Shown here: positions 1-49,636 of the stretch, one piece after another
Layout of the letters: each line of letters begins with the position of its first letter
Position numbering within the stretch: position 1 is the stretch's first letter
From: Candidatus Moranbacteria bacterium RIFCSPLOWO2_12_FULL_48_12
Lineage (GTDB): Bacteria > Patescibacteriota > Minisyncoccia > Moranbacterales > UBA1568
Reading direction: 5' to 3'
Assembly: GCA_001784735.1 (NCBI GenBank)
Contig: MFSB01000023.1
Span: 1-49,636, forward strand
Length of the DNA stretch: 49,636 nt
Position numbers and translations under genes: made by a program
Notes under the pieces: generated by a model
Told to the model about the DNA's origin: nothing
Seen by the model: only the letters and a program-made list of their open reading frames with translations
Databases searched by the model: none

Positions 1-887
1 GCAATATTTTTTACGCTTGTCAAAGTTTGGTCTTTACTTATTTCAGCAAAAAATCTCGTGGAAATAAGAAGCCCCAGCATCGCCGCCGGACCGAAGATGG
101 CGTTCTTCCAGAAATGCTCCCACCATTTTTTAGACCAATCACCCATCCCGGGAAACACAAAGGCGGCAAAACCGATGGGCGAGAATATGAGTAAGATAAG
201 CAAAATAATCACACGGTTGGCGAAGAGAATAGCCAGAACGAGAAGTGTGACAGCGAAAAGGAAGAGAAAAACAACTGAGCCCAAGAGGCGCGACATAGGC
301 GTATCCGTTAGAGACTGAGTATCCGGTATCAGAATCTCTTTAAGTTGCGAGGCGCGCAAAGCGGTCCCAAATGATTCGCTTGGCTTACTCGGATCAGTGA
401 GCATCTGATTGGCAAAAAAATACATCGGCACATTGGTCATATCGATAAGCGCGCGCGTGACCGGAAAACTGAAATTGATATAAAGAGCGGCTAGTAGCAA
501 ACTGAGGAGCATCTTCTTGTAATCCTTATCAATTTGAAAGACTATCTTGAAAGCAACGTAGAGCAGGGTAAGAATGAAAAACAGATTGAAAAAATCACGC
601 ACAAACTGCCACATCTCATAGACGCTCTGCCTATTGAGAAGGCCCATCATAGATGGATCTATATACCAGCCGAACAGCGTCACCGCCACAGAAACTATCC
701 ATCCCAAAAAAACAAAAACGGCATACAAAAGCACCTTAAAGGGATAGGCAAAGACATTCATAGCAACGTCTCCGACACCGGCATATACAGCGTGTGTCTG
801 CGCAAGAAAAATAACGCCGCAAAAAAAAGTCAGCGCCAATAGCGAAAAAATCAGATTTTTTTTTCTTTTTTTATCCGTGAAAAACAT
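1..887 (-). CDS. polytopic membrane protein, truncated by window edge (possibly TrbL/VirB6-like)
   Basis: Absent from the ORF track because it runs off the edge. Hand translation from the ATG (complement of 885-887) gives MFFTDKKRKKNLIFSLLALTFF... and stays open to position 1. Several long hydrophobic helices are present, e.g. VFLFLFAVTLLVLAILFANRVIILLILLIFSPIGFAAF. The family guess rests on general resemblance only. Confidence 0.6.
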   Translation of the reverse strand, partial: MFFTDKKRKKNLIFSLLALTFFCGVIFLAQTHAVYAGVGDVAMNVFAYPFKVLLYAVFVFLGWIVSVAVTLFGWYIDPSMMGLLNRQSVYEMWQFVRDFFNLFFILTLLYVAFKIVFQIDKDYKKMLLSLLLAALYINFSFPVTRALIDMTNVPMYFFANQMLTDPSKPSESFGTALRASQLKEILIPDTQSLTDTPMSRLLGSVVFLFLFAVTLLVLAILFANRVIILLILLIFSPIGFAAFVFPGMGDWSKKWWEHFWKNAIFGPAAMLGLLISTRFFAEISKDQTLTSVKNI

Positions 888-1046
888 ACTACTCCCGGAC
901 ATTCGTAGAGAAGAGATTATCTGCTGATAGTATACCCCGTAAAATACGTTTACGCTAGTACAAAATTACTTCTAAAAGAGGCTCTACTGCCTTCCAGCCC
1001 GCCTCGCCGTCGAGACTAGCTTACGTTGCTTTTCTTAAATCGATAT

Positions 1047-1074
1047 TACTTTTCTTGCAATTGCAAGAAAAGTA
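1047..1074. promoter_or_regulatory. perfect palindrome TACTTTTCTTGCAATTGCAAGAAAAGTA, copy a (candidate operator)
   Basis: 28-bp perfect inverted repeat about 160 bp upstream of the minus-strand membrane-protein start at 887. The same core recurs at 1338 and 2126. Confidence 0.6.
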
Positions 1075-1337
1075 CTACGCTCGGGTAATAAATGTCTTTG
1101 GTAGGCCTCATATAACTCAAAAATACCGATATCTTTTCTGCCGCTTGTGACTTATCCGCCTCCGAACCGCCTAGACGTCGAAGCTGGCTTACATCTTATC
1201 GTTCTCTTTCACTATCTCAGAAAAAAGTTGTACGGGACAAGCCGTAAAAAAACTAAAAAATAGAAAAGAAAATACACCTCAACACCCTCAAACATCTCGC
1301 GCCAATCTCCAAAACAATCTCCTCCAAGCACCCCGTC

Positions 1338-1373
1338 ATAGTACTTTTCTTGCAATTGCAAGAAAAGTACTAT
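1338..1373. promoter_or_regulatory. perfect palindrome ATAGTACTTTTCTTGCAATTGCAAGAAAAGTACTAT, copy b
   Basis: 36-bp perfect inverted repeat 20 bp downstream of the stop of the 1393..2049 gene. It could act as an operator and/or a hairpin terminator. Confidence 0.6.
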
Positions 1374-1392
1374 TCATCGTTGGTTGTTTCGT

Positions 1393-2049
1393 TTAAAGCA
1401 GGAAGAACTTCTCCCGTACTCTTTTCTCATGCAAGAACCTTTCTACCGTAAGGATCTCTATGTATTGCTGAACCTTGAACACCTCTGCAATAAAGAGCAG
1501 CTCATCTTCGCATTCATACGGATAGGCCCACACGCTTTTCTGAATTTGAAAGAAACCGATCTCTTTGATCTTATTTCGCAAAGTCTCGCGAGCATAGTGA
1601 TACTTTTTCGGATGCGCTGGGATGTCAAACATCAACACTCGCCATTTCCCATCCCATTTTTCCGGCTTCTTGATTTCCACCATGTCTATGGAATACTCTG
1701 CCAGCCGCTTCTTCCCTTTATTGGTCAATCTCACTAACATTTTCCCATTTTTTTCTTCGATAATCTCGATAAGCCGTTCTCTCTTCAGATAGGCCAGTGA
1801 ATTCGCAATCTTCTTTTTCGGATATATATGCCTCTTTCGCTTTCCGCTAAAAAAGCCTATGGCCTTTATAAGACCTGGGAGCGATGCCCCTACAACAGAA
1901 ACTCCTCCAATCGCAATAAACGTGAGGAGAAATTTTGTCGCTGTCGCCGATGGACTATCAGAAAATATGAAATCCTCGAATTTTTTCCCTAATCCATATC
2001 CAAACCTCTCTTCTTTTCGGCTGTTTTTTATTTTTCGTATATTTTTCAT
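1393..2049 (-). CDS. membrane-anchored winged-helix regulator with PaaX-C/Cas2-fold C-terminal domain
   Basis: N-terminal TM segment FLLTFIAIGGVSVVGASLPGLIKAIGFF. A wHTH-like stretch follows (IANSLAYLKRERLIEIIEEKNGKMLVRLTNKGKKRL). The C-terminus has WDGKWRVLMFDIP...ARETLRNKIKEIGFFQIQKSVWAYPYECEDEL, typical of PaaX C-terminal / Cas2-like domains. Confidence 0.6.
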   Translation of the reverse strand: MKNIRKIKNSRKEERFGYGLGKKFEDFIFSDSPSATATKFLLTFIAIGGVSVVGASLPGLIKAIGFFSGKRKRHIYPKKKIANSLAYLKRERLIEIIEEKNGKMLVRLTNKGKKRLAEYSIDMVEIKKPEKWDGKWRVLMFDIPAHPKKYHYARETLRNKIKEIGFFQIQKSVWAYPYECEDELLFIAEVFKVQQYIEILTVERFLHEKRVREKFFLL

Positions 2050-2125
2050 ATTTGATTACGCCTTATGTTCATAATACTGCAACAACCCACCGCCCTCCTA
2101 CCACTGTTCTTCTCATTATTCCATG

Positions 2126-2161
2126 ATATTACTTTTCTTGCAATTGCAAGAAAAGTAATAT
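2126..2161. promoter_or_regulatory. perfect palindrome ATATTACTTTTCTTGCAATTGCAAGAAAAGTAATAT, copy c
   Basis: 36-bp perfect inverted repeat about 77 bp upstream of the start (2049) of the PaaX-like gene. The flank GCT.GGGTAA.AA is shared with copy a. Confidence 0.6.
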
Positions 2162-2345
2162 GCTAGGGTAAAAATTTTTATCACTTATCCTTCACCACTT
2201 ATCTTCTACCCCCCGAGCTAAATTATCCGAACCGCAAACGAAAACAGGCTGTTTCCGATTGACAGATCGAGCCTGTTTTTTCTAAAGAAGCTAGTGAAGC
2301 TGACGAGGTTACCCGCTTCGCCCGAGCTTCAGCGAGGCGAGAAAG

Positions 2346-3653
2346 CTAGTAAATATACCCCTTGATGACGCGGCTCGTGGCGGAGAGGACGCGCCGATCG
2401 GTTTTGGCCCAGCCAATATAATTCATCTCGCTGACCGTGATGTTGCCGCCGCTCACTTTTTCCACGATCGCCACGTGCCCATAGTAGCGATTTTCCGTCG
2501 TCACGACGATCGCTCCGACCGCCGGAGCGCGGCCAGTCCTGTACCCGAGCGCCTTGGCCTTATAGAGCCAGGTGCCGGCATTGCCGCTCCACGGTACATA
2601 GCGCTTCTGCGCCACGTACCAGGTGCAGTAGCCGTACGGAAACCGGTGTCCAGTGCCTGCCTTGCCATCAAGCTTGCGAAAACCGGAAGAGATATCCGCA
2701 GCCGTACCGCCTGCAGAGGTCGCGTACTGCCGCCGCTCCAGAGTGCTGCCAGACGCCGCATTAGAAGGAGCGACTTCGTCCTTTTTCCCGCCCGGGATGA
2801 TGATGGTATCGCCCGCTTCAATCTCGCCATTGGCCGGCAATTCATTGAACGCGATAATCTTGTCTTTTTCCGCTTTGAACTTCGCCGCGATGGTATCGAT
2901 GGTGTCGCCCGACTTCACGGCATACGAAAGACCGGCCACAGGCAGAATAAAAAGTTGATCGCCCGGCTTGATCTGGTCCACATTGTCCATATCATTGGCC
3001 CACAAAATGGTGTTGACCGTGATACTGTTTTTGGCGGCAATGCCGCTCACCGTATCGCCTTGCTCTACCGTGTAAATCTTCACCCCGCCGTCTTCTTCCG
3101 GATCCTTGGCAATGGCGCTCATCTGCGAAGAAAGCATCACCTGATTTCCCAGGGTCCGCCCCTCTATGTCCAAAAGAGACGTCTCATCTTTCTCGGTCGG
3201 GTCGCCACCGATACCGGTGTTTGCCAACGGAACCAGCGAAAGATTCTCTTTTTTGCTCGTTTGGGCGGCGATGCGGTGCTTGGAAGAAAGGGTCGCCTCG
3301 CTCGCCGTAGCGCCGCTGACATAACCGAATAGCAGGCTATTCGAGTCTTTGCCCTGAGTAAAATTACTCGCTGAGACGAGGAGGGCGCTCGAAGCCACGA
3401 TAGAAAAGGCTGAATAGTTGCGGAAAACCCGCACGACCCGGTACCCGGATATTTCCTTGATAAACTGGATAAGACGCGTCTGAAGATGATGGATATGGGT
3501 GTGCAGATCCCGAAGACGAGTCTGTCTGTTCTTTTTTTCCTCTGTTTCAGAGGCGCGCGCGAACAAAGACCGGAGGCGTCTTTGCCCCGCCATGAAGCAA
3601 ATCTTGAGGAAAGAAACTATGGATTCCGTACGGATAGGACTCTCGCCTTTCAA
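2346..3653 (-). CDS. LysM-repeat + CHAP-domain peptidoglycan hydrolase
   Basis: Two LysM repeats (YTVEQGDTVSGIAAKNSITVNTILWAN...; YAVKSGDTIDTIAAKFKAEKDKIIAFN...). C-terminal CHAP-like region GYCTWYVAQKRYVPWSGNAGTWLYKAKALGY...YGHVAIVEKV. The true start may be an internal Met. Confidence 0.85.
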   Translation of the reverse strand: MKGESPIRTESIVSFLKICFMAGQRRLRSLFARASETEEKKNRQTRLRDLHTHIHHLQTRLIQFIKEISGYRVVRVFRNYSAFSIVASSALLVSASNFTQGKDSNSLLFGYVSGATASEATLSSKHRIAAQTSKKENLSLVPLANTGIGGDPTEKDETSLLDIEGRTLGNQVMLSSQMSAIAKDPEEDGGVKIYTVEQGDTVSGIAAKNSITVNTILWANDMDNVDQIKPGDQLFILPVAGLSYAVKSGDTIDTIAAKFKAEKDKIIAFNELPANGEIEAGDTIIIPGGKKDEVAPSNAASGSTLERRQYATSAGGTAADISSGFRKLDGKAGTGHRFPYGYCTWYVAQKRYVPWSGNAGTWLYKAKALGYRTGRAPAVGAIVVTTENRYYGHVAIVEKVSGGNITVSEMNYIGWAKTDRRVLSATSRVIKGYIY

Positions 3654-3977
3654 TTGATAAAACCTCTAGATACGGCTCCGCTGGAAGAACCAGCAGGAGA
3701 CGTCCATTGAAAATTTACCCTAATTTTTACAAAATTCAGTATAACCTGTCCCTGTACTGAAGTCAAAGGGAAAAGGGTACATTACTCAATATAATGGCTT
3801 ATCCAAGGCGTTTTTTATGTGCACAAAGTAATTTCTTCCCTCAAATGAAGCTTTCCTAATTCTTTCCGGTACAATACATGCTTTTGGGGTCTCTCCCCAC
3901 CCTTGTATTTCCAAAAAATGAGCGGGGTGGGTAATTCATAATTCCTGATTCATAATTCATAATTCTTCTTCGTAATA

Positions 3978-3986
3978 TGGTATACT
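3978..3986 (+). promoter_or_regulatory. extended -10 element TGgTATACT (candidate xerC-like promoter)
   Basis: TGGTATACT lies about 100 nt upstream of the ATG at 4084. No good -35 box was seen. Confidence 0.3.
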
Positions 3987-4007
3987 TCCAATGTCGCATA
4001 ACGTAAA

Positions 4008-4074
4008 CTCCGTTAGAGAACGCTGCGCCTTGGGCGCGACTTCAGTCGCTTGCAGCGACTTTTCTCTAACGGGG
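4008..4074 (+). repeat. CCCCGTTA-family hairpin element, copy A
   Basis: Arms are CTCCGTTAGAGAA / TTCTCTAACGGGG, 13 bp with one T:G. The interior holds two small hairpins (GCGCCTTGGGCGC and AGTCGCTTGCAGCGACT). The element ends 9 nt before the xerC-like ATG. Confidence 0.8.
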
Positions 4075-4083
4075 TGAATACCT

Positions 4084-5052
4084 ATGACTCCCCTCCAAGA
4101 ACACACAAAACGTTTCCTTGATCATCTCGAAGTCGAGATGAACCGGTCGCCCCGCACTATTGAAAGCTATGGTCGCACGCTTGAAGCCTTTTTTACTTGG
4201 GGCAACCTCCATGTCCCTGAAGATATTACGGCTGAAAAAGTCCGGGAGTACCGGATCTATCTCAACCGCAAGGGAAACGGGCGCGGCGGTACGCTCAAAA
4301 AGAATACCCAGGCTTACCAGGCGATCGTCCTGCGCGCCTTTCTCAAATACCTGGCCAAGCAAGATATTCTGACGCTGGCTGCCGAAAAGATCGAGATCGG
4401 AAAAACCCCCGACCGCCAAGTTGACTTTCTCGAACTCGCGGAGGTAGAGCAATTGATGGAGGCAGCCGTGGGCCAAAGCCTCAAGTCCCTCCGCGACAAA
4501 GCCATCCTGGAACTCTTGTTTTCTTCCGGACTGCGCGTTTCCGAACTGACCAGTCTCGACCGCTACCATCTCAACCTCGATAAGGAAGAATTCAGCGTCC
4601 GCGGCAAAGGAAGCAAGCTGCGCATCGTCTTTATCTCCCCCACCGCCAAAGTGGCCTTAAAAAACTATCTCGATAAACGCACCGATGTCGATCCCGCCCT
4701 CTTTGTCGCCTACGGAAAAAAAGGCCTCGTCAATGCCAAAAACGCCAAACGTGAAGATCAGCGGCCCGCCTCTGGCGAGGCTCGCCATACCGGGCGGCTC
4801 ACGCCAAGAAGCATCCAGCGGCTGGTGAAATACTATGCCAAAAAAGCCGGCATCGGCAAAGATGTCCATCCCCACACGCTCCGCCACAGTTTCGCCACCG
4901 ATCTCCTCGTCAATGGCGCCGATATCCGCTCAGTCCAGTCGATGCTCGGCCATGCCTCCATCACCACCACGCAGATCTATACCCACATCACCGACGAACG
5001 GCTCAAGGAAATTCACCGCTCCTTTCATGCGAAGAGGAAGCGGGGGAAATGA
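4084..5052 (+). CDS. tyrosine site-specific recombinase, XerC/XerD family
   Basis: C-terminal catalytic motifs HTLRHSFATDLLVNGADIRSVQSMLGHASITTTQIYTHI. N-terminal SAM-like core-binding domain (FLDHLEVEMNRSPRTIESYGRTL). Confidence 0.9.
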   Translation: MTPLQEHTKRFLDHLEVEMNRSPRTIESYGRTLEAFFTWGNLHVPEDITAEKVREYRIYLNRKGNGRGGTLKKNTQAYQAIVLRAFLKYLAKQDILTLAAEKIEIGKTPDRQVDFLELAEVEQLMEAAVGQSLKSLRDKAILELLFSSGLRVSELTSLDRYHLNLDKEEFSVRGKGSKLRIVFISPTAKVALKNYLDKRTDVDPALFVAYGKKGLVNAKNAKREDQRPASGEARHTGRLTPRSIQRLVKYYAKKAGIGKDVHPHTLRHSFATDLLVNGADIRSVQSMLGHASITTTQIYTHITDERLKEIHRSFHAKRKRGK

Positions 5053-5203
5053 TAATAGATACAGGATAAGAGATAAGTGATAAAAACAAGGACTGCCTCG
5101 TTTTTTCTTGTTCTTAATTTTTTTCATCTCTTATCACTCATCATGTATCCTCTTCCGCATCACTCATCATGCATCACTTATCCTCTCTCATATCCCTTAT
5201 CAA

Positions 5204-7519
5204 TTATCCTCTTCTCAGAGGAGCGACACCGAGCATCATTTTTTTGACGCCAGAGCGCTTGAAAGCGATGGTGGCCAGCAACCCTTGGATAGAAATGACC
5301 AGGCCGGATCCGAATTGCGGATGTTCCACCATATCGCCTGGTCTCACATCATCCGCAATAAGCGGCTTCTCGTGCACATCGAATTCTCCGCTCTTTTCTT
5401 GGGATATACTTTTGGCTGTCGCCGCGAAGGCGCTCTGCTTTTTTGACACCGCCGGAAAATAATTTACCCTGTTACCGCGCGTAATAGGGTTGCGCGATTT
5501 CTGAAAATGACGCCTCCCGAGCATCCCCGATGACACGCGCGCGGCTTCATCAACGAGATGATCGGGAATTTCCTGGAGAAACCGCGAGGGCGGATTGACC
5601 TGCGTCGCGCCGAAAATCGTCCGCTGCTCCGTATAGAGGAGATAGACTTTTTCTTTGGCGCGCGTCAGGCCGACATACATGAGCCGACGCTCTTCTTCCA
5701 GGTCGCTCGGCGAGAGGGCGCTCCGCGAATGCGGGAAAATGCCTTCTTCCAGCCCCGCAATAAACACGCAGGGAAACTCCAGGCCCTTGGAACTATGGAG
5801 CGTCATCACATGAACCGCTTCGCTCTTCTCATTGATTTCGTCCGTATCCGAAGAGAGCGACACTTCCTCAAGAAAGTGGCGGAGCGCCTCATCCAGGGGC
5901 ATATCGCTGTATTTCTGAGCCACCGATAACAGCTCGGCCACATTTTCCTGGCGCACTTCGCCCTCCGTTGTCCCATCCATAAGGCTCGCAAAGTAGCCGC
6001 TCTTTTTCGCGATGGTATCCAGAAGTTCCGGAAAACGCATATCGGCGCGCGCCTCGATTTCAGAGCGCAAGGAGAGGAATATATCCACGAACTCCTTAAT
6101 GGCTTTGATTTTCGATTCCTTGAGCCCGCTCCCTTCGGGAGTCAGCTGGTACCCGGCATCGAAAAGGATTTGCTCGTTTTCTCGACTGAATCCGATCCAT
6201 CTTTCGAGGGTCGCCTTGCCGAGTCCCCGCTTGGGCTCATTCCCGATCCGCTCGAGCGCCTGGGCATCGCGCGGATTTTCCAAGAGCCGCACATAGGCGA
6301 TCATATCCTTGATTTCTTTGCGCTGATAGAATTTCAATCCGCCGACGACGCGATAATTGATGGAATGACGCAAGAACAGCTCTTCGATGATGCGCGACTG
6401 AGCATTGGTTCGGTAGAGTACGGCGAAATGATTGAAGGGTCGGCCGGCCGCATGCTCCCGCTTGATCGTTTCCGCGACGTAGCGCGCCTCGGCTTCTTCA
6501 TCTTCGGCCGGCACGAGCGTGATCGGTTCGCCCGCCGGCATCTCCGTCCACAATTTTTTGTGGCGCTGGTTCTGATTTTTGGAAATGATGCCGTCCGCCG
6601 CATCGAGAATGATCTGCGTCGATCGGTAGTTGCGATCGAGCGTGATGACCGCGGCCTCGGCATAGTCTTTCTCGAAATTGAGGATGTTTTGGATATCCGC
6701 CTGGCGCCAGCCATAGATCGACTGGTAATCATCGCCGATGACAAAAATATTATTGTGTTTTTTCGCCAAAAGATAGACGAGCAGATACTGCGGATAATTG
6801 GTGTCCTGATACTCGTCCACCATGATATAGCGAAACATATCCTGATATTTCCCAAGCACCTTCGGATGCTCCTGAAAGAGCTTCACCGTGAGGCGGATGA
6901 GATCATCGAAATCGAGCGCGTTTTGCGCCCGCAGCTCCTTTTGATACCGGGCATATACTTTCGCTACGATTTCTTCGTAATAGTTCTGAGCCTGTAGCGC
7001 AAACTGCTCCTCATCGATGAAAGCGTTTTTGGCCCGGGAAATCGCTTCCAAAAGAGCGCGCGGCTTCACCTGATCCGGATTGATCTCCAGTTCTTTCATG
7101 GCTTTTTTCACCAGCGCCTCCTGATCCTGGCTGTCGAGGATATTGAAGCGCTTCTCATAGCCGAGCGCTTCGATCTCGCGCCGCAAGATACGCGAGCAGA
7201 TATTATGGAATGTCCCGATGTACTGCGGAAGCTTGAGACCGCCGTACTCCGCCGCCTCGCTCTGCGACAAGAGCCGCTCTACCCGTTCGCGCATTTCTCC
7301 GGCCGCTTTGTTGGTAAAGGTCACCGCCAGAATATTGTCCGGCACCACTTTTTTCTCATCGATGAGGTAGGCGATGCGATGGGTGAGCGTCTTGGTCTTG
7401 CCCGAGCCGGCCCCGGCCAATATCAAAACCGGCCCTTCCGTCGTGAGAACCGCGCGCAACTGCTCCGGATTGAGACCCTTTTCCCAAAAACGCATAGCGG
7501 AAGAAGATAATGGATGCAT
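5204..7519 (-). CDS. pcrA: ATP-dependent DNA helicase PcrA/UvrD
   Basis: LNPEQLRAV...AGAGSGKTKTLTHRIAYL (Walker A), DEYQDTN, LDRNYRST, VMTLHSSKGLEFPCVFI, YVGLTRAKEKVYL, and a C-terminal Tudor-like tail. The track ORF extends to 7591. The likely start is the ATG at 7519 or 7495. Confidence 0.95.
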   Translation of the reverse strand: MHPLSSSAMRFWEKGLNPEQLRAVLTTEGPVLILAGAGSGKTKTLTHRIAYLIDEKKVVPDNILAVTFTNKAAGEMRERVERLLSQSEAAEYGGLKLPQYIGTFHNICSRILRREIEALGYEKRFNILDSQDQEALVKKAMKELEINPDQVKPRALLEAISRAKNAFIDEEQFALQAQNYYEEIVAKVYARYQKELRAQNALDFDDLIRLTVKLFQEHPKVLGKYQDMFRYIMVDEYQDTNYPQYLLVYLLAKKHNNIFVIGDDYQSIYGWRQADIQNILNFEKDYAEAAVITLDRNYRSTQIILDAADGIISKNQNQRHKKLWTEMPAGEPITLVPAEDEEAEARYVAETIKREHAAGRPFNHFAVLYRTNAQSRIIEELFLRHSINYRVVGGLKFYQRKEIKDMIAYVRLLENPRDAQALERIGNEPKRGLGKATLERWIGFSRENEQILFDAGYQLTPEGSGLKESKIKAIKEFVDIFLSLRSEIEARADMRFPELLDTIAKKSGYFASLMDGTTEGEVRQENVAELLSVAQKYSDMPLDEALRHFLEEVSLSSDTDEINEKSEAVHVMTLHSSKGLEFPCVFIAGLEEGIFPHSRSALSPSDLEEERRLMYVGLTRAKEKVYLLYTEQRTIFGATQVNPPSRFLQEIPDHLVDEAARVSSGMLGRRHFQKSRNPITRGNRVNYFPAVSKKQSAFAATAKSISQEKSGEFDVHEKPLIADDVRPGDMVEHPQFGSGLVISIQGLLATIAFKRSGVKKMMLGVAPLRRG

Positions 7520-7690
7520 GATAATTGATACAGGATAAGTAAGAACGGAGGACAAAAAAACAAGAATTATCTCGTTTTTATCCCCTATCAATTATCTCTT
7601 ATCCTGCATCACTTATCCTTTTCTCCTTCAGTTTATCACAGTTTCCCCGCTCTCTCCATTCTCAGACGATATGTGATAAAATAAGCCTAT

Positions 7691-9325
7691 ATGAAACGCT
7701 TCTTCCTCCGGGTTACCCAGTCGCTGGAAAATGCTCCGCTCACGCTCGCGACATTCGTGGCCAGTTTTTTCGCACTGATATTTACCCGCCTGCTCGTCGA
7801 GAACTCGCTCGGGCTGTTCGGTAACCATACCTTCTTTTATTTTTTCTTCGAATTCACGCACACCTTCCTTTTTTTCCTGTGCGCTTTTTTCCTTTTGGTC
7901 TTCCTCGTCCGCTGGGCCGGCAATGTCAATCTCGCCCAAGCATCGAACGTCCTCCTCTTCGGCTTTCTCGTCATCTTGACGCCCCCTATCATCGATACGC
8001 TCATTTTTCACGGAAGTGGTTTCTGGAGTTTCTATGAATTCGATGGTTTCCTCGGCCTCCTCAAGCGCTTCGTCACGCTGTTCGGTGATACGCCGAGTAT
8101 CGGCATCACCTACGGCGTGCGGGTCGAAGTCGTTATCGTAACGATCGCCCTCGGCCTCTACACTTTCATCAAATCACAGCGAATTAAAAAGGCGCTCATA
8201 GTTTCTTTTCTGGCCTACGCTATTCTTTTCATTCTCGGCACCTTCCCGTCCTGGCTGACGCTGTTCTTGCTCGTTTTCCAAAAAAGTTTCCTCGCCATCA
8301 ATCAGAACGACGTCGCCGCGCTTTTCCTCACACCGGAAAATATTTTCGCACGCCACCTGACAGACTTCCGCAGCGTGCTTAACGTGAAAATGAGCATCGT
8401 CTACGGAGCTTTCAGCATTTTGCTCGCTGCCGCGCTCCTCCGCCGCGAATATCCGCAATATTTCATCGCCCTGTGGAAAAATGCCCGCTTGCCGCAAGTC
8501 ATCTATCACGGCGGTCTCCTCTTTTTGGGTATGACACTCGCATTATTTTTCACCGAGGCACCTCTCACCTTTGATTTCTTCCATATCCTGAGCGCAGTCG
8601 TCTTGCTCTGTGCAGTCGAAAGCGCCTGGCTCGCCTCGGTCGTCGTCAATGATTGCTACGACACCAAGATCGATAGGGAAACCAATCCATCTCGCCCGCT
8701 CGTTCAAAACGCTCTCCCGCTGGAACTCTACAAGACTTTCGGGGCTCTCTTTTTCATCGCCTCGCTCATTCTCTCCGGCATCGTGAGTTTTTCGGCCCTG
8801 CTTCTCTTGCTCAGCTATCAGGCGCTGGCCTGGCTGTATTCCGCCCCGCCGCTCCGCCTCAAACGCTTCCCGCTTCTGGCAACGGTGTTTGCCGCTTTCG
8901 CCGGTCTTCTCGTTCTCATCACAGGTTTTCTCGCCGTTTCTCCCGAAAACGGCCTGCACGCCCTGCCGCTCCCGATTCTTTTCTTTCTTTTTGCCGCTTA
9001 TGCCTTGTGCCTGCCCATCAAAGACTTCAAAGATGTGCGCGGCGACAAGCTTGATCATGTCTATACTCTCCCGATCCTTCTCGGCACGGAAAAAGCCAAG
9101 CTGCTTATCGGCAGCCTTCTTCTCCTCCTCTATGTCCTCAGTCCGCTCATCTTGAGCGCCCGCTCGCTTTTCTTGCCCGCTCTCTTCTTCGGCAGTCTTT
9201 CCTTCTGGTCATTGCAACAAGGCACCGATGAAGAACGATCATTTTTCGCCTACCGCAAACTCCCCGGCATCATCCTCGCCATCACCGCCTTCTACGGACT
9301 GACAATTTTTTCTCTTCTTTTTTAA
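7691..9325 (+). CDS. UbiA-family prenyltransferase fused to an N-terminal polytopic membrane domain
   Basis: C-terminal half carries the two Asp-rich UbiA motifs NDCYDTKIDRETNPSRPL and KDFKDVRGDKLDHVYTLP. The N-terminal ~300 aa are multi-TM with no motif I recognise. Confidence 0.75.
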   Translation: MKRFFLRVTQSLENAPLTLATFVASFFALIFTRLLVENSLGLFGNHTFFYFFFEFTHTFLFFLCAFFLLVFLVRWAGNVNLAQASNVLLFGFLVILTPPIIDTLIFHGSGFWSFYEFDGFLGLLKRFVTLFGDTPSIGITYGVRVEVVIVTIALGLYTFIKSQRIKKALIVSFLAYAILFILGTFPSWLTLFLLVFQKSFLAINQNDVAALFLTPENIFARHLTDFRSVLNVKMSIVYGAFSILLAAALLRREYPQYFIALWKNARLPQVIYHGGLLFLGMTLALFFTEAPLTFDFFHILSAVVLLCAVESAWLASVVVNDCYDTKIDRETNPSRPLVQNALPLELYKTFGALFFIASLILSGIVSFSALLLLLSYQALAWLYSAPPLRLKRFPLLATVFAAFAGLLVLITGFLAVSPENGLHALPLPILFFLFAAYALCLPIKDFKDVRGDKLDHVYTLPILLGTEKAKLLIGSLLLLLYVLSPLILSARSLFLPALFFGSLSFWSLQQGTDEERSFFAYRKLPGIILAITAFYGLTIFSLLF

Positions 9326-10116
9326 AATATTTTTGCCAAACGCTCCCAATCTTCTACAGAAAGCGCCTGCGCCCGGATGTCGGGGCGCAACCCGAGCTGT
9401 TGCAATTTTTCTTCTACCGCTGCTTTCGCGATAGACAAACTGGAGGAAAGGTTGTTCACCAGGGTCTTCCTGCGCGCGGCAAACCCGGCTCGAGCCAGAC
9501 GGAACACCTTCCGATCTTCCTCTGGGTCATAGGCTCGCCGCGGGATGATCCGGATCACCGCACTATCGACTTTCGGCACCGGATCAAAAGCTTTCTTCGG
9601 CACGAAAAATTTCTTCTCGACAGTGGCATAGTACTGCGCCATAAGAGACAAAAGCGACATGCTCCCCGGCCGCGCTGCCAAGCGCTCCGCTACCTCATCC
9701 TGCACCATAAGCGTCAATGACACTGGCTGATGTTTGAGCGAAAGGAGCATCTTGATGATGGGTGCCGTGATGTAATACGGGATATTGGCGATAATCTTGT
9801 AGGGATGCTCGGTAAACCCGGATGTCTCGAGCAATTCTTTCATATCTATTTCCAAGATATTCCCCTCCAGGATAGAAACGCTTTGAGAATCAACGAATTG
9901 CTGCTGCAAACGCGCGACAAGCTGATGATCCAGTTCGATAGCCAGCACTTTTTCTACCCGTTTTGCCAAAACGGCCGTCAAGACCCCCGTGCCCGGCCCG
10001 ATTTCGAAGACCCAGTCTATAGACGAAACGTCTGCAACTTCAAAAATCCTTTCAACAATCTCAACGTCTTGAAGAAAATTCTGCCCCAGTGATTTTTTGG
10101 CTTTGACCTTTTTCAT
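9322..10116 (-). CDS. rsmA: 16S rRNA (adenine1518/1519-N6)-dimethyltransferase
   Basis: KKSLGQNFLQD, VFEIGPGTGVLT, IIANIPYYITAPII. The track ORF starts at 10275, but the conserved N-terminus begins at MKKVKAKKSLGQNFL (ATG at 10116). Confidence 0.9.
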   Translation of the reverse strand: MKKVKAKKSLGQNFLQDVEIVERIFEVADVSSIDWVFEIGPGTGVLTAVLAKRVEKVLAIELDHQLVARLQQQFVDSQSVSILEGNILEIDMKELLETSGFTEHPYKIIANIPYYITAPIIKMLLSLKHQPVSLTLMVQDEVAERLAARPGSMSLLSLMAQYYATVEKKFFVPKKAFDPVPKVDSAVIRIIPRRAYDPEEDRKVFRLARAGFAARRKTLVNNLSSSLSIAKAAVEEKLQQLGLRPDIRAQALSVEDWERLAKIF

Positions 10117-10275
10117 GAGCGTATAAGATTTCCTTTCATTACGACACACAATGAATGCTAGCATACCCTCATTTTTAAGCAAAAGAAAGAAGCCCAGAAT
10201 TATCCTCGCGGGCTTCAGACGAACGGTGTGGTTAAACTTCTTGTTAACAGACAGATAAGAGTAGGCCTTTATCAA

Positions 10276-11190
10276 TTACCACTTTTCGATAACAGAAAGA
10301 AGCGGTAAAATAATAATCCCCTCTGCTCCTAATTTGAGCAATTTCGGAATAAGCATATTGAGTACCGATTTCGGCACTACTGATTCAATGGCTGAAAAAT
10401 CATTTATACCGGCCAGCGGTGAAACCGTCGGCTTACGCATCGCTGGCAAGAGACGAATGATCTGAGCCTGACACTTCAACGGCACATTCATTTTAAGGAG
10501 GATGCTCTCCCTGGCTTTAACAGCGCCGCTCAATTGATGTCTGAATCCTCGGATTTCTTCACTTTTTTCCTTCCTCACCAAAGCTTTTCGATTGGCAACC
10601 AGCACGATTGATGAGCTGAAGACAATATCTATGACATCCAGGTCATTCTTAGCAAGACTTTCTCCAGTTTCGGTCGCGCACACTCCCCATCGAAAGTGAG
10701 CTGGAACGTGCGCTTCACTGGAGCCGGCACTTGGAATAACTTTTATGCGCTTCCACAGGCCTCCCCGTTTGTTAAAAAACGCGCGGGTCATTCGTGGATA
10801 CTCTGATAATACTTTGATGCGAGGCATATTTTCCCAAAAGAAGTAACCATCTTTCTTAGCGCCAAAAAGTACGATGTCGACTTTCTCTCCGGAACGTTTT
10901 CCATAACTGTCCCTGGATGAAAGATCTTCCAAAATTTCCACTTTTCTACCACTCTCATGTACGGTGTCTAAACCACAAATACCGATATCGTAATGGCCCT
11001 GAGCTACGAGCTCCGGTATCTGCTTGGAACGCATCAGCACGGCTTCAGAAACAGATGCATAACCTTGGATCGGTAGCGTATGCTTTCTGCTTTCATATTC
11101 GAAGTTTATGAAAGCATCCCGTAGAAGTTGCAATACAGGTTCTTGTAGACGGCCAGTTGGCAGAGCGAGTTTCAACATAGTTTTCTCCAT
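10276..11190 (-). CDS. hisG: ATP phosphoribosyltransferase-like protein (long-form HisG)
   Basis: MLKLALPTGRLQEPVLQLL, DIGICGLDTV, TETGESLAKNDLDVIDIVFSSSIVLVAN, and a C-terminal PII-like tail (PTVSPL...LGAEGIIILPL). No other his genes lie in the window. Confidence 0.65.
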   Translation of the reverse strand: MEKTMLKLALPTGRLQEPVLQLLRDAFINFEYESRKHTLPIQGYASVSEAVLMRSKQIPELVAQGHYDIGICGLDTVHESGRKVEILEDLSSRDSYGKRSGEKVDIVLFGAKKDGYFFWENMPRIKVLSEYPRMTRAFFNKRGGLWKRIKVIPSAGSSEAHVPAHFRWGVCATETGESLAKNDLDVIDIVFSSSIVLVANRKALVRKEKSEEIRGFRHQLSGAVKARESILLKMNVPLKCQAQIIRLLPAMRKPTVSPLAGINDFSAIESVVPKSVLNMLIPKLLKLGAEGIIILPLLSVIEKW

Positions 11191-11276
11191 CAGATTGTTA
11201 AAGGATATTTGGTTTCACAAAAGCAAAACCCCTTCTTTTTGAGAAGGGGTGGAAAAAATAAATACAACAAATATCA

Positions 11277-11585
11277 TCACGACCTCTTCTCAAAAAAAGA
11301 GTTATGATGATGCAGTCTGCTGAAAATTGTTTTATATCCGCCTTCTGTTCCTCCCAGCCACTTGGAAACCCGGGCGATAGTCGTGGCACTAAGGCCGGTT
11401 TTTTTCTGGATACGGCTATATGAAACATTCTGGGTCAAAAGAGAGGCCGCCTCGAGACGATTGGCAAATTCTATAATCTCCGTTTCCGTCATTAAGTCAC
11501 GCAAAAAACGCTGTGCTTCTTGGCGTGTTTGAAGCGCCAGCACGGCGTCTACTAATTGCTTCTTTTGAGGGGTTTTCCAGTTCAT
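11277..11585 (-). CDS. TrpR-like YerC/YecD family protein
   Basis: EAQRFLRDLMTETEIIEFANRLEAASLL...SYSRIQKKTGLSATTIARVSKWL is the characteristic YerC/YecD pattern. Confidence 0.8.
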   Translation of the reverse strand: MNWKTPQKKQLVDAVLALQTRQEAQRFLRDLMTETEIIEFANRLEAASLLTQNVSYSRIQKKTGLSATTIARVSKWLGGTEGGYKTIFSRLHHHNSFFEKRS

Positions 11586-11675
11586 ACGTCCACTTTAGCA
11601 TAGTGGAGTACTTTAGTCAAGTGGAGTGCTTAGTGATCCTTCAACTACGTTATAGAAAAAATCCCTTCCTATCCG

Positions 11676-11711
11676 TTACAAATGTTCTAGCGGCCGCTAG
11701 AACATTTGTAA
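11676..11711. repeat. 36-bp perfect palindrome TTACAAATGTTCTAGCGGCCGCTAGAACATTTGTAA
   Basis: Perfect inverted repeat centred on GCGGCCGC. It lies between the stop of 11746..12732 and the start of the YerC-like gene, so it is a candidate terminator or operator. Its arms AATGTTC/GAACATT match the palindrome inside 40798..42747. Confidence 0.8.
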
Positions 11712-11745
11712 GCTCAGAATAACGCGCCACCTACGAAAGTCTCAG

Positions 11746-12732
11746 TCAATTAATTATCTCTTCCATCGTCACGCCGATAACTCCGGCGCCGATAGAAGCG
11801 ATTTTTTGGAAGGCTACTTTGTCGAGATCGATGATGCGCCCCAGCACGAACGGTCCGCGGTCGTTTATACGCACGATGACGCTTTTCCCGTTCTCCACAT
11901 TGGTCACCCGCACATAACTCCCGATGGGGAGCCACGGGTTGGCCGCAGACATCGTCCCCGTAAAAGCATACCATGAGGCAGCCCCCTTGTGAGTTTTCCC
12001 CACTTTGACGTAGGTACCCTGGGTCGTAATTTCCGTGACGGGCGCCTTGATGGTTTCTGTTTTCAGAAGCTTGCGATTCACTTCCTGGCCGTCATGCTTG
12101 CTCACGCGATATGTCAGCCGGTCAATGCCTTTCTCACCCTTTTGAGTGATAATCATTTTGCGCCAAGAGAGCTTGTCGTCTTCATTCGTTTTCTTAGGGA
12201 ATGCGATCAGTTTGTCGACGGATTGTTCTTCTATCTGCACTCGCGTGATGACTACTTTGATGCCGCTTTCAGCAAACGTATCGCGACTCGGTTTGACGAT
12301 ATCATCTTCATCCATCGCAATGCCGCTCTCCTCAAGCGCCCGCCCTACTGTCATTGCCTGCGTATGGAGTATCTGTTCTCCCCCATCTACCGCGACCCTC
12401 ATTTCGTGTGCGCGCCCAACAAAAATGCGTGTTCCGGAAAAAAGGGGTACATCTTCATTTGGGAAAACGCTGTCTCCCTCTGACAAAGATAACTTTTTCG
12501 CAGCCAAAAACTCTCCGACAGTTTTTTCCGCCACATTAACAAAAGAAAACTCCAGCCCACCATCGATGACGATAATTGTTTTTTTATCACTCTTATTCCA
12601 CTCTTCCGACTTTGTCTTCCAAAAATAGCTAAAAGCTAGCGCGCTGAAAAACAGAAGTATGATGAAAAAAGAAAAGAGTTTTAATCCTTTCTTTTTCTTT
12701 TCCCTTCTTTCCATTCTTGATTCATGATTCAT
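11746..12732 (-). CDS. DUF348-G5-RlpA(DPBB) cell-wall protein (RpfB-like architecture)
   Basis: N-terminal TM segment. Two DUF348-like repeats. G5-like segment (...ITQKGEKGIDRLTYRVSKHDGQEVNRKLL...ITTQGT). C-terminal RlpA/3D-like barrel ASWYAF...VRVTNVENGKSVIVRINDRGPFV.GRIIDL. Confidence 0.8.
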   Translation of the reverse strand: MNHESRMERREKKKKGLKLFSFFIILLFFSALAFSYFWKTKSEEWNKSDKKTIIVIDGGLEFSFVNVAEKTVGEFLAAKKLSLSEGDSVFPNEDVPLFSGTRIFVGRAHEMRVAVDGGEQILHTQAMTVGRALEESGIAMDEDDIVKPSRDTFAESGIKVVITRVQIEEQSVDKLIAFPKKTNEDDKLSWRKMIITQKGEKGIDRLTYRVSKHDGQEVNRKLLKTETIKAPVTEITTQGTYVKVGKTHKGAASWYAFTGTMSAANPWLPIGSYVRVTNVENGKSVIVRINDRGPFVLGRIIDLDKVAFQKIASIGAGVIGVTMEEIIN

Positions 12733-12735
12733 GAT

Positions 12736-14259
12736 TCATTCCTTAAACCGATACTGGAGTGCCTCCGCCAAGTGCGGCACCAAGATTGCAGGGGCGCCTG
12801 CCAAATCAGCAATCGTACGCGCTACTTTCAAAATACGCATATAAGCGCGAGCGGAAAGTTTCATGCTCGTCACAGCGCCACGCAAGATTTCCCGCGTTGC
12901 ATCATTCAGCGCGCAGAATTCTTTCACCATATGGCTGGTCATTTCCGCGTTCGTTCGGCAAGCTTTTTCCGCAAAACGTTTTTTCTGGATGGCCCGAGCG
13001 CTCTCTACCCGCGTCCTGATGGCAGTACTTTTTTCCGCGCCGGTCTCCTTGCTCTCCAATTTCTCGAATTTCACCCGCGGCACATCGATATGCAGATCGA
13101 TCCGATCGAGAATTGGTCCCGAGATTTTCTGCCGGTAACGCGCTACCTGGAATGGCGAGCAAGCACAGGCGCGCTGCGGATCTCCCGCGTGGCCGCATGG
13201 ACAAGGATTCATCGCCGCCACCAGCATGAAACGTGCCGGGAACTGCAGCGACCCTTTGGCGCGCGAGACAGTGATTTCGCCGTCTTCCAGCGGCTGGCGC
13301 AGATTTTCCAGAACAGAGCGAGAGAATTCCGCGAATTCGTCGAGAAAGAGCACGCCCCGATGCGCCAGACTGATTTCTCCCGGCTTCGGAAACGTTCCAC
13401 CGCCCACCAGCGATATCGCGCTCGCCGTATGGTGCGGAGCCCGAAACGGCCGCGTCATAATGAGCGCCTTATCTTTGGGCAACCGGCCGGCTATTGAAAA
13501 TATCTTGGTTATTTCCAAGCTTTCTTCCAGATCCAACTTGGGCAGGATAGTCGGCAATGTTTTCGCAAGAAGCGTTTTCCCCGATCCCGGCGGACCGATA
13601 AAGAGCGTATTGTGCCCGCCCGCCGCCGCGATTTCCAGCGCCCGCTTGGCATGTTCTTGACCCAACACATAGGACATATCCAGTCCTTCGTGTTCCTCTG
13701 TAGAAAATATCACTTCTTCCCGCACAAAAGGCTCTATCAACTTTTCGCCACAGAGGTGTTTGGCAACATCAAAAAGATTCTTCACGGGAATAATATCAAT
13801 CCCTTTGACAAGTGCCGCTTCATAAGCATTTTCCTCCGGAACATATATTTCCGTAAAACCTTTTTCCTTCGCATACAAAGTGATCGGCAAAACTCCCTGC
13901 ACCCGGCGTGCTTTACCATCGAGCGCTAATTCCCCGATGAATATTTTTTTTCGATGATCAAAAGAAAGCTGTTCCGTCGCCAAAAGGAATCCGAGCGCCA
14001 TCGGCAAATCATAAATCGGCGTATTCTTGGGCAGATCGGCCGGCGCCAAATTGACTGTCACGCGACCGCACTGATGAGGCGGCTTGAAACCGCTGTTTTT
14101 GAGCGCCGCGCTGACCCGGTCACGCGACTCTTTGATCGCCGTATCCGGCAACCCGACCAACGTAAAATTATGTAGCCCGGCCGGCAAGACATCCACCTCT
14201 ACTTCCACAGAAACGCTTTCCAATCCGAGAGTCGTCGCGGAATACACTTTGGCTGACAT
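12736..14259 (-). CDS. comM: YifB/ComM family Mg-chelatase-like ATPase
   Basis: N-terminal Lon-protease-like domain. Walker A LFIGPPGSGKTLLAK, GVLFLDEFAEF, AAMNPCPCG, and C-terminal SARAYMRILKVARTIADL. Confidence 0.95.
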   Translation of the reverse strand: MSAKVYSATTLGLESVSVEVEVDVLPAGLHNFTLVGLPDTAIKESRDRVSAALKNSGFKPPHQCGRVTVNLAPADLPKNTPIYDLPMALGFLLATEQLSFDHRKKIFIGELALDGKARRVQGVLPITLYAKEKGFTEIYVPEENAYEAALVKGIDIIPVKNLFDVAKHLCGEKLIEPFVREEVIFSTEEHEGLDMSYVLGQEHAKRALEIAAAGGHNTLFIGPPGSGKTLLAKTLPTILPKLDLEESLEITKIFSIAGRLPKDKALIMTRPFRAPHHTASAISLVGGGTFPKPGEISLAHRGVLFLDEFAEFSRSVLENLRQPLEDGEITVSRAKGSLQFPARFMLVAAMNPCPCGHAGDPQRACACSPFQVARYRQKISGPILDRIDLHIDVPRVKFEKLESKETGAEKSTAIRTRVESARAIQKKRFAEKACRTNAEMTSHMVKEFCALNDATREILRGAVTSMKLSARAYMRILKVARTIADLAGAPAILVPHLAEALQYRFKE

Positions 14260-14323
14260 ATTTGAAGATGAATTAGGAATTAAGAATTGTGAATTATGAA
14301 ACGGAAACTACAGATAAAGATAA

Positions 14324-15046
14324 TTAGCTCTTAGCTATTGTTATAAAACTTCTTCTTTCAAAGTTTGAAACATCCTTTACAAAATGTAATCCTGATTTTT
14401 TGATCAAAGCCTCCATCTCTTTTTTCGTAAAGCTTCTCAATATATGGTTATCATCCCTGAATATGGTTTTTTCGCCACCAATTGTTTCCTGGTAAATACA
14501 GCGCCACATGTATAAAGTTGGTATTGCTTGTTTTTTTGCAATTTTAGAAAGTCTTCTTATGATGTGTTTATTTTGTCTTACTACTATTTGACCATTAAAA
14601 TAATTTCCTTTGCCAATTTTCCCAGTTTCATAATTATCAATGAGTATGAGTCCACCGGATTTGAGATTTTTCTTGAATGCCCCCAATGCCTTCAGCACAT
14701 CTTTGTCCGTGTACATATACGTCATAATTCTTCCCATCAAAACTATGGCGTCCTGTTTTACTTTGAGGTGAAGGTCGCGCATATCCGACTTCAAACAAGT
14801 AACACCCGTTAGCTTCTTTTTTGCCTCATTAACCATCTCTTGCGTGTAATCCACAAAGGTTATAACATACCCTTTTCTCTTCAATATTTTTGCTACATCA
14901 ATCAACCCTCCGAAAAAAACTATTCTTTTGCATTTGTTCATTTTAAGTTGCTTATCTATCACTGTTGCTATTGTCGTATGCGGAAAGTATAACCTATAGA
15001 AGGAATGGCACACTTTAGACAAATCAGTATACAACTTATTCTTCAT
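14324..15046 (-). CDS. class I SAM-dependent methyltransferase
   Basis: Motif-I-like RIVFFGGLIDVAKILKRKGYVITFVDYTQEMV, plus DAIVLMGRIMTYMY and GGLILIDN. Start placed at MKNKLY (15046) to avoid overlap with the HD gene. The segment is visibly AT-rich. Confidence 0.6.
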   Translation of the reverse strand: MKNKLYTDLSKVCHSFYRLYFPHTTIATVIDKQLKMNKCKRIVFFGGLIDVAKILKRKGYVITFVDYTQEMVNEAKKKLTGVTCLKSDMRDLHLKVKQDAIVLMGRIMTYMYTDKDVLKALGAFKKNLKSGGLILIDNYETGKIGKGNYFNGQIVVRQNKHIIRRLSKIAKKQAIPTLYMWRCIYQETIGGEKTIFRDDNHILRSFTKKEMEALIKKSGLHFVKDVSNFERRSFITIAKS

Positions 15047-15056
15047 ACAACTTAAG

Positions 15057-15656
15057 TTACTCTTTGAAAAAATTCTTATCGACACTTCTGAAAAAGGAAA
15101 TTATTTGCTCAAGTAAATCTTGAAAAGACTTTTCATCAAAATCAACCTTGAGGCGCTTGGTATCCAGATGTTTTTTCCAACGCTCATACGACACCCCGCT
15201 CTTGAAATAGTAAGCATCTTTCGAAAGATACGTGTTGATAACCGGCAGGATCTTATCCAGCAGATAAACGAACTTCGCCTCCTTATCAGTAAGGGATTCA
15301 TATTTTTCGATCGCTTCGTGGAGACTCTGAAAATCAGGCAGTTTTTTCTTGATTTTTTCCAATGCTCCTTCTTCTCTTTCCTTCTGCGAAGCGATAAAGT
15401 CTTGAGAGTGATTGTACGGATCAGTATCTCCCGCGTAGACCTCTACAAGATCATGCACAAGCGCATACTTGAGTATCAAGTCTTTTTTCAAATCCAACCC
15501 GAGTTTTTCTGAAACATACCAACCAACCAGCGCCAGCTGATAGCTGTGTTCCGAGTCGCTTTCAAGCCTGTCTTCCTCAGACACTTTCACTGTCCTTTTG
15601 ATAGCGGTGAATTTATTCAAAAATTGTATGTATTCGAGCAGTTCTTGAAATTGCAT
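15057..15656 (-). CDS. HD-domain phosphohydrolase (YfbR-like 5'-nucleotidase family)
   Basis: SDSEHSYQLALVGWYV ... ALVHDLVEVYAGDT gives the H..HD..D metal-binding pattern. Confidence 0.75.
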   Translation of the reverse strand: MQFQELLEYIQFLNKFTAIKRTVKVSEEDRLESDSEHSYQLALVGWYVSEKLGLDLKKDLILKYALVHDLVEVYAGDTDPYNHSQDFIASQKEREEGALEKIKKKLPDFQSLHEAIEKYESLTDKEAKFVYLLDKILPVINTYLSKDAYYFKSGVSYERWKKHLDTKRLKVDFDEKSFQDLLEQIISFFRSVDKNFFKE

Positions 15657-15691
15657 AGTACTTTTCTCTTTAACTTCTTACGCTTTATCCT

Positions 15692-16108
15692 TTATTCTTT
15701 ATTCTTTGCAAGTCCACAGTTCCATCGGATAATGATACCTAAAACCCCGAGGGTGAGCAAAGCATCAGCAACATTGAACAGCGGAAAAAATGGCAGTGCG
15801 ATGTAATCCGTGATACAGCCAAAGAAGAAGCGTTCCGAGAGATTCCCTAGTCCTCCGGATAAAATCAGAAGCCACGGCCACTCTCGCAAAAAAGATTCTT
15901 CCTTCCACCATTGTACAACCAAAAAAACTGAAATGGCAAAGAGTGCCGGCCCGAACAACCATTTCGGAATCATCATTCCAAGCGGTCCGCCGTAATTGCA
16001 CAGTGCCGAAAACTCGTCCGCATCAATCACCCATAATCGCAAAAGAAAATGTAAGCAAAGAAAAAGGGCGACAAAGAACATCAATCGCCCTACTTTCTCA
16101 AACCTCAT
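15692..16108 (-). CDS. lspA: lipoprotein signal peptidase II
   Basis: GGLGNLSERFFFGCITDYI and FPLFNVADALLTLGVLGII match the conserved LspA C-terminal motifs. Four TM segments. Confidence 0.85.
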   Translation of the reverse strand: MRFEKVGRLMFFVALFLCLHFLLRLWVIDADEFSALCNYGGPLGMMIPKWLFGPALFAISVFLVVQWWKEESFLREWPWLLILSGGLGNLSERFFFGCITDYIALPFFPLFNVADALLTLGVLGIIIRWNCGLAKNKE

Positions 16109-16146
16109 AGCATTGCCGAGTTACAAATTCATCCCGCTAAGCGGGA

Positions 16147-16506
16147 TTAGATGGCGGTCCGGGCGGCCGGGTACGCCTTCAGACGCTCAACACTGATTTC
16201 CTTGCCAGTTTTCTCGCACACTCCGTATGTCCCTTGATCCATTTTTTTCAAAGCGGCTAAGACGTCTTTCAGCTGCCCCTCAAGATTAGATTCCACTCCG
16301 AGATTGTCGACATACCCTTCTACTTCGGTAGCATTCTCGTCCGGGTCGGTACCGATTTCCTCAATAGTCGTTTCATAATCACCAATAACGCCCGTGGGTT
16401 TTCCAAGGCGAGCAAGCTCTACCTCTAAATGAGCTTTTTCTTCCAGTAGTTTTTGTTTGAGCTCACTCATGAGCGTGATATCCAGCGTCATAATAATCTG
16501 TTTCAA
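16147..16506 (-). CDS. DksA/TraR-family protein with degenerate zinc finger
   Basis: Coiled-coil N-terminus, acidic region and C-terminal GTYGVCEKTGKEISVERLKAYPAARTAI. Only part of the C4 motif is retained. Confidence 0.6.
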   Translation of the reverse strand: MKQIIMTLDITLMSELKQKLLEEKAHLEVELARLGKPTGVIGDYETTIEEIGTDPDENATEVEGYVDNLGVESNLEGQLKDVLAALKKMDQGTYGVCEKTGKEISVERLKAYPAARTAI

Positions 16507-16680
16507 GAAATTAACCCTTACTTCATCGACTACAGTATAGCGACTAATGTGCCGTTGAGCAAGGACAGCTCTTATGATTTCTTTGTAAATGTTTTGGAAA
16601 ATGAAAAAACTATTTCTTCACCAAAGATTTTTGGATGGAGAAATAGTTAGGAAGAACTCAAGATAGGATGGGGGAACGTC

Positions 16681-17094
16681 TCAGAAAAAAATACTCTCCA
16701 AATGGCGGATTTTCGCGCTTCTCGCCACCCCATCGTACACGATAGAAAGAGCGTCAAAGGCATACTCCCGATCCAGCCACTTATTCTGGCGCAAATAGTA
16801 TGCGGCGATTTTTTGCAACTTGTGAAGTTTTTTTCGGTTGATGTTCTCCTCGGGCAATCCGAAAGCCAGTCCGCTTTTTTCTCTGGTTTTCACTTCCACA
16901 AAAACAATTTTCTTTCCTATGGTAGCGATTATATCGATCTCCCCCAAACGCCTCCCCTTCGGATTTTTATAATTCACTTCCACAATCTTGTAGCCTTTCT
17001 TTTCCAAGTACTGACAGCCCAATTTCTCCCCCAGCGTTCCCAGAGAATCACCCGGCAAGACTTTCCACCGCTCTTTTTTCTTCCACGGCCACAT
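16681..17094 (-). CDS. yraN: YraN family (UPF0102) endonuclease-like protein
   Basis: GEKLGCQYLEKKGYKIVEVNYKNPKGRRLGEIDIIA...IVFVEVKTR is the PD-(D/E)xK YraN pattern. Confidence 0.85.
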   Translation of the reverse strand: MWPWKKKERWKVLPGDSLGTLGEKLGCQYLEKKGYKIVEVNYKNPKGRRLGEIDIIATIGKKIVFVEVKTREKSGLAFGLPEENINRKKLHKLQKIAAYYLRQNKWLDREYAFDALSIVYDGVARSAKIRHLESIFF

Positions 17095-17149
17095 AGTACT
17101 TACGTAATCAATTACGTGATTATCATATCACATCATAAGGTCACGCTCA

Positions 17150-17345
17150 CCTTCGTTGCCTCCTTCGCACAAGGCTATGGCGGGATTGTTGTTCGTGGCC
17201 GCTCAAAGTCTCGCGGACGGACACACCCGCCTACGCTAAAGCTACGGACAGGGTTGTTGTTTATACCTGCGCTATCGCGCAGACAAACACATCCGCCTAC
17301 GCCAAGGCTACGGCGGGATTGTTGCTTCTAGCTACGCTAAAGCGT
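17150..17345. repeat. about three tandem copies of a ~66-bp unit containing CCGCCTACGC(C/T)AA(G/A)GCTACGGCGGGATTGTTG
   Basis: Related units start near 17159, 17226 and 17292. Each folds as a CCGCC...GGCGG hairpin. The region ends with hairpin GCTTCTAGCTACGCTAAAGCGTAGAGAAGC followed by an A-run. Confidence 0.7.
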
Positions 17346-17395
17346 AGAGAAGCAACAAAAAAACGGCTCATCGGCCATTCATATCCCTTTATCCA

Positions 17396-17458
17396 TTATC
17401 ACTTATCACTTATCACTTATCACTTATCACTTATCACTTATCACTTATCACTTATCAC
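17396..17458. repeat. heptanucleotide microsatellite (TTATCAC) x9
   Basis: Nine uninterrupted tandem copies read directly from the sequence. The location is intergenic. Confidence 0.95.
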
Positions 17459-18101
17459 TTTCAAGAATGTTGGTGTCCGGGCGTACGACGCCCAATAAAT
17501 AAATACTTGGCTGTACGCCCGAACGTTGCATGTGCCAACAGGTATGTCGGTTACCTGGCTTCGGGTGAGAAAGCCTCAGTAATCCAATTTACATTCCTGT
17601 AGTTTGTGCTCATGCCCCATCGCGTTTGTCCTAACTGGCAAACACTTCTCCCTCCACCGTTCTCTGGCACTAGGCCTTTGTTTCTTAAGGAACAATTTTT
17701 TGTTTCTTTTTGTTTTTCTCCAGATTTTTTTATTTCTCGGGAGTAAACTTTGTTTTTGTTTTGGGTCCTCGTGTTAGGGCGAGGCGGTCGCGAACTTTGT
17801 CGCGGCGCTTGAAAAGTGGAAGAGTCCCCTTCACAATTAGGGGGAATTGTGATGGGAACTCTTCCACCGTTCACGTAAGAAACGGTTCTGAAGGAAGCAA
17901 TTGTCAAAGTTCTATTCATTACCTATCCATTATACCAGAAATAATTGCCTTGGTCAATCGCTTTGGTGTCGTATGGCGTTGTTTGAAGCCTTTTATTTGA
18001 TTGCTTGCAAATAATTATTTTTTTTCTCCCCTAGCATTCTAAAAATAAATAATTTACTTTTTTTTACTGCTCAATATTTTGCTTTTGTAAGGCCAATTTT
18101 C

Positions 18102-19235
18102 CTATTTTTTATTGATATCCAATATCGCCCGTAAAGTGTTTTTACTTGTTCCGATAAACCACTGATTGCCAGCGAGCGCATAGTCGAACGACACATTCTG
18201 GTCGGCGCTCACATTGGCGAAACGGACAGCAACTTGGTTGTAAGCGCTGGAACGGAAAGGAGTGATTTTAGAGACGGAGATATTCGGCTCAAGGATGAGA
18301 TTTTGAAAAGCATACGGCAAGGCAGTCTCTGTCTTGGCAAGAGCCAGCACGGCGGCCGGTGCATCCCTAAAAGTGAGGGCCAATCCGAGGCGCGCGCGTC
18401 CGTCGTCATTATACATATAAAGCGAGAAGTTTTCGTTCGCCAGAGCCGCCACATCCGGAGCGAGGTCAAGTGTCAGAAGAAAAGCGAACCGGTTGAACGC
18501 GAGAGGATTGTTGTTTTGATCGGTTACTAAAAATTCTATCGGCTGAACAATGTTTCCTGCCTTCATACGAAGGGCCGCTTGGGAAAGCGTCTTCCTGATA
18601 TCCTCGAGAGAAACCGTCTCCGTATTGAAAGAAATGTAGTTTGGCTTGTCTAAAGCATAAGGCAGATCTTGGGTGGCAGGCTCCTCTGCATTCTTTGGGA
18701 TAGAAGTGGTATCCGGTAAAAGAGAGGGGTCTTCTGTCTCCATCTGATTCCTCTGGGAGAAAAAGTAGAACACCCCTCCGGCAATGATAACAAACATCAG
18801 GGCCACGATAATCCACATCCAAAGAGCCTGATGGTTTTTCCCAGGTCGGTCGGTGAGCACTTCGCCTCCTTCAGGTGTGAGCCCAGACAAACTATATTTC
18901 AAAGGCTGGCTCTGAGAATCATTGGGAGAGGGAGTATTGCTTGGTCGGGATATAACGCCGAACGGGTTTCCCGCCCGCCCGCCGCCCGCTTTGTCTCGCG
19001 CCTGAAGTACTTTTTCCCCCTCTTCGCTGAATGGGTTAACCGTCTTCTGAGACAAATTATTTTTGTCTTCCTGTTTCTCAGCCTGATCCGGCGACGTACC
19101 CTGTCTTCCGTTCCGGACATCTTCGAGATCATCTTTCATAGTACGCACTATCCCGAGAAGATTGCTTAATTCTTCTTTCGCTTCCTTGTCAGCTGGTTGT
19201 TTTCTTGAAAACCATGAGAATGCCATACGCAGCAA
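18102..19235 (-). CDS. hypothetical membrane-anchored protein
   Basis: Long ORF. Low-complexity N-terminal third, one TM segment (ALWMWIIVALMFVIIAGGVFYFF) and an extracytoplasmic C-terminal domain. No recognisable motif. Confidence 0.6.
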   Translation of the reverse strand: MLRMAFSWFSRKQPADKEAKEELSNLLGIVRTMKDDLEDVRNGRQGTSPDQAEKQEDKNNLSQKTVNPFSEEGEKVLQARDKAGGGRAGNPFGVISRPSNTPSPNDSQSQPLKYSLSGLTPEGGEVLTDRPGKNHQALWMWIIVALMFVIIAGGVFYFFSQRNQMETEDPSLLPDTTSIPKNAEEPATQDLPYALDKPNYISFNTETVSLEDIRKTLSQAALRMKAGNIVQPIEFLVTDQNNNPLAFNRFAFLLTLDLAPDVAALANENFSLYMYNDDGRARLGLALTFRDAPAAVLALAKTETALPYAFQNLILEPNISVSKITPFRSSAYNQVAVRFANVSADQNVSFDYALAGNQWFIGTSKNTLRAILDINKK

Positions 19236-19311
19236 GAAAAGTTAAATTTATATAAAAGAGGGAGTATCACCTCCCCCTCATTATACACCAAATTTTTTCT
19301 TTTTGCATTTA

Positions 19312-19414
19312 CCCCGTTAGAAGTCTGACTTGGGATATAGAATAAAAACAAGCGGCTAAAGAAATTTAAAACGGTGGAACTTTCATAGTTGATTTTGACA
19401 GACTTCTAACGGGG
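19312..19414. repeat. CCCCGTTA-family hairpin element, copy C
   Basis: Perfect 16-bp arms CCCCGTTAGAAGTCTG / CAGACTTCTAACGGGG enclose 71 nt. It lies between the pnp stop and the start of the next minus-strand gene. Confidence 0.85.
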
Positions 19415-19432
19415 CGAGTCACGCATCTCTTG

Positions 19433-21553
19433 TCAATTATCTTGATTCATCTTGTGCAAAGCGGCCTTGTGCGAAAGGTTGATGCGCCCCTGGCTGTCGA
19501 TTTCTTTCACCACGACCGGCACGATGTCACCAACATGAACGACGTCCTCCACGTTTTCCACGCGCCTGTCGGCCAGCTCGGAGATATGGATCAGACCTTC
19601 CTGATTTGGCAGCACTTCCGCGAACGCTCCGAAGTTCATGATCCGGGTAATGCGCGCCTGAAAAAGCTCCCCAGCCCTCACTTCGCGCGTGATGTTATTG
19701 ATCCATTCTACGGCTTGTTTGGCGCTCGTTTCGTCTGTGGAAGTGATGAAGACCGAACCGTCATCCTCGATATCGATGGACACACCCGTCTCATCGATTA
19801 TCTGATTGATCATCTTGCCGCCAGGCCCAATGACATCGCGGATCTTCTCCGGATTGATATGCAGCGTAATGATCCGTGGGGCGTACGCCGACAAATTGGC
19901 TCGCGGTGCTGGAATAACTGAAAGCATTTTTTCCATAATTTCCAAACGAGCGACTTTCGCTTGGGCGACAGCTACCTTGAGTACCTCCGGCGTCAGTCCG
20001 TCGATCTTGACATCCATCTGCATGGCCGTGATGCCGTCGATAGTGCCGGCCACCTTGAAATCCATATCGCCGTAGTGGTCTTCCAATCCCTGGATATCCG
20101 TCAGCACCTTGTATGCGCCGTCCTGGCCGGTGATGACGCCCATCGCGATGCCGGAGACCGGTTTTTTGATCGGCACGCCAGCGTCCATAAGCGAAAGTGT
20201 GGAACCACAGGTTGATGCCATGGAAGAAGAACCGTTGGAAGAGAGCACTTCGGAAACCAGAATAATCGTGTATGGGAACTCTTCTTTGGAAGGCAGGATC
20301 GGCATAAGGGCTTTTTCCGCCAGCGCTCCATGGCCGATCTCTCTCCGCCCCGGACCGCGCATGGGCTTCACTTCACCGACAGAATACGGAGGAAAGTTAT
20401 AAAAATGGATATAGCGTTTCTTCTCATCCGTTTCCATCGTGTCTATCACCATCTGATCACCAGGCGCGCCGAGCGTCGTCACGGTCAGGGCCTGCGTTTC
20501 ACCGCGCGTAAACAAACCGGTTCCGTGGGTCCGCGGCAGTATGCCCACTTGGCACCAGATAGGACGAATCTCCGTCAACTTACGGCCATCCGGACGCTTT
20601 TCGCTCTTCAGGATATTTTTATGAACAATTTCGTCGGCAGCTTCATCTGAAATAAGCGTGAGAAGTTCATCCAAAGACGCTTGCTCCGGAAAAGCTTGTT
20701 TCGCCCAAGCAGTTACTTTCGTAGAAAGATCTGCCATCGCCTCTTCCATAGCTTTTTTCGGGAGAAGATACAGCGCTTCCGCCAATCCTTCCTTAAGAAA
20801 AGCGGCTTTCACCTGGGTTTCAAATTCATCCGTACCACGAAGCAGCGCCGGAGCGGACTTTTCCTTGCCTACCTCGGCACGGATGCCCTCAATAAAAGCG
20901 GTGATTTTCTGAATCGCCTCAAATCCGAACTGAAAAGCTTCCACCATCTTATCTTCCGTCACTTCCTTGGCGGCCGCTTCGATCATATTGATCTTGTCCT
21001 GCGTACCGGAAAGGAGCAGGTCGAGAGCGCTGGCCTTACTCTCATCGGCACTTGGATTGAGGATGAGCGAACCGTTTTCCGCCATACCGACACGCGCTGC
21101 CCCGATCGGGCCACCCCACGGGATATCCGAGAGAGTCAATGCCGCCGAGGCCGCAATCATCGCCACCGTATCAGGATTGTTTTCGCCGTCATATGACAGC
21201 GTAGTCACCACTACCTGAACATCGTTGCGCATCCGACTGTTGAACAAAGGACGAATCGTCCGATCTACGGCGCGACCCGACAAAACAGCGTCGTCTGACG
21301 GACGCCCTTCCCGCTTGATGAAGCGCGAGCCCTTGATCTTTCCCGCGGCATAATAACGCTCTTCATAATCCACCATCAAGGGAAAATACCCCGAGATTTT
21401 CGACGCCCCCTTGCTCATCGTGGCCGCTGCCAAAACGACCGTATCACCATAGCGCACAGTGACGGAACCATTAGCTTGCTGTGCCAAAAGACCGGTTGTG
21501 ATGGTCAATTCGCGGCCTCCCAATTGTAAAGACCATTTCTTCTCTTCTTGCAT
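19433..21553 (-). CDS. pnp: polyribonucleotide nucleotidyltransferase (PNPase)
   Basis: Two RNase PH domains, then KH and S1 (GELFQARITRIMNFGAFAEVLPNQEGLIHISELA). The conserved N-terminus starts at MQEEKKW (ATG at 21553). The track ORF extends to 21601. Confidence 0.95.
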   Translation of the reverse strand: MQEEKKWSLQLGGRELTITTGLLAQQANGSVTVRYGDTVVLAAATMSKGASKISGYFPLMVDYEERYYAAGKIKGSRFIKREGRPSDDAVLSGRAVDRTIRPLFNSRMRNDVQVVVTTLSYDGENNPDTVAMIAASAALTLSDIPWGGPIGAARVGMAENGSLILNPSADESKASALDLLLSGTQDKINMIEAAAKEVTEDKMVEAFQFGFEAIQKITAFIEGIRAEVGKEKSAPALLRGTDEFETQVKAAFLKEGLAEALYLLPKKAMEEAMADLSTKVTAWAKQAFPEQASLDELLTLISDEAADEIVHKNILKSEKRPDGRKLTEIRPIWCQVGILPRTHGTGLFTRGETQALTVTTLGAPGDQMVIDTMETDEKKRYIHFYNFPPYSVGEVKPMRGPGRREIGHGALAEKALMPILPSKEEFPYTIILVSEVLSSNGSSSMASTCGSTLSLMDAGVPIKKPVSGIAMGVITGQDGAYKVLTDIQGLEDHYGDMDFKVAGTIDGITAMQMDVKIDGLTPEVLKVAVAQAKVARLEIMEKMLSVIPAPRANLSAYAPRIITLHINPEKIRDVIGPGGKMINQIIDETGVSIDIEDDGSVFITSTDETSAKQAVEWINNITREVRAGELFQARITRIMNFGAFAEVLPNQEGLIHISELADRRVENVEDVVHVGDIVPVVVKEIDSQGRINLSHKAALHKMNQDN

Positions 21554-21899
21554 ATGTGCGTACCTGTTTTCAGACAAGAAAAAGAAGAACAAAAGATTCA
21601 AAGCACAAAAGTCGGAAAGTGAAGCCTTAGCGGAACCCCGTACAGTCCCGTTAAAATGGGGCTGATGCGTGGGTAAAAGCTTTACTCTTTGATCTTTGAG
21701 ATTTGAACTCTTTTCAAGTCTTCCCTGTCCAAAAAAAAGGTTGTTAATGAACCCAGCACCTTCACCTCAGAGTGTTAAGCTCTGCGAGAAGGGTTTATAT
21801 TTCCGTTCATCCACGCGACGAAATCGCAAAAGAATCCTGAAAGGTGCTGGGTGAATATATTTACTCCCGCACTCTACCGAAAATACTGCCTTTTGTCAA

Positions 21900-21998
21900 C
21901 CCCGTTAGAGAACGCTACGCCCTTGGCGCGACTTCAGTCGCTTGCCCCGTTAGAATAGATATTCTAACGGGGCTTGCAGCGACTTTTCTCTAACGGGG
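21900..21998 (+). repeat. CCCCGTTA-family hairpin element, copy B (a copy-A homologue carrying a nested insertion)
   Basis: Arms are CCCCGTTAGAGAA / TTCTCTAACGGGG, 16 bp if the CAA/TTG extension is counted. The interior is collinear with copy A apart from the extra 28-bp hairpin at 21945-21972. Confidence 0.85.
21945..21972. mobile_element. 28-bp mini-hairpin CCCCGTTAGAATA-GA-TATTCTAACGGGG nested in copy B, flanked by CTTG/CTTG
   Basis: Copy A reads AGTCGCTTGCAGCGACT. Copy B reads AGTCGCTTG[CCCCGTTAGAATAGATATTCTAACGGGGCTTG]CAGCGACT. This is a clean insertion with a 4-bp direct duplication. Confidence 0.7.
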
Positions 21999-22075
21999 TT
22001 GCCAAAAGGCCGATCCCTATGCTAGCTTCCAATCAATGTCCGTTAATAACTGAATAACCAAGAAAGGGCTCTACC

Positions 22076-23503
22076 ATGGCGCTCGCGAAAAACATACTGA
22101 AGGCCGCATCTCAGCCGCCGCTTGTTTTGCTCATAGGTCTAGGCTCTGCTGGCAACGGTGCTACTGATTTTCTCAGCGGCGTCAAAGCGCGACTCCCTCA
22201 TTACAAGTTGTTTGGGGTAGTCACAAGTTTTGTTACCATCGAGGAATTCCGAGTTCGCCTCGAAGCAATGCTTGGGAAATATCCAAGCCTCAGACTCGTT
22301 GTCTTGAGGCTACGAGGTGTTGACACTCCTGGTGAGCTAATCAAAATCATCAAGGAACACAAGCTTGCTATTTTTGGAATCGCCCCTATGCGAGAAAAGA
22401 GCAGCGCAGATCTCCTCGACTTTGGCGCTTTGAAAATCGCTGGGTGCTATGAAGGCTCGAGTTGCACCAAAAATGTAGCCATCGGCGCGCGAAAAATCCT
22501 CAATATAACTACGCCATATGAAGATGACGCCAGCGATAATACTGTCCATTTTGGCGGGATTGCACGCAGGGGAAACGATGATTTTTTCCCGTGGAACGAT
22601 GGTGAAGATGTAGAAAGAGATGTCGACCTGAGCGTTTCACGAAGAGGGAGGCCAAGGACAGCTGAACTCCGAGCCATTGAAGGAGGTACTGATATGCCAA
22701 GCACGCCATCACCTGCCCGAGCTCAACCACCGGCAGCTTTGCCTGAAAATGGTAACCGAGTTGAAATACCGGCTTTTCTGACGAACCCCGGGAGTGGCTC
22801 ACCAAAGCTACCAAAAATCGGATCGAGGGTTAGACCACTCTTATTACTCCGACCGGAATCTCCACCGCCTCCTCCCGAACCCACTGCTCCACCTGCCGTA
22901 AATCAACTGAAGCCCGTCCGGCCACCAGCGGCCGCTCAACCGAAAAGGAAAACCATGAAAAACAAGCGCGATGCAACCAACAATAGTGACAGCGCCACCT
23001 TAATCAAGCAGGTGGAAAAAGGAGCGGAACTTCTGTTGGCGCGAAGGACACTGCTTATGGCCGAAGTTTCAACTATCGACAAGGCTCTCCTGCAACTTGG
23101 TCACATATCCGAAATCGGGATTAGCCGTGCAGCCGAACTTACTGCCGAAGAAAAAGCACGCCGCAAGCCCGGCAAGAAATCGGCAGCTAGCAAAACTCTA
23201 CAACGTGCATCAACCAAAAAAGCAAATGATCACCTGCGCAAGGGACAAGAAATTATCTCGCTGGAGGGAAAAGATACTGTGATGTCCAAGGGGACAGCTT
23301 GGGTATTCAAGCAGTTCCTCGTAAAACAGAAAACCATCCTCCCCGATGCTGATCTGCAGAATGGTAAAAGCCTGGATATGGTAGTCCAGCGCCTGATAGA
23401 CGTCCGCAAAGTGCTCAAAGCGCGTTACGGTGCCAAAGGATCCCGAGCCCTGGTGACCCATGTCAAAGAAGGTCATTCGCTCGACCTTTCGCTCGCGCAC
23501 TAA
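22076..23503 (+). CDS. hypothetical protein with central proline-rich linker
   Basis: 475-aa ORF. N-terminal alpha/beta-like domain (PLVLLIGLGSAGNGATDF...), a Pro-rich tract (RPESPPPPPEPTAPPAVNQLKPVRPPAAAQP) and a basic, helical C-terminal domain. No motif recognised. Confidence 0.6.
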   Translation: MALAKNILKAASQPPLVLLIGLGSAGNGATDFLSGVKARLPHYKLFGVVTSFVTIEEFRVRLEAMLGKYPSLRLVVLRLRGVDTPGELIKIIKEHKLAIFGIAPMREKSSADLLDFGALKIAGCYEGSSCTKNVAIGARKILNITTPYEDDASDNTVHFGGIARRGNDDFFPWNDGEDVERDVDLSVSRRGRPRTAELRAIEGGTDMPSTPSPARAQPPAALPENGNRVEIPAFLTNPGSGSPKLPKIGSRVRPLLLLRPESPPPPPEPTAPPAVNQLKPVRPPAAAQPKRKTMKNKRDATNNSDSATLIKQVEKGAELLLARRTLLMAEVSTIDKALLQLGHISEIGISRAAELTAEEKARRKPGKKSAASKTLQRASTKKANDHLRKGQEIISLEGKDTVMSKGTAWVFKQFLVKQKTILPDADLQNGKSLDMVVQRLIDVRKVLKARYGAKGSRALVTHVKEGHSLDLSLAH

Positions 23504-23537
23504 TTTCGCGACTGCCTACGTGAAGACTTGAATCAGA

Positions 23538-23573
23538 AACCGGGAGCACAGAACTTGTGTCGCCCGGTTTTTA
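23538..23573 (+). terminator. rho-independent terminator candidate
   Basis: AAACCGGGAGCACA-GAACT-TGTGTCGCCCGG followed by TTTTT, about 35 nt after the stop at 23503. Confidence 0.65.
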
Positions 23574-23607
23574 CTTTTTATACAAAGCCTGCAAGGTTTA
23601 TTTCACT

Positions 23608-23698
23608 TTGTCATTCCGAGCGTAGTCGAGGAATCTTGTATTTCTTGAAAAACCATAGAGCGAGATCTCTCCACTCGAAGACTCAGTCGAGATGACAA
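23608..23698. repeat. inverted pair of TTGTCATYCYGARCG...GARGAWYC units
   Basis: TTGTCATTCCGAGCGTAGTCGAGGAATCT at 23608-23636 and a diverged inverted copy ending ...GTCGAGATGACAA at 23698. A second locus of the same family lies at 30233-30320. Confidence 0.7.
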
Positions 23699-23753
23699 GA
23701 AACTCAAACAAAAAAGAATCCGTGGGGTTTCTTTTTGTTTCACGTCTCAAGTT

Positions 23754-24251
23754 TTATATCAGAAAGCGTTTCTTGTTCTGGGAGAGGTTGATGAAATCAT
23801 CCACCTTCTCCACCAGCTTTTGGCTGGCTGACTCCGCGAAAGCGATGGCTTCCACCCGGCAGCCATACGTGCTCTGGATATATTCCACGAGCGATACATA
23901 ATCCCCATCACCGGAAACGATGACGATGACATCGAGCTTGGCCGCCATCTTGATAGCATCCACGGCAATACCGACATCCCAGTCGCCTTTCTTGGATCCG
24001 TCCGGAAAAATCTGGAGGTCCTTGGTCTTTACCTCGAAACCGCTTTTCTGGAGCGCCTCAAAAAACTTTTCCTCTGTGGCTTCCACCGTCTTGATGCCGT
24101 AGGCAATGGCCCGGATCAACTTGCGCTCCTCAGCCGCCGCCATGAGGACATTCTTGAAATTCACTTTTTTATTGTACAGCACCCGCGCGCTGTAATAGAG
24201 GTTCTGAATATCCACCAGCACCCCCACTCTTTGTTCTGCAAACTTCGCCAT
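23754..24251 (-). CDS. NYN-domain (LabA-like) protein
   Basis: VGVLVDIQNLYYSAR, DVGIAVDAI and DVIVIVSGDGDYVSLVEYI give the PIN-like NYN acidic motifs. Start placed at MAKFAEQRVG (24251). Confidence 0.8.
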   Translation of the reverse strand: MAKFAEQRVGVLVDIQNLYYSARVLYNKKVNFKNVLMAAAEERKLIRAIAYGIKTVEATEEKFFEALQKSGFEVKTKDLQIFPDGSKKGDWDVGIAVDAIKMAAKLDVIVIVSGDGDYVSLVEYIQSTYGCRVEAIAFAESASQKLVEKVDDFINLSQNKKRFLI

Positions 24252-24444
24252 AAATGTCTTCGAGTGAAACGAGAAGCTACATTTATGAGCGTCCCGCCTC
24301 AATTCATTATTAAAAATTTATACCGACTCAAACGAGAGCCGCTAGGCGTTTCCGAGCCACTCATTCCAGTCTTTCACTAAACAAAATCGGAATTGGGGCG
24401 GGATAGCTAAATAACCATAATATCTTTTAAAAAAGCAAAAGGGC

Positions 24445-24711
24445 TTAATCAAGCCCCAAAGTCTTCACTACTGCTTTGTATGATTTCTCATTGGTCTTTT
24501 CCAGGTAACTCATCAATTTCTTACGCTTGGATACCATTTTCAAAAGTCCGCGGCGGGAATGAAAATCCTTCTTGTTCTTTTTCAAGTGCAGGGTCAATTT
24601 CTTGATCTGTTCCGTAAAAAGCGCGATCTGATATTCCGGCGAACCCGAATCCTTCTCGTGACGCTTTACCGCGCCGGTTACCTTCTCCTTCTGCTTGTGC
24701 GTCAATGCCAT
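24445..24711 (-). CDS. rpsO: 30S ribosomal protein S15
   Basis: 88 aa with GSPEYQIALFTEQIKKLTLHLKKNKKDFHSRRGLLKMVSKRKKLMSYL. Confidence 0.95.
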   Translation of the reverse strand: MALTHKQKEKVTGAVKRHEKDSGSPEYQIALFTEQIKKLTLHLKKNKKDFHSRRGLLKMVSKRKKLMSYLEKTNEKSYKAVVKTLGLD

Positions 24712-24839
24712 AACTCTTAATGTCAGCTAGAGACCCGCCCGCCTTTGGCGGGCTCGCGCCCAAACCATTAGTGAACCAATCTCCGCTCGTGATAAATAAT
24801 TAACATTGACACTCTACCACGCCTCCCCTCTTTTGGCAA

Positions 24840-26072
24840 TCATGCTCCAAACCTAGCGAGTAGCGAACTAGTCCGTTGTCTGAAGAAAAGAAGAACCAAC
24901 AATCCCGCCAGTACAAAGACCGCCATGCTCATTATCGCGACGCGGTATGAGAGCTGACTGGCTCCGCCGAGCGTAATGATCGCCCCCCATGTCAGCGGTC
25001 CGACAAAAGTCGCAAAACGTTCCGCAAGCGTGTAAAAAGAAAAACCATACCCCATATCCTCCTTTGGCAAAAGTGTGCTCAAATACGCCCGACTGACGGC
25101 AAAAACCGAACCGATAAGCAATCCGACGGGGACAGAAAGAATAGCGAACAGAGTGAAAGTCGGCGCGAAGGCAAGAAGAGGAAGAACTATCAGCCAGCCA
25201 GCCAGTATTATTTTCAGCGCGACGAGCGAACCGAGACGGTCGGCTATCCAGCCGAATGTGATACCCCCGATCGCCGACATAACCAAGACTCCCATAAGCA
25301 AGAGGGACTTTGTGATGTCTGGCGTAGCAAAAACGCGCTCGAGAATTATCGAGTAGTTATTGCCCAATGTGAGCAGGGCATCGTTGAAAAGAAAAAACGC
25401 GATGAGCATCGGAGTGGCAACTGAGAATGCAAAAAATTGGTAGAATTTTTTAACATATGTGCTCGCATCGTTTTTCAGCTCGGAGAAACGTAGTGGCGTA
25501 GATGGTATGCGCGACTCTTTGTAGAAAATCATCATCGGCAACGCGAGAGCGAAGAAGCCGATAAGCGCCGGGAATAATGGCCCGAGGCGGGTTCCCGCCA
25601 GCGTCAAGGTCGCCCCGATACCCAAAACCTGCCCGCAGGCATTGGCAAACTGGCCGATGCCAGAGGCGCGTGCCCGATGTTTTTCGTCTGCTATTTCCGC
25701 AAGCATCGGATTATAGAAAACAAAAGAAAGTTGGTAAAAATATTGTCCAATAAGAAAAAATATCGCAACCCAAATAACATATCCCGTTCCCATGTAGGCA
25801 ACCCACACGGCCAGCCCGTAAGCAATAAATGTCCCAATGGTGGAAAGATTGAGGAAGTATTTTCTGCCGCCGTTACGGTCAGTTTGCGCCGCGAGGATTG
25901 GCGCGGTAAACAGGAGGAGAAGAGTGGCTATGGCAAAAATCGCATTGTACCAAAAATCAGAAAGACCCCCATCTATCACCATCCATTGGGCAAAATACAG
26001 CAGAAAATTCACATAGATTATGGAATTCGCGAAGTCATAGAGCGCCCAAAGGAATAGTTTCTTTTTATCCAT
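24840..26072 (-). CDS. MFS transporter (UMF1/Atg22-like)
   Basis: About 12 TM segments. The N-terminus LWALYDFANSIIYVNFLLYFAQW is typical of the UMF1 subfamily. Confidence 0.8.
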   Translation of the reverse strand: MDKKKLFLWALYDFANSIIYVNFLLYFAQWMVIDGGLSDFWYNAIFAIATLLLLFTAPILAAQTDRNGGRKYFLNLSTIGTFIAYGLAVWVAYMGTGYVIWVAIFFLIGQYFYQLSFVFYNPMLAEIADEKHRARASGIGQFANACGQVLGIGATLTLAGTRLGPLFPALIGFFALALPMMIFYKESRIPSTPLRFSELKNDASTYVKKFYQFFAFSVATPMLIAFFLFNDALLTLGNNYSIILERVFATPDITKSLLLMGVLVMSAIGGITFGWIADRLGSLVALKIILAGWLIVLPLLAFAPTFTLFAILSVPVGLLIGSVFAVSRAYLSTLLPKEDMGYGFSFYTLAERFATFVGPLTWGAIITLGGASQLSYRVAIMSMAVFVLAGLLVLLFFRQRTSSLLARFGA

Positions 26073-26111
26073 ATCCTAATAATAAGTTAAAGTCAATCCT
26101 ACTTCAACCTC

Positions 26112-27302
26112 CTACTGCGCCTCTACCCATTTCCCGTCTGACTTGATCAGATTGATGAGCTCCCCCACCGCATCTTTCTCCGGCACATTGCGTTTGACCA
26201 ATTCCTTCTTGCGGTACAGACTGACTTGCCCGTGCGCCCCGCCCACGTAGCCATAGTCCGCATCCGCCATTTCTCCCAAACCATTGACGATACACCCCAT
26301 AATGGCAATATGCAGACCCTTCAGATGACCCATGCGCTCTTTGATAGTGTTCGTCACCGGCTCGATATCGAACAAGGTGCGCCCGCAAGAAGGACAGGAG
26401 ATGAATTCTGTCCGGGTAATGCGCCGATGCGTCGCCTGGAGAATTCCATAGCACGTTGGGATTTCTTTGGCCGGGTCCTCTGTGAGCGAAACACGTATCG
26501 TATCCCCGATGCCTTCCATAAGGAGCGTCCCGATGCCAAGCGTGGATTTCGCCCGGCCCTCTTCGCCGTTGCCCGCTTCCGTCACTCCCAGGTGGATCGG
26601 ATAATCCATCCCTTCCTTATCCATCGTCGCTATGAGCAAACGATTGGACTCGATCATCACCAATGGATTCGATGACTTCAAGGCTACCACGATATCATTG
26701 AAATCGTGTTTCTTAAAAATACGCAGATACTCCATCGTCGCCTCTACCATTCCCACTGGTGTATCGCCGAAGCGTGACAGTATCCGATCAGAAAGCGAGC
26801 CATGATTGGATCCGATACGCAATACTTTTCCTGATTGCTTCGCGGCTTCGATAAAAGGTAGGAGGCTCTCCTCGATTCGGGCTATTTCCACAGCGTAGCT
26901 CTGGTCATTGAATTCGAAATTGCGGAAAATTTTCCCATCAAAAAGATTGCCGGGGTTCAAGCGTACCTTGTCCGCCCATTTGAGAGCCTCAAAGGCCGCC
27001 GCTGGCAAAAAATGGATATCCGCAATAAGGGGAACAGTAATCCCATCTTTCAGGAGCGCCTCTCTGATCGGCCCCAAGGCCTGAGCATGTTTCGGCGTAG
27101 GAGTTGTGATACGGATGAGTTCACTCCCCGCCTTCACACAAGCCTTGATTTGCGCCACGGTAGCGGCGATATCGAGCGTATCCGTATTGGTCATCGTCTG
27201 CACCCGGATGGGGTTATCCCCTCCGATGCCGACACCTCCCACATCTACGACGCGCGTTTTTCTCCTAGGCAGCAATGCCGCAAAAGAATTTGTTAGCTTC
27301 AT
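26112..27302 (-). CDS. ispG: 4-hydroxy-3-methylbut-2-en-1-yl diphosphate synthase
   Basis: RRKTRVVDVGGVGIGGDNPIRVQTMTNTDT, RVSLTEDP, and [4Fe-4S] cysteines FISCPSCGRT ... IMGCIVNGLGE. Start at MKLTNSF (27302). Confidence 0.9.
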   Translation of the reverse strand: MKLTNSFAALLPRRKTRVVDVGGVGIGGDNPIRVQTMTNTDTLDIAATVAQIKACVKAGSELIRITTPTPKHAQALGPIREALLKDGITVPLIADIHFLPAAAFEALKWADKVRLNPGNLFDGKIFRNFEFNDQSYAVEIARIEESLLPFIEAAKQSGKVLRIGSNHGSLSDRILSRFGDTPVGMVEATMEYLRIFKKHDFNDIVVALKSSNPLVMIESNRLLIATMDKEGMDYPIHLGVTEAGNGEEGRAKSTLGIGTLLMEGIGDTIRVSLTEDPAKEIPTCYGILQATHRRITRTEFISCPSCGRTLFDIEPVTNTIKERMGHLKGLHIAIMGCIVNGLGEMADADYGYVGGAHGQVSLYRKKELVKRNVPEKDAVGELINLIKSDGKWVEAQ

Positions 27303-27363
27303 AGAAAATAAGTAAATAACAAAAATGCTTTTTCTTACCGTAGACAAACAGTATACCGAGCAA

Positions 27364-29811
27364 TTAGAGTAAAGTAAACGCCGCGACGGCGTCGCCGGGC
27401 TGGGGTTTCATGACGCGCACGCCCTGCGTCACGCGGCCGAGGAGCGGCACGCTCTTGAACGGCACGCGGATGATGGTGCCTTTCTCGGAAGTCAGGATGA
27501 GATCGTCTTCGATGACCGCCAGGCTGGTGATCGCCGCACCAACCAATTTGCCGGTTTTGGCCGTCACTTTCATGGTCTTGATGCCGGATCCGCCGCGCTT
27601 CTGGACCTTGTAGGATTTCAGTTCACTGCGTTTGCCATAGCCGTTCTGGGAAAGAATGAGCAGTTCCAATCCTTTGGCGCCCTTGGGAACGACATCCATC
27701 CCGACGATCTTGTCCTTGCCCTTTAGTTTCATACCGCGCACACCTGAGGCGTTCCGCCCCATCGGACGGACATCGGTTTCGCGGAAGCGGATGGCTTGCC
27801 CGTCAGAAGTCGTGAGCACCGCGTCATCATCTCCCGTCGTCGGACGCACCCAGCCGAGCGTGTCGCCCTTGTCGAGGCCGATAGCGATCAGCCCGCTCCG
27901 CCGCACGTTTTCGAAATCCTCCAGCTTGCTTTTCTTGATCGTACCGTTCTCAGTCGCCATAAAAAGATATTTGAACGCATCGTTATTGGAAAAAGCGATC
28001 ATGGCGGTGATTTTTTCCTCCTGTGCCACCTGCAAGAAATTCACGATGGCCTGCCCCTTGGAAGTGCGCGAGGATTCCGGAATCTCGTAGGCTTTGGTCT
28101 GAAATACCTTGCCGGTATTGGTGAAGAACATCAGGTTGTCATGCGTTTCGATCGAAAGCACTTGGGCGATGCGATCTTCCTCTTTGGTAGTCGCCCCGAT
28201 CACGCCTTTGCCGCCGCGCTTCTGCACCCGATACACGCTCGGATTCATGCGCTTGATATAGCCGTCTTCGGTCAGCGTGATGATCGCCTCATCATTGGGG
28301 ATGAGATCTTCTTGCTTGAATTCCGTCACACCGGTTTTCACCACTTTGGTTCTGCGTTCATCGCCATATTTCTCTTTTACTAGGGTGAGCTCGCTCCTCA
28401 CCAATGCGAGAATTTTCTTGCGGTGCTTCAAGAGATCTCCCAAATACGCGATCAGTTTCATTTTCTCTGCCAACTCGTCTTCGATCTTCTGGCGCTCCAA
28501 TCCGGCCAGCGTCTGCAGGCGCATTTCCAAAATGGCCGTCGTCTGCAAATCGGAGAGCTTGAACTTTTTCATCAGGTTCGCATGGGCCTCTTCTTTGGTC
28601 GGCGATTTTTTGATTGCGTCGATAATGGCATCGATGTGATCGAGAGCTCTTTTCAGGCCTTCCAAGATATGAGCGCGATCCTTGGTCTTCTCTAGATCGT
28701 GCTCCGTCCGGCGCACCACCACTTTCTCGCGATGCTTGATGTAATGCTCGAGGATGGCTTTGAGAGTGAGGATCTGCGGATCCACGCCATCCACCAGCGC
28801 CAGCATATTGACATTGAAATTCTTCTGCAAATCCGTCATCTGATACAGCGTGTTCAAGACTTTCTGCGGGAAGGCCTCTTTCTTGAGATCCACCACGATG
28901 CGCACGCCTTGCCGATCGGACTCATCGCGCAAGTCTTTGATTCCAGAAAGCTTATCCTCCTTCACCAATTCGGCGATCTTCATAATGAGCGATGATTTGT
29001 TCGTCGCGTACGTCATCTCGGTGATGATGATCTGGAATTGCCCGGCTTTACTTTCCACGATCTCCGCTTTGGCGCGCGCCATGATCGGGCCTTTGCCGGT
29101 AGCGTAGGCCTCGCGGATATCTCTCGCGTTGTAAATAGTCCCGCCCGTCGGAAAATCCGGCCCCTTGATGAACTGCATCAGATCATCCACATTGGCGTCG
29201 GGGAATTCGATCAGATGGCAGATGCCGTCCACCAATTCACTCAAATTATGAGGCGGGATATTGGTGGCCATACCGACCGCGATGCCAACGGTGCCGTTCA
29301 AGAGGAGCTGCGGGAGCTTGGCCGGCAGGACGAGCGGCTCTTCGTGCATTCCGTCAAAGTTGGGAACGAAATCCACCGTGTCTTTATCGATATCGAGAAG
29401 CATTTCTTCGGCGATCGGCGCCAGTTTGGCCTCGGTATAGCGGTAAGCGGCGGCGCTGTCGCCATCCATGGAGCCGAAGTTTCCCTGCCCCCACACCAAG
29501 GGATAGCGCAGAGAAAAGTCCTGGGCCAAACGCACCATCGTATCATAGACAGCGGTGTCGCCGTGCGGATGATATTTTCCCAAGACTTCGCCGACGACGG
29601 TAGCCGATTTGCGGAATTTGGCCGAGGCGCGCAGCCCCGTTGACCACATCGAATACAAGATGCGGCGGTGCACCGGTTTCAGCCCATCGCGTACGTCCGG
29701 CAAGGCCCGCGCCACAATGACGCTCATCGCATAATCGAGATAGGATTGCCGCACCTCGTCCGTGATAGAGCGCGCTTCGATTTTCCCGTCATGAAAGGCT
29801 TTTTCTTCCAT
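27364..29811 (-). CDS. gyrA: DNA gyrase subunit A
   Basis: [53 protein letters not shown] (catalytic Tyr) and C-terminal beta-pinwheel repeats. Confidence 0.97.
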
Positions 29812-29819
29812 ATGATTTG

Positions 29820-30179
29820 TTAGGGAGTTGATTGCTCGTTTGGGATACCTTCGCCAGCATCTTGTGTTCCGGATTGAAATTGTTCATTGAAATATTCTTG
29901 ACCCGTCTTCTCTGCCTGCCCATCCACCCCGAGAGGTTTTGCCTGTTCCAAGAGACCGCTAAGCGACGGTACCCCTTCTTTCGGCAACAGCTCTTTGCCT
30001 TTGAGAGCGGCGGTCGGCACATCTTGCTTGATATTCTGAAAACTCTCCGCCAGTGACAGGAACCAAATACCGAGAATAAATGCCATAGAAACGAAGAGCG
30101 AGCCGAGTACATAGCGCATCCGGATATGTTCCGGCTGCTCTCTCACCCACTCTATTTTCTCCCACAATCCTCGCGCCAT
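29820..30179 (-). CDS. small hypothetical membrane protein
   Basis: 119-aa ORF directly upstream of and co-directional with gyrA. One TM segment ([21 protein letters not shown]). No motif. Confidence 0.45.
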
Positions 30180-30232
30180 AGCTTGTAAGCAGTCTTAAGT
30201 ACTCTAGAAAAGGGAAAATAAATGAACCTTTG

Positions 30233-30320
30233 TTGTCATCCTGAACGCAGTGAAGGATCTCGAAAGGAAAGTATTGTACCTTTTATAAAACGGGATTCTT
30301 CGCTTTGCTCAGAATGACAA
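30233..30320. repeat. inverted pair of TTGTCATYCYGARCG...GARGAWYC units
   Basis: TTGTCATCCTGAACGCAGTGAAGGATCTC (30233-30261) and its inverted partner GGGATTCTTCGCTTTGCTCAGAATGACAA (30292-30320). Confidence 0.75.
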
Positions 30321-30343
30321 TAGACTCTGTTTGAAATAGACTG

Positions 30344-31003
30344 TCAAACACCCCTCTCTAACAAAACCACCTCCATCGGCTTGCCTTCCAGATCTTTCTT
30401 TTTGATATTCAATTTAGGAAGCGCCTCTCTCGGGCAATTTCCCATCGCATTGCAGAACGCCTTCTCTGTTTCCAACGGCAGCGTCAGCCCGTCAATCTTG
30501 TAGTGCATCGGAATGACGATACCCGGCTCGATCTTGCGCACCAGTTCCGCGGCCACCTTGGCAGAAAGCGTGTCTGCCCCGCCCACCGGGATGAATAATA
30601 TATCCACGCCATTCAGTTTTTCCAAGAGCTCCGGCGTGACATCATGCCCCAGCGCTCCCAGATAACAGACATGGATATCCTCGCTCTCAAAAGTAAAAAC
30701 GGTATTTTGCCCCCGCTCTTTGCCTCCCTCGGTGTCCCGATACGCCGGAAATCCCATCGCGGAAACACCCTTGGCAGCATATTCTCCGGGGGCATCAAAA
30801 ATAATCACTTCTTCTTTGAGCGCGCTTTGTACGTCTTCCTTTTTTTCATGCGACAAGAACACGAGATCTACCTGGCTCTGCGGAGAACGCAATCCGGCTC
30901 CTTTCTGCAAAGGATCGGTCCAGATGATGATATCTTCCGTCGCCCGCCCCGCCGGCTTGGTGCTTATCTTGAAGCAAAAATCACCGTAGTATTGGATGTT
31001 CAT
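30344..31003 (-). CDS. MBL-fold metal-dependent hydrolase (UPF0173-like)
   Basis: MNIQYYGDFCFKI..., LVFLSHEKKED, DILFIPVGG and IVIPMHYK. Confidence 0.75.
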   Translation of the reverse strand: MNIQYYGDFCFKISTKPAGRATEDIIIWTDPLQKGAGLRSPQSQVDLVFLSHEKKEDVQSALKEEVIIFDAPGEYAAKGVSAMGFPAYRDTEGGKERGQNTVFTFESEDIHVCYLGALGHDVTPELLEKLNGVDILFIPVGGADTLSAKVAAELVRKIEPGIVIPMHYKIDGLTLPLETEKAFCNAMGNCPREALPKLNIKKKDLEGKPMEVVLLERGV

Positions 31004-31190
31004 AGAAGGCTAAAAATACAAAAAGTCTCTCTTTTCATCAAGCAGACCTATCTCATTCTAGCACTCTTTTCTCCCTCCGTCTAGACAAAAAATCAGTATC
31101 TCTTTGTAATTCTAACCACTGCTATAATCAGTTTGCCTACTCTATAAAGTGGGTGTAGTATTAAGTCATTAAATAATAACTTATAAAATT

Positions 31191-31715
31191 ATGGAATTTG
31201 AAGACGGGTCGGGCAGAAGGAAACCTGCCTCTGCAGAAGAAAAGGCCCAGGATGCGAGTACAGATAGATTTGAGAAACGCATGGAAAACGACCCCGCTAA
31301 AATTCAAGCCCATGCCACCTTTGAGAAGTGCCTGAGAACCATACTAAAAGAAAGAGAGATTCCCATGTCTGATGCAGATATCTCAAAAGTAATGGGTATC
31401 AGAAGCGGTGCAGCGACAGGAGTCAAAACCTATATAGAGGGTAAGCTGGCCATTGAAGACATGAGGCGCTTGGATACTATAGATAATACTGTCGATTACC
31501 GAATGAACAACGGTATTAGAGAAATTGTACTACCCTTAACAGGAGCTGACGGAACTCATAAGGCGCGCTTGGGGCTGGGAGCGTTGGGGGAAGAATTTCT
31601 TCGTCGCTTTCCGTTAGATTTACTTGAACCCGCCATAAAAGAAGCCCAGGAAATGGCAGACAAAGAACTGGATCCAGAGCGGCTTGAGGCAACTAGAATA
31701 ATTGACAATCTTTAG
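31191..31715 (+). CDS. hypothetical protein
   Basis: 174-aa ORF with no overlapping competitor and no recognisable motif. Confidence 0.45.
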   Translation: MEFEDGSGRRKPASAEEKAQDASTDRFEKRMENDPAKIQAHATFEKCLRTILKEREIPMSDADISKVMGIRSGAATGVKTYIEGKLAIEDMRRLDTIDNTVDYRMNNGIREIVLPLTGADGTHKARLGLGALGEEFLRRFPLDLLEPAIKEAQEMADKELDPERLEATRIIDNL

Positions 31716-31779
31716 TCGAAACTAGCTTCAAAGATACAAACTTCTCTTTGCCACGTCGCTCGCGAGCGACGGTGACTTG

Positions 31780-31890
31780 CCCCAGTTACATGTTTTAGAA
31801 ACATTGTAACTCTATGGAAAGACGTAAGACGTAGTCGCCTATCGGCTTTCACTTACCATTAACAAAGGTATTCCTAAACATGTAACGGGG
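31780..31890 (+). repeat. CCCCGTTA-family hairpin element, copy F (with conserved apical core)
   Basis: Arms CCCCAGTTACATGTTT / AAACATGTAACGGGG with a one-nt bulge. Central core GTAAGACGTAGTCGCCTATCGGCTTT (31824-31849). Flanked by CTTG on both sides. Confidence 0.85.
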
Positions 31891-31891
31891 C

Positions 31892-31920
31892 TTGCCAAAA
31901 ATGAAAAGTCCGGCTATACT
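31892..31920 (+). promoter_or_regulatory. sigma70-type promoter candidate for rpsA
   Basis: TTGCCA, 17-nt spacer, TATACT. The -35 box starts 2 nt after the last G of hairpin F. Confidence 0.55.
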
Positions 31921-32098
31921 GGGTTTTGAGGTAATTGGATAACACAACTGAATACGGGATGCTGTAATCCTATTTAGACCCTGTTCTCCAAACACTCTCG
32001 TTTATTGTCAGTGTTTTTTTGTTTTAGAGAAGGCCCCCCTATCGCTCAATAATTCATTAATCGCGAGAGAGCGGCTCGCACACCCAAACCACATATAT

Positions 32099-33331
32099 AT
32101 GATTAAAGCCCCGCTGACCAAAGAAAAAGAAGTTATTGCCAATCCGACGCCGATGGACGAGCTCCTCGCCAAGCACGTCGTGGAAGTGCCTGAAGTAGGC
32201 GACGTCATCCACGGCACCGTCATCCACGTGGCTTCTAGTTCCGCCTTGATCGACCTGGGGCCGCTGGGCACCGGTATCGTCCTCGGCAAAGAGATGCGCG
32301 ATGGCCTCGGGCCAGAAGGCAAGCTGAAAGTCGGCACCGCCATCACCGCCACTCTCATGGACTATGAGAACGAGGATGGCTACATCGAGCTTTCTATCCG
32401 CGAGGCCTCCTACGAGAAGTCCTGGGATGACATCGAGCACAAGCTCACCAATCGCGAAGTGGTGACAACCAAGGTCGTCGAGGCCAACAAAGGCGGACTG
32501 ATGATCGAGGTCAACGGCATTATGGGCTTTCTCCCGGTTTCTCAGCTCTCGAGCGAACACTACCCGCGCGTCGAGGACGGCGACAAAAATAAGATCCTCG
32601 ACCTCTTGAAGAAACTCATCGGGGCTGAAGTCCACGTGCGCATCCTCGATGCCGATCGCGAGAATGAAAAACTCATCGTCAGCGAAAAAGCCGCCCAGAG
32701 CGAAAAAGAGCGCGAGATCATCAACCTGCTCCGGGTCGGCGAGGTGGTCGAGGGCGTTGTCAGCGGCGTTGTCGATTTCGGTGCTTTCGTGAAATTCGCT
32801 CAGCCGGCCAAAGAAGGCGAAAAGAAGCCGGCTGAGAAGCTGGAGGGGCTGGTGCATATTTCCGAACTGGCCTGGCAGCTCATCGATGATCCGCGAGAGG
32901 TGATCAAAACGGGCGACAGAGTAGAGGCCAAGATCATCGGCATCGAAGACACCCGCATCTCGCTCTCGATGAAAGCCCTCAAGGAAGATCCGTGGAACAC
33001 TGTCTTGGAAAAATACAAGGTGAACGACATCGTGCCAGGCAAGGTGGACAAGATCAACCACTTCGGCGCCTTCGTCTACCTGAACAAAGACATCCACGGC
33101 CTGGCTCACGTCAGCGAATTCCAAGAAGTCTACCCGGGCAAGAAGATCGAGGAAATCTTCAAGGAAGGCGAGACCTACTCCTGGAAAATCCTCTCCATCG
33201 AACCTAAGAGCCACCGGATGGGGCTCCTCCCAATCAAAGAAGGCGCGGCCAAAGAAGTCAAAGAAAAAAAGGCCGCGAAAGAAGAAGCCAAAGAAGAGGA
33301 AACGAATGAGGCAAAAGAAGACAAGGCTTAA
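32099..33331 (+). CDS. rpsA: 30S ribosomal protein S1 (four S1 domains)
   Basis: Repeated S1 motifs (GDVIHGTVIHV.., GGLMIEVNGIMGFLPVSQL, GEVVEGVVSGVVDFGAFVKF, GKVDKINHFGAFVYL...GLAHVSEF) and a Lys/Glu-rich tail. Confidence 0.9.
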   Translation: MIKAPLTKEKEVIANPTPMDELLAKHVVEVPEVGDVIHGTVIHVASSSALIDLGPLGTGIVLGKEMRDGLGPEGKLKVGTAITATLMDYENEDGYIELSIREASYEKSWDDIEHKLTNREVVTTKVVEANKGGLMIEVNGIMGFLPVSQLSSEHYPRVEDGDKNKILDLLKKLIGAEVHVRILDADRENEKLIVSEKAAQSEKEREIINLLRVGEVVEGVVSGVVDFGAFVKFAQPAKEGEKKPAEKLEGLVHISELAWQLIDDPREVIKTGDRVEAKIIGIEDTRISLSMKALKEDPWNTVLEKYKVNDIVPGKVDKINHFGAFVYLNKDIHGLAHVSEFQEVYPGKKIEEIFKEGETYSWKILSIEPKSHRMGLLPIKEGAAKEVKEKKAAKEEAKEEETNEAKEDKA

Positions 33332-33392
33332 TGCTTATAAAAACAGCCTGCTCACACAGGATGTTTTTGCCGGAAACTCTCAAACAAAAAGT

Positions 33393-33974
33393 ATGAAAAA
33401 TCTGTTCATCATTTCTGGCCCCTCTGGCGCCGGCGAAGACTCCATCATCGATGGCCTCGCAAAACTCCTGCCGATAGAAAAAGATATTGCGAATACGACG
33501 CGCCCCATCCGCCCCGGCGAAAGCAACGGCCATCCGTATTACTTCATTTCCCCAGAAGAATTCCGGCAAAAAATCAATCGAGGAGAAATGATCGAATACG
33601 CAAAAGCGTATAACGGCAACTTCTATGGCGTTACCAAAGAGGAATTAAAGCGAATCACTGCTCCCGGAAAAATCGGCATCTGGAAAATAGAATATAAGGG
33701 CGTGATGACAGCCAAACGGCTTTTCCCAAATATTATTGCGATACTCATCACTGCCCCCTTGGAAATTCTTGAGGAGCGTATCAGAAAGCGGGATAACCCC
33801 ACCGAAGCATTCCTCCAGGAACGCCTCGCCTATACTAAAGAATGGCTCAAACACAGCGATATTTATGATTACATCGTTGAAAACGAAGAAGGCAAACTCG
33901 ATGAGGCGATCCAAAAAGTCTTCGCCATTATCAAAGAGCACACCCGCCCGCAACGATTTGCGAGCGAGGCGTAG
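33393..33974 (+). CDS. gmk: guanylate kinase
   Basis: LFIISGPSGAGEDSII (P-loop), TTRPIRPGESNGHPYYFIS and EYAKAYNGNFYGV. Start at MKNLFII (33393). Confidence 0.9.
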   Translation: MKNLFIISGPSGAGEDSIIDGLAKLLPIEKDIANTTRPIRPGESNGHPYYFISPEEFRQKINRGEMIEYAKAYNGNFYGVTKEELKRITAPGKIGIWKIEYKGVMTAKRLFPNIIAILITAPLEILEERIRKRDNPTEAFLQERLAYTKEWLKHSDIYDYIVENEEGKLDEAIQKVFAIIKEHTRPQRFASEA

Positions 33975-34020
33975 CGATTCGGGCAGGCTGCCATCGCGTG
34001 CAGCTCCGCTCTCTCCTTTT

Positions 34021-34980
34021 GTGCGCCGTTTCATCAAACGCGTCCAGAACACAGTCAAGAAATTCGAGCTGTGGCAGAGAGGCGACGCTTTCATCGTTGG
34101 CGTTTCTGGCGGACCGGACAGCTTGTGTATGCTCGATGTCCTGGCCACGCTCCAAAAAAAATATGCTTTCACACTCTACATCGCTCACGTGAATTATCAT
34201 CTGCGCGGCCGGGCTTCCGATCGCGATGAGATGCTCGTCAGAAAAATGGCGGCGCGCTATCGTCTCCCTCTCTCCGTCCTCTCTCAAAAGAAAAAGCTGA
34301 AAACCGCTTCCGAAGAAACGCTCCGCAACATCCGCTACGCCTTTTTCGAAACTCTCCGTAAAAAATACGGCGCCCAGCGCATCGCCGTCGCTCACAATGA
34401 AGACGACCAGGCAGAAACGTTTCTCCTGCGGCTCTTGCGCGGCGCCGGTCTCTTTGGACTTTCCGCGATGCGACCCAAGAATAATTTTGTCATCCGCCCC
34501 CTCCTTGAAATGAGCCGCACAGATATCCTCCGCTATCTGAAGGAGCGCTCAATCCCCTTTCGAGAAGATGCTAGCAATGCTGATCCGCGCTATTTCCGCA
34601 ACCGCATCCGCCACGAACTCATCCCTTTTCTCGAAAAGAATTTCCAGCCACAAACGCGCAAACTTCTTGCCGCAACGGCGCTCCTCCTCGGCGCTGACTA
34701 CGCCAGCCTGAAGAATGCTTCATCGCCACTTCCTATAAAATCCGGCTTCGAAGGTATAGAGTTTTCTCGATCCGCGTCCCTAGAGCTTCCGGAGGCGCAT
34801 CTCCGCCATGAACTGCGCGCTCTTCTCCGGCCATTCCTGGCGGGAAAAAATCCGACCAAGAACATCATCTACGAGCTGATAAAATCCTTCAAAAGCGCCA
34901 AAAATAAAACTCTCACCGTAACATTCAGCGGGTTGAAATTTGTTATGAAAGGTGATACAGTGACCCTGCTCTATAAGTAA
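34021..34980 (+). CDS. tilS: tRNA(Ile)-lysidine synthetase
   Basis: PP-loop FIVGVSGGPDSLCMLDVL, then AHVNYHLRG and AHNEDDQAETFLLRLLRG. No ATG lies between the gmk stop and the PP-loop. An in-frame GTG at 34021 is proposed. The alternative ATG at 33901 would overlap gmk. Confidence 0.8.
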   Translation: MRRFIKRVQNTVKKFELWQRGDAFIVGVSGGPDSLCMLDVLATLQKKYAFTLYIAHVNYHLRGRASDRDEMLVRKMAARYRLPLSVLSQKKKLKTASEETLRNIRYAFFETLRKKYGAQRIAVAHNEDDQAETFLLRLLRGAGLFGLSAMRPKNNFVIRPLLEMSRTDILRYLKERSIPFREDASNADPRYFRNRIRHELIPFLEKNFQPQTRKLLAATALLLGADYASLKNASSPLPIKSGFEGIEFSRSASLELPEAHLRHELRALLRPFLAGKNPTKNIIYELIKSFKSAKNKTLTVTFSGLKFVMKGDTVTLLYK

Positions 34981-35007
34981 GATTCTAATCCCATCTCTCC
35001 AATATCT

Positions 35008-36846
35008 ATGGAAAAAATCCTCAAAAATCTCTCCACGCTCATCCTCCTCTTCCTGCTCGTGTCCGGCATCATCATTCTCTATCAATCACCGGGCAAAAAA
35101 GTGGCTCCGGTGTCTTTGAGCGAGCTGGTGGCTGAAATCAACCAAGATCAGGTAAAGACCATCACCGTCGAGAGCAATGTCTTGAACATCGAACTGCAAG
35201 ACGGTAACAAGCAGAAAGCCAGCAAGGAGTCTGAAAGCTCTCTCTCTGAAACGCTCACCAACTACGGCATCGACACAGAAAAACTGAAGGGTGTTTCTAT
35301 CACTGTTAAAGAAGCTTCCGGCTGGAGCTTCTGGCTAGCGACCGTCCTCCCCTTCTTGCTCCCCTTCATCCTGATTTCCGCCTTCATCTGGTTCATGATG
35401 CGGCAAGCCCAGCGCGGCAATGCCCAGGCGCTTTCTTTTGGCACGAGCCGCGCGCGGATGCTTGACCCCAAGGATAAAAAGAAGCGTACCACCTTCGCCG
35501 ATATCGCCGGAGCGGAAGAAACCAAAACGGAGCTCGAAGAAGTAGTCGACTTTTTGAAACACCCGAAAAAATTCCTCAGTATGGGCGCCAAGATCCCCAA
35601 AGGCGTGCTTCTCCTCGGACCTCCGGGAACCGGCAAGACGCTCATGGCCAAAGCCGTCGCCGGCGAGGCGGGAGTGCCCTTCTTTAATATTAGCGGCAGT
35701 GAATTCGTCGAGATGTTTGTCGGTGTCGGCGCCAGCCGCGTGCGCGACCTGTTTAAACAAGCTAAAAAGAATGCCCCGGCCATCGTCTTCATCGATGAGA
35801 TCGACGCCGTGGGCCGCCACCGCGGGGCAGGTTTGGGCGGCGGGCATGATGAGCGCGAACAGACGCTCAATCAGATCTTAGTCGAGATGGACGGCTTCGA
35901 AACCGACACATCCGTCATCGTCATTGCCGCTACCAACCGCCCCGATGTGCTCGACCCGGCTCTCTTGCGGCCGGGCCGCTTTGATCGGCGCGTCACGATG
36001 GATTTGCCGGATATCAACGAGCGCGACCAGATTCTCGTCATCCACACCAAAAACAAGCCTCTCGAAGCGGATGTGAAGCTGCGCGTGATCGCTGAACGCA
36101 CTCCGGGATTTTCCGGCGCTGATCTGGCCAACCTCTTGAATGAGGCCGCCATCCTCGCCACCCGCCGCAACAAGAAAACGATCGGCATGCCGGAACTGAC
36201 CGAATCCATCGAAAAGGTCATGCTCGGCCCCGAACGCAAGAGCCGCGTCATCAACAAGAAAGAAAAAGAGATCATCGCCTACCATGAAGGCGGCCACGCG
36301 CTGGTCGGTGCCAGCCTTCTTCACGCCGATCCGGTTCAGAAAGTTTCCATCATTTCCCGCGGCCATGCCGGCGGCTACACGCTCTCTGTCCCGACAGAAG
36401 ACAAGGGTCTCCACTCGCACGATTATTTCCTCGATGAGCTGGCGATGTTTCTCGGCGGCTACGCCAGCGAAAAGCTCGTTTTCGGCGATATCACTACCGG
36501 GCCATCGAGCGATCTGGAGCGCGCTACCAATATGGCGAGAAATATGGTCATGCGCTACGGCATGAGCCGCCTCGGCGCCAGAACTTTCGGCAAAAAAGAC
36601 GAACCGGTTTTCCTCGGGCGCGAGATGCACGAGGAACGCAATTACTCGGAAAAAACGGCTCAGGACATCGACATCGAAGTTTCCCACCTGATTGATCACG
36701 CTTTCAAGCGAGCCACGGAAATCCTCACCGAGAAACGAGCCATACTCGAAGTCCTGGCCAAGACGCTCCTGGAAAAAGAAACTCTCGAAAAAGATGAGTT
36801 TGACGCCATTGTGGGAATAGTGACGCGCACAGAAGTTCCGGTCTAA
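35008..36846 (+). CDS. ftsH: ATP-dependent zinc metalloprotease FtsH
   Basis: [40 protein letters not shown], and HEGGHAL (zinc motif HExxH). Confidence 0.97.
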
Positions 36847-36856
36847 TCCTTCCCTT

Positions 36857-37786
36857 ATGCTGGAAAAATTGCAGCTCCACACGCTCATCCTGTCGGCCTG
36901 GCGCGCCTCGCTCTCCAAACGGCTGCCGTGGATTTTCGGCTCCCTCCTGGCTATCGCGGGGGTCATCGAAAGCCGGATTGCTGCTAGGCTTCCCGATACC
37001 GCCTCTTTCCCGGAATTCTTGAATATCATTTCAGAAAAGAACGGGGAGGCGCTGTTTTCCTTTCTCTTGATTTTTATTTTCCTCTTCAGCCTTGAGATTT
37101 TCGGAAAAAGCAATCTCATCGTCTCTTTGTCATTCGTGACTGGAAAAACCAACCTTCCCAACTACCCGGACAAGCTCGCCGCCATGGGAAAAAATTTCTT
37201 CCGGATGCTCCTCCTCGAATGTCTCGCGCTGTTTTTTCTTCTGGCGGTCACCTTGATATTCTCTCTTCCCTTTCTCATCGCCTCTTCGAAAAACCCGGAA
37301 GCGATGGATACGCTCCTCGGTCTCGGTCTGCTCGCTTTCCTCCCCATCACTATCGTTGTCTTTTTCATCTGGCAGTTCGCGCTCTTCTACCTCCTCCTCT
37401 CTCCCCTCCGGATCCGTGGATCCATTGAGGCTGGCAGCTCGCTTTTCTCTCGTTTTATTTTCCCCAGCCTCCTGTTCGGCCTTTTTTCTTTCGCGCTGAC
37501 AGCTCTCTTTACTTTTTGCACAAATATCATTATCCTAGGCATTACTGCTCTTTCAGAAAGGGCTGGTTTGCCGCTTGGAACGACCGCTGCTACTCTCGTG
37601 GTCGGCTTAGTATTTTTCACCTGGTTCTTCATTTTCCAGCAAGCGCTCTGGCTGGCCTTCTTCAGATCCATCGCCGGCCCGCCTAGACTCGGCGAGGCTG
37701 GCCAAGACAAAACGGAAGAACTCATCAAAGAAAAAGAGCCTGTGCTGGACAACCAGACTCTCCCCGAAATCCCTCCGGCCCAGTAA
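36857..37786 (+). CDS. hypothetical polytopic membrane protein
   Basis: 309-aa ORF with six or more hydrophobic helices, directly after ftsH. No motif. Confidence 0.55.
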   Translation: MLEKLQLHTLILSAWRASLSKRLPWIFGSLLAIAGVIESRIAARLPDTASFPEFLNIISEKNGEALFSFLLIFIFLFSLEIFGKSNLIVSLSFVTGKTNLPNYPDKLAAMGKNFFRMLLLECLALFFLLAVTLIFSLPFLIASSKNPEAMDTLLGLGLLAFLPITIVVFFIWQFALFYLLLSPLRIRGSIEAGSSLFSRFIFPSLLFGLFSFALTALFTFCTNIIILGITALSERAGLPLGTTAATLVVGLVFFTWFFIFQQALWLAFFRSIAGPPRLGEAGQDKTEELIKEKEPVLDNQTLPEIPPAQ

Positions 37787-37804
37787 CATTCTTATCTCTA
37801 TTTT

Positions 37805-37878
37805 GGACAATTAGCTCAGTTGGTTAGAGCGTCACATTGACATTGTGAAGGTCACTGGTTCGAATCCAGTATTGTCCA
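37805..37878 (+). tRNA. tRNA-Val (anticodon GAC)
   Basis: Cloverleaf folded by hand: GGACAAT TA GCTC AGTTGGTTA GAGC G TCACA TTGACAT TGTGA AGGTC ACTGG TTCGAAT CCAGT ATTGTCC A. CCA is not encoded. Confidence 0.9.
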
Positions 37879-37880
37879 CA

Positions 37881-37956
37881 AGGTGTAACGGGGTGAAGTT
37901 AGAGCGCTACATTGACATTGTAGAGGTCTCCTGTTCGAATCAGGATACACCCACCA
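37881..37956 (+). pseudogene. tRNA-Val(GAC)-like copy with disrupted D arm
   Basis: AGGTGTA AC GGGG TGAAGTTA GAGC G CTACA TTGACAT TGTAG AGGTC TCCTG TTCGAAT CAGGA TACACCC A CCA. Length and the anticodon, T and acceptor arms are normal. The 5' D-stem strand is replaced by ACGGGG, which is the hairpin-family terminus, so the D stem cannot pair. Confidence 0.6.
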
Positions 37957-38008
37957 TTTTATTCAAAAGCAATTAGCTCAGGCTTGCCCGCCTAGACGTC
38001 GAGGCTGG

Positions 38009-38119
38009 CCCCGTCACCTATTTTAGTAAAAATGTATGCTAGCTGTGGACGAAAGCCGCTAGGCGACTACGTCTTACAATTTGCATAAACCACAATCTCT
38101 TCCTGAATAGGTGACGGGG
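38009..38119 (-). repeat. CCCCGTTA-family hairpin element, copy H (core in inverted orientation)
   Basis: Perfect 14-bp arms CCCCGTCACCTATT / AATAGGTGACGGGG. The core AAAGCCGCTAGGCGACTACGTCTTAC (38052-38077) is the reverse complement of the F and G core. It is preceded by a tRNA 5' fragment CAATTAGCTCAG (37971-37982). Confidence 0.85.
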
Positions 38120-38293
38120 TGAAGTTAGAGCGCTACATTGACATTGTAGAGGTCACTGGCCTGCCCCGTTGTATTTCATTCGATAACCAGGAAAAGGTAC
38201 GACGTAAGGCGAAGCCGCAACAATGGTAGCCACTCAAATAAAACGATTCCAACATTAGAAATACAGTGGGGTTCGAATCTGGACAGACCCACA
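38109..38293 (+). pseudogene. decayed tRNA-Val-like copy interrupted in the T arm by hairpin copy I
   Basis: AGGTGACGGGGTGAAGTTAGAGCGCTACATTGACATTGTAGAGGTCACTGG, then CCTG plus element I, then TTCGAATCTGGACAGACCCA. The acceptor and T stems no longer pair. Confidence 0.6.
38164..38271 (+). repeat. CCCCGTTA-family hairpin element, copy I
   Basis: Arms CCCCGTTGTATTTC / GAAATACAGTGGGG, 14 bp. The two non-Watson-Crick positions are G:T and T:G. It sits exactly between ...GGTCACTGG and TTCGAAT of a tRNA-like T arm. Confidence 0.8.
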
Positions 38294-38337
38294 ACCCAAT
38301 TAAGGCATTCAAGTGAGGGATGAAGGTCACTGGCTTG

Positions 38338-38375
38338 TCCCGTAGCATCCCGCCTTAGCGGGATTGGTACCGGGA
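38338..38375 (+). repeat. short hairpin (TCCCGTA...TACCGGGA) splitting a third AAGGTCACTGG / TTCGAAT tRNA remnant
   Basis: GAAGGTCACTGG-CTTG-TCCCGTAGCATCCCGCCTTAGCGGGATTGGTACCGGGA-TTCGAAT. The inner stem is ATCCCGC/GCGGGAT. Confidence 0.55.
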
Positions 38376-38432
38376 TTCGAATTGCCTCCTTCGTCTTAGA
38401 CTTCGGGCGGCCAAACAGTATCATCCACCAAC

Positions 38433-38479
38433 AAAAAAACTCGCTTCACCTCTCTTGAGAGAAACTGGGCGAGTTTTTT
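38433..38479. terminator. bidirectional rho-independent terminator candidate
   Basis: AAAAAACTCGC ... GCGAGTTTTTT stem flanked by an A-run and a T-run, 17 nt beyond the stop of 38496..39554. Confidence 0.7.
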
Positions 38480-38495
38480 ATCCTCCATTTTTTCG

Positions 38496-39554
38496 CTAAA
38501 TTCCTCCTGTCGTAGTATTGGATAACGTGGGCGTACTCGGATTGACCTGGATGCTCCGCTGTAGAACGCTCTGCGTAAATGGAGCCGCCGGTCCGAGGAT
38601 GCCGGTCGCTTGCTTGAGCACGGAACCAACCTGGCTATTCACGCCACCGATCTGTCTTTGAAAATTTGCCTGCACTTGCCCTATGCCAGTCGTAACCAGT
38701 CCAGAAACCACCTTATTGGCCATAGCCGCTATAACACCAGAAGCAAGCTCTCCCGGATTGGATGCGGCTGCAATAATCTGATTGGGGAGGTTTTGGATAT
38801 TGGTTGTGGCCGCCTGGATAGCTCCGGCCGGCGCTATCACCATCCCATTTTGTTTAGCCGGCAAAAATCCCGACGAAGTGGCCTCGATTTCCGCCGCCCG
38901 CTGCTCCATTGCCAGCTTGTTCTGATAGGCCTCTTCCGCTTTCAAAGAATAGCCATACGGGTTGTTGTATGGATTAGAAAAGAAGGCGTTAAAGGCTCGG
39001 AAGTCCCCTTCTGCAAACATCGCCTGCGGACTGGCGGTATATTCCTCCAGGTTCAGCGTGCCTATCGTCCCTTTTCCGACGATCGCTTGTTTACCGACAG
39101 ACTGCAAGTACGAAGCGTAGCTCCCGCCGATTCCCCCCATGTCACCGATACCGATATAGTTCGCTTGAGCCCCCTTGCCGCGCGTCGTCAAGGTAAAAAA
39201 ACTATTCATATACAGATCGGTCCGCTGCTGCGGCCTCCGATACAAGAAATCGTCAAAGCTGGTGATGAAGCGTGCCTGCCCCCCCGCTCCCCCGCCGATG
39301 AGCTGCCCCACCTGATTGTTGAGCATCTGCACGGCCGCCATTTTGAGCGACCCGAGCAAAGCACCTTCGATCTGACGCGCAATTTGTTCCATCGTCTGCT
39401 TCATAATAGCTGCCGCCATATTCGCCCCCCATGCATCAGCGTGTGCGGTTTGAGGCATCATAAAAAACATCCCGCTAACAAAAATCATCAATAGAGAAAC
39501 TGCCGCCTTCCTTGCTGATGTTCTCGAATTTTTTCTGTTTTTAGATAAAATCAT
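38496..39554 (-). CDS. hypothetical secreted protein
   Basis: 352-aa ORF. N-terminal signal or anchor (AAVSLLMIFVSGMFFMMPQTAHA), then a Gly/Ala/Gln-rich mature region. No recognisable motif. Confidence 0.6.
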   Translation of the reverse strand: MILSKNRKNSRTSARKAAVSLLMIFVSGMFFMMPQTAHADAWGANMAAAIMKQTMEQIARQIEGALLGSLKMAAVQMLNNQVGQLIGGGAGGQARFITSFDDFLYRRPQQRTDLYMNSFFTLTTRGKGAQANYIGIGDMGGIGGSYASYLQSVGKQAIVGKGTIGTLNLEEYTASPQAMFAEGDFRAFNAFFSNPYNNPYGYSLKAEEAYQNKLAMEQRAAEIEATSSGFLPAKQNGMVIAPAGAIQAATTNIQNLPNQIIAAASNPGELASGVIAAMANKVVSGLVTTGIGQVQANFQRQIGGVNSQVGSVLKQATGILGPAAPFTQSVLQRSIQVNPSTPTLSNTTTGGI

Positions 39555-39560
39555 ATACGC

Positions 39561-40544
39561 CTACAAATTGAGCGGGATTTCTTCGATGCCGTAATCAGAT
39601 AATTTTTTCTGTACCTCATCGACAAATCCTACAACACTTCCCAGAAATCCTTGCGCCTTGGAAAGAGTAGCGATCTGCCCAAGCGGGTCGTTCTCCGTAG
39701 GCTTGAGCTCATCTTTCAATTGCACGGCATAGCGAGCCATTTTCAAAGCTTTCACATGCACATCGAGCATCTTCTCCGGCACCTCGATGTCCTTCAGTTC
39801 TTCCAGAATCTTTTCTCCCCGCTTGGACAGCTCATCAATCACACCCATATCGCCCGATGACAAAGCGGCAAGAGAATCATTGGAAAGGCTGGTCAGCATG
39901 CTCCCCAGATCGTCCTGCGTCTGCAAAGTCTGCGGCGCATTGTTGGCCAAGAGATAAGCCATAACCGTCAGATACTCAATGGCGTCCCTCCGTTCCGCTT
40001 CTGTCCGATTCTTTTCCTTGATATTTTTCGGCAGCTTTTTTATCTTGACATCTTTGGTATCGACTTCCGGAAGCGCTACCTCCTCCGTATTCCCACTAAG
40101 CGCCTTCTCCACGGAAGCGTTTATATCTTCCAACGAAATTGCTTGGCCGTTTTCATTCGTGTTCTTCAAGATGTCGGCGATTTCTTCGGAAACTTTTTGC
40201 GTCAGATTTTCTGTCTCACTCAGCACGGCAACAGAAGAGGGTTTTATTTCCTTGATAACCTTGTCCCCCGGCGCACGTTTCAGCGGATCATACCCGCTCT
40301 CTACTTCGACACCATCGCTATATCCATCGCCATCGGTATCCCGACTGAATGGATCGGTTCCATACAATTTTTCTTCATCGTTGCTCAAGCCATCCTGATC
40401 GGAATCCTGGAAAATATTTTTCGTATTCGCCGTATCGTCCGCAAATACGAAAAATCCCGCGCTCAAAATGAGCAGGCTGAAAAAAAGAAATAACGCAAGC
40501 TTCGTATTCTTCTCCGAAACATTCCAAAAAGACACCGCGCGCAT
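39561..40544 (-). CDS. secreted protein with thrombospondin type-3-like Ca-binding repeats
   Basis: Signal or anchor (LALFLFFSLLILSAGFFVFA), then DSDQDGLSNDEEKLYGTDPFSRDTDGDGYSDGVEVESGYDP. Confidence 0.65.
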   Translation of the reverse strand: MRAVSFWNVSEKNTKLALFLFFSLLILSAGFFVFADDTANTKNIFQDSDQDGLSNDEEKLYGTDPFSRDTDGDGYSDGVEVESGYDPLKRAPGDKVIKEIKPSSVAVLSETENLTQKVSEEIADILKNTNENGQAISLEDINASVEKALSGNTEEVALPEVDTKDVKIKKLPKNIKEKNRTEAERRDAIEYLTVMAYLLANNAPQTLQTQDDLGSMLTSLSNDSLAALSSGDMGVIDELSKRGEKILEELKDIEVPEKMLDVHVKALKMARYAVQLKDELKPTENDPLGQIATLSKAQGFLGSVVGFVDEVQKKLSDYGIEEIPLNL

Positions 40545-40797
40545 ACCGCTTATTTTATTTTTATGTGCTTTGATTATAACACATTTTTTCCGCCTCTGTT
40601 AACCGCTCTCCTAAAAAATTCTTCAAAAAAATCGCACTCGCTTTTTGTTTCGTAAAAAATATGCGCTCCTGATTCGCCAGCCACATTTATCAATGATGAA
40701 AACTTGCGTATTTTCTGAAATCAGAATGAAACGATGGCGCTGACAAAAAAATCGATATGCCCCACCAAAAAACTCACTCCCATATATAAATCATATT

Positions 40798-42747
40798 TTA
40801 CAATATATTTATACTTTTGTCAATACTCTTACAAAACTGCTTCTTGGAAGTAGCCAAGCCTAAAATAATCCACAACAAAAGCTGCCCCTGCTGTATATCC
40901 CAAAAGTAATGATCAAAAAGCATAATTAATATGATGACAACCAATAAGGATCGAAAAAGATAAGGCACAATAACTTTCTTGTCACTTTCTGAATACTCCA
41001 TACGCTTGGTGGCTAAAGAATGTTCCACGTGGAACATTTTTATATAACTAGACAAAGAATTGTTCCACGTGGAACATTTTTGCATTGGTAGATGGGGAAT
41101 TGTTCCACGTGGAACATTTTTACTGTTTCTCAAAAAGACAAAGGCTAAAAACCACAGAAACAAACCAATCCCGACTGAACCGGTTTCGCTGAAGATAAGC
41201 AAAAATACATTATGGATCGGCTGTAATTGCCATAATAATAACTTTTCAGTGAAAAAGTGCTGCATATCAAAGACGTATTGTCCTATACCTAAGCCTTCAA
41301 ATAAATATCCCTTAAATAAGCCTCTAATCGAATTTATATAAAATAACCGCTCTACAAATGGCTGAATGATAAAAAGCTTTAAATTAACAAAGAACACTAT
41401 CATCATCACCATAACGATTCCCCATACGATAAGTAAATGTTCCACGTGGAACATTTTGCTGAACACTCTCATTACCGATTTATAACAAATGTTCCACGTG
41501 GAACATTCAGATACATGATCGGTTGGCAAACTTTGAAATGTTCCACGTGGAACATTTTGCGCGTTACTATCCAAATGTTCCACGTGGAACATTTTGCGTA
41601 TTCCAGAAACAAGCACTATAAGCCCAATAATAAAGGCTATAATGGCAGATTTAGAAAAGCTGAAGGAAAGTGCCAACAGCTGTATAAAAATAAGCATCCT
41701 GTAGAGCCAAACACTCATAAAATGTTCCACGTGGAACATTTTAGCATTTGTAGATGGGCGGTTGTTCCACGTGGAACATTTTGTTAACAACCATGCTATA
41801 GAACTATATATTGTTCCACGTGGAACATTTGGTATATTATCGGATTGTTCCACGTGGAACATTTTTGACTTAAATATCAGCGGATAAACCATTGTTATGA
41901 GTAAAGATAGTGCCAAAAAGCCACCCAGTATGTTCGGATGAGGGAAAAATCCGTAGGATCTGATAAAAACATCACCGTTTATGACTATCTTGGCTATTCC
42001 CGGATCGTGTGCATTGAAAATACTCTCTCCCAAAATGGTTAATCCCAATGATTTTTGGCTTATAAACTGTAAAATTGCCACTATAGACTGAAAAAACCCT
42101 GAAATAATGGCTATAGTCAAGGTTATTTGTAGGATGTTCCACGTGGAACATTGTGAAAAATAACCCAGTAACTTACTTATAAATGTTCCACGTGGAACAT
42201 TTTGCACATTATTATTCAAATGTTCCACGTGGAACATTTTGGAATTGACAGATGGAAGATTGTTCCACGTGGAACATTCTTCTACTGATGCCCGCAATGT
42301 TCCACGTGGAACATTGCAAATAAGAATATAGAGATATAATAAAAACCCTTCAATAAGCCTAAAAAACGCTACCATAGCTAATGGAACACTTTCTGACCAG
42401 AAAATAGATAGCCCGGACCAAAAAATGAGGAGTGCCGGGATAAAAATAGGGAGAAGCAAATGTTCCACGTGGAACATCTTTCTCCAGTAAGATATTGACA
42501 GTATTGTAGTTTTGTTTTCTAATATATATACTCCCAAGGTCGCAACCAATAAAATATCGGAAAGATACAAAGATACGTCCAGATACTCATTGAATGAACC
42601 ATCCGGCGAAAAAACAGCGAGAACCTTGCGGATGGAGAAGGGGAAGGAAAGAAGGAAAAAGACAAATAAAATAGTATGCAAACGCACAGAAGCAAAAGCC
42701 TGCTTCAGATTGTGAGAGGATGCGTGGAATGACATAAATCGCTTCAT
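40798..42747 (-). CDS. O-antigen ligase / Wzy_C-family membrane protein carrying in-frame palindromic repeat modules
   Basis: 649-aa ORF stays open through an AT-rich region. Many TM helices. Wzy_C-like motifs FFPHPNILGGFLALSLLI and QPIHNVFLLIFSETGSVGIGLFLWFLAF. The peptides MFHVEH (x7), NVPRGT (x5) and CSTWN (x5) are the three frames of one DNA palindrome. Confidence 0.75.
   Translation of the reverse strand: MKRFMSFHASSHNLKQAFASVRLHTILFVFFLLSFPFSIRKVLAVFSPDGSFNEYLDVSLYLSDILLVATLGVYILENKTTILSISYWRKMFHVEHLLLPIFIPALLIFWSGLSIFWSESVPLAMVAFFRLIEGFLLYLYILICNVPRGTLRASVEECSTWNNLPSVNSKMFHVEHLNNNVQNVPRGTFISKLLGYFSQCSTWNILQITLTIAIISGFFQSIVAILQFISQKSLGLTILGESIFNAHDPGIAKIVINGDVFIRSYGFFPHPNILGGFLALSLLITMVYPLIFKSKMFHVEQSDNIPNVPRGTIYSSIAWLLTKCSTWNNRPSTNAKMFHVEHFMSVWLYRMLIFIQLLALSFSFSKSAIIAFIIGLIVLVSGIRKMFHVEHLDSNAQNVPRGTFQSLPTDHVSECSTWNICYKSVMRVFSKMFHVEHLLIVWGIVMVMMIVFFVNLKLFIIQPFVERLFYINSIRGLFKGYLFEGLGIGQYVFDMQHFFTEKLLLWQLQPIHNVFLLIFSETGSVGIGLFLWFLAFVFLRNSKNVPRGTIPHLPMQKCSTWNNSLSSYIKMFHVEHSLATKRMEYSESDKKVIVPYLFRSLLVVIILIMLFDHYFWDIQQGQLLLWIILGLATSKKQFCKSIDKSINIL
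41019..41120. repeat. palindrome array A (3 copies of TGTTCCACGTGGAACA)
   Basis: 16-mers start at 41021, 41061 and 41101, a 40-bp period. Confidence 0.95.
41436..41595. repeat. palindrome array B (4 copies)
   Basis: 16-mers start at 41438, 41490, 41539 and 41576. Spacings are 52, 49 and 37. Confidence 0.95.
41721..41865. repeat. palindrome array C (4 copies)
   Basis: 16-mers start at 41723, 41763, 41812 and 41846. Spacings are 40, 49 and 34. Confidence 0.95.
42133..42315. repeat. palindrome array D (5 copies)
   Basis: 16-mers start at 42135, 42184, 42221, 42261 and 42298. Spacings are 49, 37, 40 and 37. Confidence 0.95.
42459..42478. repeat. solitary copy of the palindrome
   Basis: 16-mer at 42461-42476. 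Confidence 0.95.
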
Positions 42748-42914
42748 TATAACGAAAACTTTGGATCTGTGAATGCCCCTGCCATTGACGAATCAGCCAA
42801 AGCCAGTATGATTAGAAAGTATAGCGATAGACATTTGACACAGTTGAGAGCGCTCATCCATGAGTATACCTTGTCAAAGCTGATTATCAAATAGAAGTAC
42901 GGGCGCTTTTTAAC

Positions 42915-42987
<73 letters not shown>

Positions 42988-43086
42988 CCCCGTTAGAGAA
43001 AAACATCGATCGTTTTAAGCATTCCTGAAGGTTTTCTTGAAGAGCCGCTTCTGAACCATGAATGATGTCTGTTTTTCTCTGACGGG
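42988..43086 (+). repeat. CCCCGTTA-family hairpin element, copy D
   Basis: Arms CCCCGTTAGAGAAAAACA / TGTTTTTCTCTGACGGG, 17 bp with one T:G. It starts at the nucleotide after the tRNA-Ala discriminator base. Confidence 0.8.
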
Positions 43087-43160
43087 ATCCACATCACACA
43101 ATACAAACGAGAAAAGAGTATTGGTGTGGAATACTCTTTTTTACTATCCTGAAAAAACAG

Positions 43161-43240
43161 CCCCGCCACTGTAGTTCAATGGATTAGAGCTATCCCGTCC
43201 GTCCTAAGGGAGAGATGGAGGGGTTCCTGCCCACCAGCGC
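43161..43240 (+). pseudogene. degenerate tandem duplicate of tRNA-Arg
   Basis: GTAGTTCAATGGATTAGAGCTATCCCGTCCGTCCTAAGGGAGAGATGGAGGGGTTCCTGCCCACC is collinear with the intact gene. It has an extra GTCC in the anticodon loop, and the T loop and acceptor do not pair. Confidence 0.6.
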
Positions 43241-43244
43241 GTAT

Positions 43245-43317
43245 GCCTCTATAGCTCAATGGATTAGAGCTATCCCGTCCTAAGGGAGAGATGGGGGTTC
43301 GATTCCCTCTAGGGGCA
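43245..43317 (+). tRNA. tRNA-Arg (anticodon CCT)
   Basis: GCCTCTA TA GCTC AATGGATTA GAGC T ATCCC GTCCTAA GGGAG AGAT GGGGG TTCGATT CCCTC TAGGGGC A. Confidence 0.85.
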
Positions 43318-43350
43318 CAAAAAACCACTCAAATTATTGTCTTCATCTCT

Positions 43351-43686
43351 ATGTCTTCGATGCGCATCATAAAAGTAAATGAGCTTATTCGCAAGCTTCT
43401 GGGCGAGATCATGGAACGTGAGCTCAGCCTGAAAACAGGGGTGTTTATTACGATTGCCAAGATTGACACATCGAGAGATCTCCGCTATACTCGCATGTTC
43501 ATCAGCGTCTTTCCGGAAGAGGAAACGCACTATGTCACAGAAACATTAAAAAAGGAAATCCCGAAAATCCAGAAGCACCTCTATAGCAAGCTCCATATGA
43601 AGCCTCTGCCGAAATTATCATTTGAAATAGACAAAACAGCCCAAGAAGCAGACAAAGTGGAGAAACTATTGAAAGAAATTTTTTAG
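43351..43686 (+). CDS. rbfA: ribosome-binding factor A
   Basis: RIIKVNELIRKLLGEIMERE...ITIAKIDTSRDLRYTRMFISVF. The track ORF start (43291) overlaps tRNA-Arg. ATG at 43351 is used. Confidence 0.85.
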   Translation: MSSMRIIKVNELIRKLLGEIMERELSLKTGVFITIAKIDTSRDLRYTRMFISVFPEEETHYVTETLKKEIPKIQKHLYSKLHMKPLPKLSFEIDKTAQEADKVEKLLKEIF

Positions 43687-43849
43687 CTTGTTAGAGGGAT
43701 TATTCAGGGTTATCCACACGTTATGCCCAGTGGCACAACTTAAAAAGTGAAGACTTTAATAAGCTCCAATAAAATAGCGAAGTTATAAAAATAGGGCAGC
43801 ATGATTTTGAAAATGTAGCTAATAATTGTTTTAAGTTGTTCCACTGGGT

Positions 43850-44809
43850 ATGCAAAACTTCGATTCTGAATTTCATACGCTTGAATATATCATATTAAAA
43901 TCAAAGCGAGTGCTCCTGTTCGCGCATAGCCGGCCGGATCCGGATACCGTCGGAGCCAACCTTGCCCTGACCGAATACGTCAAAAACTGTGGAAAACACG
44001 TGGATATCGCCTGTTTCGATGCTTTTCCCGATACCCTCAAGTCTTTGCGAGAGGAAATATTTTTTCATCCCGACCAACTCGATCTCGGGAGCTATGATGC
44101 CGTCATCGCTTGCGATAGCGTTGATCGCGGTTTTGATAAGATTGTGGAGGCGCTAGCGCCAGAACAAGTAGTAGTACTCATCGACCATCACCCCAATATC
44201 AACATAACCGGTGATGTTATGATGATTGATGCGGAATATTCTTCGTCGTCCGAACTGGTCTATCTTTTTTTCTCGGCGATACATACCAAAGTCACCAAGT
44301 CGATGGCGACGATGCTCCTTATGGGAATCCTCTTTGATACTGGTAGTTTTCAGCACGGAGGAGTTTCACCTCAAGTGATGGAGATTGCCGCGGATCTCGT
44401 GAGAAAAGGAGCGCCGCTTGCCAAGATTACAAAAGTTATTTTTACGAATAAGAACATCGCCGCGCTCAAACTGTGGGGAAGAGCCTTCGAGAAAGCGCAC
44501 TTCAACCAAAAAAATGGCATGCTCGTCACCGCTATCACGAAGAAGGATGTCGAAGAATGCCGCGCCTCCGTCGAAGATATTTACCAAGTCACTTCCATCT
44601 TAAGCGCCGTGCCGGATGCGAAATTCGCTCTCGTCCTTTCCGAGCGCGCTGGCAATATCGTCCGGGCCAGCCTGCGTTCGATGGAACAGCATGGCGTCGA
44701 TGTCTCCGCTATCGCAGAGCAGTTCGGCGGGGGAGGCCACAAGCTCGCCTCAGGCTTTGAGATCCATGGCAAGCTCGTCGAAACCCAGGATGGATGGATG
44801 GTGACCTAA
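43850..44809 (+). CDS. DHH-family phosphoesterase (NrnA-like oligoribonuclease/pAp phosphatase)
   Basis: LLFAHSRPDPDTVGANLAL, IDHHPN, GILFDTGSFQH and FGGGGHKLASGF (DHHA1). Confidence 0.9.
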   Translation: MQNFDSEFHTLEYIILKSKRVLLFAHSRPDPDTVGANLALTEYVKNCGKHVDIACFDAFPDTLKSLREEIFFHPDQLDLGSYDAVIACDSVDRGFDKIVEALAPEQVVVLIDHHPNINITGDVMMIDAEYSSSSELVYLFFSAIHTKVTKSMATMLLMGILFDTGSFQHGGVSPQVMEIAADLVRKGAPLAKITKVIFTNKNIAALKLWGRAFEKAHFNQKNGMLVTAITKKDVEECRASVEDIYQVTSILSAVPDAKFALVLSERAGNIVRASLRSMEQHGVDVSAIAEQFGGGGHKLASGFEIHGKLVETQDGWMVT

Positions 44810-44852
44810 GCTCGAGCAAAAACGAGCAGACAATAATTCGAAAATTGAGAAT

Positions 44853-45446
44853 ATGAATAAACAAGAAACCCTCGATGCCTTGAATGAAAGAATGTCGCTC
44901 CAGTGCGATTGTTCTTTGCGTATCCAGGCAACCCAGGCCGTGCCAGGGGACGGAAGCGCTTTGGCAGAAATTCTTTTCATCGGCGAAGCGCCGGGGAAAA
45001 ATGAGGATCTCCAAGGCATCCCCTTCATCGGCGCGGCAGGAAAATTCCTTTCGGAAATGCTCGCCACTATAGAGCTCAAGCGCGAAGATATCTATATCAC
45101 CAACATCGTGAAGTATCGCCCGCCTAATAACCGCGATCCGCTCCCGGAAGAAATCAGCGCATGCCTGCCCTCGCTCTATAAACAAATAAAAATCATCCGG
45201 CCGAAGATCATCGTAACGCTCGGGCGGCATGCTATGGAACATTTCATTCCAGGCAAGAAAATTTCCTTGGTCCACGGCCAGGCTTTCCGCCGGGCGCTGC
45301 CGGGTATCGGGTCGCAGGTATTTTTCGTCCTCTATCATCCTGCGGCCGCCCTCTACAACGGCAGCCTGCGCGCTACCCTCATCGAAGACTTCAAAAAAAT
45401 TCCCAAAGTTTTGGAAAAAATAAAAGAGGGAAATCACGAAAAATGA
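44853..45446 (+). CDS. uracil-DNA glycosylase, family 4
   Basis: ILFIGEAPGKNEDLQGIPFIGAAGKFL, YITNIVKYRPPNNRDP and VLYHPAAALY. Confidence 0.9.
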   Translation: MNKQETLDALNERMSLQCDCSLRIQATQAVPGDGSALAEILFIGEAPGKNEDLQGIPFIGAAGKFLSEMLATIELKREDIYITNIVKYRPPNNRDPLPEEISACLPSLYKQIKIIRPKIIVTLGRHAMEHFIPGKKISLVHGQAFRRALPGIGSQVFFVLYHPAAALYNGSLRATLIEDFKKIPKVLEKIKEGNHEK

Positions 45447-45488
45447 TTTCCCTCTACGTTTTCCGATCATGTTCTCCATCGATGCTCA

Positions 45489-46679
45489 CTACACCATGTG
45501 AGCTTTTGGTATCTCGAGCAAGTATCTGATTAGCTCGTCAACCGATCGGATATCCGAGAAAGGAAGTTGTCCCGAACCGCGGAAACAGATCCCTTGTTTT
45601 ACGTTCCCATGAAATGCGTTGGCGAGCAGGGACTCTATGCAGAACCGACCTGCCGTTGTCGGCTCCATATCGCAAAGGCCGCAGTAGGAAAGGCAGCTCA
45701 CGCCTCGCCGGCACATATTCCGCGTGATGTGAGCGCTTTGGATAGCCTTTTCTCGTTTGAGATAGCCCTCGAGCCAGGGTGTTGCGACCGCCCTCGCGGG
45801 AAGCCCTGCCGTACTCATAAAGACCCGCATATCTTCGGGTGTAGCGGCGAGGAGCACGTGTTTGAAGTTGGGATGTGCGTCGCCTTCTTCCGTAACGGCA
45901 AAAGCGGTGCCGATCTGCACCGCAGAAGCTCCCAGGGAGAGAATCTCGCGGATCTTTTCGGGAGAATTGATGCCTCCAGCGACAATTACGGGTATCTCTC
46001 CTTTCGCGATGCCGAGCTCAGCAAAAACTTTAAAGACCTCGGGAAGAACGATCGGAAAGTCGAACCTTACATCCGCCACTGCCGCCACATTCTTAGCACC
46101 CAGATGTCCACCCGCACGACCGGGATGTTCGATTACGATGGCATCGGGCAGACGGTGGTAACGACCCATCCAGCGCTTGAGAACGACAAAAACCCCTCGA
46201 GCTTCCGAAAGTATCGGGATCAGCGCCACATCCGGATACTCTTTGGTAAGCTTCGGTAAATCAAAGGGAAGCCCCGCTCCCATGACGATCGCATTAACCC
46301 TGCTTTTACAAGCCTGGCGCACGTGATCTTCCCATTCGGTTATCGCTTTCATCACATTGACAGCAAGAAATCCTTCTTTGCCACAGATGTCCCGCGCCAA
46401 CGCAATCTCTCGGCGGAGCGCTTCCAAATTGGCTTCGATAACAAGGGCATTGTCACGGCTCTCTTCAGTGCGCGCGAGGAGATCGGGATGAAGCTGGCGT
46501 AGTTCCACGCTGGCAATCGTTCCCATCGCCCCCAATTTTTCGCCCGTCGCATCGATTACCCTCGGTTTTGCAACCGTTCCTGCTAATCTGTGGGCCGAAA
46601 TGGCCACTCCCATCCCGCCTTGCACTACGGGAAGAAGTTTTTTTCCTTTAATGTGAAATGTTTGTTCAAAAAGTAGCAT
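45489..46679 (-). CDS. nitronate monooxygenase / FabK-like FMN oxidoreductase with Cys-rich C-terminal extension
   Basis: LLPVVQGGMGVAIS, IVMGAGLPFDLP, GGHLG and VIVAGGINSPEKIREILSLGASAVQIGTAF. The tail has CRRGVSCLSYCGLC...FCI. Start at MLLFEQTF (46679). Confidence 0.75.
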   Translation of the reverse strand: MLLFEQTFHIKGKKLLPVVQGGMGVAISAHRLAGTVAKPRVIDATGEKLGAMGTIASVELRQLHPDLLARTEESRDNALVIEANLEALRREIALARDICGKEGFLAVNVMKAITEWEDHVRQACKSRVNAIVMGAGLPFDLPKLTKEYPDVALIPILSEARGVFVVLKRWMGRYHRLPDAIVIEHPGRAGGHLGAKNVAAVADVRFDFPIVLPEVFKVFAELGIAKGEIPVIVAGGINSPEKIREILSLGASAVQIGTAFAVTEEGDAHPNFKHVLLAATPEDMRVFMSTAGLPARAVATPWLEGYLKREKAIQSAHITRNMCRRGVSCLSYCGLCDMEPTTAGRFCIESLLANAFHGNVKQGICFRGSGQLPFSDIRSVDELIRYLLEIPKAHMV

Positions 46680-46830
46680 GTGAGCTCCTTCTATCGTTGT
46701 TAAAGAATGTCCTGCAGTAGACAAAGCATACCAGAAAACGGCGCTTTGACAAAAAGCCATCCTGATAAAAAAGGACTCCGCCTAGCGTTTTAGCTAGGGG
46801 AGTCGTGTCGTAATAAAACGCTTGTTGCAG

Positions 46831-47415
46831 TTAGCAGGCGAAAAGTCTCGCATTTTGGCCCACATTAACCCTCAAGGTGTAAGGGAGAGCATCGGCTAGG
46901 GCAGGAATCAAAAATGGATAGCGTCCTTTGTTTTCGAGAATCCACCTTTCAACATCGCCTACACCGACGCGGATATCCATACCATACTCACCCTCAAATT
47001 GAGTATAGTACAGCCAGGCAATATCCCTCCTAAAAACCATCTCAGGAATGTTGCCCTTCACACAGTTGATTTTCAGTTCAGTTAACCAGTCCCTATTCAC
47101 TACATATTGCGAGGTCGGGAAAAGAACTTTCCTGAAATAAGCCGATTGCTTTACTTGGGCGATTCGCCCAAGATACAAATACTTTCCGCCAATCTTTTTT
47201 TCACTGCTTGCATACCTGTACACGATTAGTACCGGCTCTCCTTGGTGGCAGGCAAAACGCTCGGCTAAAGTCCGAAAAAAACGTCGGCGCAAGATCATAA
47301 CCCGGATACGCGCCATAAAGCTCGGCCAAATTTTCGGATCGAGGTGCCGTATATCTGCCTTACCGATCAAGCCGGTAAGCCGTTCTCGCGTACTCAGCCC
47401 TTTCTGTGCACTCAT
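46831..47415 (-). CDS. hypothetical protein
   Basis: Start set at MSAQKGLS (47415) because the upstream part of the track ORF overlaps tRNA-Leu. No motif recognised. Confidence 0.5.
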   Translation of the reverse strand: MSAQKGLSTRERLTGLIGKADIRHLDPKIWPSFMARIRVMILRRRFFRTLAERFACHQGEPVLIVYRYASSEKKIGGKYLYLGRIAQVKQSAYFRKVLFPTSQYVVNRDWLTELKINCVKGNIPEMVFRRDIAWLYYTQFEGEYGMDIRVGVGDVERWILENKGRYPFLIPALADALPYTLRVNVGQNARLFAC

Positions 47416-47512
47416 GGGACATTCTTTCCTAAAAAAGATTATTAAGATTACGCTCTGTAAATTCATTAAAACAATAAATTTGCCAAACGGCAAATTTGTC
47501 GCTTTTTGGTTG

Positions 47513-47594
47513 TGGGTCAGGTGGGACTCGAACCCACACGCCTTTCGGGCACAACATTTTAAGTGTCGCGCGTATACCATTCCGCCACTGACCC
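47513..47594 (-). tRNA. tRNA-Leu (anticodon TAA)
   Basis: Reverse complement: GGGTCAG TG GCG GAATGGTATA CGC G CGACA CTTAAAA TGTTG TGCCCGAAAGGCGT GTGGG TTCGAGT CCCAC CTGACCC A. It has a long variable arm. Confidence 0.9.
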
Positions 47595-47649
47595 CTATTT
47601 GTGTCTTTACCAAATTCCGGATTCCAGATTCAAAATTCTTTTTATTATG

Positions 47650-47720
47650 AGGTCCGGAGCGGAGTTGAACCGCTTTAAAAGGTTTTGCAGACCTTTGCCT
47701 AACCGATCGGCCACCGGACC
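47650..47720 (-). tRNA. tRNA-Cys (anticodon GCA)
   Basis: Reverse complement: GGTCCGG TG GCC GATCGGTTA GGC A AAGGT CTGCAAA ACCTT TTAA AGCGG TTCAACT CCGCT CCGGACC T. The U73 discriminator is expected for Cys. Confidence 0.9.
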
Positions 47721-47775
47721 TTTTATCAAACAGAACATCGTCAGTCTATCGAAGTTGGAGGAGGGCGTCAATTCA

Positions 47776-47884
47776 CCCCGTTAGATATTCAAGACAGTCT
47801 CTACTATGTAAAATACTGTAAGGCGAAGCCGCCTTACGGCTCTGATAAATTTTTACTACACACGCTCACTAAATATCTCACGGG
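47776..47884. repeat. CCCCGTTA-family hairpin element, copy E
   Basis: Arms CCCCGTTAGATATT / AATATCTCACGGG with one mismatch. Inner hairpin GTAAGGCG-AAGC-CGCCTTAC. Confidence 0.7.
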
Positions 47885-47930
47885 ACAAGAAAACACCCCG
47901 CTTGAGTAGCAGGGTGTTTTCTGTTTTGTT

Positions 47931-48482
47931 TTACTCTATCACTTGCGCCACCAAGTTGCGGCGACCGAAAGCGAAAGCTTCCGCTTTGGTCTTCACATAG
48001 ATATCGAAGTGATTGCCTTTGATAGCTCCGCCGCGGTCTTCACAGCGGAGTTCTCCCACGCCTTCAATACTGACCTTGGTACCAAAAGGAAAAGCCGGCG
48101 GACAAGCAAGCGTCCGTTTTTCAGCTACCTTTAGTCCGGAAGCGGTAATGCCGTCGTTCTTGCCGCACTCATCAGCCGCCGCCGTATAGGCAGAAGCGTT
48201 GATGACAAACTTCTCTTTTGGAAGAGCTGCCCATTTATCAGCCTGTTTTTGCTTCCAACGCTTGAGAGTTTTTTCCTCGAAAGACATCGGGGCGGGAGCC
48301 GCTGCCAGCGTCTGCTTGTCTTCAACCAGGAATGTCCAATCCAGTAAGAATGGGTCATTTTTGAAGTCATAGAGGCTCGGCAGGGGAAGCTCAACTTTGG
48401 TTTCCGCGGCCTGAACAGTGTTTATATTGGAAAGGATCACGATCATGGCTACAGCGAAAAGAAAACCTTTTCGAAATATCAT
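47931..48482 (-). CDS. 3D-domain (MltA-like) cell-wall protein
   Basis: Signal peptide, then INASAYTAAADECGKNDGITASGLKV...GTKVSIEGVGELRCEDRGGAIKGNHFDIYV, which carries the three conserved Asp of the 3D domain. Confidence 0.85.
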   Translation of the reverse strand: MIFRKGFLFAVAMIVILSNINTVQAAETKVELPLPSLYDFKNDPFLLDWTFLVEDKQTLAAAPAPMSFEEKTLKRWKQKQADKWAALPKEKFVINASAYTAAADECGKNDGITASGLKVAEKRTLACPPAFPFGTKVSIEGVGELRCEDRGGAIKGNHFDIYVKTKAEAFAFGRRNLVAQVIE

Positions 48483-48625
48483 AGATTGCTCTTACGGATG
48501 AGCCGTCCTTTGGCGAGCCTCGACCAATCAACCTGATTGGGCGGGCTGCAACCCTCGGAAGGGCGACGGGCCGGCTTTGGGTCGAGCCTCGCCTACTGGC
48601 GGGCTGGCTTTTTGGCCAACTGAAC

Positions 48626-48654
48626 ATCCTAGCACAAAAACAGAAACAAGTCAA
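48626..48654 (-). promoter_or_regulatory. sigma70-type promoter candidate for the 3D-domain gene
   Basis: The minus strand reads TTGACT (48654-48649), a 17-nt spacer, then TAGGAT (48631-48626). The -35 box abuts the end of hairpin G. Confidence 0.5.
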
Positions 48655-48766
48655 CCCCAGTTACATATTCAAGGTAAGTATTATGGCTTTTTAGAGCCAT
48701 AAGACGAAGTCGCCTATCGGCTTTTAACCTCAAGAGAAGTACATCTTTGCCAAATATGTAACGAGG
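48655..48766 (-). repeat. CCCCGTTA-family hairpin element, copy G (with conserved apical core)
   Basis: Arms CCCCAGTTACATATT / AATATGTAACGAGG. Core TAAGACGAAGTCGCCTATCGGCTTT (about 48700-48724). Flanked by TCAA, or GTCAA, on both sides. Confidence 0.8.
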
Positions 48767-49098
48767 TCAAGGCCAAAGTACCACTATTTGGCTTATTTAA
48801 GGCAAATTATACCAATATTATTGGCATATTTCTGCTTAAGAGCGGCTTTTCTTGGGTTTATGCGCCCAAAAGCCCTGTGAGTTTCCCCCGCACCCCTTCG
48901 CTCCACGTGAAAAGATAGCTTCGTATGCCCATACCGCTCGCTACCGCGACATGGGTCTTCAAATTGTCGAAACAACAGGTATTTATCCCAGAGCGAGCCA
49001 TGTACCCTGAAACGAGATTAAGCTCGTTTCATATCCGCGGCCAGCCTCGCCAAGTCTAGGCGGGCAAGCCGTGGGGGAAAGCCTGTGGCTATTAGAAC

Positions 49099-49539
49099 TT
49101 ACTGTTGTTCAAAACCTTGAGCAATCCTTACTGCCTCTTGTTTCACCTCACCAACTGTGGAACTCTCTCTTATGGGTATTTCGATATAAATACCATCCCT
49201 CATTGTAGCCCCGTGGATTGTACCCAGCTTCCCAATGCGTAGAGCTATTTCTCGGTTTTTCTCTGAAAGCGCTTCGAGATCAAGTGTAATATAAGCATAT
49301 CCATTGGCTATGTCTTTTTTATTTGCTGAAGAAAATACGGTTTTTATCCCTTTCTCATGTAGTATTTTGCAAGATTCCAGTAGCGGTGCCTCCACCAGAG
49401 TTTCTAAATCTTCTGCTTTCTCCGCCGTTATCCCTCCTTCTTCAATTGGTTTGACAGAAGAAATAAGAGTTGAGTCAGAGTATGAAATACTTTTGACCTC
49501 AAACTTCTTCGGATGAATGGTAAATTCCTTCTGATTCAT
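49099..49539 (-). CDS. hypothetical protein
   Basis: Start set at MNQKEFTIHP (49539) because the upstream part of the track ORF overlaps tRNA-Gly. No motif recognised. Confidence 0.5.
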   Translation of the reverse strand: MNQKEFTIHPKKFEVKSISYSDSTLISSVKPIEEGGITAEKAEDLETLVEAPLLESCKILHEKGIKTVFSSANKKDIANGYAYITLDLEALSEKNREIALRIGKLGTIHGATMRDGIYIEIPIRESSTVGEVKQEAVRIAQGFEQQ

Positions 49540-49559
49540 AAGACCTTTGAGCGGGTGAG

Positions 49560-49632
49560 CGGAATCGAACCGCCGTCTCGTGCTTGGCAAGCACGTGTAA
49601 TGAACCATTATACGACACCCGCGCGCTATATC
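49560..49632 (-). tRNA. tRNA-Gly (anticodon GCC)
   Basis: Reverse complement: GCGGGTG TC GTAT AATGGTTC ATTAC A CGTGC TTGCCAA GCACG AGAC GGCGG TTCGATT CCGCT CACCCGC T. Confidence 0.85.
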
Positions 49633-49636
49633 AAAA

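Follow-up and report, generated by a model that had tools for sequence, protein, structure and literature searches.

Short hairpin elements with paired 13-bp ends in Candidatus Moranbacteria and many uncultured bacterial phyla: a probable non-autonomous mobile DNA family associated with tRNA genes

The stretch of DNA analysed here (49,636 nucleotides; hereafter the window) belongs to the chromosome of Candidatus Moranbacteria, a member of the CPR, and about 2% of this 50-kb window consists of short hairpins with related ends. What these hairpins are, and why their stems stay paired, is the question raised by the locus. The original prediction described a family of at least 11 hairpins and took transcribed RNA hairpins as the simplest reason for the pairing. 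Every listed copy is present, and all fold as terminal-stem hairpins, with z-scores of -2.6 to -9.4 relative to dinucleotide shuffles. The sequence CCCCGTTA occurs 11 times in the window against an expectation of 0.98 +/- 0.86, and no shuffle reached 11. With G:T pairs allowed, the unbroken stems measure 14 bp in A, 16 bp in C, B and H, 13 bp in the nested copy and 17 bp in D; a bulged A follows CCCC in both F and G, two G:T pairs are found in I, and E has one T:C mismatch. The copies lie where they had been placed (Table 1), except that D and E are each one base longer, the terminal G being replaced by A; at its corrected length D is flanked by a TCCA duplication. The core said to be common to F, G and H is exact at 31825-31849(+), 38052-38076(-) and 48700-48724(+), the orientation in H being opposite to that in F and G. 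The interiors of E and I, also reported as alike, cluster together and with two further CPR loci.

Table 1. Positions of the hairpin copies and of an isolated end in the window
Feature	Position	Strand	Description
Copy A	4008-4074	.	67 nt; TAAA / TGAA flanks; fold z -6.2
Copy C	19312-19414	.	103 nt; perfect 16-bp stem; TTTA / CGAG flanks
Copy B	21900-21998	.	A-type body with nested copy inside; fold z -9.4
Nested mini-copy	21941-21976	.	28 nt (21945-21972); CTTG at 21941-21944 and 21973-21976
Copy F	31776-31894	.	element 31780-31890; CTTG direct repeat on both sides
Orphan 3' end	37881-37893	+	AGGTGTAACGGGG, then TGAA
Copy H	38009-38119	.	111 nt; CTGG / TGAA flanks; in D loop of tRNA-Val pseudogene
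Copy I	38160-38271	.	element 38164-38271; CCTG before
Copy J	38334-38375	.	element 38338-38375; short; divergent termini TCCCG...CGGGA; CTTG before
Copy D	42984-43091	.	element 42988-43087; TCCA direct repeat
Copy E	47772-47889	.	element 47776-47885; TTCA / CAAG flanks
Copy G	48651-48770	.	element 48655-48766; TCAA direct repeat; bulged A; core 48700-48724

The family extends far beyond the window. In MAGs, the same termini enclose segments of about 100 nt at no fewer than 120 loci, spread over many phyla, and they do so likewise in at least 120 metagenome contigs. By a rough estimate, about 17 chance matches to the 20-base end pattern are expected in the collection that yielded the genome loci; viral contigs gave 0 matches to the element pattern. 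The element is 28-120 nt long, has no coding capacity, and is intergenic in 135 of 142 copies. No Rfam 15 family matched it: at the gathering threshold, the window and 18 loci yielded only tRNAs, rRNA and riboswitches, and a search of window positions 37700-38600 down to E = 10 returned only tRNAs and unrelated families. Literature searches for the element sequence, for MITEs in CPR or Omnitrophota and for tRNA introns in CPR gave nothing relevant. The element could be matched to no described family, and it is spread over many uncultured bacterial phyla.

Each end consists of 10 conserved bases (CCCCGTTAGA / TCTAACGGGG) followed by about three positions that are free in sequence and complementary to each other. 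The predicted stem covariation is borne out at these positions in 135 distinct copies from other genomes: positions 11, 12 and 13 are Watson-Crick paired in 124, 116 and 98 copies, against 47, 66 and 40 in the shuffled expectation. All four pair types are present at position 11, and positions 11-13 display 26 different matched triplets, several of them within a single genome, with no sequence preference. The two ends are thus actively kept in pairing, in agreement with the original prediction. From position 14 on, the pairing is near the shuffled level, and this sharp stop at 13 bp is seen in every phylum. Because the pairing ends at 13 bp and mixes 10 sequence-specific bases with three structure-only positions, the stem looks like a recognition site for mobilising machinery and not like a host RNA. 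The matched positions could instead come from concerted evolution of the palindrome arms.

The space between the arms, 4 to about 95 nt, is filled by unrelated sequence, by short hairpin modules that are conserved (the F/G/H/E/I core) or by a complete tRNA gene, and about three quarters of the interiors have no similarity to any other copy. Two-hairpin interiors (e.g. L037, L043, L072 and L077) and the E/I/F/G/H core recur across phyla. In these recurrent interiors the stem changes look compensatory by eye.

Transcribed, structured RNAs kept by the host for termination, insulation or processing, or as a family of small RNAs, would account for the stable fold of all copies, for the presence of several in tRNA clusters and for the position of D against a tRNA 3' end. 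The recurring interiors just described would also agree with such a role, as would the G:U pairs to which the original prediction drew attention; five of the six non-Watson-Crick positions are indeed G:U on the gene strand by inspection, but this count is not significant (binomial p ~0.11). The context of the copies argues the other way. No U-run follows the stem, as it would in an intrinsic terminator, the 3' flank consensus being T-N-A-A-Y. Tandem, divergent and convergent spaces are occupied in the proportions of intergenic spaces overall, with no gene-orientation bias, and Rfam offers no match. The interiors are mostly unrelated, while exactly 13 bp of pairing with 10 invariant bases is found in all phyla, and close relatives have no copy A, C or D at the corresponding orthologous positions. 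Host RNAs are thus a very improbable explanation, and transcribed hairpins no longer appear as the simplest reason for the pairing. An RNA-level role is possible only for the tRNA-hosted subset.

That the copies are, or were, mobile had been claimed, and comparison of filled and empty sites agrees. The nested copy in B has CTTG on both sides, whereas paralogue A carries a single, uninterrupted CTTG at the same place, which demonstrates a clean insertion with CTTG duplication. The 28-nt nested copy may be an in-place deletion product and not the mobile unit itself. Three relatives (L252-L254) lack copy A at the orthologous site upstream of xer. L127 and L129 lack copy C between orthologous genes and copy D at a site where their sequence differs. 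In L127-L130 the entire copy F segment is missing, together with the adjoining 174-aa gene. L130 shares the insertion of copy H, and L127 has a homologous remnant with an uninterrupted T arm at the site of copy I. In a tRNA-Val-like sequence (37881-37953, Rfam tRNA 32.4 bits), the orphan 3' end stands where the 5' D-arm would be; L130 has an intact homologue of this sequence. At closer range, no gain or loss of a copy was seen in six strain-level contigs at 99-99.9% identity. The sole real variant among the strain contigs compared is in L125, where the nested copy of B is partly deleted; apparent 100-nt strain differences in L122 were rejected as insertions, being runs of N.

The flanks carry a further trace of insertion. 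Exact 4-nt direct repeats surround 63 of 123 copies against 0.5 expected, with T at position -4 in 102 copies, A at position -1 in 99, and a purine and a pyrimidine just outside, so that the pattern fits R-TNNA-Y. The remaining copies are bordered by unrelated 4-mers. The spectrum is bimodal (63, 13, 27, 13 and 21 copies at Hamming distances of 0, 1, 2, 3 and 4), a pattern not accounted for by a simple decay of duplicated target sites. One recurrent unmatched pair, TTTA...TGAA, lengthens the stem instead. No covariation was detected in or beyond the flanking 4-mers, and the flanks are not part of the stem. A host palindrome (GCCTTTTGTCAA / TTGCCAAAAGGC) has copy B at its centre. Palindromic targets were found only for B, for L026/L086 and for tRNA loops, and were rejected as a general insertion rule, there being no pairing beyond the 4-mers. 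A guide-like link between the flanking 4-mer and stem positions 11-13 gave no obvious correlation by eye in a few copies. The stem triplet AAT was seen with TGAA, TAAA and TTGA flanks.

The window holds no transposase, RAYT or IS200-type gene, as predicted, and neither an autonomous copy nor a transposase was detected in the window, at 120 genome loci or across some 1.76 Mb of locus sequence. Clustering of the ORFs at the 120 loci brought up families such as response regulators, ABC ATPases and EF-G, with no transposase among them. Long pairs of ends with matching flanks enclose only apparent housekeeping genes, as judged from N-terminal sequences. In L009, two inverted copies enclose a 686-aa ORF, which was rejected as a transposase, since it encodes an Ig-like-domain protein. 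The start codon of an XerC/D-type gene is 9 nt downstream of copy A, yet the three orthologous xer loci have no element; a functional Xer link was therefore rejected.

These observations bear on whether the copies could be an ordinary double-stranded MITE, moved by cut-and-paste or copying by an IS1380- or piggyBac-type DDE transposase encoded elsewhere in the genome or community. Their matched ends would then be inherited from master copies or produced by arm-to-arm gene conversion. Staggered cuts by DDE enzymes typically produce a flank repeat of one fixed length, here 4 bp, at a symmetric target such as R-TNNA-Y, the termini begin CC...TAGA like those of ISEcp1 (CCTAGATTCTACGT), and the inverted repeat has the length of the piggyBac ends, which are 13 bp (CCCTAGAAAGATA) and are accompanied by a TTAA duplication. 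Against this, the ISEcp1 (IS1380) transposase used as a tblastn query over the 1.76 Mb gave no matches, and no long copy was found. Such a MITE also leaves unexplained the three variable yet complementary positions, whose 26 combinations include several in one small genome, and the unrelated 4-mers at about half of the copies. A double-stranded element of 28 bp would, moreover, hardly be able to synapse its own ends. We regard a conventional MITE of this type as rather unlikely.

The copies are more probably a non-autonomous, MITE-like mobile DNA element whose two ends would be recognised jointly, as a single stem. The element is defined almost wholly by its two ends, the cargo between the arms being free. 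It inserts at Y-N-N-R tetranucleotides, mostly T-N-N-A, and an identical 4-nt repeat is left in about half of the cases. The enzyme would act in trans from a gene outside the window and would read a hairpin, a cruciform or a single-stranded stem instead of two separate double-stranded inverted repeats. We infer recognition of the stem because pairing and not sequence is kept at positions 11-13, and because the 28-nt copy, which comprises two arms and a 4-nt loop, was itself inserted.

The element is also strongly associated with tRNA genes. The genome loci show an approximately 7-fold enrichment near tRNAs, and about 5 of 12 copies in the window are located in or beside tRNA sequences. Copies H and I share one tRNA-Val pseudogene, in which I separates the T-stem 5' strand from TTCGAAT; J occupies the same T-loop position in another tRNA-Val fragment. 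These hosts adjoin an intact tRNA-Val. The insertion point of D is the exact 3' end of tRNA-Ala(GGC), and E is 55 nt from tRNA-Cys, with a flank pair typical of tRNA-hosted copies elsewhere. Among the metagenomic matches listed, 116 of 121 copies carry a complete tRNA. In the examples inspected, most of the tRNA-carrying copies interrupt a co-oriented outer tRNA at its anticodon loop and some do so at its D loop; inner and outer tRNA mostly belong to the same amino-acid family.

From this association we draw a tentative possibility, which has perhaps one chance in a few of being right: the 13-bp stem would mark cross-phylum hairpin cassettes that bring a complete tRNA into the anticodon loop of a tRNA of the same family, and the copies in the window would be a cargo-less, dispersed form. 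Such cassettes, co-oriented with the outer tRNA, might be introns of bacterial tRNA genes that themselves encode a tRNA and depend on protein for their removal, the first of their kind, or else a selfish element that kills the host tRNA, replaces it and so becomes indispensable.

Another possibility is an intron-like or processing cassette: the hairpin, whether or not it contains an inner tRNA, would be cut out of the host tRNA transcript. The stem would serve as the site of an RNA endonuclease and ligase, and the dispersed copies between genes would be forms of the cassette that have escaped or are mobile. The frequency of complete tRNA cargo and its usual position in the anticodon loop favor such a cassette. 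Acceptor pairing of 7/7 is kept in 48 of the 73 outer tRNAs with a findable T arm, compared with 5% in the null, and the orthologous loci L163 and L184 differ by one compensatory change in the acceptor stem. In the CTTG/CCCG/CACG...TGAA class and in L200, removal of the hairpin plus 4 nt gives a canonical loop with the anticodon of the cargo. In the TTCA...CAAG class, which is the commonest with at least 40 loci, no contiguous excision gives a 7-nt anticodon loop, and excision could restore a canonical tRNA for only a minority of the nested loci. About one third of the outer tRNAs are not recognisable, many carry further insertions, and the hosts in the window are pseudogenes beside an intact tRNA-Val. 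Vertical co-inheritance of the nested tRNAs was rejected: divergence of the inner tRNA between loci is uncorrelated with that of the outer halves, and inner tRNAs resemble their own outer no more closely than they resemble the outers of other loci. Moreover, 4-nt DNA duplications are not expected of RNA processing, and we know of no protein-dependent tRNA splicing pathway in bacteria. Excision from tRNA transcripts is thus an unlikely account of the family as a whole.

If stem recognition is true, the element would be a very widespread mobile element of candidate phyla and other uncultured anaerobes that is almost without sequence of its own. It would provide a marker for horizontal exchange between these phyla and a lead to a structure-specific DNA or RNA enzyme. 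The share of the element in this 50-kb CPR stretch is at odds with the picture of streamlined CPR genomes. The tRNA link raises the questions of whether bacterial tRNA splicing exists outside the group I intron paradigm, and whether a mobile element can make itself secure by standing in for a tRNA that it has destroyed. A practical consequence of the insertions is that tRNA finders will miss or miscall tRNA genes in CPR MAGs.

Among known systems, intervening sequences in tRNA genes comprise the archaeal and eukaryotic introns with a bulge-helix-bulge and the bacterial group I introns in anticodon loops. The element resembles them in interrupting anticodon, D and T loops, with several insertions possible per gene. 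Unlike them, it shows no evident bulge-helix-bulge motif or group I fold, the insert bears a second complete tRNA, and most junctions are not spliceable to a canonical loop.

Integron attC sites, IS200/IS605 ends and REP/RAYT sites are single-strand DNA sites recognised by structure. Like these, the element has part of its stem conserved in pairing and not in sequence, and a tetranucleotide abuts it; 4-nt direct repeats set it apart from them. Its GTTAGA/TCTAAC matches the attC R-box consensus GTTRRR/YYYAAC. The polarity is reversed relative to attC (5'-RYYYAAC ... GTTRRRY-3'), GTT... being on the 5' arm on both strands. The copies are solitary and dispersed, with no cassette arrays and no intI, and the Xer-type gene beside copy A is no more than a lineage-specific neighbour. 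REP sequences are imperfect palindromes, 20-40 nt long, in which a GTAG head is conserved, and copies flank the gene of the RAYT, a Y1 enzyme. The present element is longer, has no GTAG head and has a free interior, and no Y1-type gene is in the window.

With IS1380 and piggyBac the element shares ends of the form CC...TAGA, a T...A-rich flank duplication of 4-5 bp and a 13-bp terminal repeat. It differs in an extra CCGT in the terminus and in the matched variable positions, and the family transposase was not found in the 1.76 Mb. Conserved interiors and a narrow host range characterise the Rickettsia palindromic elements and the small dispersed repeats of cyanobacteria. They are likewise tiny, palindromic, mobile and self-nesting, and land inside RNA genes; their sequences are unrelated to that of the element.

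Bacterial MITEs, such as Correia/NEMIS of Neisseria, RUP and ERIC/IRU, are short and ORF-less, with terminal inverted repeats and a flanking duplication of fixed length. They occur as many intergenic copies per genome and form hairpins when transcribed. The element agrees with them in its size below about 300 bp, its lack of coding capacity, its common terminal inverted repeats and its presence or absence at orthologous sites; a cognate autonomous IS with the same ends was not found in the window and the ~1.76 Mb of loci. It departs from MITEs in that half of its copies have no matching flanks, in that only 10 + 3 bp are kept at each end around a free interior, in that the same ends are used in many phyla, and in that whole tRNA genes are carried as cargo.

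The window, a stretch of bacterial chromosome with a G+C content of 48.7%, carries housekeeping genes: PcrA, PNPase, GyrA, S1, FtsH, an XerC/D-type recombinase and six tRNAs. Its S1 protein shows 87–95% identity to Candidatus Moranbacteria MAG proteins, which places the host in the CPR/Patescibacteria. The ten hairpin copies, A to J, and the 28-nt mini-copy nested in B were all found where the original prediction had placed them, save that D and E each proved one base longer, and an orphan 3′ end was added. CCCCGTTA occurs 11 times in the window, against 0.98 expected. The uninterrupted terminal stems measure the predicted 13–17 bp, and every window copy folds into the terminal-stem hairpin (z-scores −2.6 to −9.4). 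The core common to F, G and H is an exact match among the three, and the interiors of E and I, described as alike, cluster together with two other CPR loci.

Positions of hairpin copies, tRNA-associated features and other repeats (in the window, unless a locus from another genome or metagenome contig, L, is named)
Feature	Position	Strand	Remark
A	4008–4074
C	19312–19414
B	21900–21998
Mini-copy in B	21945–21972
F	31780–31890
Orphan 3′ end, H, I, J	37881–37893, 38009–38119, 38164–38271, 38338–38375		Split D and T loops of tRNA-Val-like fragments beside intact tRNA-Val
tRNA-Val-like sequence	37881–37953		Rfam tRNA 32.4 bits; no ARAGORN call
D	42988–43087		Adjoins 3′ end of tRNA-Ala
E	47776–47885		55 nt from tRNA-Cys
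G	48655–48766
ATAGTACTTTTCTTGC...GCAAGAAAAGTACTAT hairpins	1047–1074, 1338–1373, 2126–2161
25-nt repeat CCAGCCTCGCCGAGTCTAGGCGGGC	37677–37701	−
25-nt repeat CCAGCCTCGCCGAGTCTAGGCGGGC	49041–49065	+
25-nt repeat CCAGCCTCGCCGAGTCTAGGCGGGC	~37983–38008
tRNA-in-tRNA nest, L071	740–960	−	Termini TACCCGAGAAGA...TCTTCGGGA
tRNA-in-tRNA nest, L073	3510–3800	−	Termini GGCGATGACATTCA...TGAATGTTGCCGC
T-loop-splitting small hairpin, L127	20690–20710
T-loop-splitting small hairpin, L130	7276–7316
T-loop-splitting small hairpins, L182, L188, L238	right flanks

The proposed mobility of the element gains support from several sides. B consists of A plus the mini-copy and a second CTTG, so the two present a filled and an empty site inside one genome. 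Flank repeats border F (CTTG), G (TCAA) and, owing to its additional base, D (TCCA). Copy A is absent upstream of xer in three syntenic relatives (L252–L254), in which a conserved block ...CATAACGTAAA directly joins the start-codon region; the Xer gene is thus a chance neighbour of A and not a functional partner. C and D are likewise absent from relatives with conserved synteny; H is also present in the closest relative, L130. Six strain contigs of 99–99.9% identity retain all copies, the sole variant being a nested copy that has lost part of its sequence, indicating that movement is not frequent on that time scale. A host palindrome, GCCTTTTGTCAA / TTGCCAAAAGGC (21888–22010), has B in its middle, and a similar sequence, CTTGCCAAAA, directly follows F (31891–31900); these may represent a common target or parts of a larger composite repeat.

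A scan of a one-genome-per-species collection with the pattern CCCCGTTAGA-N70–100-TCTAACGGGG returned at least 120 loci, where a rough estimate predicts about 17 chance matches to the 20-base pattern. All 120 matches listed come from MAGs, among them Patescibacteria (many classes), Omnitrophota, Desulfobacterota, Planctomycetota including Brocadia, Nitrospirota, Elusimicrobia, WOR-3, Stahlbacteria, Cloacimonadota and others. The viral collection gave no match to the pattern, Rfam 15 holds no matching family, and no description of the element was found in the literature. In MAG DX4.bin27 (locus L009), identical 94-nt copies lie in 325-bp inverted repeats (2046–2369 and 4832–5155) flanking a gene for a 686-aa Ig-like-domain protein; the segment between them could be invertible or duplicated.

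The anatomy of the element was derived from about 135 independent copies. Directly inside the 10 fixed bases, stem positions 11, 12 and 13 vary (position 11: A:T 63, G:C 27, T:A 25, C:G 9), while Watson-Crick pairing is kept in 124, 116 and 98 of 135 copies, versus 47, 66 and 40 in column shuffles. The predicted covariation of the stems is thereby borne out. There are 26 different matched triplets, often several per locus, and from position 14 inward pairing is near the shuffled level. Each arm thus comprises 13 bp, of which 10 are sequence-specific and 3 structure-only.

The motif R|T-N-N-A|Y fits the flanks on either side, and identical 4-mers border 63 of 123 copies (0.5 expected). The flanks exhibit no stem-like covariation, and no pairing was seen outside the 4-mers. 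Flank Hamming distances of 0, 1, 2, 3 and 4 were found in 63, 13, 27, 13 and 21 copies; with this spectrum, and with the recurrence of the pair TTTA...TGAA, the non-identical flanks are not accounted for as decayed duplications.

The perfect 4-nt repeats would follow if a symmetric target were cut with a 4-nt stagger. Such cutting is the behaviour of DDE transposases, and the ends of the IS1380 family (CCTAGA...) and of piggyBac (13 bp, with a TTAA duplication) faintly resemble the element termini. However, two separate double-stranded ends give no reason for complementarity at three freely varying positions. The enzyme would rather see both ends as one stem, whether hairpin, cruciform or single strand, in the way known for integron attC sites and IS200/IS605 ends; one-stem recognition fits better with a constraint that stops at exactly 13 bp whatever the phylum, and with the inserted 28-nt copy. 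At times the element may carry one flanking 4-mer along, like a coupling sequence, as suggested by the bimodal flank spectrum and by the clean tRNA-hosted cases, in which the hairpin was inserted together with a TGAA or CAGG on just one of its sides. The window contains no transposase, in agreement with the original prediction; the collected loci yielded neither a recurrent transposase nor a long copy of the element, and 1.76 Mb of such sequence gave no IS1380 homologue.

Similarity to another interior was found for only about 40 of the 148. Recurring contents are the core of E, I, F, G and H, two modules recognised by eye (two hairpins; a bulged AGGA followed by a CGCGG-type stem) and complete tRNAs. 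Copies are intergenic in 135 of 142 cases, in tandem, divergent and convergent contexts in the proportions of all intergenic spaces. The suggestion that the copies act as host RNA is not supported, the element being neither a terminator nor an Rfam family, with no gene-context bias and most interiors unlike.

In the 120 genome loci listed (139 copies), ten tRNAs are found inside a copy or no more than 60 nt away from one (about 1.4 expected), and five copies enclose a whole tRNA. A metagenome scan for hairpins with a T-loop motif inside gave at least 120 loci; 116 of the 121 matches listed have an entire tRNA inside (Ala-CGC 29, Val-CAC 21, Val-TAC 14, Pro-TGG 13, Pro-CGG 13, Val-GAC 8, Thr-TGT 5, others). 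Almost all of the examples read have an outer tRNA for the same amino-acid family around them, in whose anticodon loop, or in some cases D loop, they sit co-oriented. The outer cloverleaf is callable at 75 of 110 loci, and 48 of 73 outer tRNAs with a findable T arm keep a perfect 7-bp acceptor stem, versus 5% in the null. Their flanks are not duplications but two recurring pairs, TTCA...CAAG (at least 40 loci) and the mirror class CTTG/CCCG/CACG...TGAA. In the mirror class and in locus L200, a canonical loop with the anticodon of the cargo results when the hairpin and 4 nt are taken out; in the TTCA...CAAG class no contiguous excision gives one, and the Val hosts of that class read TT-N-A-TT-CA[hairpin]CAAG-Y, N being the first anticodon base of the cargo. 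Inner and outer tRNA divergence do not correlate, nor is the inner tRNA closest to its own outer. The tRNA-hosted form may be a tRNA-encoding intron. It may also be selfish, destroying a tRNA gene while supplying the replacement, so that only matching insertions would survive. Thirdly, the hosts may be decaying genes, as those inside the window look to be. The tRNA-Val-like sequence has a hairpin 3′ end and TGAA in place of the 5′ D-arm; its acceptor stem is retained by compensation, T:A standing in place of the C:G pair of the intact L130 homologue.

The T loop of outer genes often holds further small hairpins. In metagenome contigs and in Moranbacteria relatives, other hairpins of 20–40 nt interrupt the T loop of tRNA genes or of what is left of them, that of L188 having related ends (CCCCCACACC...GGTGTGGGGG) and flanks CTTG...TGAA. 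The nests in L071 and L073 have quite different termini, and the nested architecture thus extends past the CCCCGTTAGA family. A degenerate partial tRNA-Arg(CCT) duplicate (~43155–43240) lies directly upstream of the intact gene (43245–43318).

Other repeats share the window. A mechanical ORF (40798–42747, − strand), whose orthologue in relatives has a weak Wzy_C match, is packed with about 25 repeats of the palindrome (AAA)TGTTCCACGTGGAACA(TTT) (41016–42315), which would encode a repeated peptide on either strand. The ATAGTACTTTTCTTGC...GCAAGAAAAGTACTAT hairpins, a second family, have perfect 12–16 bp stems. One CCAGCCTCGCCGAGTCTAGGCGGGC copy lies inside ORF 36857–37786, and a related sequence occurs in L252. 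L125, a strain contig of 99% identity, has an extra copy at the counterpart of 21819, which makes this a second tiny mobile repeat with a polymorphic insertion.

Tests of defining features identified the element with no REP/RAYT, attC, terminator or Rfam family. Functionally it is MITE-like: it agrees with MITEs in size, inverted repeats, copy number and presence/absence, only partly in duplication, and is without a known partner IS. The probability that its tRNA-hosted form belongs to an entirely new category is substantial. Compared with bacterial MITE families as generally known, the element differs in its conservation, reduced to 10+3 bp of stem, in its free cargo, which includes tRNA genes, in its phylum range and in its tRNA-in-tRNA architecture.

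Follow-up and report, generated by a model that had tools for sequence, protein, structure and literature searches.

A complete member of a family of miniature elements, one consisting of inverted ends alone, probably landed in the internal stem-loop of another member, element B, and duplicated the tetranucleotide CTTG, and the family appears to be mobile DNA that makes a true 4-bp target duplication and is tied to a gene-carrying unit encoding a small GIY-YIG nuclease. We put the probability of this reading, which leaves the identity of the enzyme aside, at roughly 70%. On this reading, element B is a non-autonomous miniature transposable element. The window, that is, the whole stretch of DNA analysed, comprises 49,636 nt of Candidatus Moranbacteria bacterium RIFCSPLOWO2_12_FULL_48_12 (GCA_001784735.1; MFSB01000023.1, positions 1-49,636, forward strand), whose genome is represented by 55 contigs totalling 0.99 Mb and is 95% complete; the Moranbacteria belong to the candidate-phyla radiation (CPR).

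Element B (21900..21998) belongs to a 67-bp family of miniature elements and carries a nested hairpin, the layout being CCCCGTTAGAGAACGCTACGCCCTTGGCGCGACTTCAGTCG-CTTG-CCCCGTTAGAATAGATATTCTAACGGGG-CTTG-CAGCGACTTTTCTCTAACGGGG. The nested 28-bp element CCCCGTTAGAATAGATATTCTAACGGGG (21945..21972) consists of two perfect 13-bp inverted arms and a 2-nt centre and nothing else, is bordered by one CTTG on the left (21941..21944) and one on the right (21973..21976), and was matched in none of 100 shuffles of the window. Element A (4008..4074), a 67-bp copy without hairpin whose loop holds a single CTTG, represents the paralogous empty site. The initial annotation had described the two copies as collinear, with CTTG on both sides of the inner hairpin of B, and verification of the coordinates showed that A equals B minus the 28-bp hairpin and minus one CTTG. 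When B was folded as single-stranded DNA, the 13-bp hairpin capped the host stem AGTCGCT/AGCGACT, so that the insertion point falls in the apical loop of the second host stem. At its own ends B has no duplication (TCAA/TTGC) and sits at an indel boundary, and the flanks of A (TAAA/TGAA) match at three of four positions.

Three composites of a 67-bp host and a hairpin are present in the genome, namely B, contig 1 8164-8262 (hairpin at 8209-8236) and contig 43 15687-15785 (hairpin at 15713-15740), all with the hairpin at the same host position. The flanking words are CTTG/CTTG in B and the contig 1 composite and CTGG/CTGG (in host orientation) in the contig 43 composite. Since a hairpin-free 67-bp copy with a CTGG loop was found in the same-genus genome G002, the flanking word appears to follow a variant target on both sides, as is expected of a true duplication and not of a carried word or a chance repeat. 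This observation weighs against single-stranded movement of the IS200/IS605 or REP kind, in which a hairpin would be excised with four 3' bases and pasted beside a matching tetranucleotide, the flank repeat then being a carried word plus a matching target and no true duplication. Such movement would suit several features, as the whole element folds into one hairpin, the published Ssn relatives cut only single-stranded DNA beside hairpins (PMC11893778), the words tend to run in subfamilies (TCAA/TTGA in the 67-bp family, TCCA in element D and its twin, TGAA in one gene-carrying lineage), and the right flank of gene-carrying copies nearly always gives a stop codon while the left flank varies. 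However, the words also vary inside subfamilies, and a 28-bp hairpin leaves no room for a guide sequence; together with the CTGG/CTGG composite, these points make single-stranded movement quite unlikely in our view.

The distribution of the two forms bears on the direction of the change. Hairpin-free 67-bp copies occur at unrelated loci in six genomes (the Moranbacteria genome and five others), and six of the ten copies in relatives have a perfect duplication, whereas composites were found in three organisms only, the Moranbacteria bacterium and two others, in one of which the composite has decayed and in the other of which it lacks the left part of the host. A search of a species-representative genome collection for the exact hairpin gave no match, and a single metagenome scan recovered the contig 43 locus twice and one decayed composite from another organism. 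Free mini-hairpins of 29-41 bp with family ends are present in other genomes of the order, two with perfect duplications; those of genome G037 have their own duplications, TCAA/TCAA and TAAA/TAAA. It might be argued that the 99-bp composite is the older form and that 67-bp copies arose by deletion between the CTTG repeats, with nothing inserted, as replication errors commonly delete the segment between short direct repeats that surround a hairpin, and a single pair of copies gives no direction. In that case, however, the excised part would happen to equal a complete family member with canonical ends, and unrelated copies contain nested mini-hairpins flanked by a TTTA duplication. Given the far wider spread of the 67-bp copies, the rarity of composites, the free mini-hairpins and the CTGG case, deletion from an older composite is the less economical account and we regard it as very improbable.

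Two further lines of argument for insertion were dropped. In some composites, the hairpin lies in the opposite orientation, the sole difference being its two central bases, and these two orientations are no proof of independent insertions, as a flip of the 2-nt loop suffices. Likewise, a 54-bp chimera in G017 is no proof of alternative end use, as deletion between 10-bp direct repeats CCCCGTTAGA suffices. Self-targeting, which had been proposed for B, extends beyond it and is seen in the three composites, in two nested inserts in a gene-carrying copy on contig 37, in nested mini-hairpins in other phyla and in tandem family pairs with one common duplication. In these pairs, contig 28 5541-5713 and contig 22 6829-7033, one duplicated word (CTCA and TTCA, respectively) lies between the partners, as if the second element had entered the duplication of the first.

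For a genome-wide survey of the flanks, elements were collected as end pairs NCCCGT(T/C)A(G/C) or CCCCAGTTAC whose first 13 bases were complementary with at most one mismatch, giving a curated set of 47 elements with lengths of 28-254 bp. In 22 of these 47 (NCCCGTTA...TAACGGGN), the ends are abutted by a perfect 4-bp direct repeat, and 9-10 more match at three of four positions; when the right flanks were permuted among the 47 elements, the mean was 2.9 (sd 1.6) and the maximum 11 in 20000 trials. Perfect identity was confined to the abutting register: registers shifted outward from the element ends gave no flank matches, and those slid into the ends had fewer and fewer matches, since they run into the conserved CCCC/GGGG termini. 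The survey thus yielded a consistent 4-bp duplication and upheld the earlier argument that the duplications are unlikely to be due to chance. The target is not specifically of the CTTG/CAAG type considered in the initial annotation, as the duplicated words (TCAA/TTGA, TTCA/TGAA, TTTA/TAAA, CTTG, TCCA/TGGA, CTGA, CTCA, CCAG and TAAG) follow a loose Y-N-N-R pattern and are mostly TCAA/TTGA and TTCA/TGAA.

Within the window, the three perfect duplications first reported were all present, and a fourth had been overlooked. Besides the CTTG pair inside B, element F (31780..31890) is flanked by CTTG/CTTG (31776-31779 and 31891-31894) and element G (48655..48766) by TCAA/TCAA (48651-48654 and 48767-48770); the additional case is element D (42988..43087), a 100-bp copy at the 3' end of tRNA-Ala(GGC) flanked by TCCA/TCCA (42984-42987 and 43088-43091). 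Element C (19312..19414) has the flanks TTTA/CGAG without duplication, and element E (47776..47884), which has a degenerate right end, the flanks TTCA/CAAG. Element H (38009..38119), of the CCCCGTCACC subfamily, lies in a region with a tRNA-Val relic. At window 37805-37893, a tRNA-Val gene is followed at once by a family right end (GTGTAACGGGG).

The ends of the family share a conserved terminal motif (NCCCGTTAG/A ... T/CTAACGGGN), with arms of 13-17 bp and a conserved NCCCGTTA end. Only about 10 terminal bases are conserved; the inner arms are subfamily-specific yet complementary, and the interiors are mostly unrelated between copies. About 50 small non-coding copies are present in 1 Mb. Among 61 related genomes, the gene-less class of about 100 bp numbers 20 copies in the Moranbacteria genome, seven each in G036 and G037 and 0-4 in the others (a reversed-pattern control gave about 0), and the closest gene-carrying copies are present in each of the three richest genomes. 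Some members contain a whole tRNA gene between the inverted ends, for example G034 contig 8 449352-449455 and G002 contig 27 5058-5165. An unrelated repeat of about 175 bp is also dispersed in the genome, with at least eight copies of 82-98% identity (contig 43, about 16650-16840, and contigs 8, 54, 16, 12, 1, 36 and 38).

Among the preferred sites are the first bases of -35-like boxes (TTGACA, CTTGCC) and the 3' ends of tRNA genes, and other family members are also hit, at their ends and in their loops. In many copies, as at loci L057, L061 and L062 and in the window at 31891-31925 and 21999-22030, the terminal GGGG of an element stands directly against a -35-like box, either TTGACA-N17-TAnnnT or CTTGCCAAAAA, so that the duplication preserves the promoter. 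Because many copies lie immediately upstream of a -35 box or at the end of a tRNA gene and their stems covary, the hairpins might be taken for functional structures under selection, such as signals for RNA processing, terminators or sites of protein binding, that are not mobile. An Rfam search of the window at gathering thresholds returned tRNAs alone, however, with no family matching the hairpin elements, and the flanking duplications, the nesting, the ends held in common with a nuclease gene and the variation in presence or absence between related genomes all speak for mobility; of all the alternatives, we give this one the least credence.

Comparison with related genomes provided an empty site for element D. 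In the same-genus genomes G005, G006 and G020, the tRNA ends in ...ACGGTCCA and runs directly into CATCACAT..., which in the window is found behind D; a single TCCA is kept there, and D plus one TCCA is therefore the only difference. A 98% identical twin of D lies behind tRNA-Ala(CGC) on contig 42, also between TCCA and TCCA. In the case of element F, similarity to six relatives sets in precisely with the right CTTG, where the conserved promoter CTTGCCAAAAA-N-TATACT of an S1-protein gene begins; none of the six has an element at this site, and the left side is not alignable. Empty sites of the kind envisaged in the initial annotation were thus recovered for D in three relatives and as hairpin-free 67-bp copies. 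Transposition with a 4-bp target duplication, as originally suggested for the family, is supported by the flank statistics, the empty site of D and the CTGG word that follows its target. The filled/empty polymorphism that had also been envisaged was not observed: in 20 same-population assemblies (99.8-100% identical; contigs found via two flanking proteins), E, F and G are all filled, and the family therefore shows no sign of current activity at these sites.

No clean empty site for B was found in the nearest relative, G023, which is collinear up to the left end of B (at TCAA) and resumes 1.8 kb further on, B lying at the left edge of the 1.8 kb that this relative lacks. In place of window 21902-23733, which contains a 475-aa orphan gene and a further hairpin pair besides B, G023 has 76 bp. 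At window 21888-22010, the flanks of B form a further inverted repeat, with GCCTTTTGTCAA to the left of B and TTGCCAAAAGGC to its right (11 of 12 positions complementary). Nearby, 100 bp at window 21752-21851, within a 12-bp inverted repeat ACCCAGCACCTT/AAGGTGCTGGGT, are missing from the orthologous pnp upstream region of G023; this repeat has CCCAGCACCT in common with the inverted repeat bounding the contig 31 GIY-YIG gene within the 23S rRNA gene. Other small GIY-YIG genes, located on contig 31 (4704-4955 and 6966-7205), contig 18 (1936-2184), contig 47 (11064-11303) and contig 8 (37469-37705), lie either within the 23S rRNA gene, bounded by 19-bp inverted repeats, or beside duplicated or hairpin-interrupted tRNA genes, and small GIY-YIG genes in such 23S and tRNA settings number about ten in 1 Mb.

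The only gene-carrying form of the family is a unit of about 277 bp with a single gene, which encodes an 86-aa, one-domain GIY-YIG nuclease; gene-carrying and gene-less copies are regarded as one family because they have the ends, the target words and the nesting habit in common. When the distance between end pairs was widened, the sole match with closely matched arms was contig 37 107-558, where matched ends CCCCGTTAGAGTCA surround a minus-strand GIY-YIG gene that is interrupted by a 67-bp and a 100-bp family member. A second gene-carrying copy, internally deleted, lies 2.4 kb off (contig 37 2923-3156), and both gene-carrying copies of this CCCCGTTAG-type family in the genome are broken. No significant similarity to the nuclease gene was found in the interior of the 67-bp family (score 20 versus a shuffled mean of 19.9). 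PF01541 is the only Pfam match of the protein, which has 86-89 residues, and its best solved relative is UPF0213 protein BH0048 (E = 3e-12). Homologues were found in 43 of the 61 related genomes, 14 of the 17 closest lying between family-type ends 274-305 bp apart, and a wider search returned more than 400 relatives with 65-79% identity in Patescibacteria, Omnitrophota, Planctomycetota, Desulfobacterota, Elusimicrobiota, Nitrospirota and others.

Matched ends NCCCGTTAGAG...CTCTAACGGGN, 274-291 bp apart, were present in 65 of the 80 loci kept from these relatives, and in all 65 the GIY-YIG gene is the sole gene inside the ends. The right end itself encodes the three C-terminal residues (LTG), and the stop codon usually comes from the flank. 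Perfect 4-bp duplications flank 19 of the 65 gene-carrying loci (permuted mean 8.6, maximum 16), and six further loci have TTGA, TCAA, CTGG, TTTA or TGAG on both sides, giving a total of about 25 of some 75; two gene-carrying loci hold nested mini-hairpins with their own TTTA duplication. A different class of flanks, the non-duplicated pairs TTTA/TGAA or TTCA/TAAA, was found in 17 of the 65 copies, which are scattered over the tree, so that the pairs are not inherited. Among loci L099-L178, 16 of the 65 gene-carrying copies have the flanks ATGAA-T...A-TGAA (hyphens marking the junctions), in which the stop codon of the nuclease (TGA) overlaps the ATG regenerated at the right junction.

Inverted ends together with a fixed 4-bp duplication are the signature of cut-and-paste transposition by DDE enzymes, and the elements might accordingly be ordinary MITEs moved in trans by a DDE transposase (IS1380/piggyBac-like or IS5/IS701-like), with the GIY-YIG gene as a passenger or a settled homing gene. 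IS1380/piggyBac elements have C residues at the start of their ends and duplicate 4 bp at T-rich words, and the family ends starting with CC fit this pattern; other cargo, namely tRNA genes, is carried by the elements, and the odd flank classes of the gene-carrying copies would suit a separate route for the gene. TTAA is the left flank of three gene-carrying copies but never occurs as a perfect duplication. Against a DDE enzyme, the two profiles searched, PF01609 and PF13701, had no match in this 95%-complete genome, and no DDE gene of the IS1380/IS4/IS5 type was found between family ends. No end pairs with matched arms lie more than 600 bp apart in the genome, the few pairings over longer distances having 2-13 mismatches in 16 arm bases, and repeats of IS size are absent; compared with IS1380/piggyBac, the Moranbacteria elements are smaller by an order of magnitude. 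In addition, the GIY-YIG gene is the only one between the ends at every one of the matched-end loci, and gene-carrying and gene-less copies show the same duplications and target words. A DDE transposase acting in trans is thus unlikely, although we consider it the most plausible of the alternatives to GIY-YIG-linked mobility.

If the nuclease drives the movement, it would recognise the hairpin or cruciform made by the element ends and make the cuts, and host ligation and repair would join the element and fill the 4-nt stagger. Recognition of structure plus a short sequence would fit a family whose conservation is limited to about 10 terminal bases and whose inner arms covary. We hold this role of the nuclease, as cutter at the folded ends with host enzymes joining and filling, only tentatively, at somewhat below even odds. 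To our knowledge, characterised GIY-YIG nucleases carry out DNA hydrolysis only, and their cuts leave short 3' overhangs or nicks and not 4-nt 5' overhangs, from which a 4-bp fill-in duplication is not expected. The flank classes TTTA/TGAA and TTCA/TAAA of the gene-carrying copies are left unaccounted for by the nuclease model. It is conceivable, though we lean slightly further towards doubt here, that the family represents a separate class of prokaryotic transposon, in which an 86-residue GIY-YIG nuclease would be the sole mobility protein, the ~277-bp unit its autonomous form, the 28-bp hairpin the minimal substrate, and host repair the means of completing the 4-bp staggered insertion.

The closest parallel to the gene-carrying unit is found in the Ssn proteins, GIY-YIG nucleases of about 94 residues that cut only single-stranded DNA beside NTS/SRM hairpin repeats, whose genes are often bracketed by these repeats in a layout that the authors liken to an insertion sequence, with mobility as a hypothesis (Chenal et al., Nat Commun 2025, PMC11893778). 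Both systems have a free-standing GIY-YIG protein of about 90 residues and a gene bracketed by a hairpin repeat that is also dispersed in the genome. The SRM pattern HGTCWY...RNCYNB, however, overlaps none of the 47 family element ends, and the CCCCGTTAG-type family thus lacks this defining feature of Ssn systems; moreover, the Moranbacteria repeats are the two inverted ends of one discrete unit, for which duplications, empty sites and nesting are documented. With UPF0213 BH0048 as the best solved relative of the family protein, its placement in the Ssn clade cd10448 is only a candidate one. A separate, canonical SRM system is present in the same genome, with 34 SRM matches located elsewhere than the family ends and two Ssn-type GIY-YIG genes flanked by TGTCATTCCCGCGAAGGCGGGAATCCAG-type SRM hairpins (contig 5 145-392 and contig 3 2485-2985). 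Some SRM hairpins are nested inside a 254-bp CCCCGTTAG element (contig 8 56542-56795).

Among gene-less elements, the Correia/NEMIS elements of Neisseria and the Nezha elements of cyanobacteria have inverted ends, a target duplication, a foldable transcript, and intergenic and promoter-proximal sites. The Moranbacteria family resembles such bacterial MITEs in being short, gene-less and multi-copy, with inverted ends, a duplication, a foldable transcript and intergenic or promoter-proximal positions, and its members show the MITE hallmarks of terminal inverted repeats, a fixed 4-bp duplication and small, non-coding, multi-copy units (28-254 bp). A further hallmark of MITEs is that their ends are common with those of an autonomous element; for known MITEs this is a DDE insertion sequence, whereas the only partner of the Moranbacteria family is the GIY-YIG nuclease gene, the 277-bp unit of which may encode the transposase. 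The family also differs from these MITEs in that just the terminal ten or so bases are conserved and that the smallest member is 28 bp long. Identification with a cyanobacterial small dispersed repeat or a Nezha-type MITE was dropped, the genome being a 1-Mb Moranbacteria assembly.

Like REP/REPIN-RAYT systems, the family comprises dispersed hairpin repeats that flank one small nuclease-type gene and are probably recognised as folded single strands. The RAYT enzyme, however, is an HUH tyrosine (Y1) protein and not a GIY-YIG nuclease, REPs have no target duplication, and the Moranbacteria genome has its own separate RAYT-like gene. Both IS200/IS605 and REP/RAYT were rejected on anatomy, given the inverted ends, the duplications and the GIY-YIG gene between the ends. 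Integron attC sites (RYYYAAC ... GTTRRRY, no duplication) were likewise rejected, as the order in the family is GTTAG ... CTAAC and a 4-bp duplication is present. In the literature, we found no description of a prokaryotic element that combines a GIY-YIG gene with inverted ends and a target duplication, and the family is probably undescribed.

Should the nuclease prove to be the driver, transposition would be carried out by a hydrolytic GIY-YIG domain, without DDE, HUH, serine or tyrosine chemistry. The ~277-bp unit would then be the smallest self-sufficient transposable element known, adding a new class to the catalogue of insertion sequences and moving the lower size limit of autonomous mobile DNA further down. 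The minimal substrate would be given by the nested 28-bp copy, so that oligonucleotides would suffice for a direct test, and the recently described Ssn nucleases can be compared with the family. The family has spread widely among uncultured phyla whose genomes are tiny, and its promoter and tRNA-end sites, together with its tRNA-gene cargo, suggest that it likely shapes gene expression and gene replacement in these organisms.

Follow-up and report, generated by a model that had tools for sequence, protein, structure and literature searches.

The genome of a groundwater bacterium of the Moranbacteria (CPR) carries, within the 49,636-nt stretch of DNA analysed here (the window), a tRNA-Val locus in which only one gene, a tRNA-Val(GAC), is intact. 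The sequence that follows, from 37880 to 38430, consists of pieces of at least three older tRNA-Val copies, broken by three hairpin elements, termed H, I and J, and by two mini-palindromes of approximately 20 nt (Table 1). All elements listed in a first-pass annotation of the locus were found on re-checking, except that a 12-nt tRNA fragment had to be shifted leftward by a single base, to 37970-37981; the locus, previously closed at 38390, continues to 38430, taking in a mini-palindrome and the 3' end of the outermost A-type copy.

Table 1. Features of the tRNA-Val locus, with positions counted from the first nucleotide of the window.
Position	Strand	Feature	Basis
37805-37879	+	Intact tRNA-Val(GAC), type A (GGACAAT...ATTGTCC), functional gene	ARAGORN; Rfam 75.4 bits; relatives
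37880-37893	+	Orphan 3' arm of bracketing hairpin stem (AAGGTGTAACGGGG), 5' partner missing upstream	Relatives
37894-37956	+	TGAAG and 3' three-quarters (D loop to CCA) of a B'-type tRNA-Val	Rfam 32.4 bits; L100 orthologue
37957-37981	+	Spacer TTTTATTCAAAAG and 12-nt 5' fragment CAATTAGCTCAG of an A-type copy	Exact repeat of 37808-37819
37982-38124	+	Hairpin element H in D-loop position	Arms, fold, family alignment, covariance model, orthologues
37989-38010	+	22-nt mini-palindrome (CGCCTAGACGTCGAGGCTGGCC) inserted in left end of H	Missing from L100 H orthologue
38125-38159	+	tRNA body TTAGAGCG..GGTC ACTGG (D-stem 3' strand to T-stem 5' strand)	Repeat comparison
38160-38271	+	Hairpin I, between T-stem strand ACTGG and T loop TTCGAAT	Arms; terminus CCTGCCCCGT matches family terminus
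38272-38292	+	T loop, T-stem 3' strand and acceptor 3' strand of a B-type copy (TTCGAATCTGGACAGACCCAC)	100% match, L017/L020/L022
38302-38320	+	Orphan 3' strand of anticodon-site bracketing stem (AAGGCATTCAAGTGAGGGA)	Stem paired in relatives; covariation
38321-38333	+	Start of 3' half of outer A-type copy (TGAAGGTCACTGG)	Identical to 37846-37858 of intact gene
38334-38375	+	Hairpin J, closed short hairpin at the ACTGG/TTCGAAT position	Fold z-score -3.1
38376-38430	+	T loop TTCGAAT, mini-palindrome (38384-38411) and ACAGTATCATCCACCA (38415-38430), the outermost A-type 3' end with CCA	Sequence reading
38434-38479	.	Terminator-like inverted repeat closing the locus, A run before, T run after	Arms 11/11

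The intact type-A gene forms a cloverleaf that exceeds the curated threshold of Rfam RF00005, is called by ARAGORN, and is 100% identical to the intact gene of five relatives (L024, L027, L028, L033 and L047). The next copy (copy 2, 37881-37956) had been described as full-length. Set beside L024, L057 and L100, its 5' end proves to be a hairpin arm and not an acceptor strand; copy 2 combines an orphan arm with the 3' three-quarters of a gene. The ACGGGG in this copy had been recognised as the family terminus, but not as the 3' arm of a stem that brackets a tRNA; its counterparts are paired around an intact tRNA in L024 (CCCCGTTACTTATTC/GAATAAGTAACGGGG), L057 (CCTCCACACCTTTT/AAAAGGTGTGGGGG) and L094. 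Copy 2 encodes CCA and scores above the Rfam gathering score of 29; its D stem is unformed and skipped in the Rfam alignment, pair 1:72 is mismatched, and ARAGORN calls it only at a relaxed threshold (-ps90). Its B' orthologue is intact in L100, the nearest relative, and its junction ACGGGGTGAAGTTA recurs in L024, L093, L094 and L100. The end of the upstream ORF (CCCAGTAACA, 37778-37787), a weak match to the orphan arm (TGTAACGGGG), was considered as a remnant of the 5' arm and dropped, the ORF terminus being conserved in L100.

Beyond copy 2, the spacer and the 12-nt fragment have an orthologue in L100 (TTTTTTCTAAAAGCAATTAGCTCAG) and lead into H, which has the layout GCTTGCC...CCCCGT-stem ... 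core GAAAGCCGCTAGGCGACTACGTCTTAC ... stem-ACGGGG-TGAAG with conserved ends. Its arms (38009-38022 and 38106-38119) are complementary at 14 of 14 positions and its RNA fold has a z-score of -4.8; L100 has an orthologue at this junction, and L093 has the same stem with the core inverted. Further copies of the mini-palindrome family lie at 37680-37703, 49036-49070, 1167-1188 and 997-1020, and one mini-palindrome sits in frame inside a protein gene.

The tRNA body that follows H is a mosaic of a B-type anticodon arm and an A-type T stem. Because 38111-38154 is 98% identical to 37885-37928 and the orthologous stretch of L100 is A-type, gene conversion is indicated; the 39-nt block reported at 37890-37928 and 38116-38154 occurs exactly twice, with none expected in 100 shuffles. 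Hairpin I (arms 38164-38177 and 38258-38271) and hairpin J both lie, as first annotated, exactly between ACTGG and TTCGAAT. The two junctions show 84% similarity in a 25-nt stretch that includes the conserved terminus of the family, and this twofold interruption may reflect two separate insertions or one insertion followed by duplication. The remnant after hairpin I corresponds to positions 54-75 of the B-type tRNA-Val of the three matching relatives. The counterpart of the orphan anticodon-site strand pairs with a 5' strand around an intact tRNA in L018 (ATCCCTCACTTGAATACCTT), L035 and L032, the junction GGGA/TGAAGGTC is also present in L012, L018, L032 and L035, and ATCATCC, at the outermost 3' end, recurs in L012, where it forms the acceptor 3' strand of the intact A-type gene. 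The terminator-like repeat has a 24-nt loop and was hence overlooked by a simple terminator scan; a similar element follows the relic in L100. Searches of Rfam with the window at the gathering threshold, and with 37700-38500 at E<=10, returned tRNA matches only and no known RNA family for H, I or J.

In relatives among the Moranbacteria and other CPR bacteria, a complete tRNA gene is found within an inverted repeat of 13-20 bp, which itself lies inside an older copy of the same tRNA, at the D-, anticodon- or T-loop position. Such nests are intact in L094, L068, L024, L057, L032, L035 and L018. L094 has three tRNA-Val(CAC) genes, each in the D loop of the next, with arms of 12-13 bp, and the outer two are each recognised as tRNAs after excision of the insert; L068 has a tRNA-Ile(TAT) in the T loop of an otherwise complete outer copy. 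An intact tRNA-Val occupies the anticodon loop of the outer copy in L032, L035, L018, L043 and L057. In L024 and L057, a B or B' copy is interrupted in its D loop by a stem of the CCCCGT..ACGGGG type that encloses the intact gene, and the right junction is the same as that of copy 2 in the window. Upon removal of the insert, the outer copies of L094, L068, L024 and L057 rejoin to a complete tRNA according to ARAGORN. Perfect leader/trailer complementarity of at least 10 nt was found for 14 of the 212 tRNAs in the fetched loci, compared with a mean of about 6 nt in shuffled controls. By sequence, the window is best read as a collapsed version of the nests that are intact in these relatives. The first-pass reading holds as regards the targeting of tRNA loops and the decay of the copies, and it missed the nesting, that is, a new tRNA within a hairpin in the loop of an old gene. 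Relic fragments and hairpins of a like kind also occur at tRNA-Arg and tRNA-Ala loci. In L098, an antitoxin/Doc pair after the conserved junction was considered as cargo and dropped, as a short hairpin closes ahead of the genes and a right end could not be located.

The bracketing stems vary in sequence and keep their pairing. In the anticodon-site stems (n=6), 98.7% of positions are paired and 10 of 13 pairs are changed on both sides, a value reached in none of 500 shuffles, the test being partly circular in that the stems were picked by complementarity. The ends of the insertions are conserved, as CCCCGT...ACGGGG(TGAAG) or YCCCNCAC...GTGNGGGR(TGAA), and the inner arms are variable and self-complementary. 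Arms that vary freely yet remain complementary, with G.U pairs on one strand only, are more in keeping with selection on an RNA or single-stranded structure than with terminal inverted repeats of the ordinary kind. The insertions are restricted in position. In approximately 190 kb of relatives, all nine of the small GC hairpins lie in tRNA-like loops, which bears out the earlier suggestion that hairpin elements target tRNA loops, and every junction that was read places the insertion in a loop, at a stem/loop boundary or in the 3' tail, with none seen within a tRNA stem, these positions having been assigned by eye on fragments found through tRNA similarity. An identical 32-mer is found in L012 and L043, and hairpins directly border tRNA genes on their 3' side, namely tRNA-Ala both in the window and in L032, and tRNA-Ile in L091.

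Comparison of close genomes reveals insertions present in one and absent from another. L025 has an intact B' gene, and in its sister L024, which is 96.8% identical at the nucleotide level upstream, the D-loop TTGG is replaced by GCTTG-stem-tRNA A-stem-TGAAG, so that TTGG is lost and not duplicated; the dead copy of L024 bears two further hairpins, and the whole nest is absent from L025. L100, with about 88% nucleotide identity to the window, has an intact B' gene at the place of the intact A gene and orphan arm of the window, and it lacks the mini-palindromes that the window has at 37680-37703 and 37989-38010. An ancestral multi-copy locus with sorting of alleles could mimic such replacement. 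In strain L010, a tRNA-Arg is a chimera of a relic and an intact copy, indicating that the copies are still recombining.

The elements resemble MITEs and palindromic repeats in being short, non-coding, multi-copy and bounded by inverted repeats, and the H type forms a family with a common core. H-type elements are confined to three species in the 1.15 Mb searched, a narrow distribution for which alone the covariance model of the family, recovering almost only its training copies, was used. Hairpins of the CCCCGT..ACGGGG kind number at least 9 in 50 kb of this genome and also lie in ordinary intergenic DNA. Direct repeats of 4-5 nt (GCAAG, GTCAA, GCTTG, TCCA) surround about half of the dispersed copies, and none is found at the tRNA-loop insertions. 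No transposase, recombinase or reverse transcriptase linked to the elements was found in the window and scattered loci, the sole recombinase of the window being a Xer-like tyrosine recombinase 33 kb away.

Somewhat better than even odds, in our judgement, favour reading the locus as one working tRNA-Val(GAC) gene followed by the collapsed remnants of a nested series of gene replacements. With similar, slightly more than even confidence, we attribute the series to loop-targeting mobile hairpin elements, some of which would carry a replacement tRNA gene, the disabled copies having afterwards decayed and recombined. Across the Moranbacteria clade and other CPR bacteria, hairpin-forming insertions occupy positions where the tRNA is single-stranded, in the D, anticodon and T loops and the 3' tail, and the arms of some enclose a complete gene for the same tRNA. 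A hit on the sole gene for an essential tRNA would be survivable only with a replacement in the insert, and this would explain why nests are always of same in same. The disabled outer copy would then decay, gather hairpins without cargo (H, I, J and the mini-palindromes) and recombine with its neighbours, and the outcome in the window would be the intact type-A gene, the orphan arm joined to the 3' part of a B' gene, and the fragments with the orphan anticodon-site strand. Whereas the anatomy of the locus, the nests of relatives, stem covariation, confinement to loops and between-species differences in insertion are observed, we infer that the insertions move in trans as mobile DNA and that those with a rescuing cargo are filtered out by selection for retention.

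The locus might instead have arisen by simple tandem duplication of tRNA-Val, with the copies decaying at random and a generic intergenic repeat (MITE- or REP-like) entering neutral DNA by chance, which we regard as unlikely. The window itself does look like a series of head-to-tail fragments, the CCCCGT family is also intergenic, with nine copies in 50 kb, several of them with short flanking direct repeats, and the copies recombine among themselves. However, the 5' fragment in relatives ends where the 3' fragment resumes, with complementary arms between, a coincidence that duplication with independent deletions would not produce repeatedly; the intact nested genes with such coincident breakpoints argue against it, as do the placement of small GC hairpins in tRNA-like loops in nine of nine cases and the lack of any insertion seen within a stem.

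tRNA genes are classic integration sites, and the first-pass annotation had considered remnants of att-site duplication by an integrative element; on this view the fragments would be attachment (att) sites left after integrase-mediated integration and loss of islands or prophages at tRNA-Val. In several relatives, 3' fragments from the anticodon stem onward do lie downstream of intact genes, the identity between L024 and L025 falls exactly at the tRNA, and there is an archaeal precedent of a tRNA disrupted by an integrating element (PMC3293823). We nevertheless consider this origin quite improbable: 5' fragments are also found upstream of intact genes, the flanks are inverted and not direct repeats, the inner gene is complete but identical to the outer one in neither half, and the inserts are of only 100-250 nt. 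No integrase lies within 30 kb of the locus, and the flanking gene order is constant over about 60 genomes. Two scans of viral contigs gave nothing relevant: the A-type gene had no match, and the junction ACGGGGTGAAGTTAGAGC had three, all without a tRNA and in unrelated contexts. An integron attC site was rejected as well, since it needs RYYYAAC ... GTTRRRY and the sequence here is GTTAGA ... TCTAAC on both strands.

Similarly improbable is the proposal that the interrupted copies, or the array as a whole, are functional RNA, whether the hairpins serve as intervening sequences or leader/trailer stems that are excised from a shared precursor to give split or multi-piece tRNAs, or as processing scaffolds of the inner tRNA, or, in the case of H-type elements, as small RNAs. 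It draws on the covariation of stems, the one-strand G.U pairs and the 27-nt core of H, which is conserved between species while the 5' loop part diverges; on the array itself, which is probably co-transcribed because it lies between the intact gene and the terminator-like repeat; and on the outer copies of L094 and L068, which keep every stem, and copy 2, which retains acceptor, anticodon and T arms and an encoded CCA. Against it, acceptor partners are missing in the window, inserts at the anticodon site take out the 3' strand of the anticodon stem, and H is inverted relative to the tRNA in L093. The outer copies are redundant, since every nest includes an intact gene that shares their anticodon, and decay varies by lineage, with TCCGATT instead of the T loop in the outermost copy of L094 and a broken anticodon stem in L024.

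The earlier view that the interrupted copies are decayed rather than intron-containing has stood up, as the intron mode of ARAGORN (introns of 0-300 nt) found nothing new. Neither copy 3 freed of H and I nor the last remnant qualifies as a tRNA; the reconstituted sequence is uncalled even at a relaxed threshold, AAGCAAT and CAGACCC do not pair, and the rejoining of exons to a complete tRNA does not hold in the window. An archaeal intron of the bulge-helix-bulge type was rejected, as inspection of the junctions of L094, L032, L035, L018 and the window revealed no 3-nt/4-bp/3-nt motif; the D-loop inserts give a 4x5 internal loop beside a long helix, and the anticodon inserts a one-sided 6-nt bulge. 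No splicing endonuclease or RNA ligase was seen among the ORFs scanned in 50 kb of the genome. A group I intron was likewise ruled out, since 37700-38500 has no Rfam match to one even at E<=10 and the inserts are of 42-143 nt, compared with a criterion of more than 200 nt.

Finally, that the locus is a misassembly of tandem tRNA genes, as the first-pass annotation had allowed, is scarcely conceivable: nothing except its repetitiveness speaks for it, whereas the 721 nt 3' of the upstream ORF are identical in 10 contigs of independent metagenome assemblies, the longest repeats at the locus are at most 44 nt and thus below the length of sequencing reads, and analogous structures occur in many unrelated MAG projects. 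The identity of the 721 nt was dropped as a sign of selective constraint, on which it is uninformative because the ten strains are 99.3-99.99% identical to the window overall.

The tRNA-Val locus and its counterparts in relatives resemble several known systems in part. As at the att sites of integrative elements, tRNA fragments amass beside an intact gene and the identity of sister genomes breaks at the locus; unlike at such sites, there are no direct repeats, integrase or island, 5' fragments are present, and the inner gene lies within inverted repeats. REP/BIME, Correia elements and Rickettsia palindromic elements are bacterial palindromic repeats and MITEs, the last of these occurring in frame in protein genes. 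The elements described here are likewise short, non-coding, hairpin-forming and multi-copy, with a lineage-specific expansion, some copies with short direct repeats and one mini-palindrome in frame in a protein gene, but they differ in the strong restriction to tRNA loops in relatives, in their variable yet complementary arms, in the tRNA gene that some copies carry, and in that no associated transposase, such as RAYT, was found. In bacterial rRNA genes, intervening sequences form hairpins inserted at the tips of helices and are removed by RNase III without re-ligation; they are not known for tRNAs. Both are stem-loops at exposed sites of a structured RNA gene, and the end helix could be cut from the precursor; unlike in rRNA, most carriers here are without essential parts, which makes a working fragmented tRNA unlikely in the window.

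Loop-disrupted tRNA genes have been considered a peculiarity of archaea and eukaryotes; in the bacteria described here, there are loop-restricted insertions, half-genes continued by complementary strands, and tRNA genes nested up to three deep. No published account of nested or hairpin-split tRNA genes in CPR bacteria was found in an incomplete coverage of the literature, which amounts to absence of evidence only. tRNA finders overlook or miscount such loci, and the relics, together with in-frame mini-palindromes in proteins, affect the annotation of CPR genomes. Archaeal tRNA genes may contain multiple non-canonical introns in the D, anticodon and T loops, or may be split or tri-split (PMC3293823; PMC10714607), and transposition of introns in Thermoproteales and disruption of a tRNA by an integrating element in Caldiarchaeum have been described (PMC3293823; PMC10714607). 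The CPR loci share with these the insertions at tRNA loops, the mutual pairing of insert ends, the half-fragments that adjoin complementary sequences, a 5' fragment beside a replacement gene, and evidence of spread between tRNA genes. They differ in their bacterial host, in the lack of any bulge-helix-bulge seen, in that the interrupted copies appear dead and not spliced, and in that the insert can itself be an entire tRNA gene matching the interrupted one in identity, with nesting to a depth of three. Mobile cassettes, if that is what they are, would represent a new route of turnover for an essential gene, by a selfish element that supplies its own replacement. We advance as a tentative proposal, held at rather less than even confidence, that hairpin-bracketed tRNA cassettes of CPR bacteria insert into loops of the same tRNA, by a structure-guided route via single-stranded DNA or RNA, and replace the resident gene, the outer shells attracting hairpins without cargo; mobile cassettes of this kind would be a bacterial counterpart of, and possibly a model for the origin of, the intron-bearing and split tRNA genes of archaea, and would offer a testable route to them.

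In the window, ARAGORN calls a single tRNA-Val, the intact tRNA-Val(GAC) gene at 37805-37879 (Rfam, 75.4 bits), and Rfam places a second tRNA match at 37881-37953, which reaches 32.4 bits (gathering score, 29) in an alignment that passes over the D stem; no family other than tRNA is matched over the tRNA-Val region. The repeats and hairpins recorded downstream in the first-pass annotation are all confirmed in the sequence, including the 39-mer, counted exactly twice where no copies are expected by chance, and the 12-mer CAATTAGCTCAG, which exists as described but lies at 37970-37981. The locus does not end where that annotation closed it, since its pieces extend past hairpin J to a terminator-like repeat (table). 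The single 3' strand left of an anticodon-site stem precedes what remains of an outer A-type copy (an older, disabled tRNA): its 3' half, interrupted by J and by a mini-palindrome (a GC-rich insert of about 20 nt), and then its 3' end. The intron mode of ARAGORN gives no additional tRNA at the locus, and copy 3, the relic interrupted by hairpins H and I, still receives no ARAGORN call once both are excised.

Features of the tRNA-Val locus and related hairpins in the window
Feature	Position	Remark
Copy 2	37881-37956	
Hairpin H, arms	38009-38022/38106-38119	
Hairpin I, arms	38164-38177/38258-38271	
Anticodon-site stem, 3' strand, AAGGCATTCAAGTGAGGGA	38302-38320	partner strand kept in L018, lost in window
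Hairpin J	38334-38375	
T loop, then second mini-palindrome	38384-38411 (mini-palindrome)	downstream of J; related to 37680-37703 copy
ACAGTATCATCCACCA	38415-38430	3' end of A-type copy
Terminator-like inverted repeat	38434-38479	after ACAGTATCATCCACCA
Mini-palindrome	997-1020	related to 37680-37703 copy
Mini-palindrome	1167-1188	related to 37680-37703 copy
Mini-palindrome	37989-38010	related to 37680-37703 copy
Mini-palindrome	49036-49070	related to 37680-37703 copy
Long hairpin, CCCCGT..ACGGGG kind	19312-19414	
Long hairpin, same kind	21888-22010	nested pair
Long hairpin, same kind	24285-24409	
Long hairpin, same kind	31773-31899	
Long hairpin, same kind	43726-43848	
Long hairpin, same kind	47768-47894	
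Long hairpin, same kind	48648-48775	

The protein of the upstream ORF is present on contigs of many independent metagenome assemblies, mainly from groundwater, and ten such contigs match the window without a difference over the 721 nt downstream of the ORF, which excludes the mis-assembly of tandem tRNA genes that had been considered earlier. This identity is uninformative on constraint, because the overall identity of the ten strains to the window is 99.3-99.99%. An FtsH scan of species-representative genomes assigns the window to Candidatus Moranbacteria/Moraniibacteriota (CPR/Patescibacteria). The order ftsH, hypothetical, tRNA-Val(GAC), ..., tRNA-Ala, tRNA-Arg is kept, and at this locus the relatives each have a single intact tRNA-Val(GAC), of type A, B or B', which differ mainly in the acceptor and T stems. 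Many relatives also carry tRNA-Val fragments, and these are arranged as nests, in which an intact gene flanked by an inverted repeat sits at a loop position of an older copy.

In three relatives (L032, L035, and L018), the 5' half of an A-type copy stops at ..CATTGA. The B-type gene that comes next is intact and lies between a strand of 15-20 nt and its exact reverse complement, after which the A-type 3' half follows, TGAAGGTC... In L024 and L057, the intact gene, enclosed by stem arms of the CCCCGT..ACGGGG type, occupies the D loop of a copy of type B or B', and the right junction, ..ACGGGG followed by TGAAGTTAGAGC, is common to these nests and to copy 2 of the window. Scanning metagenomes for the left D-loop junction, TAGCTCAGGYTTGCCCCGT, recovered ten loci, including L094, with three tRNA-Val(CAC) genes nested via their D loops and every stem of the outer two paired, L092, with nested tRNA-Ile, L093, where a different tRNA-Val locus contains an H-type hairpin that shares the stem of window H and has the core inverted, and L100, the nearest relative of the window at about 88% nucleotide identity. 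A further locus, L068, has a complete outer copy with tRNA-Ile(TAT) in its T loop. After in silico removal of the inserts, ARAGORN recognises the outer copies of L094, L068, L024, and L057 as tRNAs. The sister loci L025 and L024 differ in that the B' gene is intact in the former, whereas in the latter a bracketed A gene stands in place of the D-loop TTGG and two further hairpins lie in the dead copy. Their identity, 96.8% over 11.7 kb upstream and 74-88% downstream, breaks exactly at the tRNA-Val D-loop junction (L024 12735), and this break may mark the edge of a recombination tract that has its anchor in the tRNA gene.

Perfect leader/trailer complementarity of at least 10 nt is found in 14 of 212 tRNAs from the fetched loci, the shuffled controls averaging about 6 nt. 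Bracketing stems start with YCCCNCAC.. or CCCCGT.. and finish with ..GTGNGGGR or ..ACGGGG, often with TGAA next. The six stems at the anticodon site are 98.7% paired and have both-sided changes in 10 of 13 pairs, a result equaled by none of 500 shuffles, with the caveat that these stems were selected for complementarity. In about 190 kb of the relatives, nine small GC hairpins (CCCGCCCG..CGGGCGGG and CCTGCC..GGCAGG) were counted, each of them within a loop (D, anticodon, variable, or T) of tRNA-like sequence. Two distantly related species share a 32-nt hairpin, CCCGCCCGAACGTACCGTTCGGTACGGGCGGG, without a difference; in L012 (13029-13060) it fills the D loop of one dead tRNA-Val copy, and in L043 (13029-13060 and about 12864-12896) both the D and T loops of one. 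The H-type family, found in three species only (1.15 Mb searched), is built on a 17-bp stem that shows compensatory changes and has G.U pairs confined to one strand, and its core, GAAAGCCGNTAGGCGACTNCGTCTTAC, is conserved. Both the free variation of arms that still pair and the restriction of G.U pairs to one strand suggest that selection acts on a single-stranded form. A transposition intermediate is one candidate for this form, and a transcript, for example a helix that serves in processing the inner tRNA, is another.

Comparison with L100 clarifies the window. In L100, the ORF is followed by an intact B' gene, TTTTTTCTAAAAG, CAATTAGCTCAG, H, and TGAAGTTAGAGCG with an A-type body that has two small hairpins in its T loop. 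The window has a different spacer, an intact A gene, and AAGGTGTAACGGGGTGAAG in place of the B' 5' part and the spacer preceding it. Copy 2, annotated at first as a full-length tRNA copy, is thus an orphan 3' stem arm joined to the B' 3' three-quarters. The stretch after H is, by its 98% identity over 44 nt, converted to copy-2 sequence. Relative to L100, the window has also gained a 22-nt mini-palindrome at the left end of H and, in frame in the upstream ORF, a 24-nt copy of the same family.

The simplest account covering all the evidence has four steps. Hairpin-forming insertions would be targeted to single-stranded positions of tRNA genes; insertions into the sole gene of an essential tRNA would be kept only if they carried a replacement; the disabled shells would degenerate and accumulate more hairpins; and they would recombine among themselves. 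Shell recombination is occurring within the species, as shown by strain L010, in which a relic and the intact tRNA-Arg have recombined into a single chimeric gene (9079-9152) that ARAGORN still calls. The type-A gene is 100% identical between the window and five species with FtsH identities of 77-84% to the window, and relatives closer than these carry B' or another A variant, a distribution that hints at transfer but could also reflect the sorting of ancestral copies. It is also possible that outer copies function in the well-preserved L094 and L068 nests; in the window this is unlikely, the outer copies there lacking acceptor partners and strands of the anticodon stem.

The tRNA-Arg and tRNA-Ala loci of the window and relatives follow the same pattern, which is therefore not peculiar to tRNA-Val. 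Right at the tRNA-Ala 3' end begins a roughly 100-nt hairpin (CCCCGTTAGA..TCTAACGGGG type; 42989-43086), with TCCAC repeated on either side; hairpins likewise stand at the tRNA-Ala 3' end in L032 (9443-9539), with a different self-complementary stem, and directly abut the tRNA-Ile 3' end in L091 (about 2547-2628). Immediately upstream of the intact tRNA-Arg lies a decayed tRNA-Arg(CCT) 5' copy (43161-43317) broken in the T loop between GGGGTTC and CTGCC.., and L024 and L025 have one or two tRNA-Arg 5' fragments, each with a D-loop hairpin.

Long CCCCGT..ACGGGG hairpins also occur in ordinary intergenic DNA of the window at about one per 5 kb, four of them with the H core; almost none are seen at the relatives' loci, so this family has expanded in the window lineage. 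The 24-nt GC-rich mini-palindrome CGCCTAGACTCGGCGAGGCTGGCC (37680-37703), in frame within ORF 36857-37786 and with GGCC on both sides, is missing from the L100 orthologue, and it looks like a tiny mobile hairpin able to enter protein genes. Separately, a 16-nt palindrome, TGTTCCACGTGGAACA, forms a dense array of more than 15 copies, many as 22-nt perfect units, at 41000-42320 within ORF 40798-42747 (-); this ORF is without a Pfam match, and its length differs among strains (645 aa, 649 aa, or split). No transposase was found in the window, and the sole recombinase seen there is a 322-aa Xer-like tyrosine recombinase (4084-5052; Phage_integrase and N-terminal SAM-like domain), most likely XerC/D, which adjoins a UvrD-type helicase.

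Tested as a group I intron, a bulge-helix-bulge intron, and an attC site, the window locus fails each time, and it likewise fails as the integrase attachment-site remnant suggested at first. No description of nested or hairpin-split tRNAs of this kind was found in the searchable literature. Bacterial palindromic repeats and MITEs, as well as rRNA intervening sequences, are near parallels. The nearest are the disrupted tRNA genes of archaea and a tRNA-Thr gene proposed to have been split by an integrating element (PMC3293823; PMC10714607).

Follow-up and report, generated by a model that had tools for sequence, protein, structure and literature searches.

The 17 copies of a 16-bp palindrome located in one gene of the window (the whole 49.6-kb stretch of DNA analyzed here) probably represent a chromosomal centromere array embedded in a conserved WaaL/Wzy_C-like gene of a Moranbacteria/Parcubacteria lineage of the ultra-small Patescibacteria, and this functioning gene seems to act as a centromere as well. 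The palindrome corresponds to parS, the site bound by ParB. Both are textbook elements, and what appears to be new is a lineage-conserved, in-frame array of such sites inside a functional gene. No precedent for a lineage-wide, in-frame chromosomal centromere array inside one functional gene was found in the searchable literature, and searches for work on parS/ParB in Patescibacteria, CPR, or Saccharibacteria, or in connection with O-antigen ligase, returned nothing relevant.

By exact-match scanning of the window, TGTTCCACGTGGAACA was detected 17 times at positions 41021-42476, always within a 649-codon minus-strand open reading frame (ORF). None of 100 dinucleotide-preserving shuffles contained a match (expected copies 0 versus 17 observed), and no further copy was detected elsewhere in the window even when up to three mismatches were allowed, in agreement with an earlier reading of this DNA from its letters alone (the sequence-only reading). 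That reading had also stated that all within-array spacings are congruent to 1 modulo 3 and that three peptides appear in rotation, and recomputation confirmed both: in coordinate order, the spacings are 40 and 40; 52, 49, and 37; 40, 49, and 34; and 49, 37, 40, and 37 bp, and consecutive palindromes are translated as MFHVEH, NVPRGT, CSTWN, and again MFHVEH (abbreviated below as M, N, and C). The modules account for 201 of the 649 residues of the host protein (31%), matching the earlier estimate of roughly a third. In an Rfam search of the window, two tRNAs alone passed the threshold, and sub-threshold miRNA-like matches were dismissed as artefacts caused by the palindromes. The host gene and its parS-bearing blocks are as follows:

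40798..42747, minus strand: host gene (from the ORF list), WaaL/Wzy_C-like polytopic membrane protein with ~12 predicted transmembrane (TM) helices, carrying all 17 parS.
42461..42476, no strand: solitary parS, read as MFHVEH (aa 91-96) in the short TM2-TM3 loop; same position in 6 of 6 aligned orthologues.
42135..42313, no strand: array A, five parS (starts 42135, 42184, 42221, 42261, and 42298), read as N-C-M-N-C (aa 145-204) in the TM4-TM5 loop; pLDDT <50 at residues 148-203; shortened to N-C in orthologue L127.
41723..41861, no strand: array B, four parS (starts 41723, 41763, 41812, and 41846), read as M-N-C-M (aa 296-343) in the TM6-TM7 loop; pLDDT <50 at residues 294-341; a single M copy left in orthologues L125 and L122.
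41438..41591, no strand: array C, four parS (starts 41438, 41490, 41539, and 41576), read as M-N-C-M (aa 386-438) in the TM8-TM9 loop; pLDDT <50 at residues 387-434; one copy left in the near-identical strain L126.
41021..41116, no strand: array D, three parS (starts 41021, 41061, and 41101), read as N-C-M (aa 544-577) in the TM10-TM11 loop; pLDDT <50 at residues 542-586; found in 6 of 6 orthologues.

Judged by its sequence, the 16-mer is the canonical chromosomal parS, a ParB-binding centromere site and an already known element, although the sequence-only reading had not recognised it as described; its passing suggestion that a protein might bind the palindrome proved correct. The parS consensus TGTTNCACGTGAAACA takes its fully palindromic form in TGTTCCACGTGGAACA, and all 17 copies fit the 16-bp inverted-repeat consensus tGTTNCACGTGAAACa. 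For P. putida and P. aeruginosa, parS is given as this very word, which has also served as a ParB-binding probe, and the known role of chromosomal parS is that of centromere and SMC loading site. Clusters of such sites have been described in C. glutamicum (10 sites in 35 kb), M. xanthus (22 sites), and B. subtilis (10 sites), and the array presented here resembles them in that several copies of the same 16-bp palindrome are grouped at one place on the chromosome; single parS inside coding sequences are also known (parS1 in trpCF of C. glutamicum). However, 17 sites in 1.46 kb, compared with 10 in 35 kb in C. glutamicum, amount to a density about 20 times higher or more. In addition, 9 of the 10 sites in that species are intergenic, whereas all sites here lie in frame in one ORF, in five loops of a membrane protein; unlike in the known clusters, the reading frame rotates between neighbours, the layout has been kept throughout a broad lineage, and the sites are not beside parAB. 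The F-plasmid sopC, in which a 43-bp unit with a 16-bp SopB-binding palindrome is repeated 12 times in tandem, is likewise a palindrome array of ~40-bp pitch (34-52 bp here) that nucleates a ParB-family partition complex. In contrast to the present array, sopC lies in non-coding DNA, is built of units of one length, adjoins sopAB, and carries the palindrome TGGGACCACGGTCCCA instead of the chromosomal parS word, while the spacers here are diverged, variable, and translated, in five blocks inside an ORF with par genes absent nearby. A sopC-like tandem centromere of plasmid type was rejected because such an array is made of fixed units, non-coding, and par-adjacent, and the array found here is none of these.

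The gene had been called O-antigen-ligase-like, which was borne out by its homologues and predicted fold. Many of the 419 homologues of the window protein match PF04932 (Wzy_C); one of them (P0072, which matches the window protein at E 7e-73) reaches 40.6 bits versus a cut-off of 31.7, and another (P0009) scores 25.8 bits. The window protein itself is below any Pfam threshold (nothing at E<=1, either whole or after excision of the modules), so family membership was shown via the homologues and the fold. A PDB sequence search using the family profile gave no match. The AF2 model of the window protein (pTM 0.72) has about 12 long helices, and a Foldseek search against the PDB returned one significant match only, WaaL (7TPG; E 2.4e-4, probability 1.00, TM-score 0.58 on target), in line with the 12-helix fold of the WaaL/Wzy_C family. 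The parS arrays coincide exactly with low-confidence loops of this model, in which the parS modules are four predicted disordered loops and one short loop of the membrane protein; the earlier proposal that the modules occupy loops while the frame is kept open is consistent with both model and topology. We infer that all five parS-bearing loops face the cytoplasm, and the invariant Arg and His residues are located in the loops opposite them. The core of the gene shows a dN/dS of 0.13-0.17 versus orthologues, by which measure the host gene is real and subject to purifying selection, and its reading frame is open. Patescibacteria presumably lack an outer membrane, so the substrate of the host protein is unlikely to be a classical LPS O-antigen. 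Downstream on the same strand are genes for a TSP3-repeat secreted protein and a ~350 aa protein, which are syntenic across the lineage.

Comparison of six orthologues revealed that columns identical in all of them make up 96% of parS, 43% of the core, and 20% of the spacers, and that 93.5% of third codon positions are invariant in parS versus 17% in the core; the invariance of parS persists though dS reaches 0.66-1.8. Inspection of the sequence also revealed that a attccccatctaccaatgcaaaaa-like spacer type is read in one frame in array D and in a different frame in arrays A and B. As judged from these alignments, the sites are under DNA-level constraint beyond coding constraint, and the earlier view that the conserved unit is the DNA and not the peptide is upheld by the use of three frames, the spacer type read in different frames, and the third codon positions. 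Such a gene may offer a natural test of overlapping codes, in which a 16-bp protein-binding word is written in three frames and its cost and tolerance are measurable. The arrangement is widespread: parS-derived peptides were detected in all 120 best homologues (Moranbacteria/Parcubacteria), and orthologous loci contain 17, 14, 14, 14, 14, and 9+3 parS, all within the full reading frame of the gene and none in the flanks of those loci (up to 10 kb). In 80 related metagenomic loci, retrieved by a parS-free core query and containing 452 exact parS, there were 567 parS inside the ORF (128 kb) versus 2 outside (674 kb of flanks) when up to one mismatch was allowed, and parS positions are conserved among homologues down to about 33% protein identity. 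The family also includes members that have 0-2 sites (L174, L186, L188, L200, P0073, and P0087). The gene is found at about 111 kb on the 766-kb contig JBAQEZ010000003.1 of GCA_049287005.1, which, like GCA_030699645.1, belongs to this lineage. Across the lineage, parS is, on this sequence evidence, confined almost wholly to this gene within the 10-kb flanks sampled.

Genes for ParB, ParA, or DnaA were detected neither in the window and the stretches added to it nor up to 10 kb from the gene in ~87 related loci when B. subtilis Spo0J, Soj, and DnaA were used as tblastn queries; these queries did find matches in non-Patescibacteria control loci. Extension of the window via exact-protein look-ups of its edge genes also revealed no par or dnaA genes. 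A genome-collection scan with a permissive pattern (two parS 14-44 bp apart) served as a random sample and as a positive control for the ParB query, and ParB was present within 8 kb at 50 of the 120 parS-pair loci from other phyla, among the matches listed. In the same scan, close parS pairs were common in many phyla among the matches listed. According to the core genes tabulated by Nelson & Stegen (2015), 13 of the 17 Parcubacteria genomes have COG1475 (Spo0J/ParB) and 14 have smc. No GC-skew switch was observed in the 49.6-kb window; gyrA is 11 kb from the host gene and adjacent to it in L123. If a ParB, which we assume for this genome, is loaded at the array as a CTP-dependent clamp, it would nucleate a partition complex there that ParA would segregate and from which SMC could be loaded. 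Counted against the centromere reading are the lack of ParB, ParA, and DnaA genes in the loci covered, the absence of a skew switch in the window, and, as regards the number of 17 sites, that a single parS suffices for segregation in C. glutamicum. At this strength, the array can be taken as a candidate centromere for Moranbacteria/Parcubacteria, in which the biology of the chromosome has received virtually no study.

It is also conceivable, although unlikely, that the sites serve as an operator or roadblock array, by which ParB, a ParB-like protein, or another palindrome-binding regulator controls the WaaL-like gene and the downstream surface-protein genes, and that envelope glycan synthesis rather than segregation is thereby tied to the cell cycle. 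The location of all parS in one transcription unit, the synteny of the two downstream genes across the lineage, and the absence of parAB nearby might be expected under such control. However, the sequence is exactly that of the chromosomal parS known for centromere function and SMC loading, few expression changes near parS occur in parB mutants of B. subtilis and V. cholerae according to a review, and a regulator would not require 7-17 perfect sites across an entire coding region.

The phase of the sites provides further information. Among the homologous proteins, neighbouring peptide motifs are shifted by +1 frame 501 times, by +2 frames 84 times, and not at all 9 times, and in the 80 metagenomic loci the DNA spacings modulo 3 are 1 in 139 cases, 2 in 60, and 0 in 13 (the dominant phase of a locus being 1 in 22, 2 in 21, and 0 in none), all of these counts coming from related, non-independent sequences. 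A counter-example is L087, from another lineage, where three parS are located in one frame with 45-bp spacing inside dnaX. Helical phasing of ParB sites was rejected as the cause of the spacing because the pitches (34, 37, 40, 49, and 52 bp) are separated by multiples of 3 and do not fall into a common helical register. The strain comparison proposed in the sequence-only reading did reveal variation in copy number: L126 differs from the window gene by two substitutions and one 138-bp indel in array C, bounded by the 25-bp repeat GCAAAATGTTCCACGTGGAACATTT, collapses from M-N-C-M to M were observed in other orthologues, and P0011 and P0012 each have identical modules in two loops. These sequences indicate that arrays change by three units at a time, in frame, when parS copies recombine with one another. 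The suggested spread of modules holds within the gene, where it proceeds via such recombination, but not as the entry of a mobile element into genes. Sixty-one ORFs of the metagenomic sample are complete and open, and no clearly frameshifted allele was detected in that sample, with one possible case (L180).

Under the centromere reading, the loops of the membrane protein may serve as a tolerant 'safe harbour' for parS in a gene-dense genome, and out-of-phase neighbours (1 or 2 modulo 3) might protect the array from erosion by a 'frameshift lock', since a needed gene would be frameshifted if slippage removed one unit. Whether embedding the centromere in a gene is itself adaptive, through this lock together with membrane tethering, is doubtful, and we propose it tentatively. 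If true, single-unit slippage would be purged, leaving a centromere of many copies that is immune to deletion in a very small genome packed with genes, and coupled transcription, translation, and membrane insertion of a 12-helix protein would hold centromere DNA at the membrane, which could replace the polar anchoring proteins of other bacteria. It is a testable idea that repeat arrays may be guarded from slippage when their units are out of phase.

Similar observations could be read as a contingency (phase-variation) locus, in which slippage between parS copies switches a surface-glycan gene on and off and the identity of the palindrome as parS is secondary. Phase variation is classically found in genes of the Wzy/WaaL type, the spacing of neighbours is almost never 0 modulo 3, unit lengths are not multiples of 3, and recombination between copies does occur, all of which would suit a switch. 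Nevertheless, we consider it quite improbable: every copy-number difference seen is an in-frame three-unit event, 61 metagenomic ORFs are complete and open, a frameshifted allele being possible in L180 alone, and the exact parS identity and its perfection at dS >1 would be left unexplained.

The sequence-only reading had favoured an analogy with Rickettsia palindromic elements (RPEs), which would mean that an RPE-, MITE-, or REP-like mobile palindrome was inserted in frame into a membrane-protein gene. RPEs are palindromic DNA translated in frame inside functional genes, at tolerant regions of the proteins. The palindromic units described here are translated in frame as well, and the modules have diverged homologous spacers in common and were copied between loops. 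However, RPEs are scattered across numerous unrelated genes as well as intergenic DNA and are viewed as selfish elements, whereas this repeat, a site to which a protein is known to bind, is restricted to a single gene family (no other copy in the window, and the two flanking sites against 567 in the family). Its positions are conserved in distant homologues, its core is identical to parS, and a search of 2.9 million viral contigs yielded a single triple array. Neither a transposase nor a RAYT domain was detected in the ORFs of the window, in which the sole recombinase is an XerC/D-like integrase 36 kb away. RPE, MITE, and REP-BIME assignments were rejected on both dispersal and transposase/RAYT genes; the mobile-element reading is already largely refuted, and we regard it as very improbable.

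A protein-level repeat or an assembly artefact has a negligible chance of being correct: peptides do recur in all homologues, but one DNA word gives three different peptides, the same spacer type is translated in different frames, third codon positions are invariant, and the loops are predicted to be disordered, while L210, L211, and L212, assembled independently from different samples, show the same 17 sites at identical spacings, which excludes an artefact, and identical layouts occur across independent assemblies from ENA, JGI, and NCBI. For the annotation of other genomes, the peptides MFHVEH, NVPRGT, and CSTWN mark translated parS wherever they appear in predicted proteins, and genes bearing such sites can be mis-handled by gene callers and Pfam, as observed for the truncated start in L121 and for the lack of a Pfam match in the window protein.

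The 16-mer TGTTCCACGTGGAACA is present in 17 copies at positions 41021-42476, against 0 expected from shuffled sequences, and no further copy was detected elsewhere in the 49.6-kb window at up to three mismatches. All copies are contained in a minus-strand ORF of 649 codons (40798..42747), which has a GC content of 36.8% and lies in a region (40001-44000) whose GC fraction of 0.37-0.43 is markedly below the window average of 0.49. The 12 spacings within arrays A to D (5, 4, 4, and 3 copies, plus a solitary one) measure 34-52 bp and are each 1 mod 3, so that successive copies rotate through the readings MFHVEH, NVPRGT, and CSTWN, exactly as the sequence-only reading had described. A attccccatctaccaatgcaaaaa-like spacer type is read in array D in a frame different from that in arrays A and B. 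That reading had also raised the possibility of an assembly artefact, which is ruled out because the identical 17-site layout recurs in three independent assemblies of other samples.

A full-text literature search with the 16-mer matched solely papers on bacterial chromosome partitioning. It is the perfect-palindrome version of the chromosomal parS consensus TGTTNCACGTGAAACA, is listed as parS for both Pseudomonas putida and P. aeruginosa, lies one base off the Myxococcus parS, and has previously served as a ParB-binding probe. Judged by its sequence, the window palindrome is the textbook ParB-binding centromere site, the unusual part being its arrangement. The element, which the sequence-only reading did not recognise as described, is therefore a known word, and that reading's suggestion of a protein-binding site was well founded. 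An Rfam scan of the region returned nothing beyond two neighbouring tRNAs.

Constraint was examined in a codon alignment of six orthologues (57-93% protein identity), among which synonymous divergence from the window gene reached 0.66-1.8, with none in the near-identical strain represented by locus L126.

Conservation in the six-orthologue codon alignment (share of columns invariant across the orthologues; share of third codon positions invariant)
parS sites: 96%; 93.5%
Core of the gene: 43%; 17%
Spacers: 20%; 32%

The invariance of parS columns, including third codon positions, together with the use of three reading frames rules out a protein-level repeat and bears out the earlier proposal that the conserved unit is the DNA.

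The window protein has no Pfam match, either whole or with the modules excised, and a sequence-profile search of the PDB found no relative; its identity thus rests on homologues, a structural model, and fold similarity. Hundreds of homologues were found in Moranbacteria/Moraniibacteriota, the Parcubacteria group, and Patescibacteria, many of them with PF04932 (Wzy_C; for example P0072, whose score of 40.6 bits exceeds the cut-off of 31.7). An AlphaFold model built from an 18-sequence alignment (pTM 0.72) contains about 12 long helices, and the one PDB fold that it matches significantly is that of the O-antigen ligase WaaL (7TPG, E 2.4e-4). Segments with pLDDT below 50 (residues 148-203, 294-341, 387-434, and 542-586) correspond exactly to arrays A to D, in agreement with the earlier view that the modules sit in frame within loops, and parS peptides fall between hydrophobic segments in the hydropathy plot. 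By helix count, all five parS-bearing loops are even-numbered, and the invariant residues of the family (R263, Y265, H270, E466, R467, and H512) are in odd-numbered loops; given the positively charged N-terminus, we infer from the model that all parS modules lie on the cytoplasmic face. The window gene is under purifying selection, with dN/dS of 0.13-0.17 in the core versus 0.29-0.74 in spacers (against four orthologues). More distant homologues (P0059, P0072, P0099, and P0104) have an extra parS-derived peptide (LNVPRGT, LDVSRGT, or LNVSYGT) just after the invariant ER motif of the large conserved loop, in the alignment region around window residues 466-480. This loop is predicted to be extracytoplasmic, implying that in some lineages parS peptides are tolerated in loops beyond the cytoplasmic side as well.

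Peptides derived from parS were detected in all of the 120 best homologues, down to approximately 30% identity, with 1-19 per protein. Among orthologous loci, L121 has 17 sites, L122, L125, L126, and L127 have 14 each, and L123, from a Parcubacteria-group genome (34% identity), has nine exact and three one-mismatch sites; no parS site was found in the flanks (up to 10 kb) of these six loci. A core alignment of 106 residues, free of parS so that hits would not depend on the sites themselves, recovered 80 metagenomic loci containing 567 sites (452 exact) within the ORFs (128 kb) versus two outside (674 kb), both at an ORF or contig edge. At least one site was present in 58 of 61 complete ORFs (median 7, maximum 17). 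Synteny is conserved in the order rbfA, parS-bearing gene, TSP3-repeat protein, and then ftsH, tilS, gmk, S1, a metallo-beta-lactamase-fold gene, and gyrA. The WaaL-like gene is followed immediately by two further genes on its strand (38496-40544, minus strand). One encodes the TSP3-repeat protein, of 327 aa, and the other a protein of about 350 aa that has no Pfam match; each product has an N-terminal hydrophobic signal-like segment, and both genes are syntenic with the WaaL-like gene in every close relative examined. They may form an operon, with their products being, for instance, surface proteins glycosylated by the ligase-like enzyme. Gene callers seem to be misled by parS-rich 5' parts: at L121:9391-11278 (GCA_049287005.1, JBAQEZ010000003.1), the deposited call (P0022, 425 aa) starts too late, and the frame from an upstream ATG is open for 628 codons and holds all 17 sites. 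The longest rbfA ORF in the window (43291-43686, 131 aa) overlaps tRNA-Arg(CCT) (43245-43318) by 28 nt; since some relatives have rbfA called at 108-111 aa, its true start is probably further downstream.

These data are best explained by a chromosomal centromere array of parS sites embedded in a gene, and we consider the parS/ParB identity likely. According to established ParABS biology, every site would be loaded with ParB dimers, giving a single dense partition complex, which ParA would segregate and from which SMC could be loaded. The pitch of 34-52 bp is similar to that of the F-plasmid centromere sopC (43 bp). It is also possible that the sites are an operator or roadblock array regulating the WaaL-like gene, although this fits poorly with both the known biology of the exact parS word and the number of sites. 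With B. subtilis Spo0J, Soj, and DnaA as tblastn queries, we found no ParB, Soj, or DnaA gene in the window or in about 87 related loci, and the extensions of the window contain none either. Among 120 parS-pair loci of other phyla, these queries detected ParB in 50 and Soj in 53. No switch in GC skew is seen across the window. We take COG1475 to be the Spo0J/ParB COG. Indirect support for ParB in the window genome comes from the Parcubacteria core-gene table, which covers 17 genomes and records COG1475 for 13 of them and smc for 14 (Nelson & Stegen 2015).

Relative to the window gene, its L126 counterpart shows two substitutions and a single 138-bp indel whose ends fall within a 25-bp direct repeat, GCAAAATGTTCCACGTGGAACATTT; the indel represents exactly three units, gained or lost when parS copies read in the same frame recombined or slipped. 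Other orthologues show a similar difference, M-N-C-M to M (initials of the three readings), in array A or B, and identical modules in two different loops of some homologues (such as P0011 and P0012) indicate intragenic copying. Neighbouring motifs in homologous proteins are offset by +1 frame in 501 cases, by +2 in 84, and by none in nine, and site spacings modulo 3 in the 80 DNA loci are 1 in 139, 2 in 60, and 0 in 13 cases (dominant phase 1 in 22 loci, 2 in 21, and 0 in none), all these counts coming from related, non-independent sequences. Neighbours of both out-of-phase types occur, with in-phase ones almost entirely absent. In-phase neighbours could be harmlessly lost by slippage and would decay, whereas loss of an out-of-phase neighbour would shift the frame of a selected gene and lock the array; only three-unit changes would then survive, matching the observation. 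This frameshift lock and a putative membrane-tethering role are both far less certain than the parS/ParB identity. Helical phasing was rejected as the cause of the spacing, as pitches of 34, 37, 40, 49, and 52 bp share no common helical register. A phase-variation locus would fit a surface-glycan gene whose repeat units have lengths not divisible by three, but every variant seen is in frame and the parS identity of the repeat would be left unexplained. A mobile RPE/MITE-like element, suggested by the sequence-only reading's analogy with Rickettsia palindromic elements (RPEs), is contradicted by the confinement of parS to one gene within the flanks sampled, deep positional conservation, the absence of transposase genes, and the finding of a single triple parS array in 2.9 million viral contigs. 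That array (L209:14060-14151, IMG/VR contig IMGVR_UViG_3300035698_004111), has three perfect sites at 38-bp pitch and is close to an ORF resembling phage head-morphogenesis genes; it may serve a phage or plasmid-prophage as a centromere that uses host ParB.

Some shorter variants (P0016 versus P0011, and P0014 versus P0007) resemble in-frame joins of the last parS of array B to the last of array C, which would take out about 95 aa, including two transmembrane helices. Either these alleles are genuine recombinants or the assemblies have collapsed at the repeats. In the P0085 gene (L208:10275-10311), one parS is centrally split by a 21-bp GC-rich hairpin (TGTTCCAC-GCCTGCCTGTCCGGTAGGCAG-GTGGAACA, translated FHACLSGRQVEQ), which may be a small insertion targeting or extending the palindrome and would probably inactivate the site. 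Similar peptide inserts in P0065, P0067, P0070, and P0084 (FHACLPARQVEQ, VPRPPAGEAGGT) may be the same hairpin type in other frames.

Single parS sites within genes are already known, and the C. glutamicum cluster comprises ten sites in 35 kb, nine of them intergenic, one sufficing for segregation. In the searchable literature, we found no centromere array that combines in-frame placement in the loop-coding parts of one functional gene with plasmid-like density, a rotating frame, and conservation across a large uncultured lineage. In a random sample of the matches listed from a genome scan, close parS pairs were common in many phyla, and dense arrays also occurred elsewhere, for example within dnaX and beside it in two low-GC MAGs (27-29% GC) labelled Bacilli and Muribaculaceae (L087:5922-7979 and L035:443-2293). 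Intragenic parS arrays are thus not limited to Patescibacteria and may represent a more general pattern that has gone unnoticed. In L035, dnaX contains two sites. In L087, four intergenic sites lie upstream of dnaX at a pitch of exactly 44 bp and three at 45-bp pitch in the dnaX linker (...VSRGT...VPRET...VPRET...), the latter in the same frame, in contrast to the out-of-phase neighbours of the patescibacterial gene.
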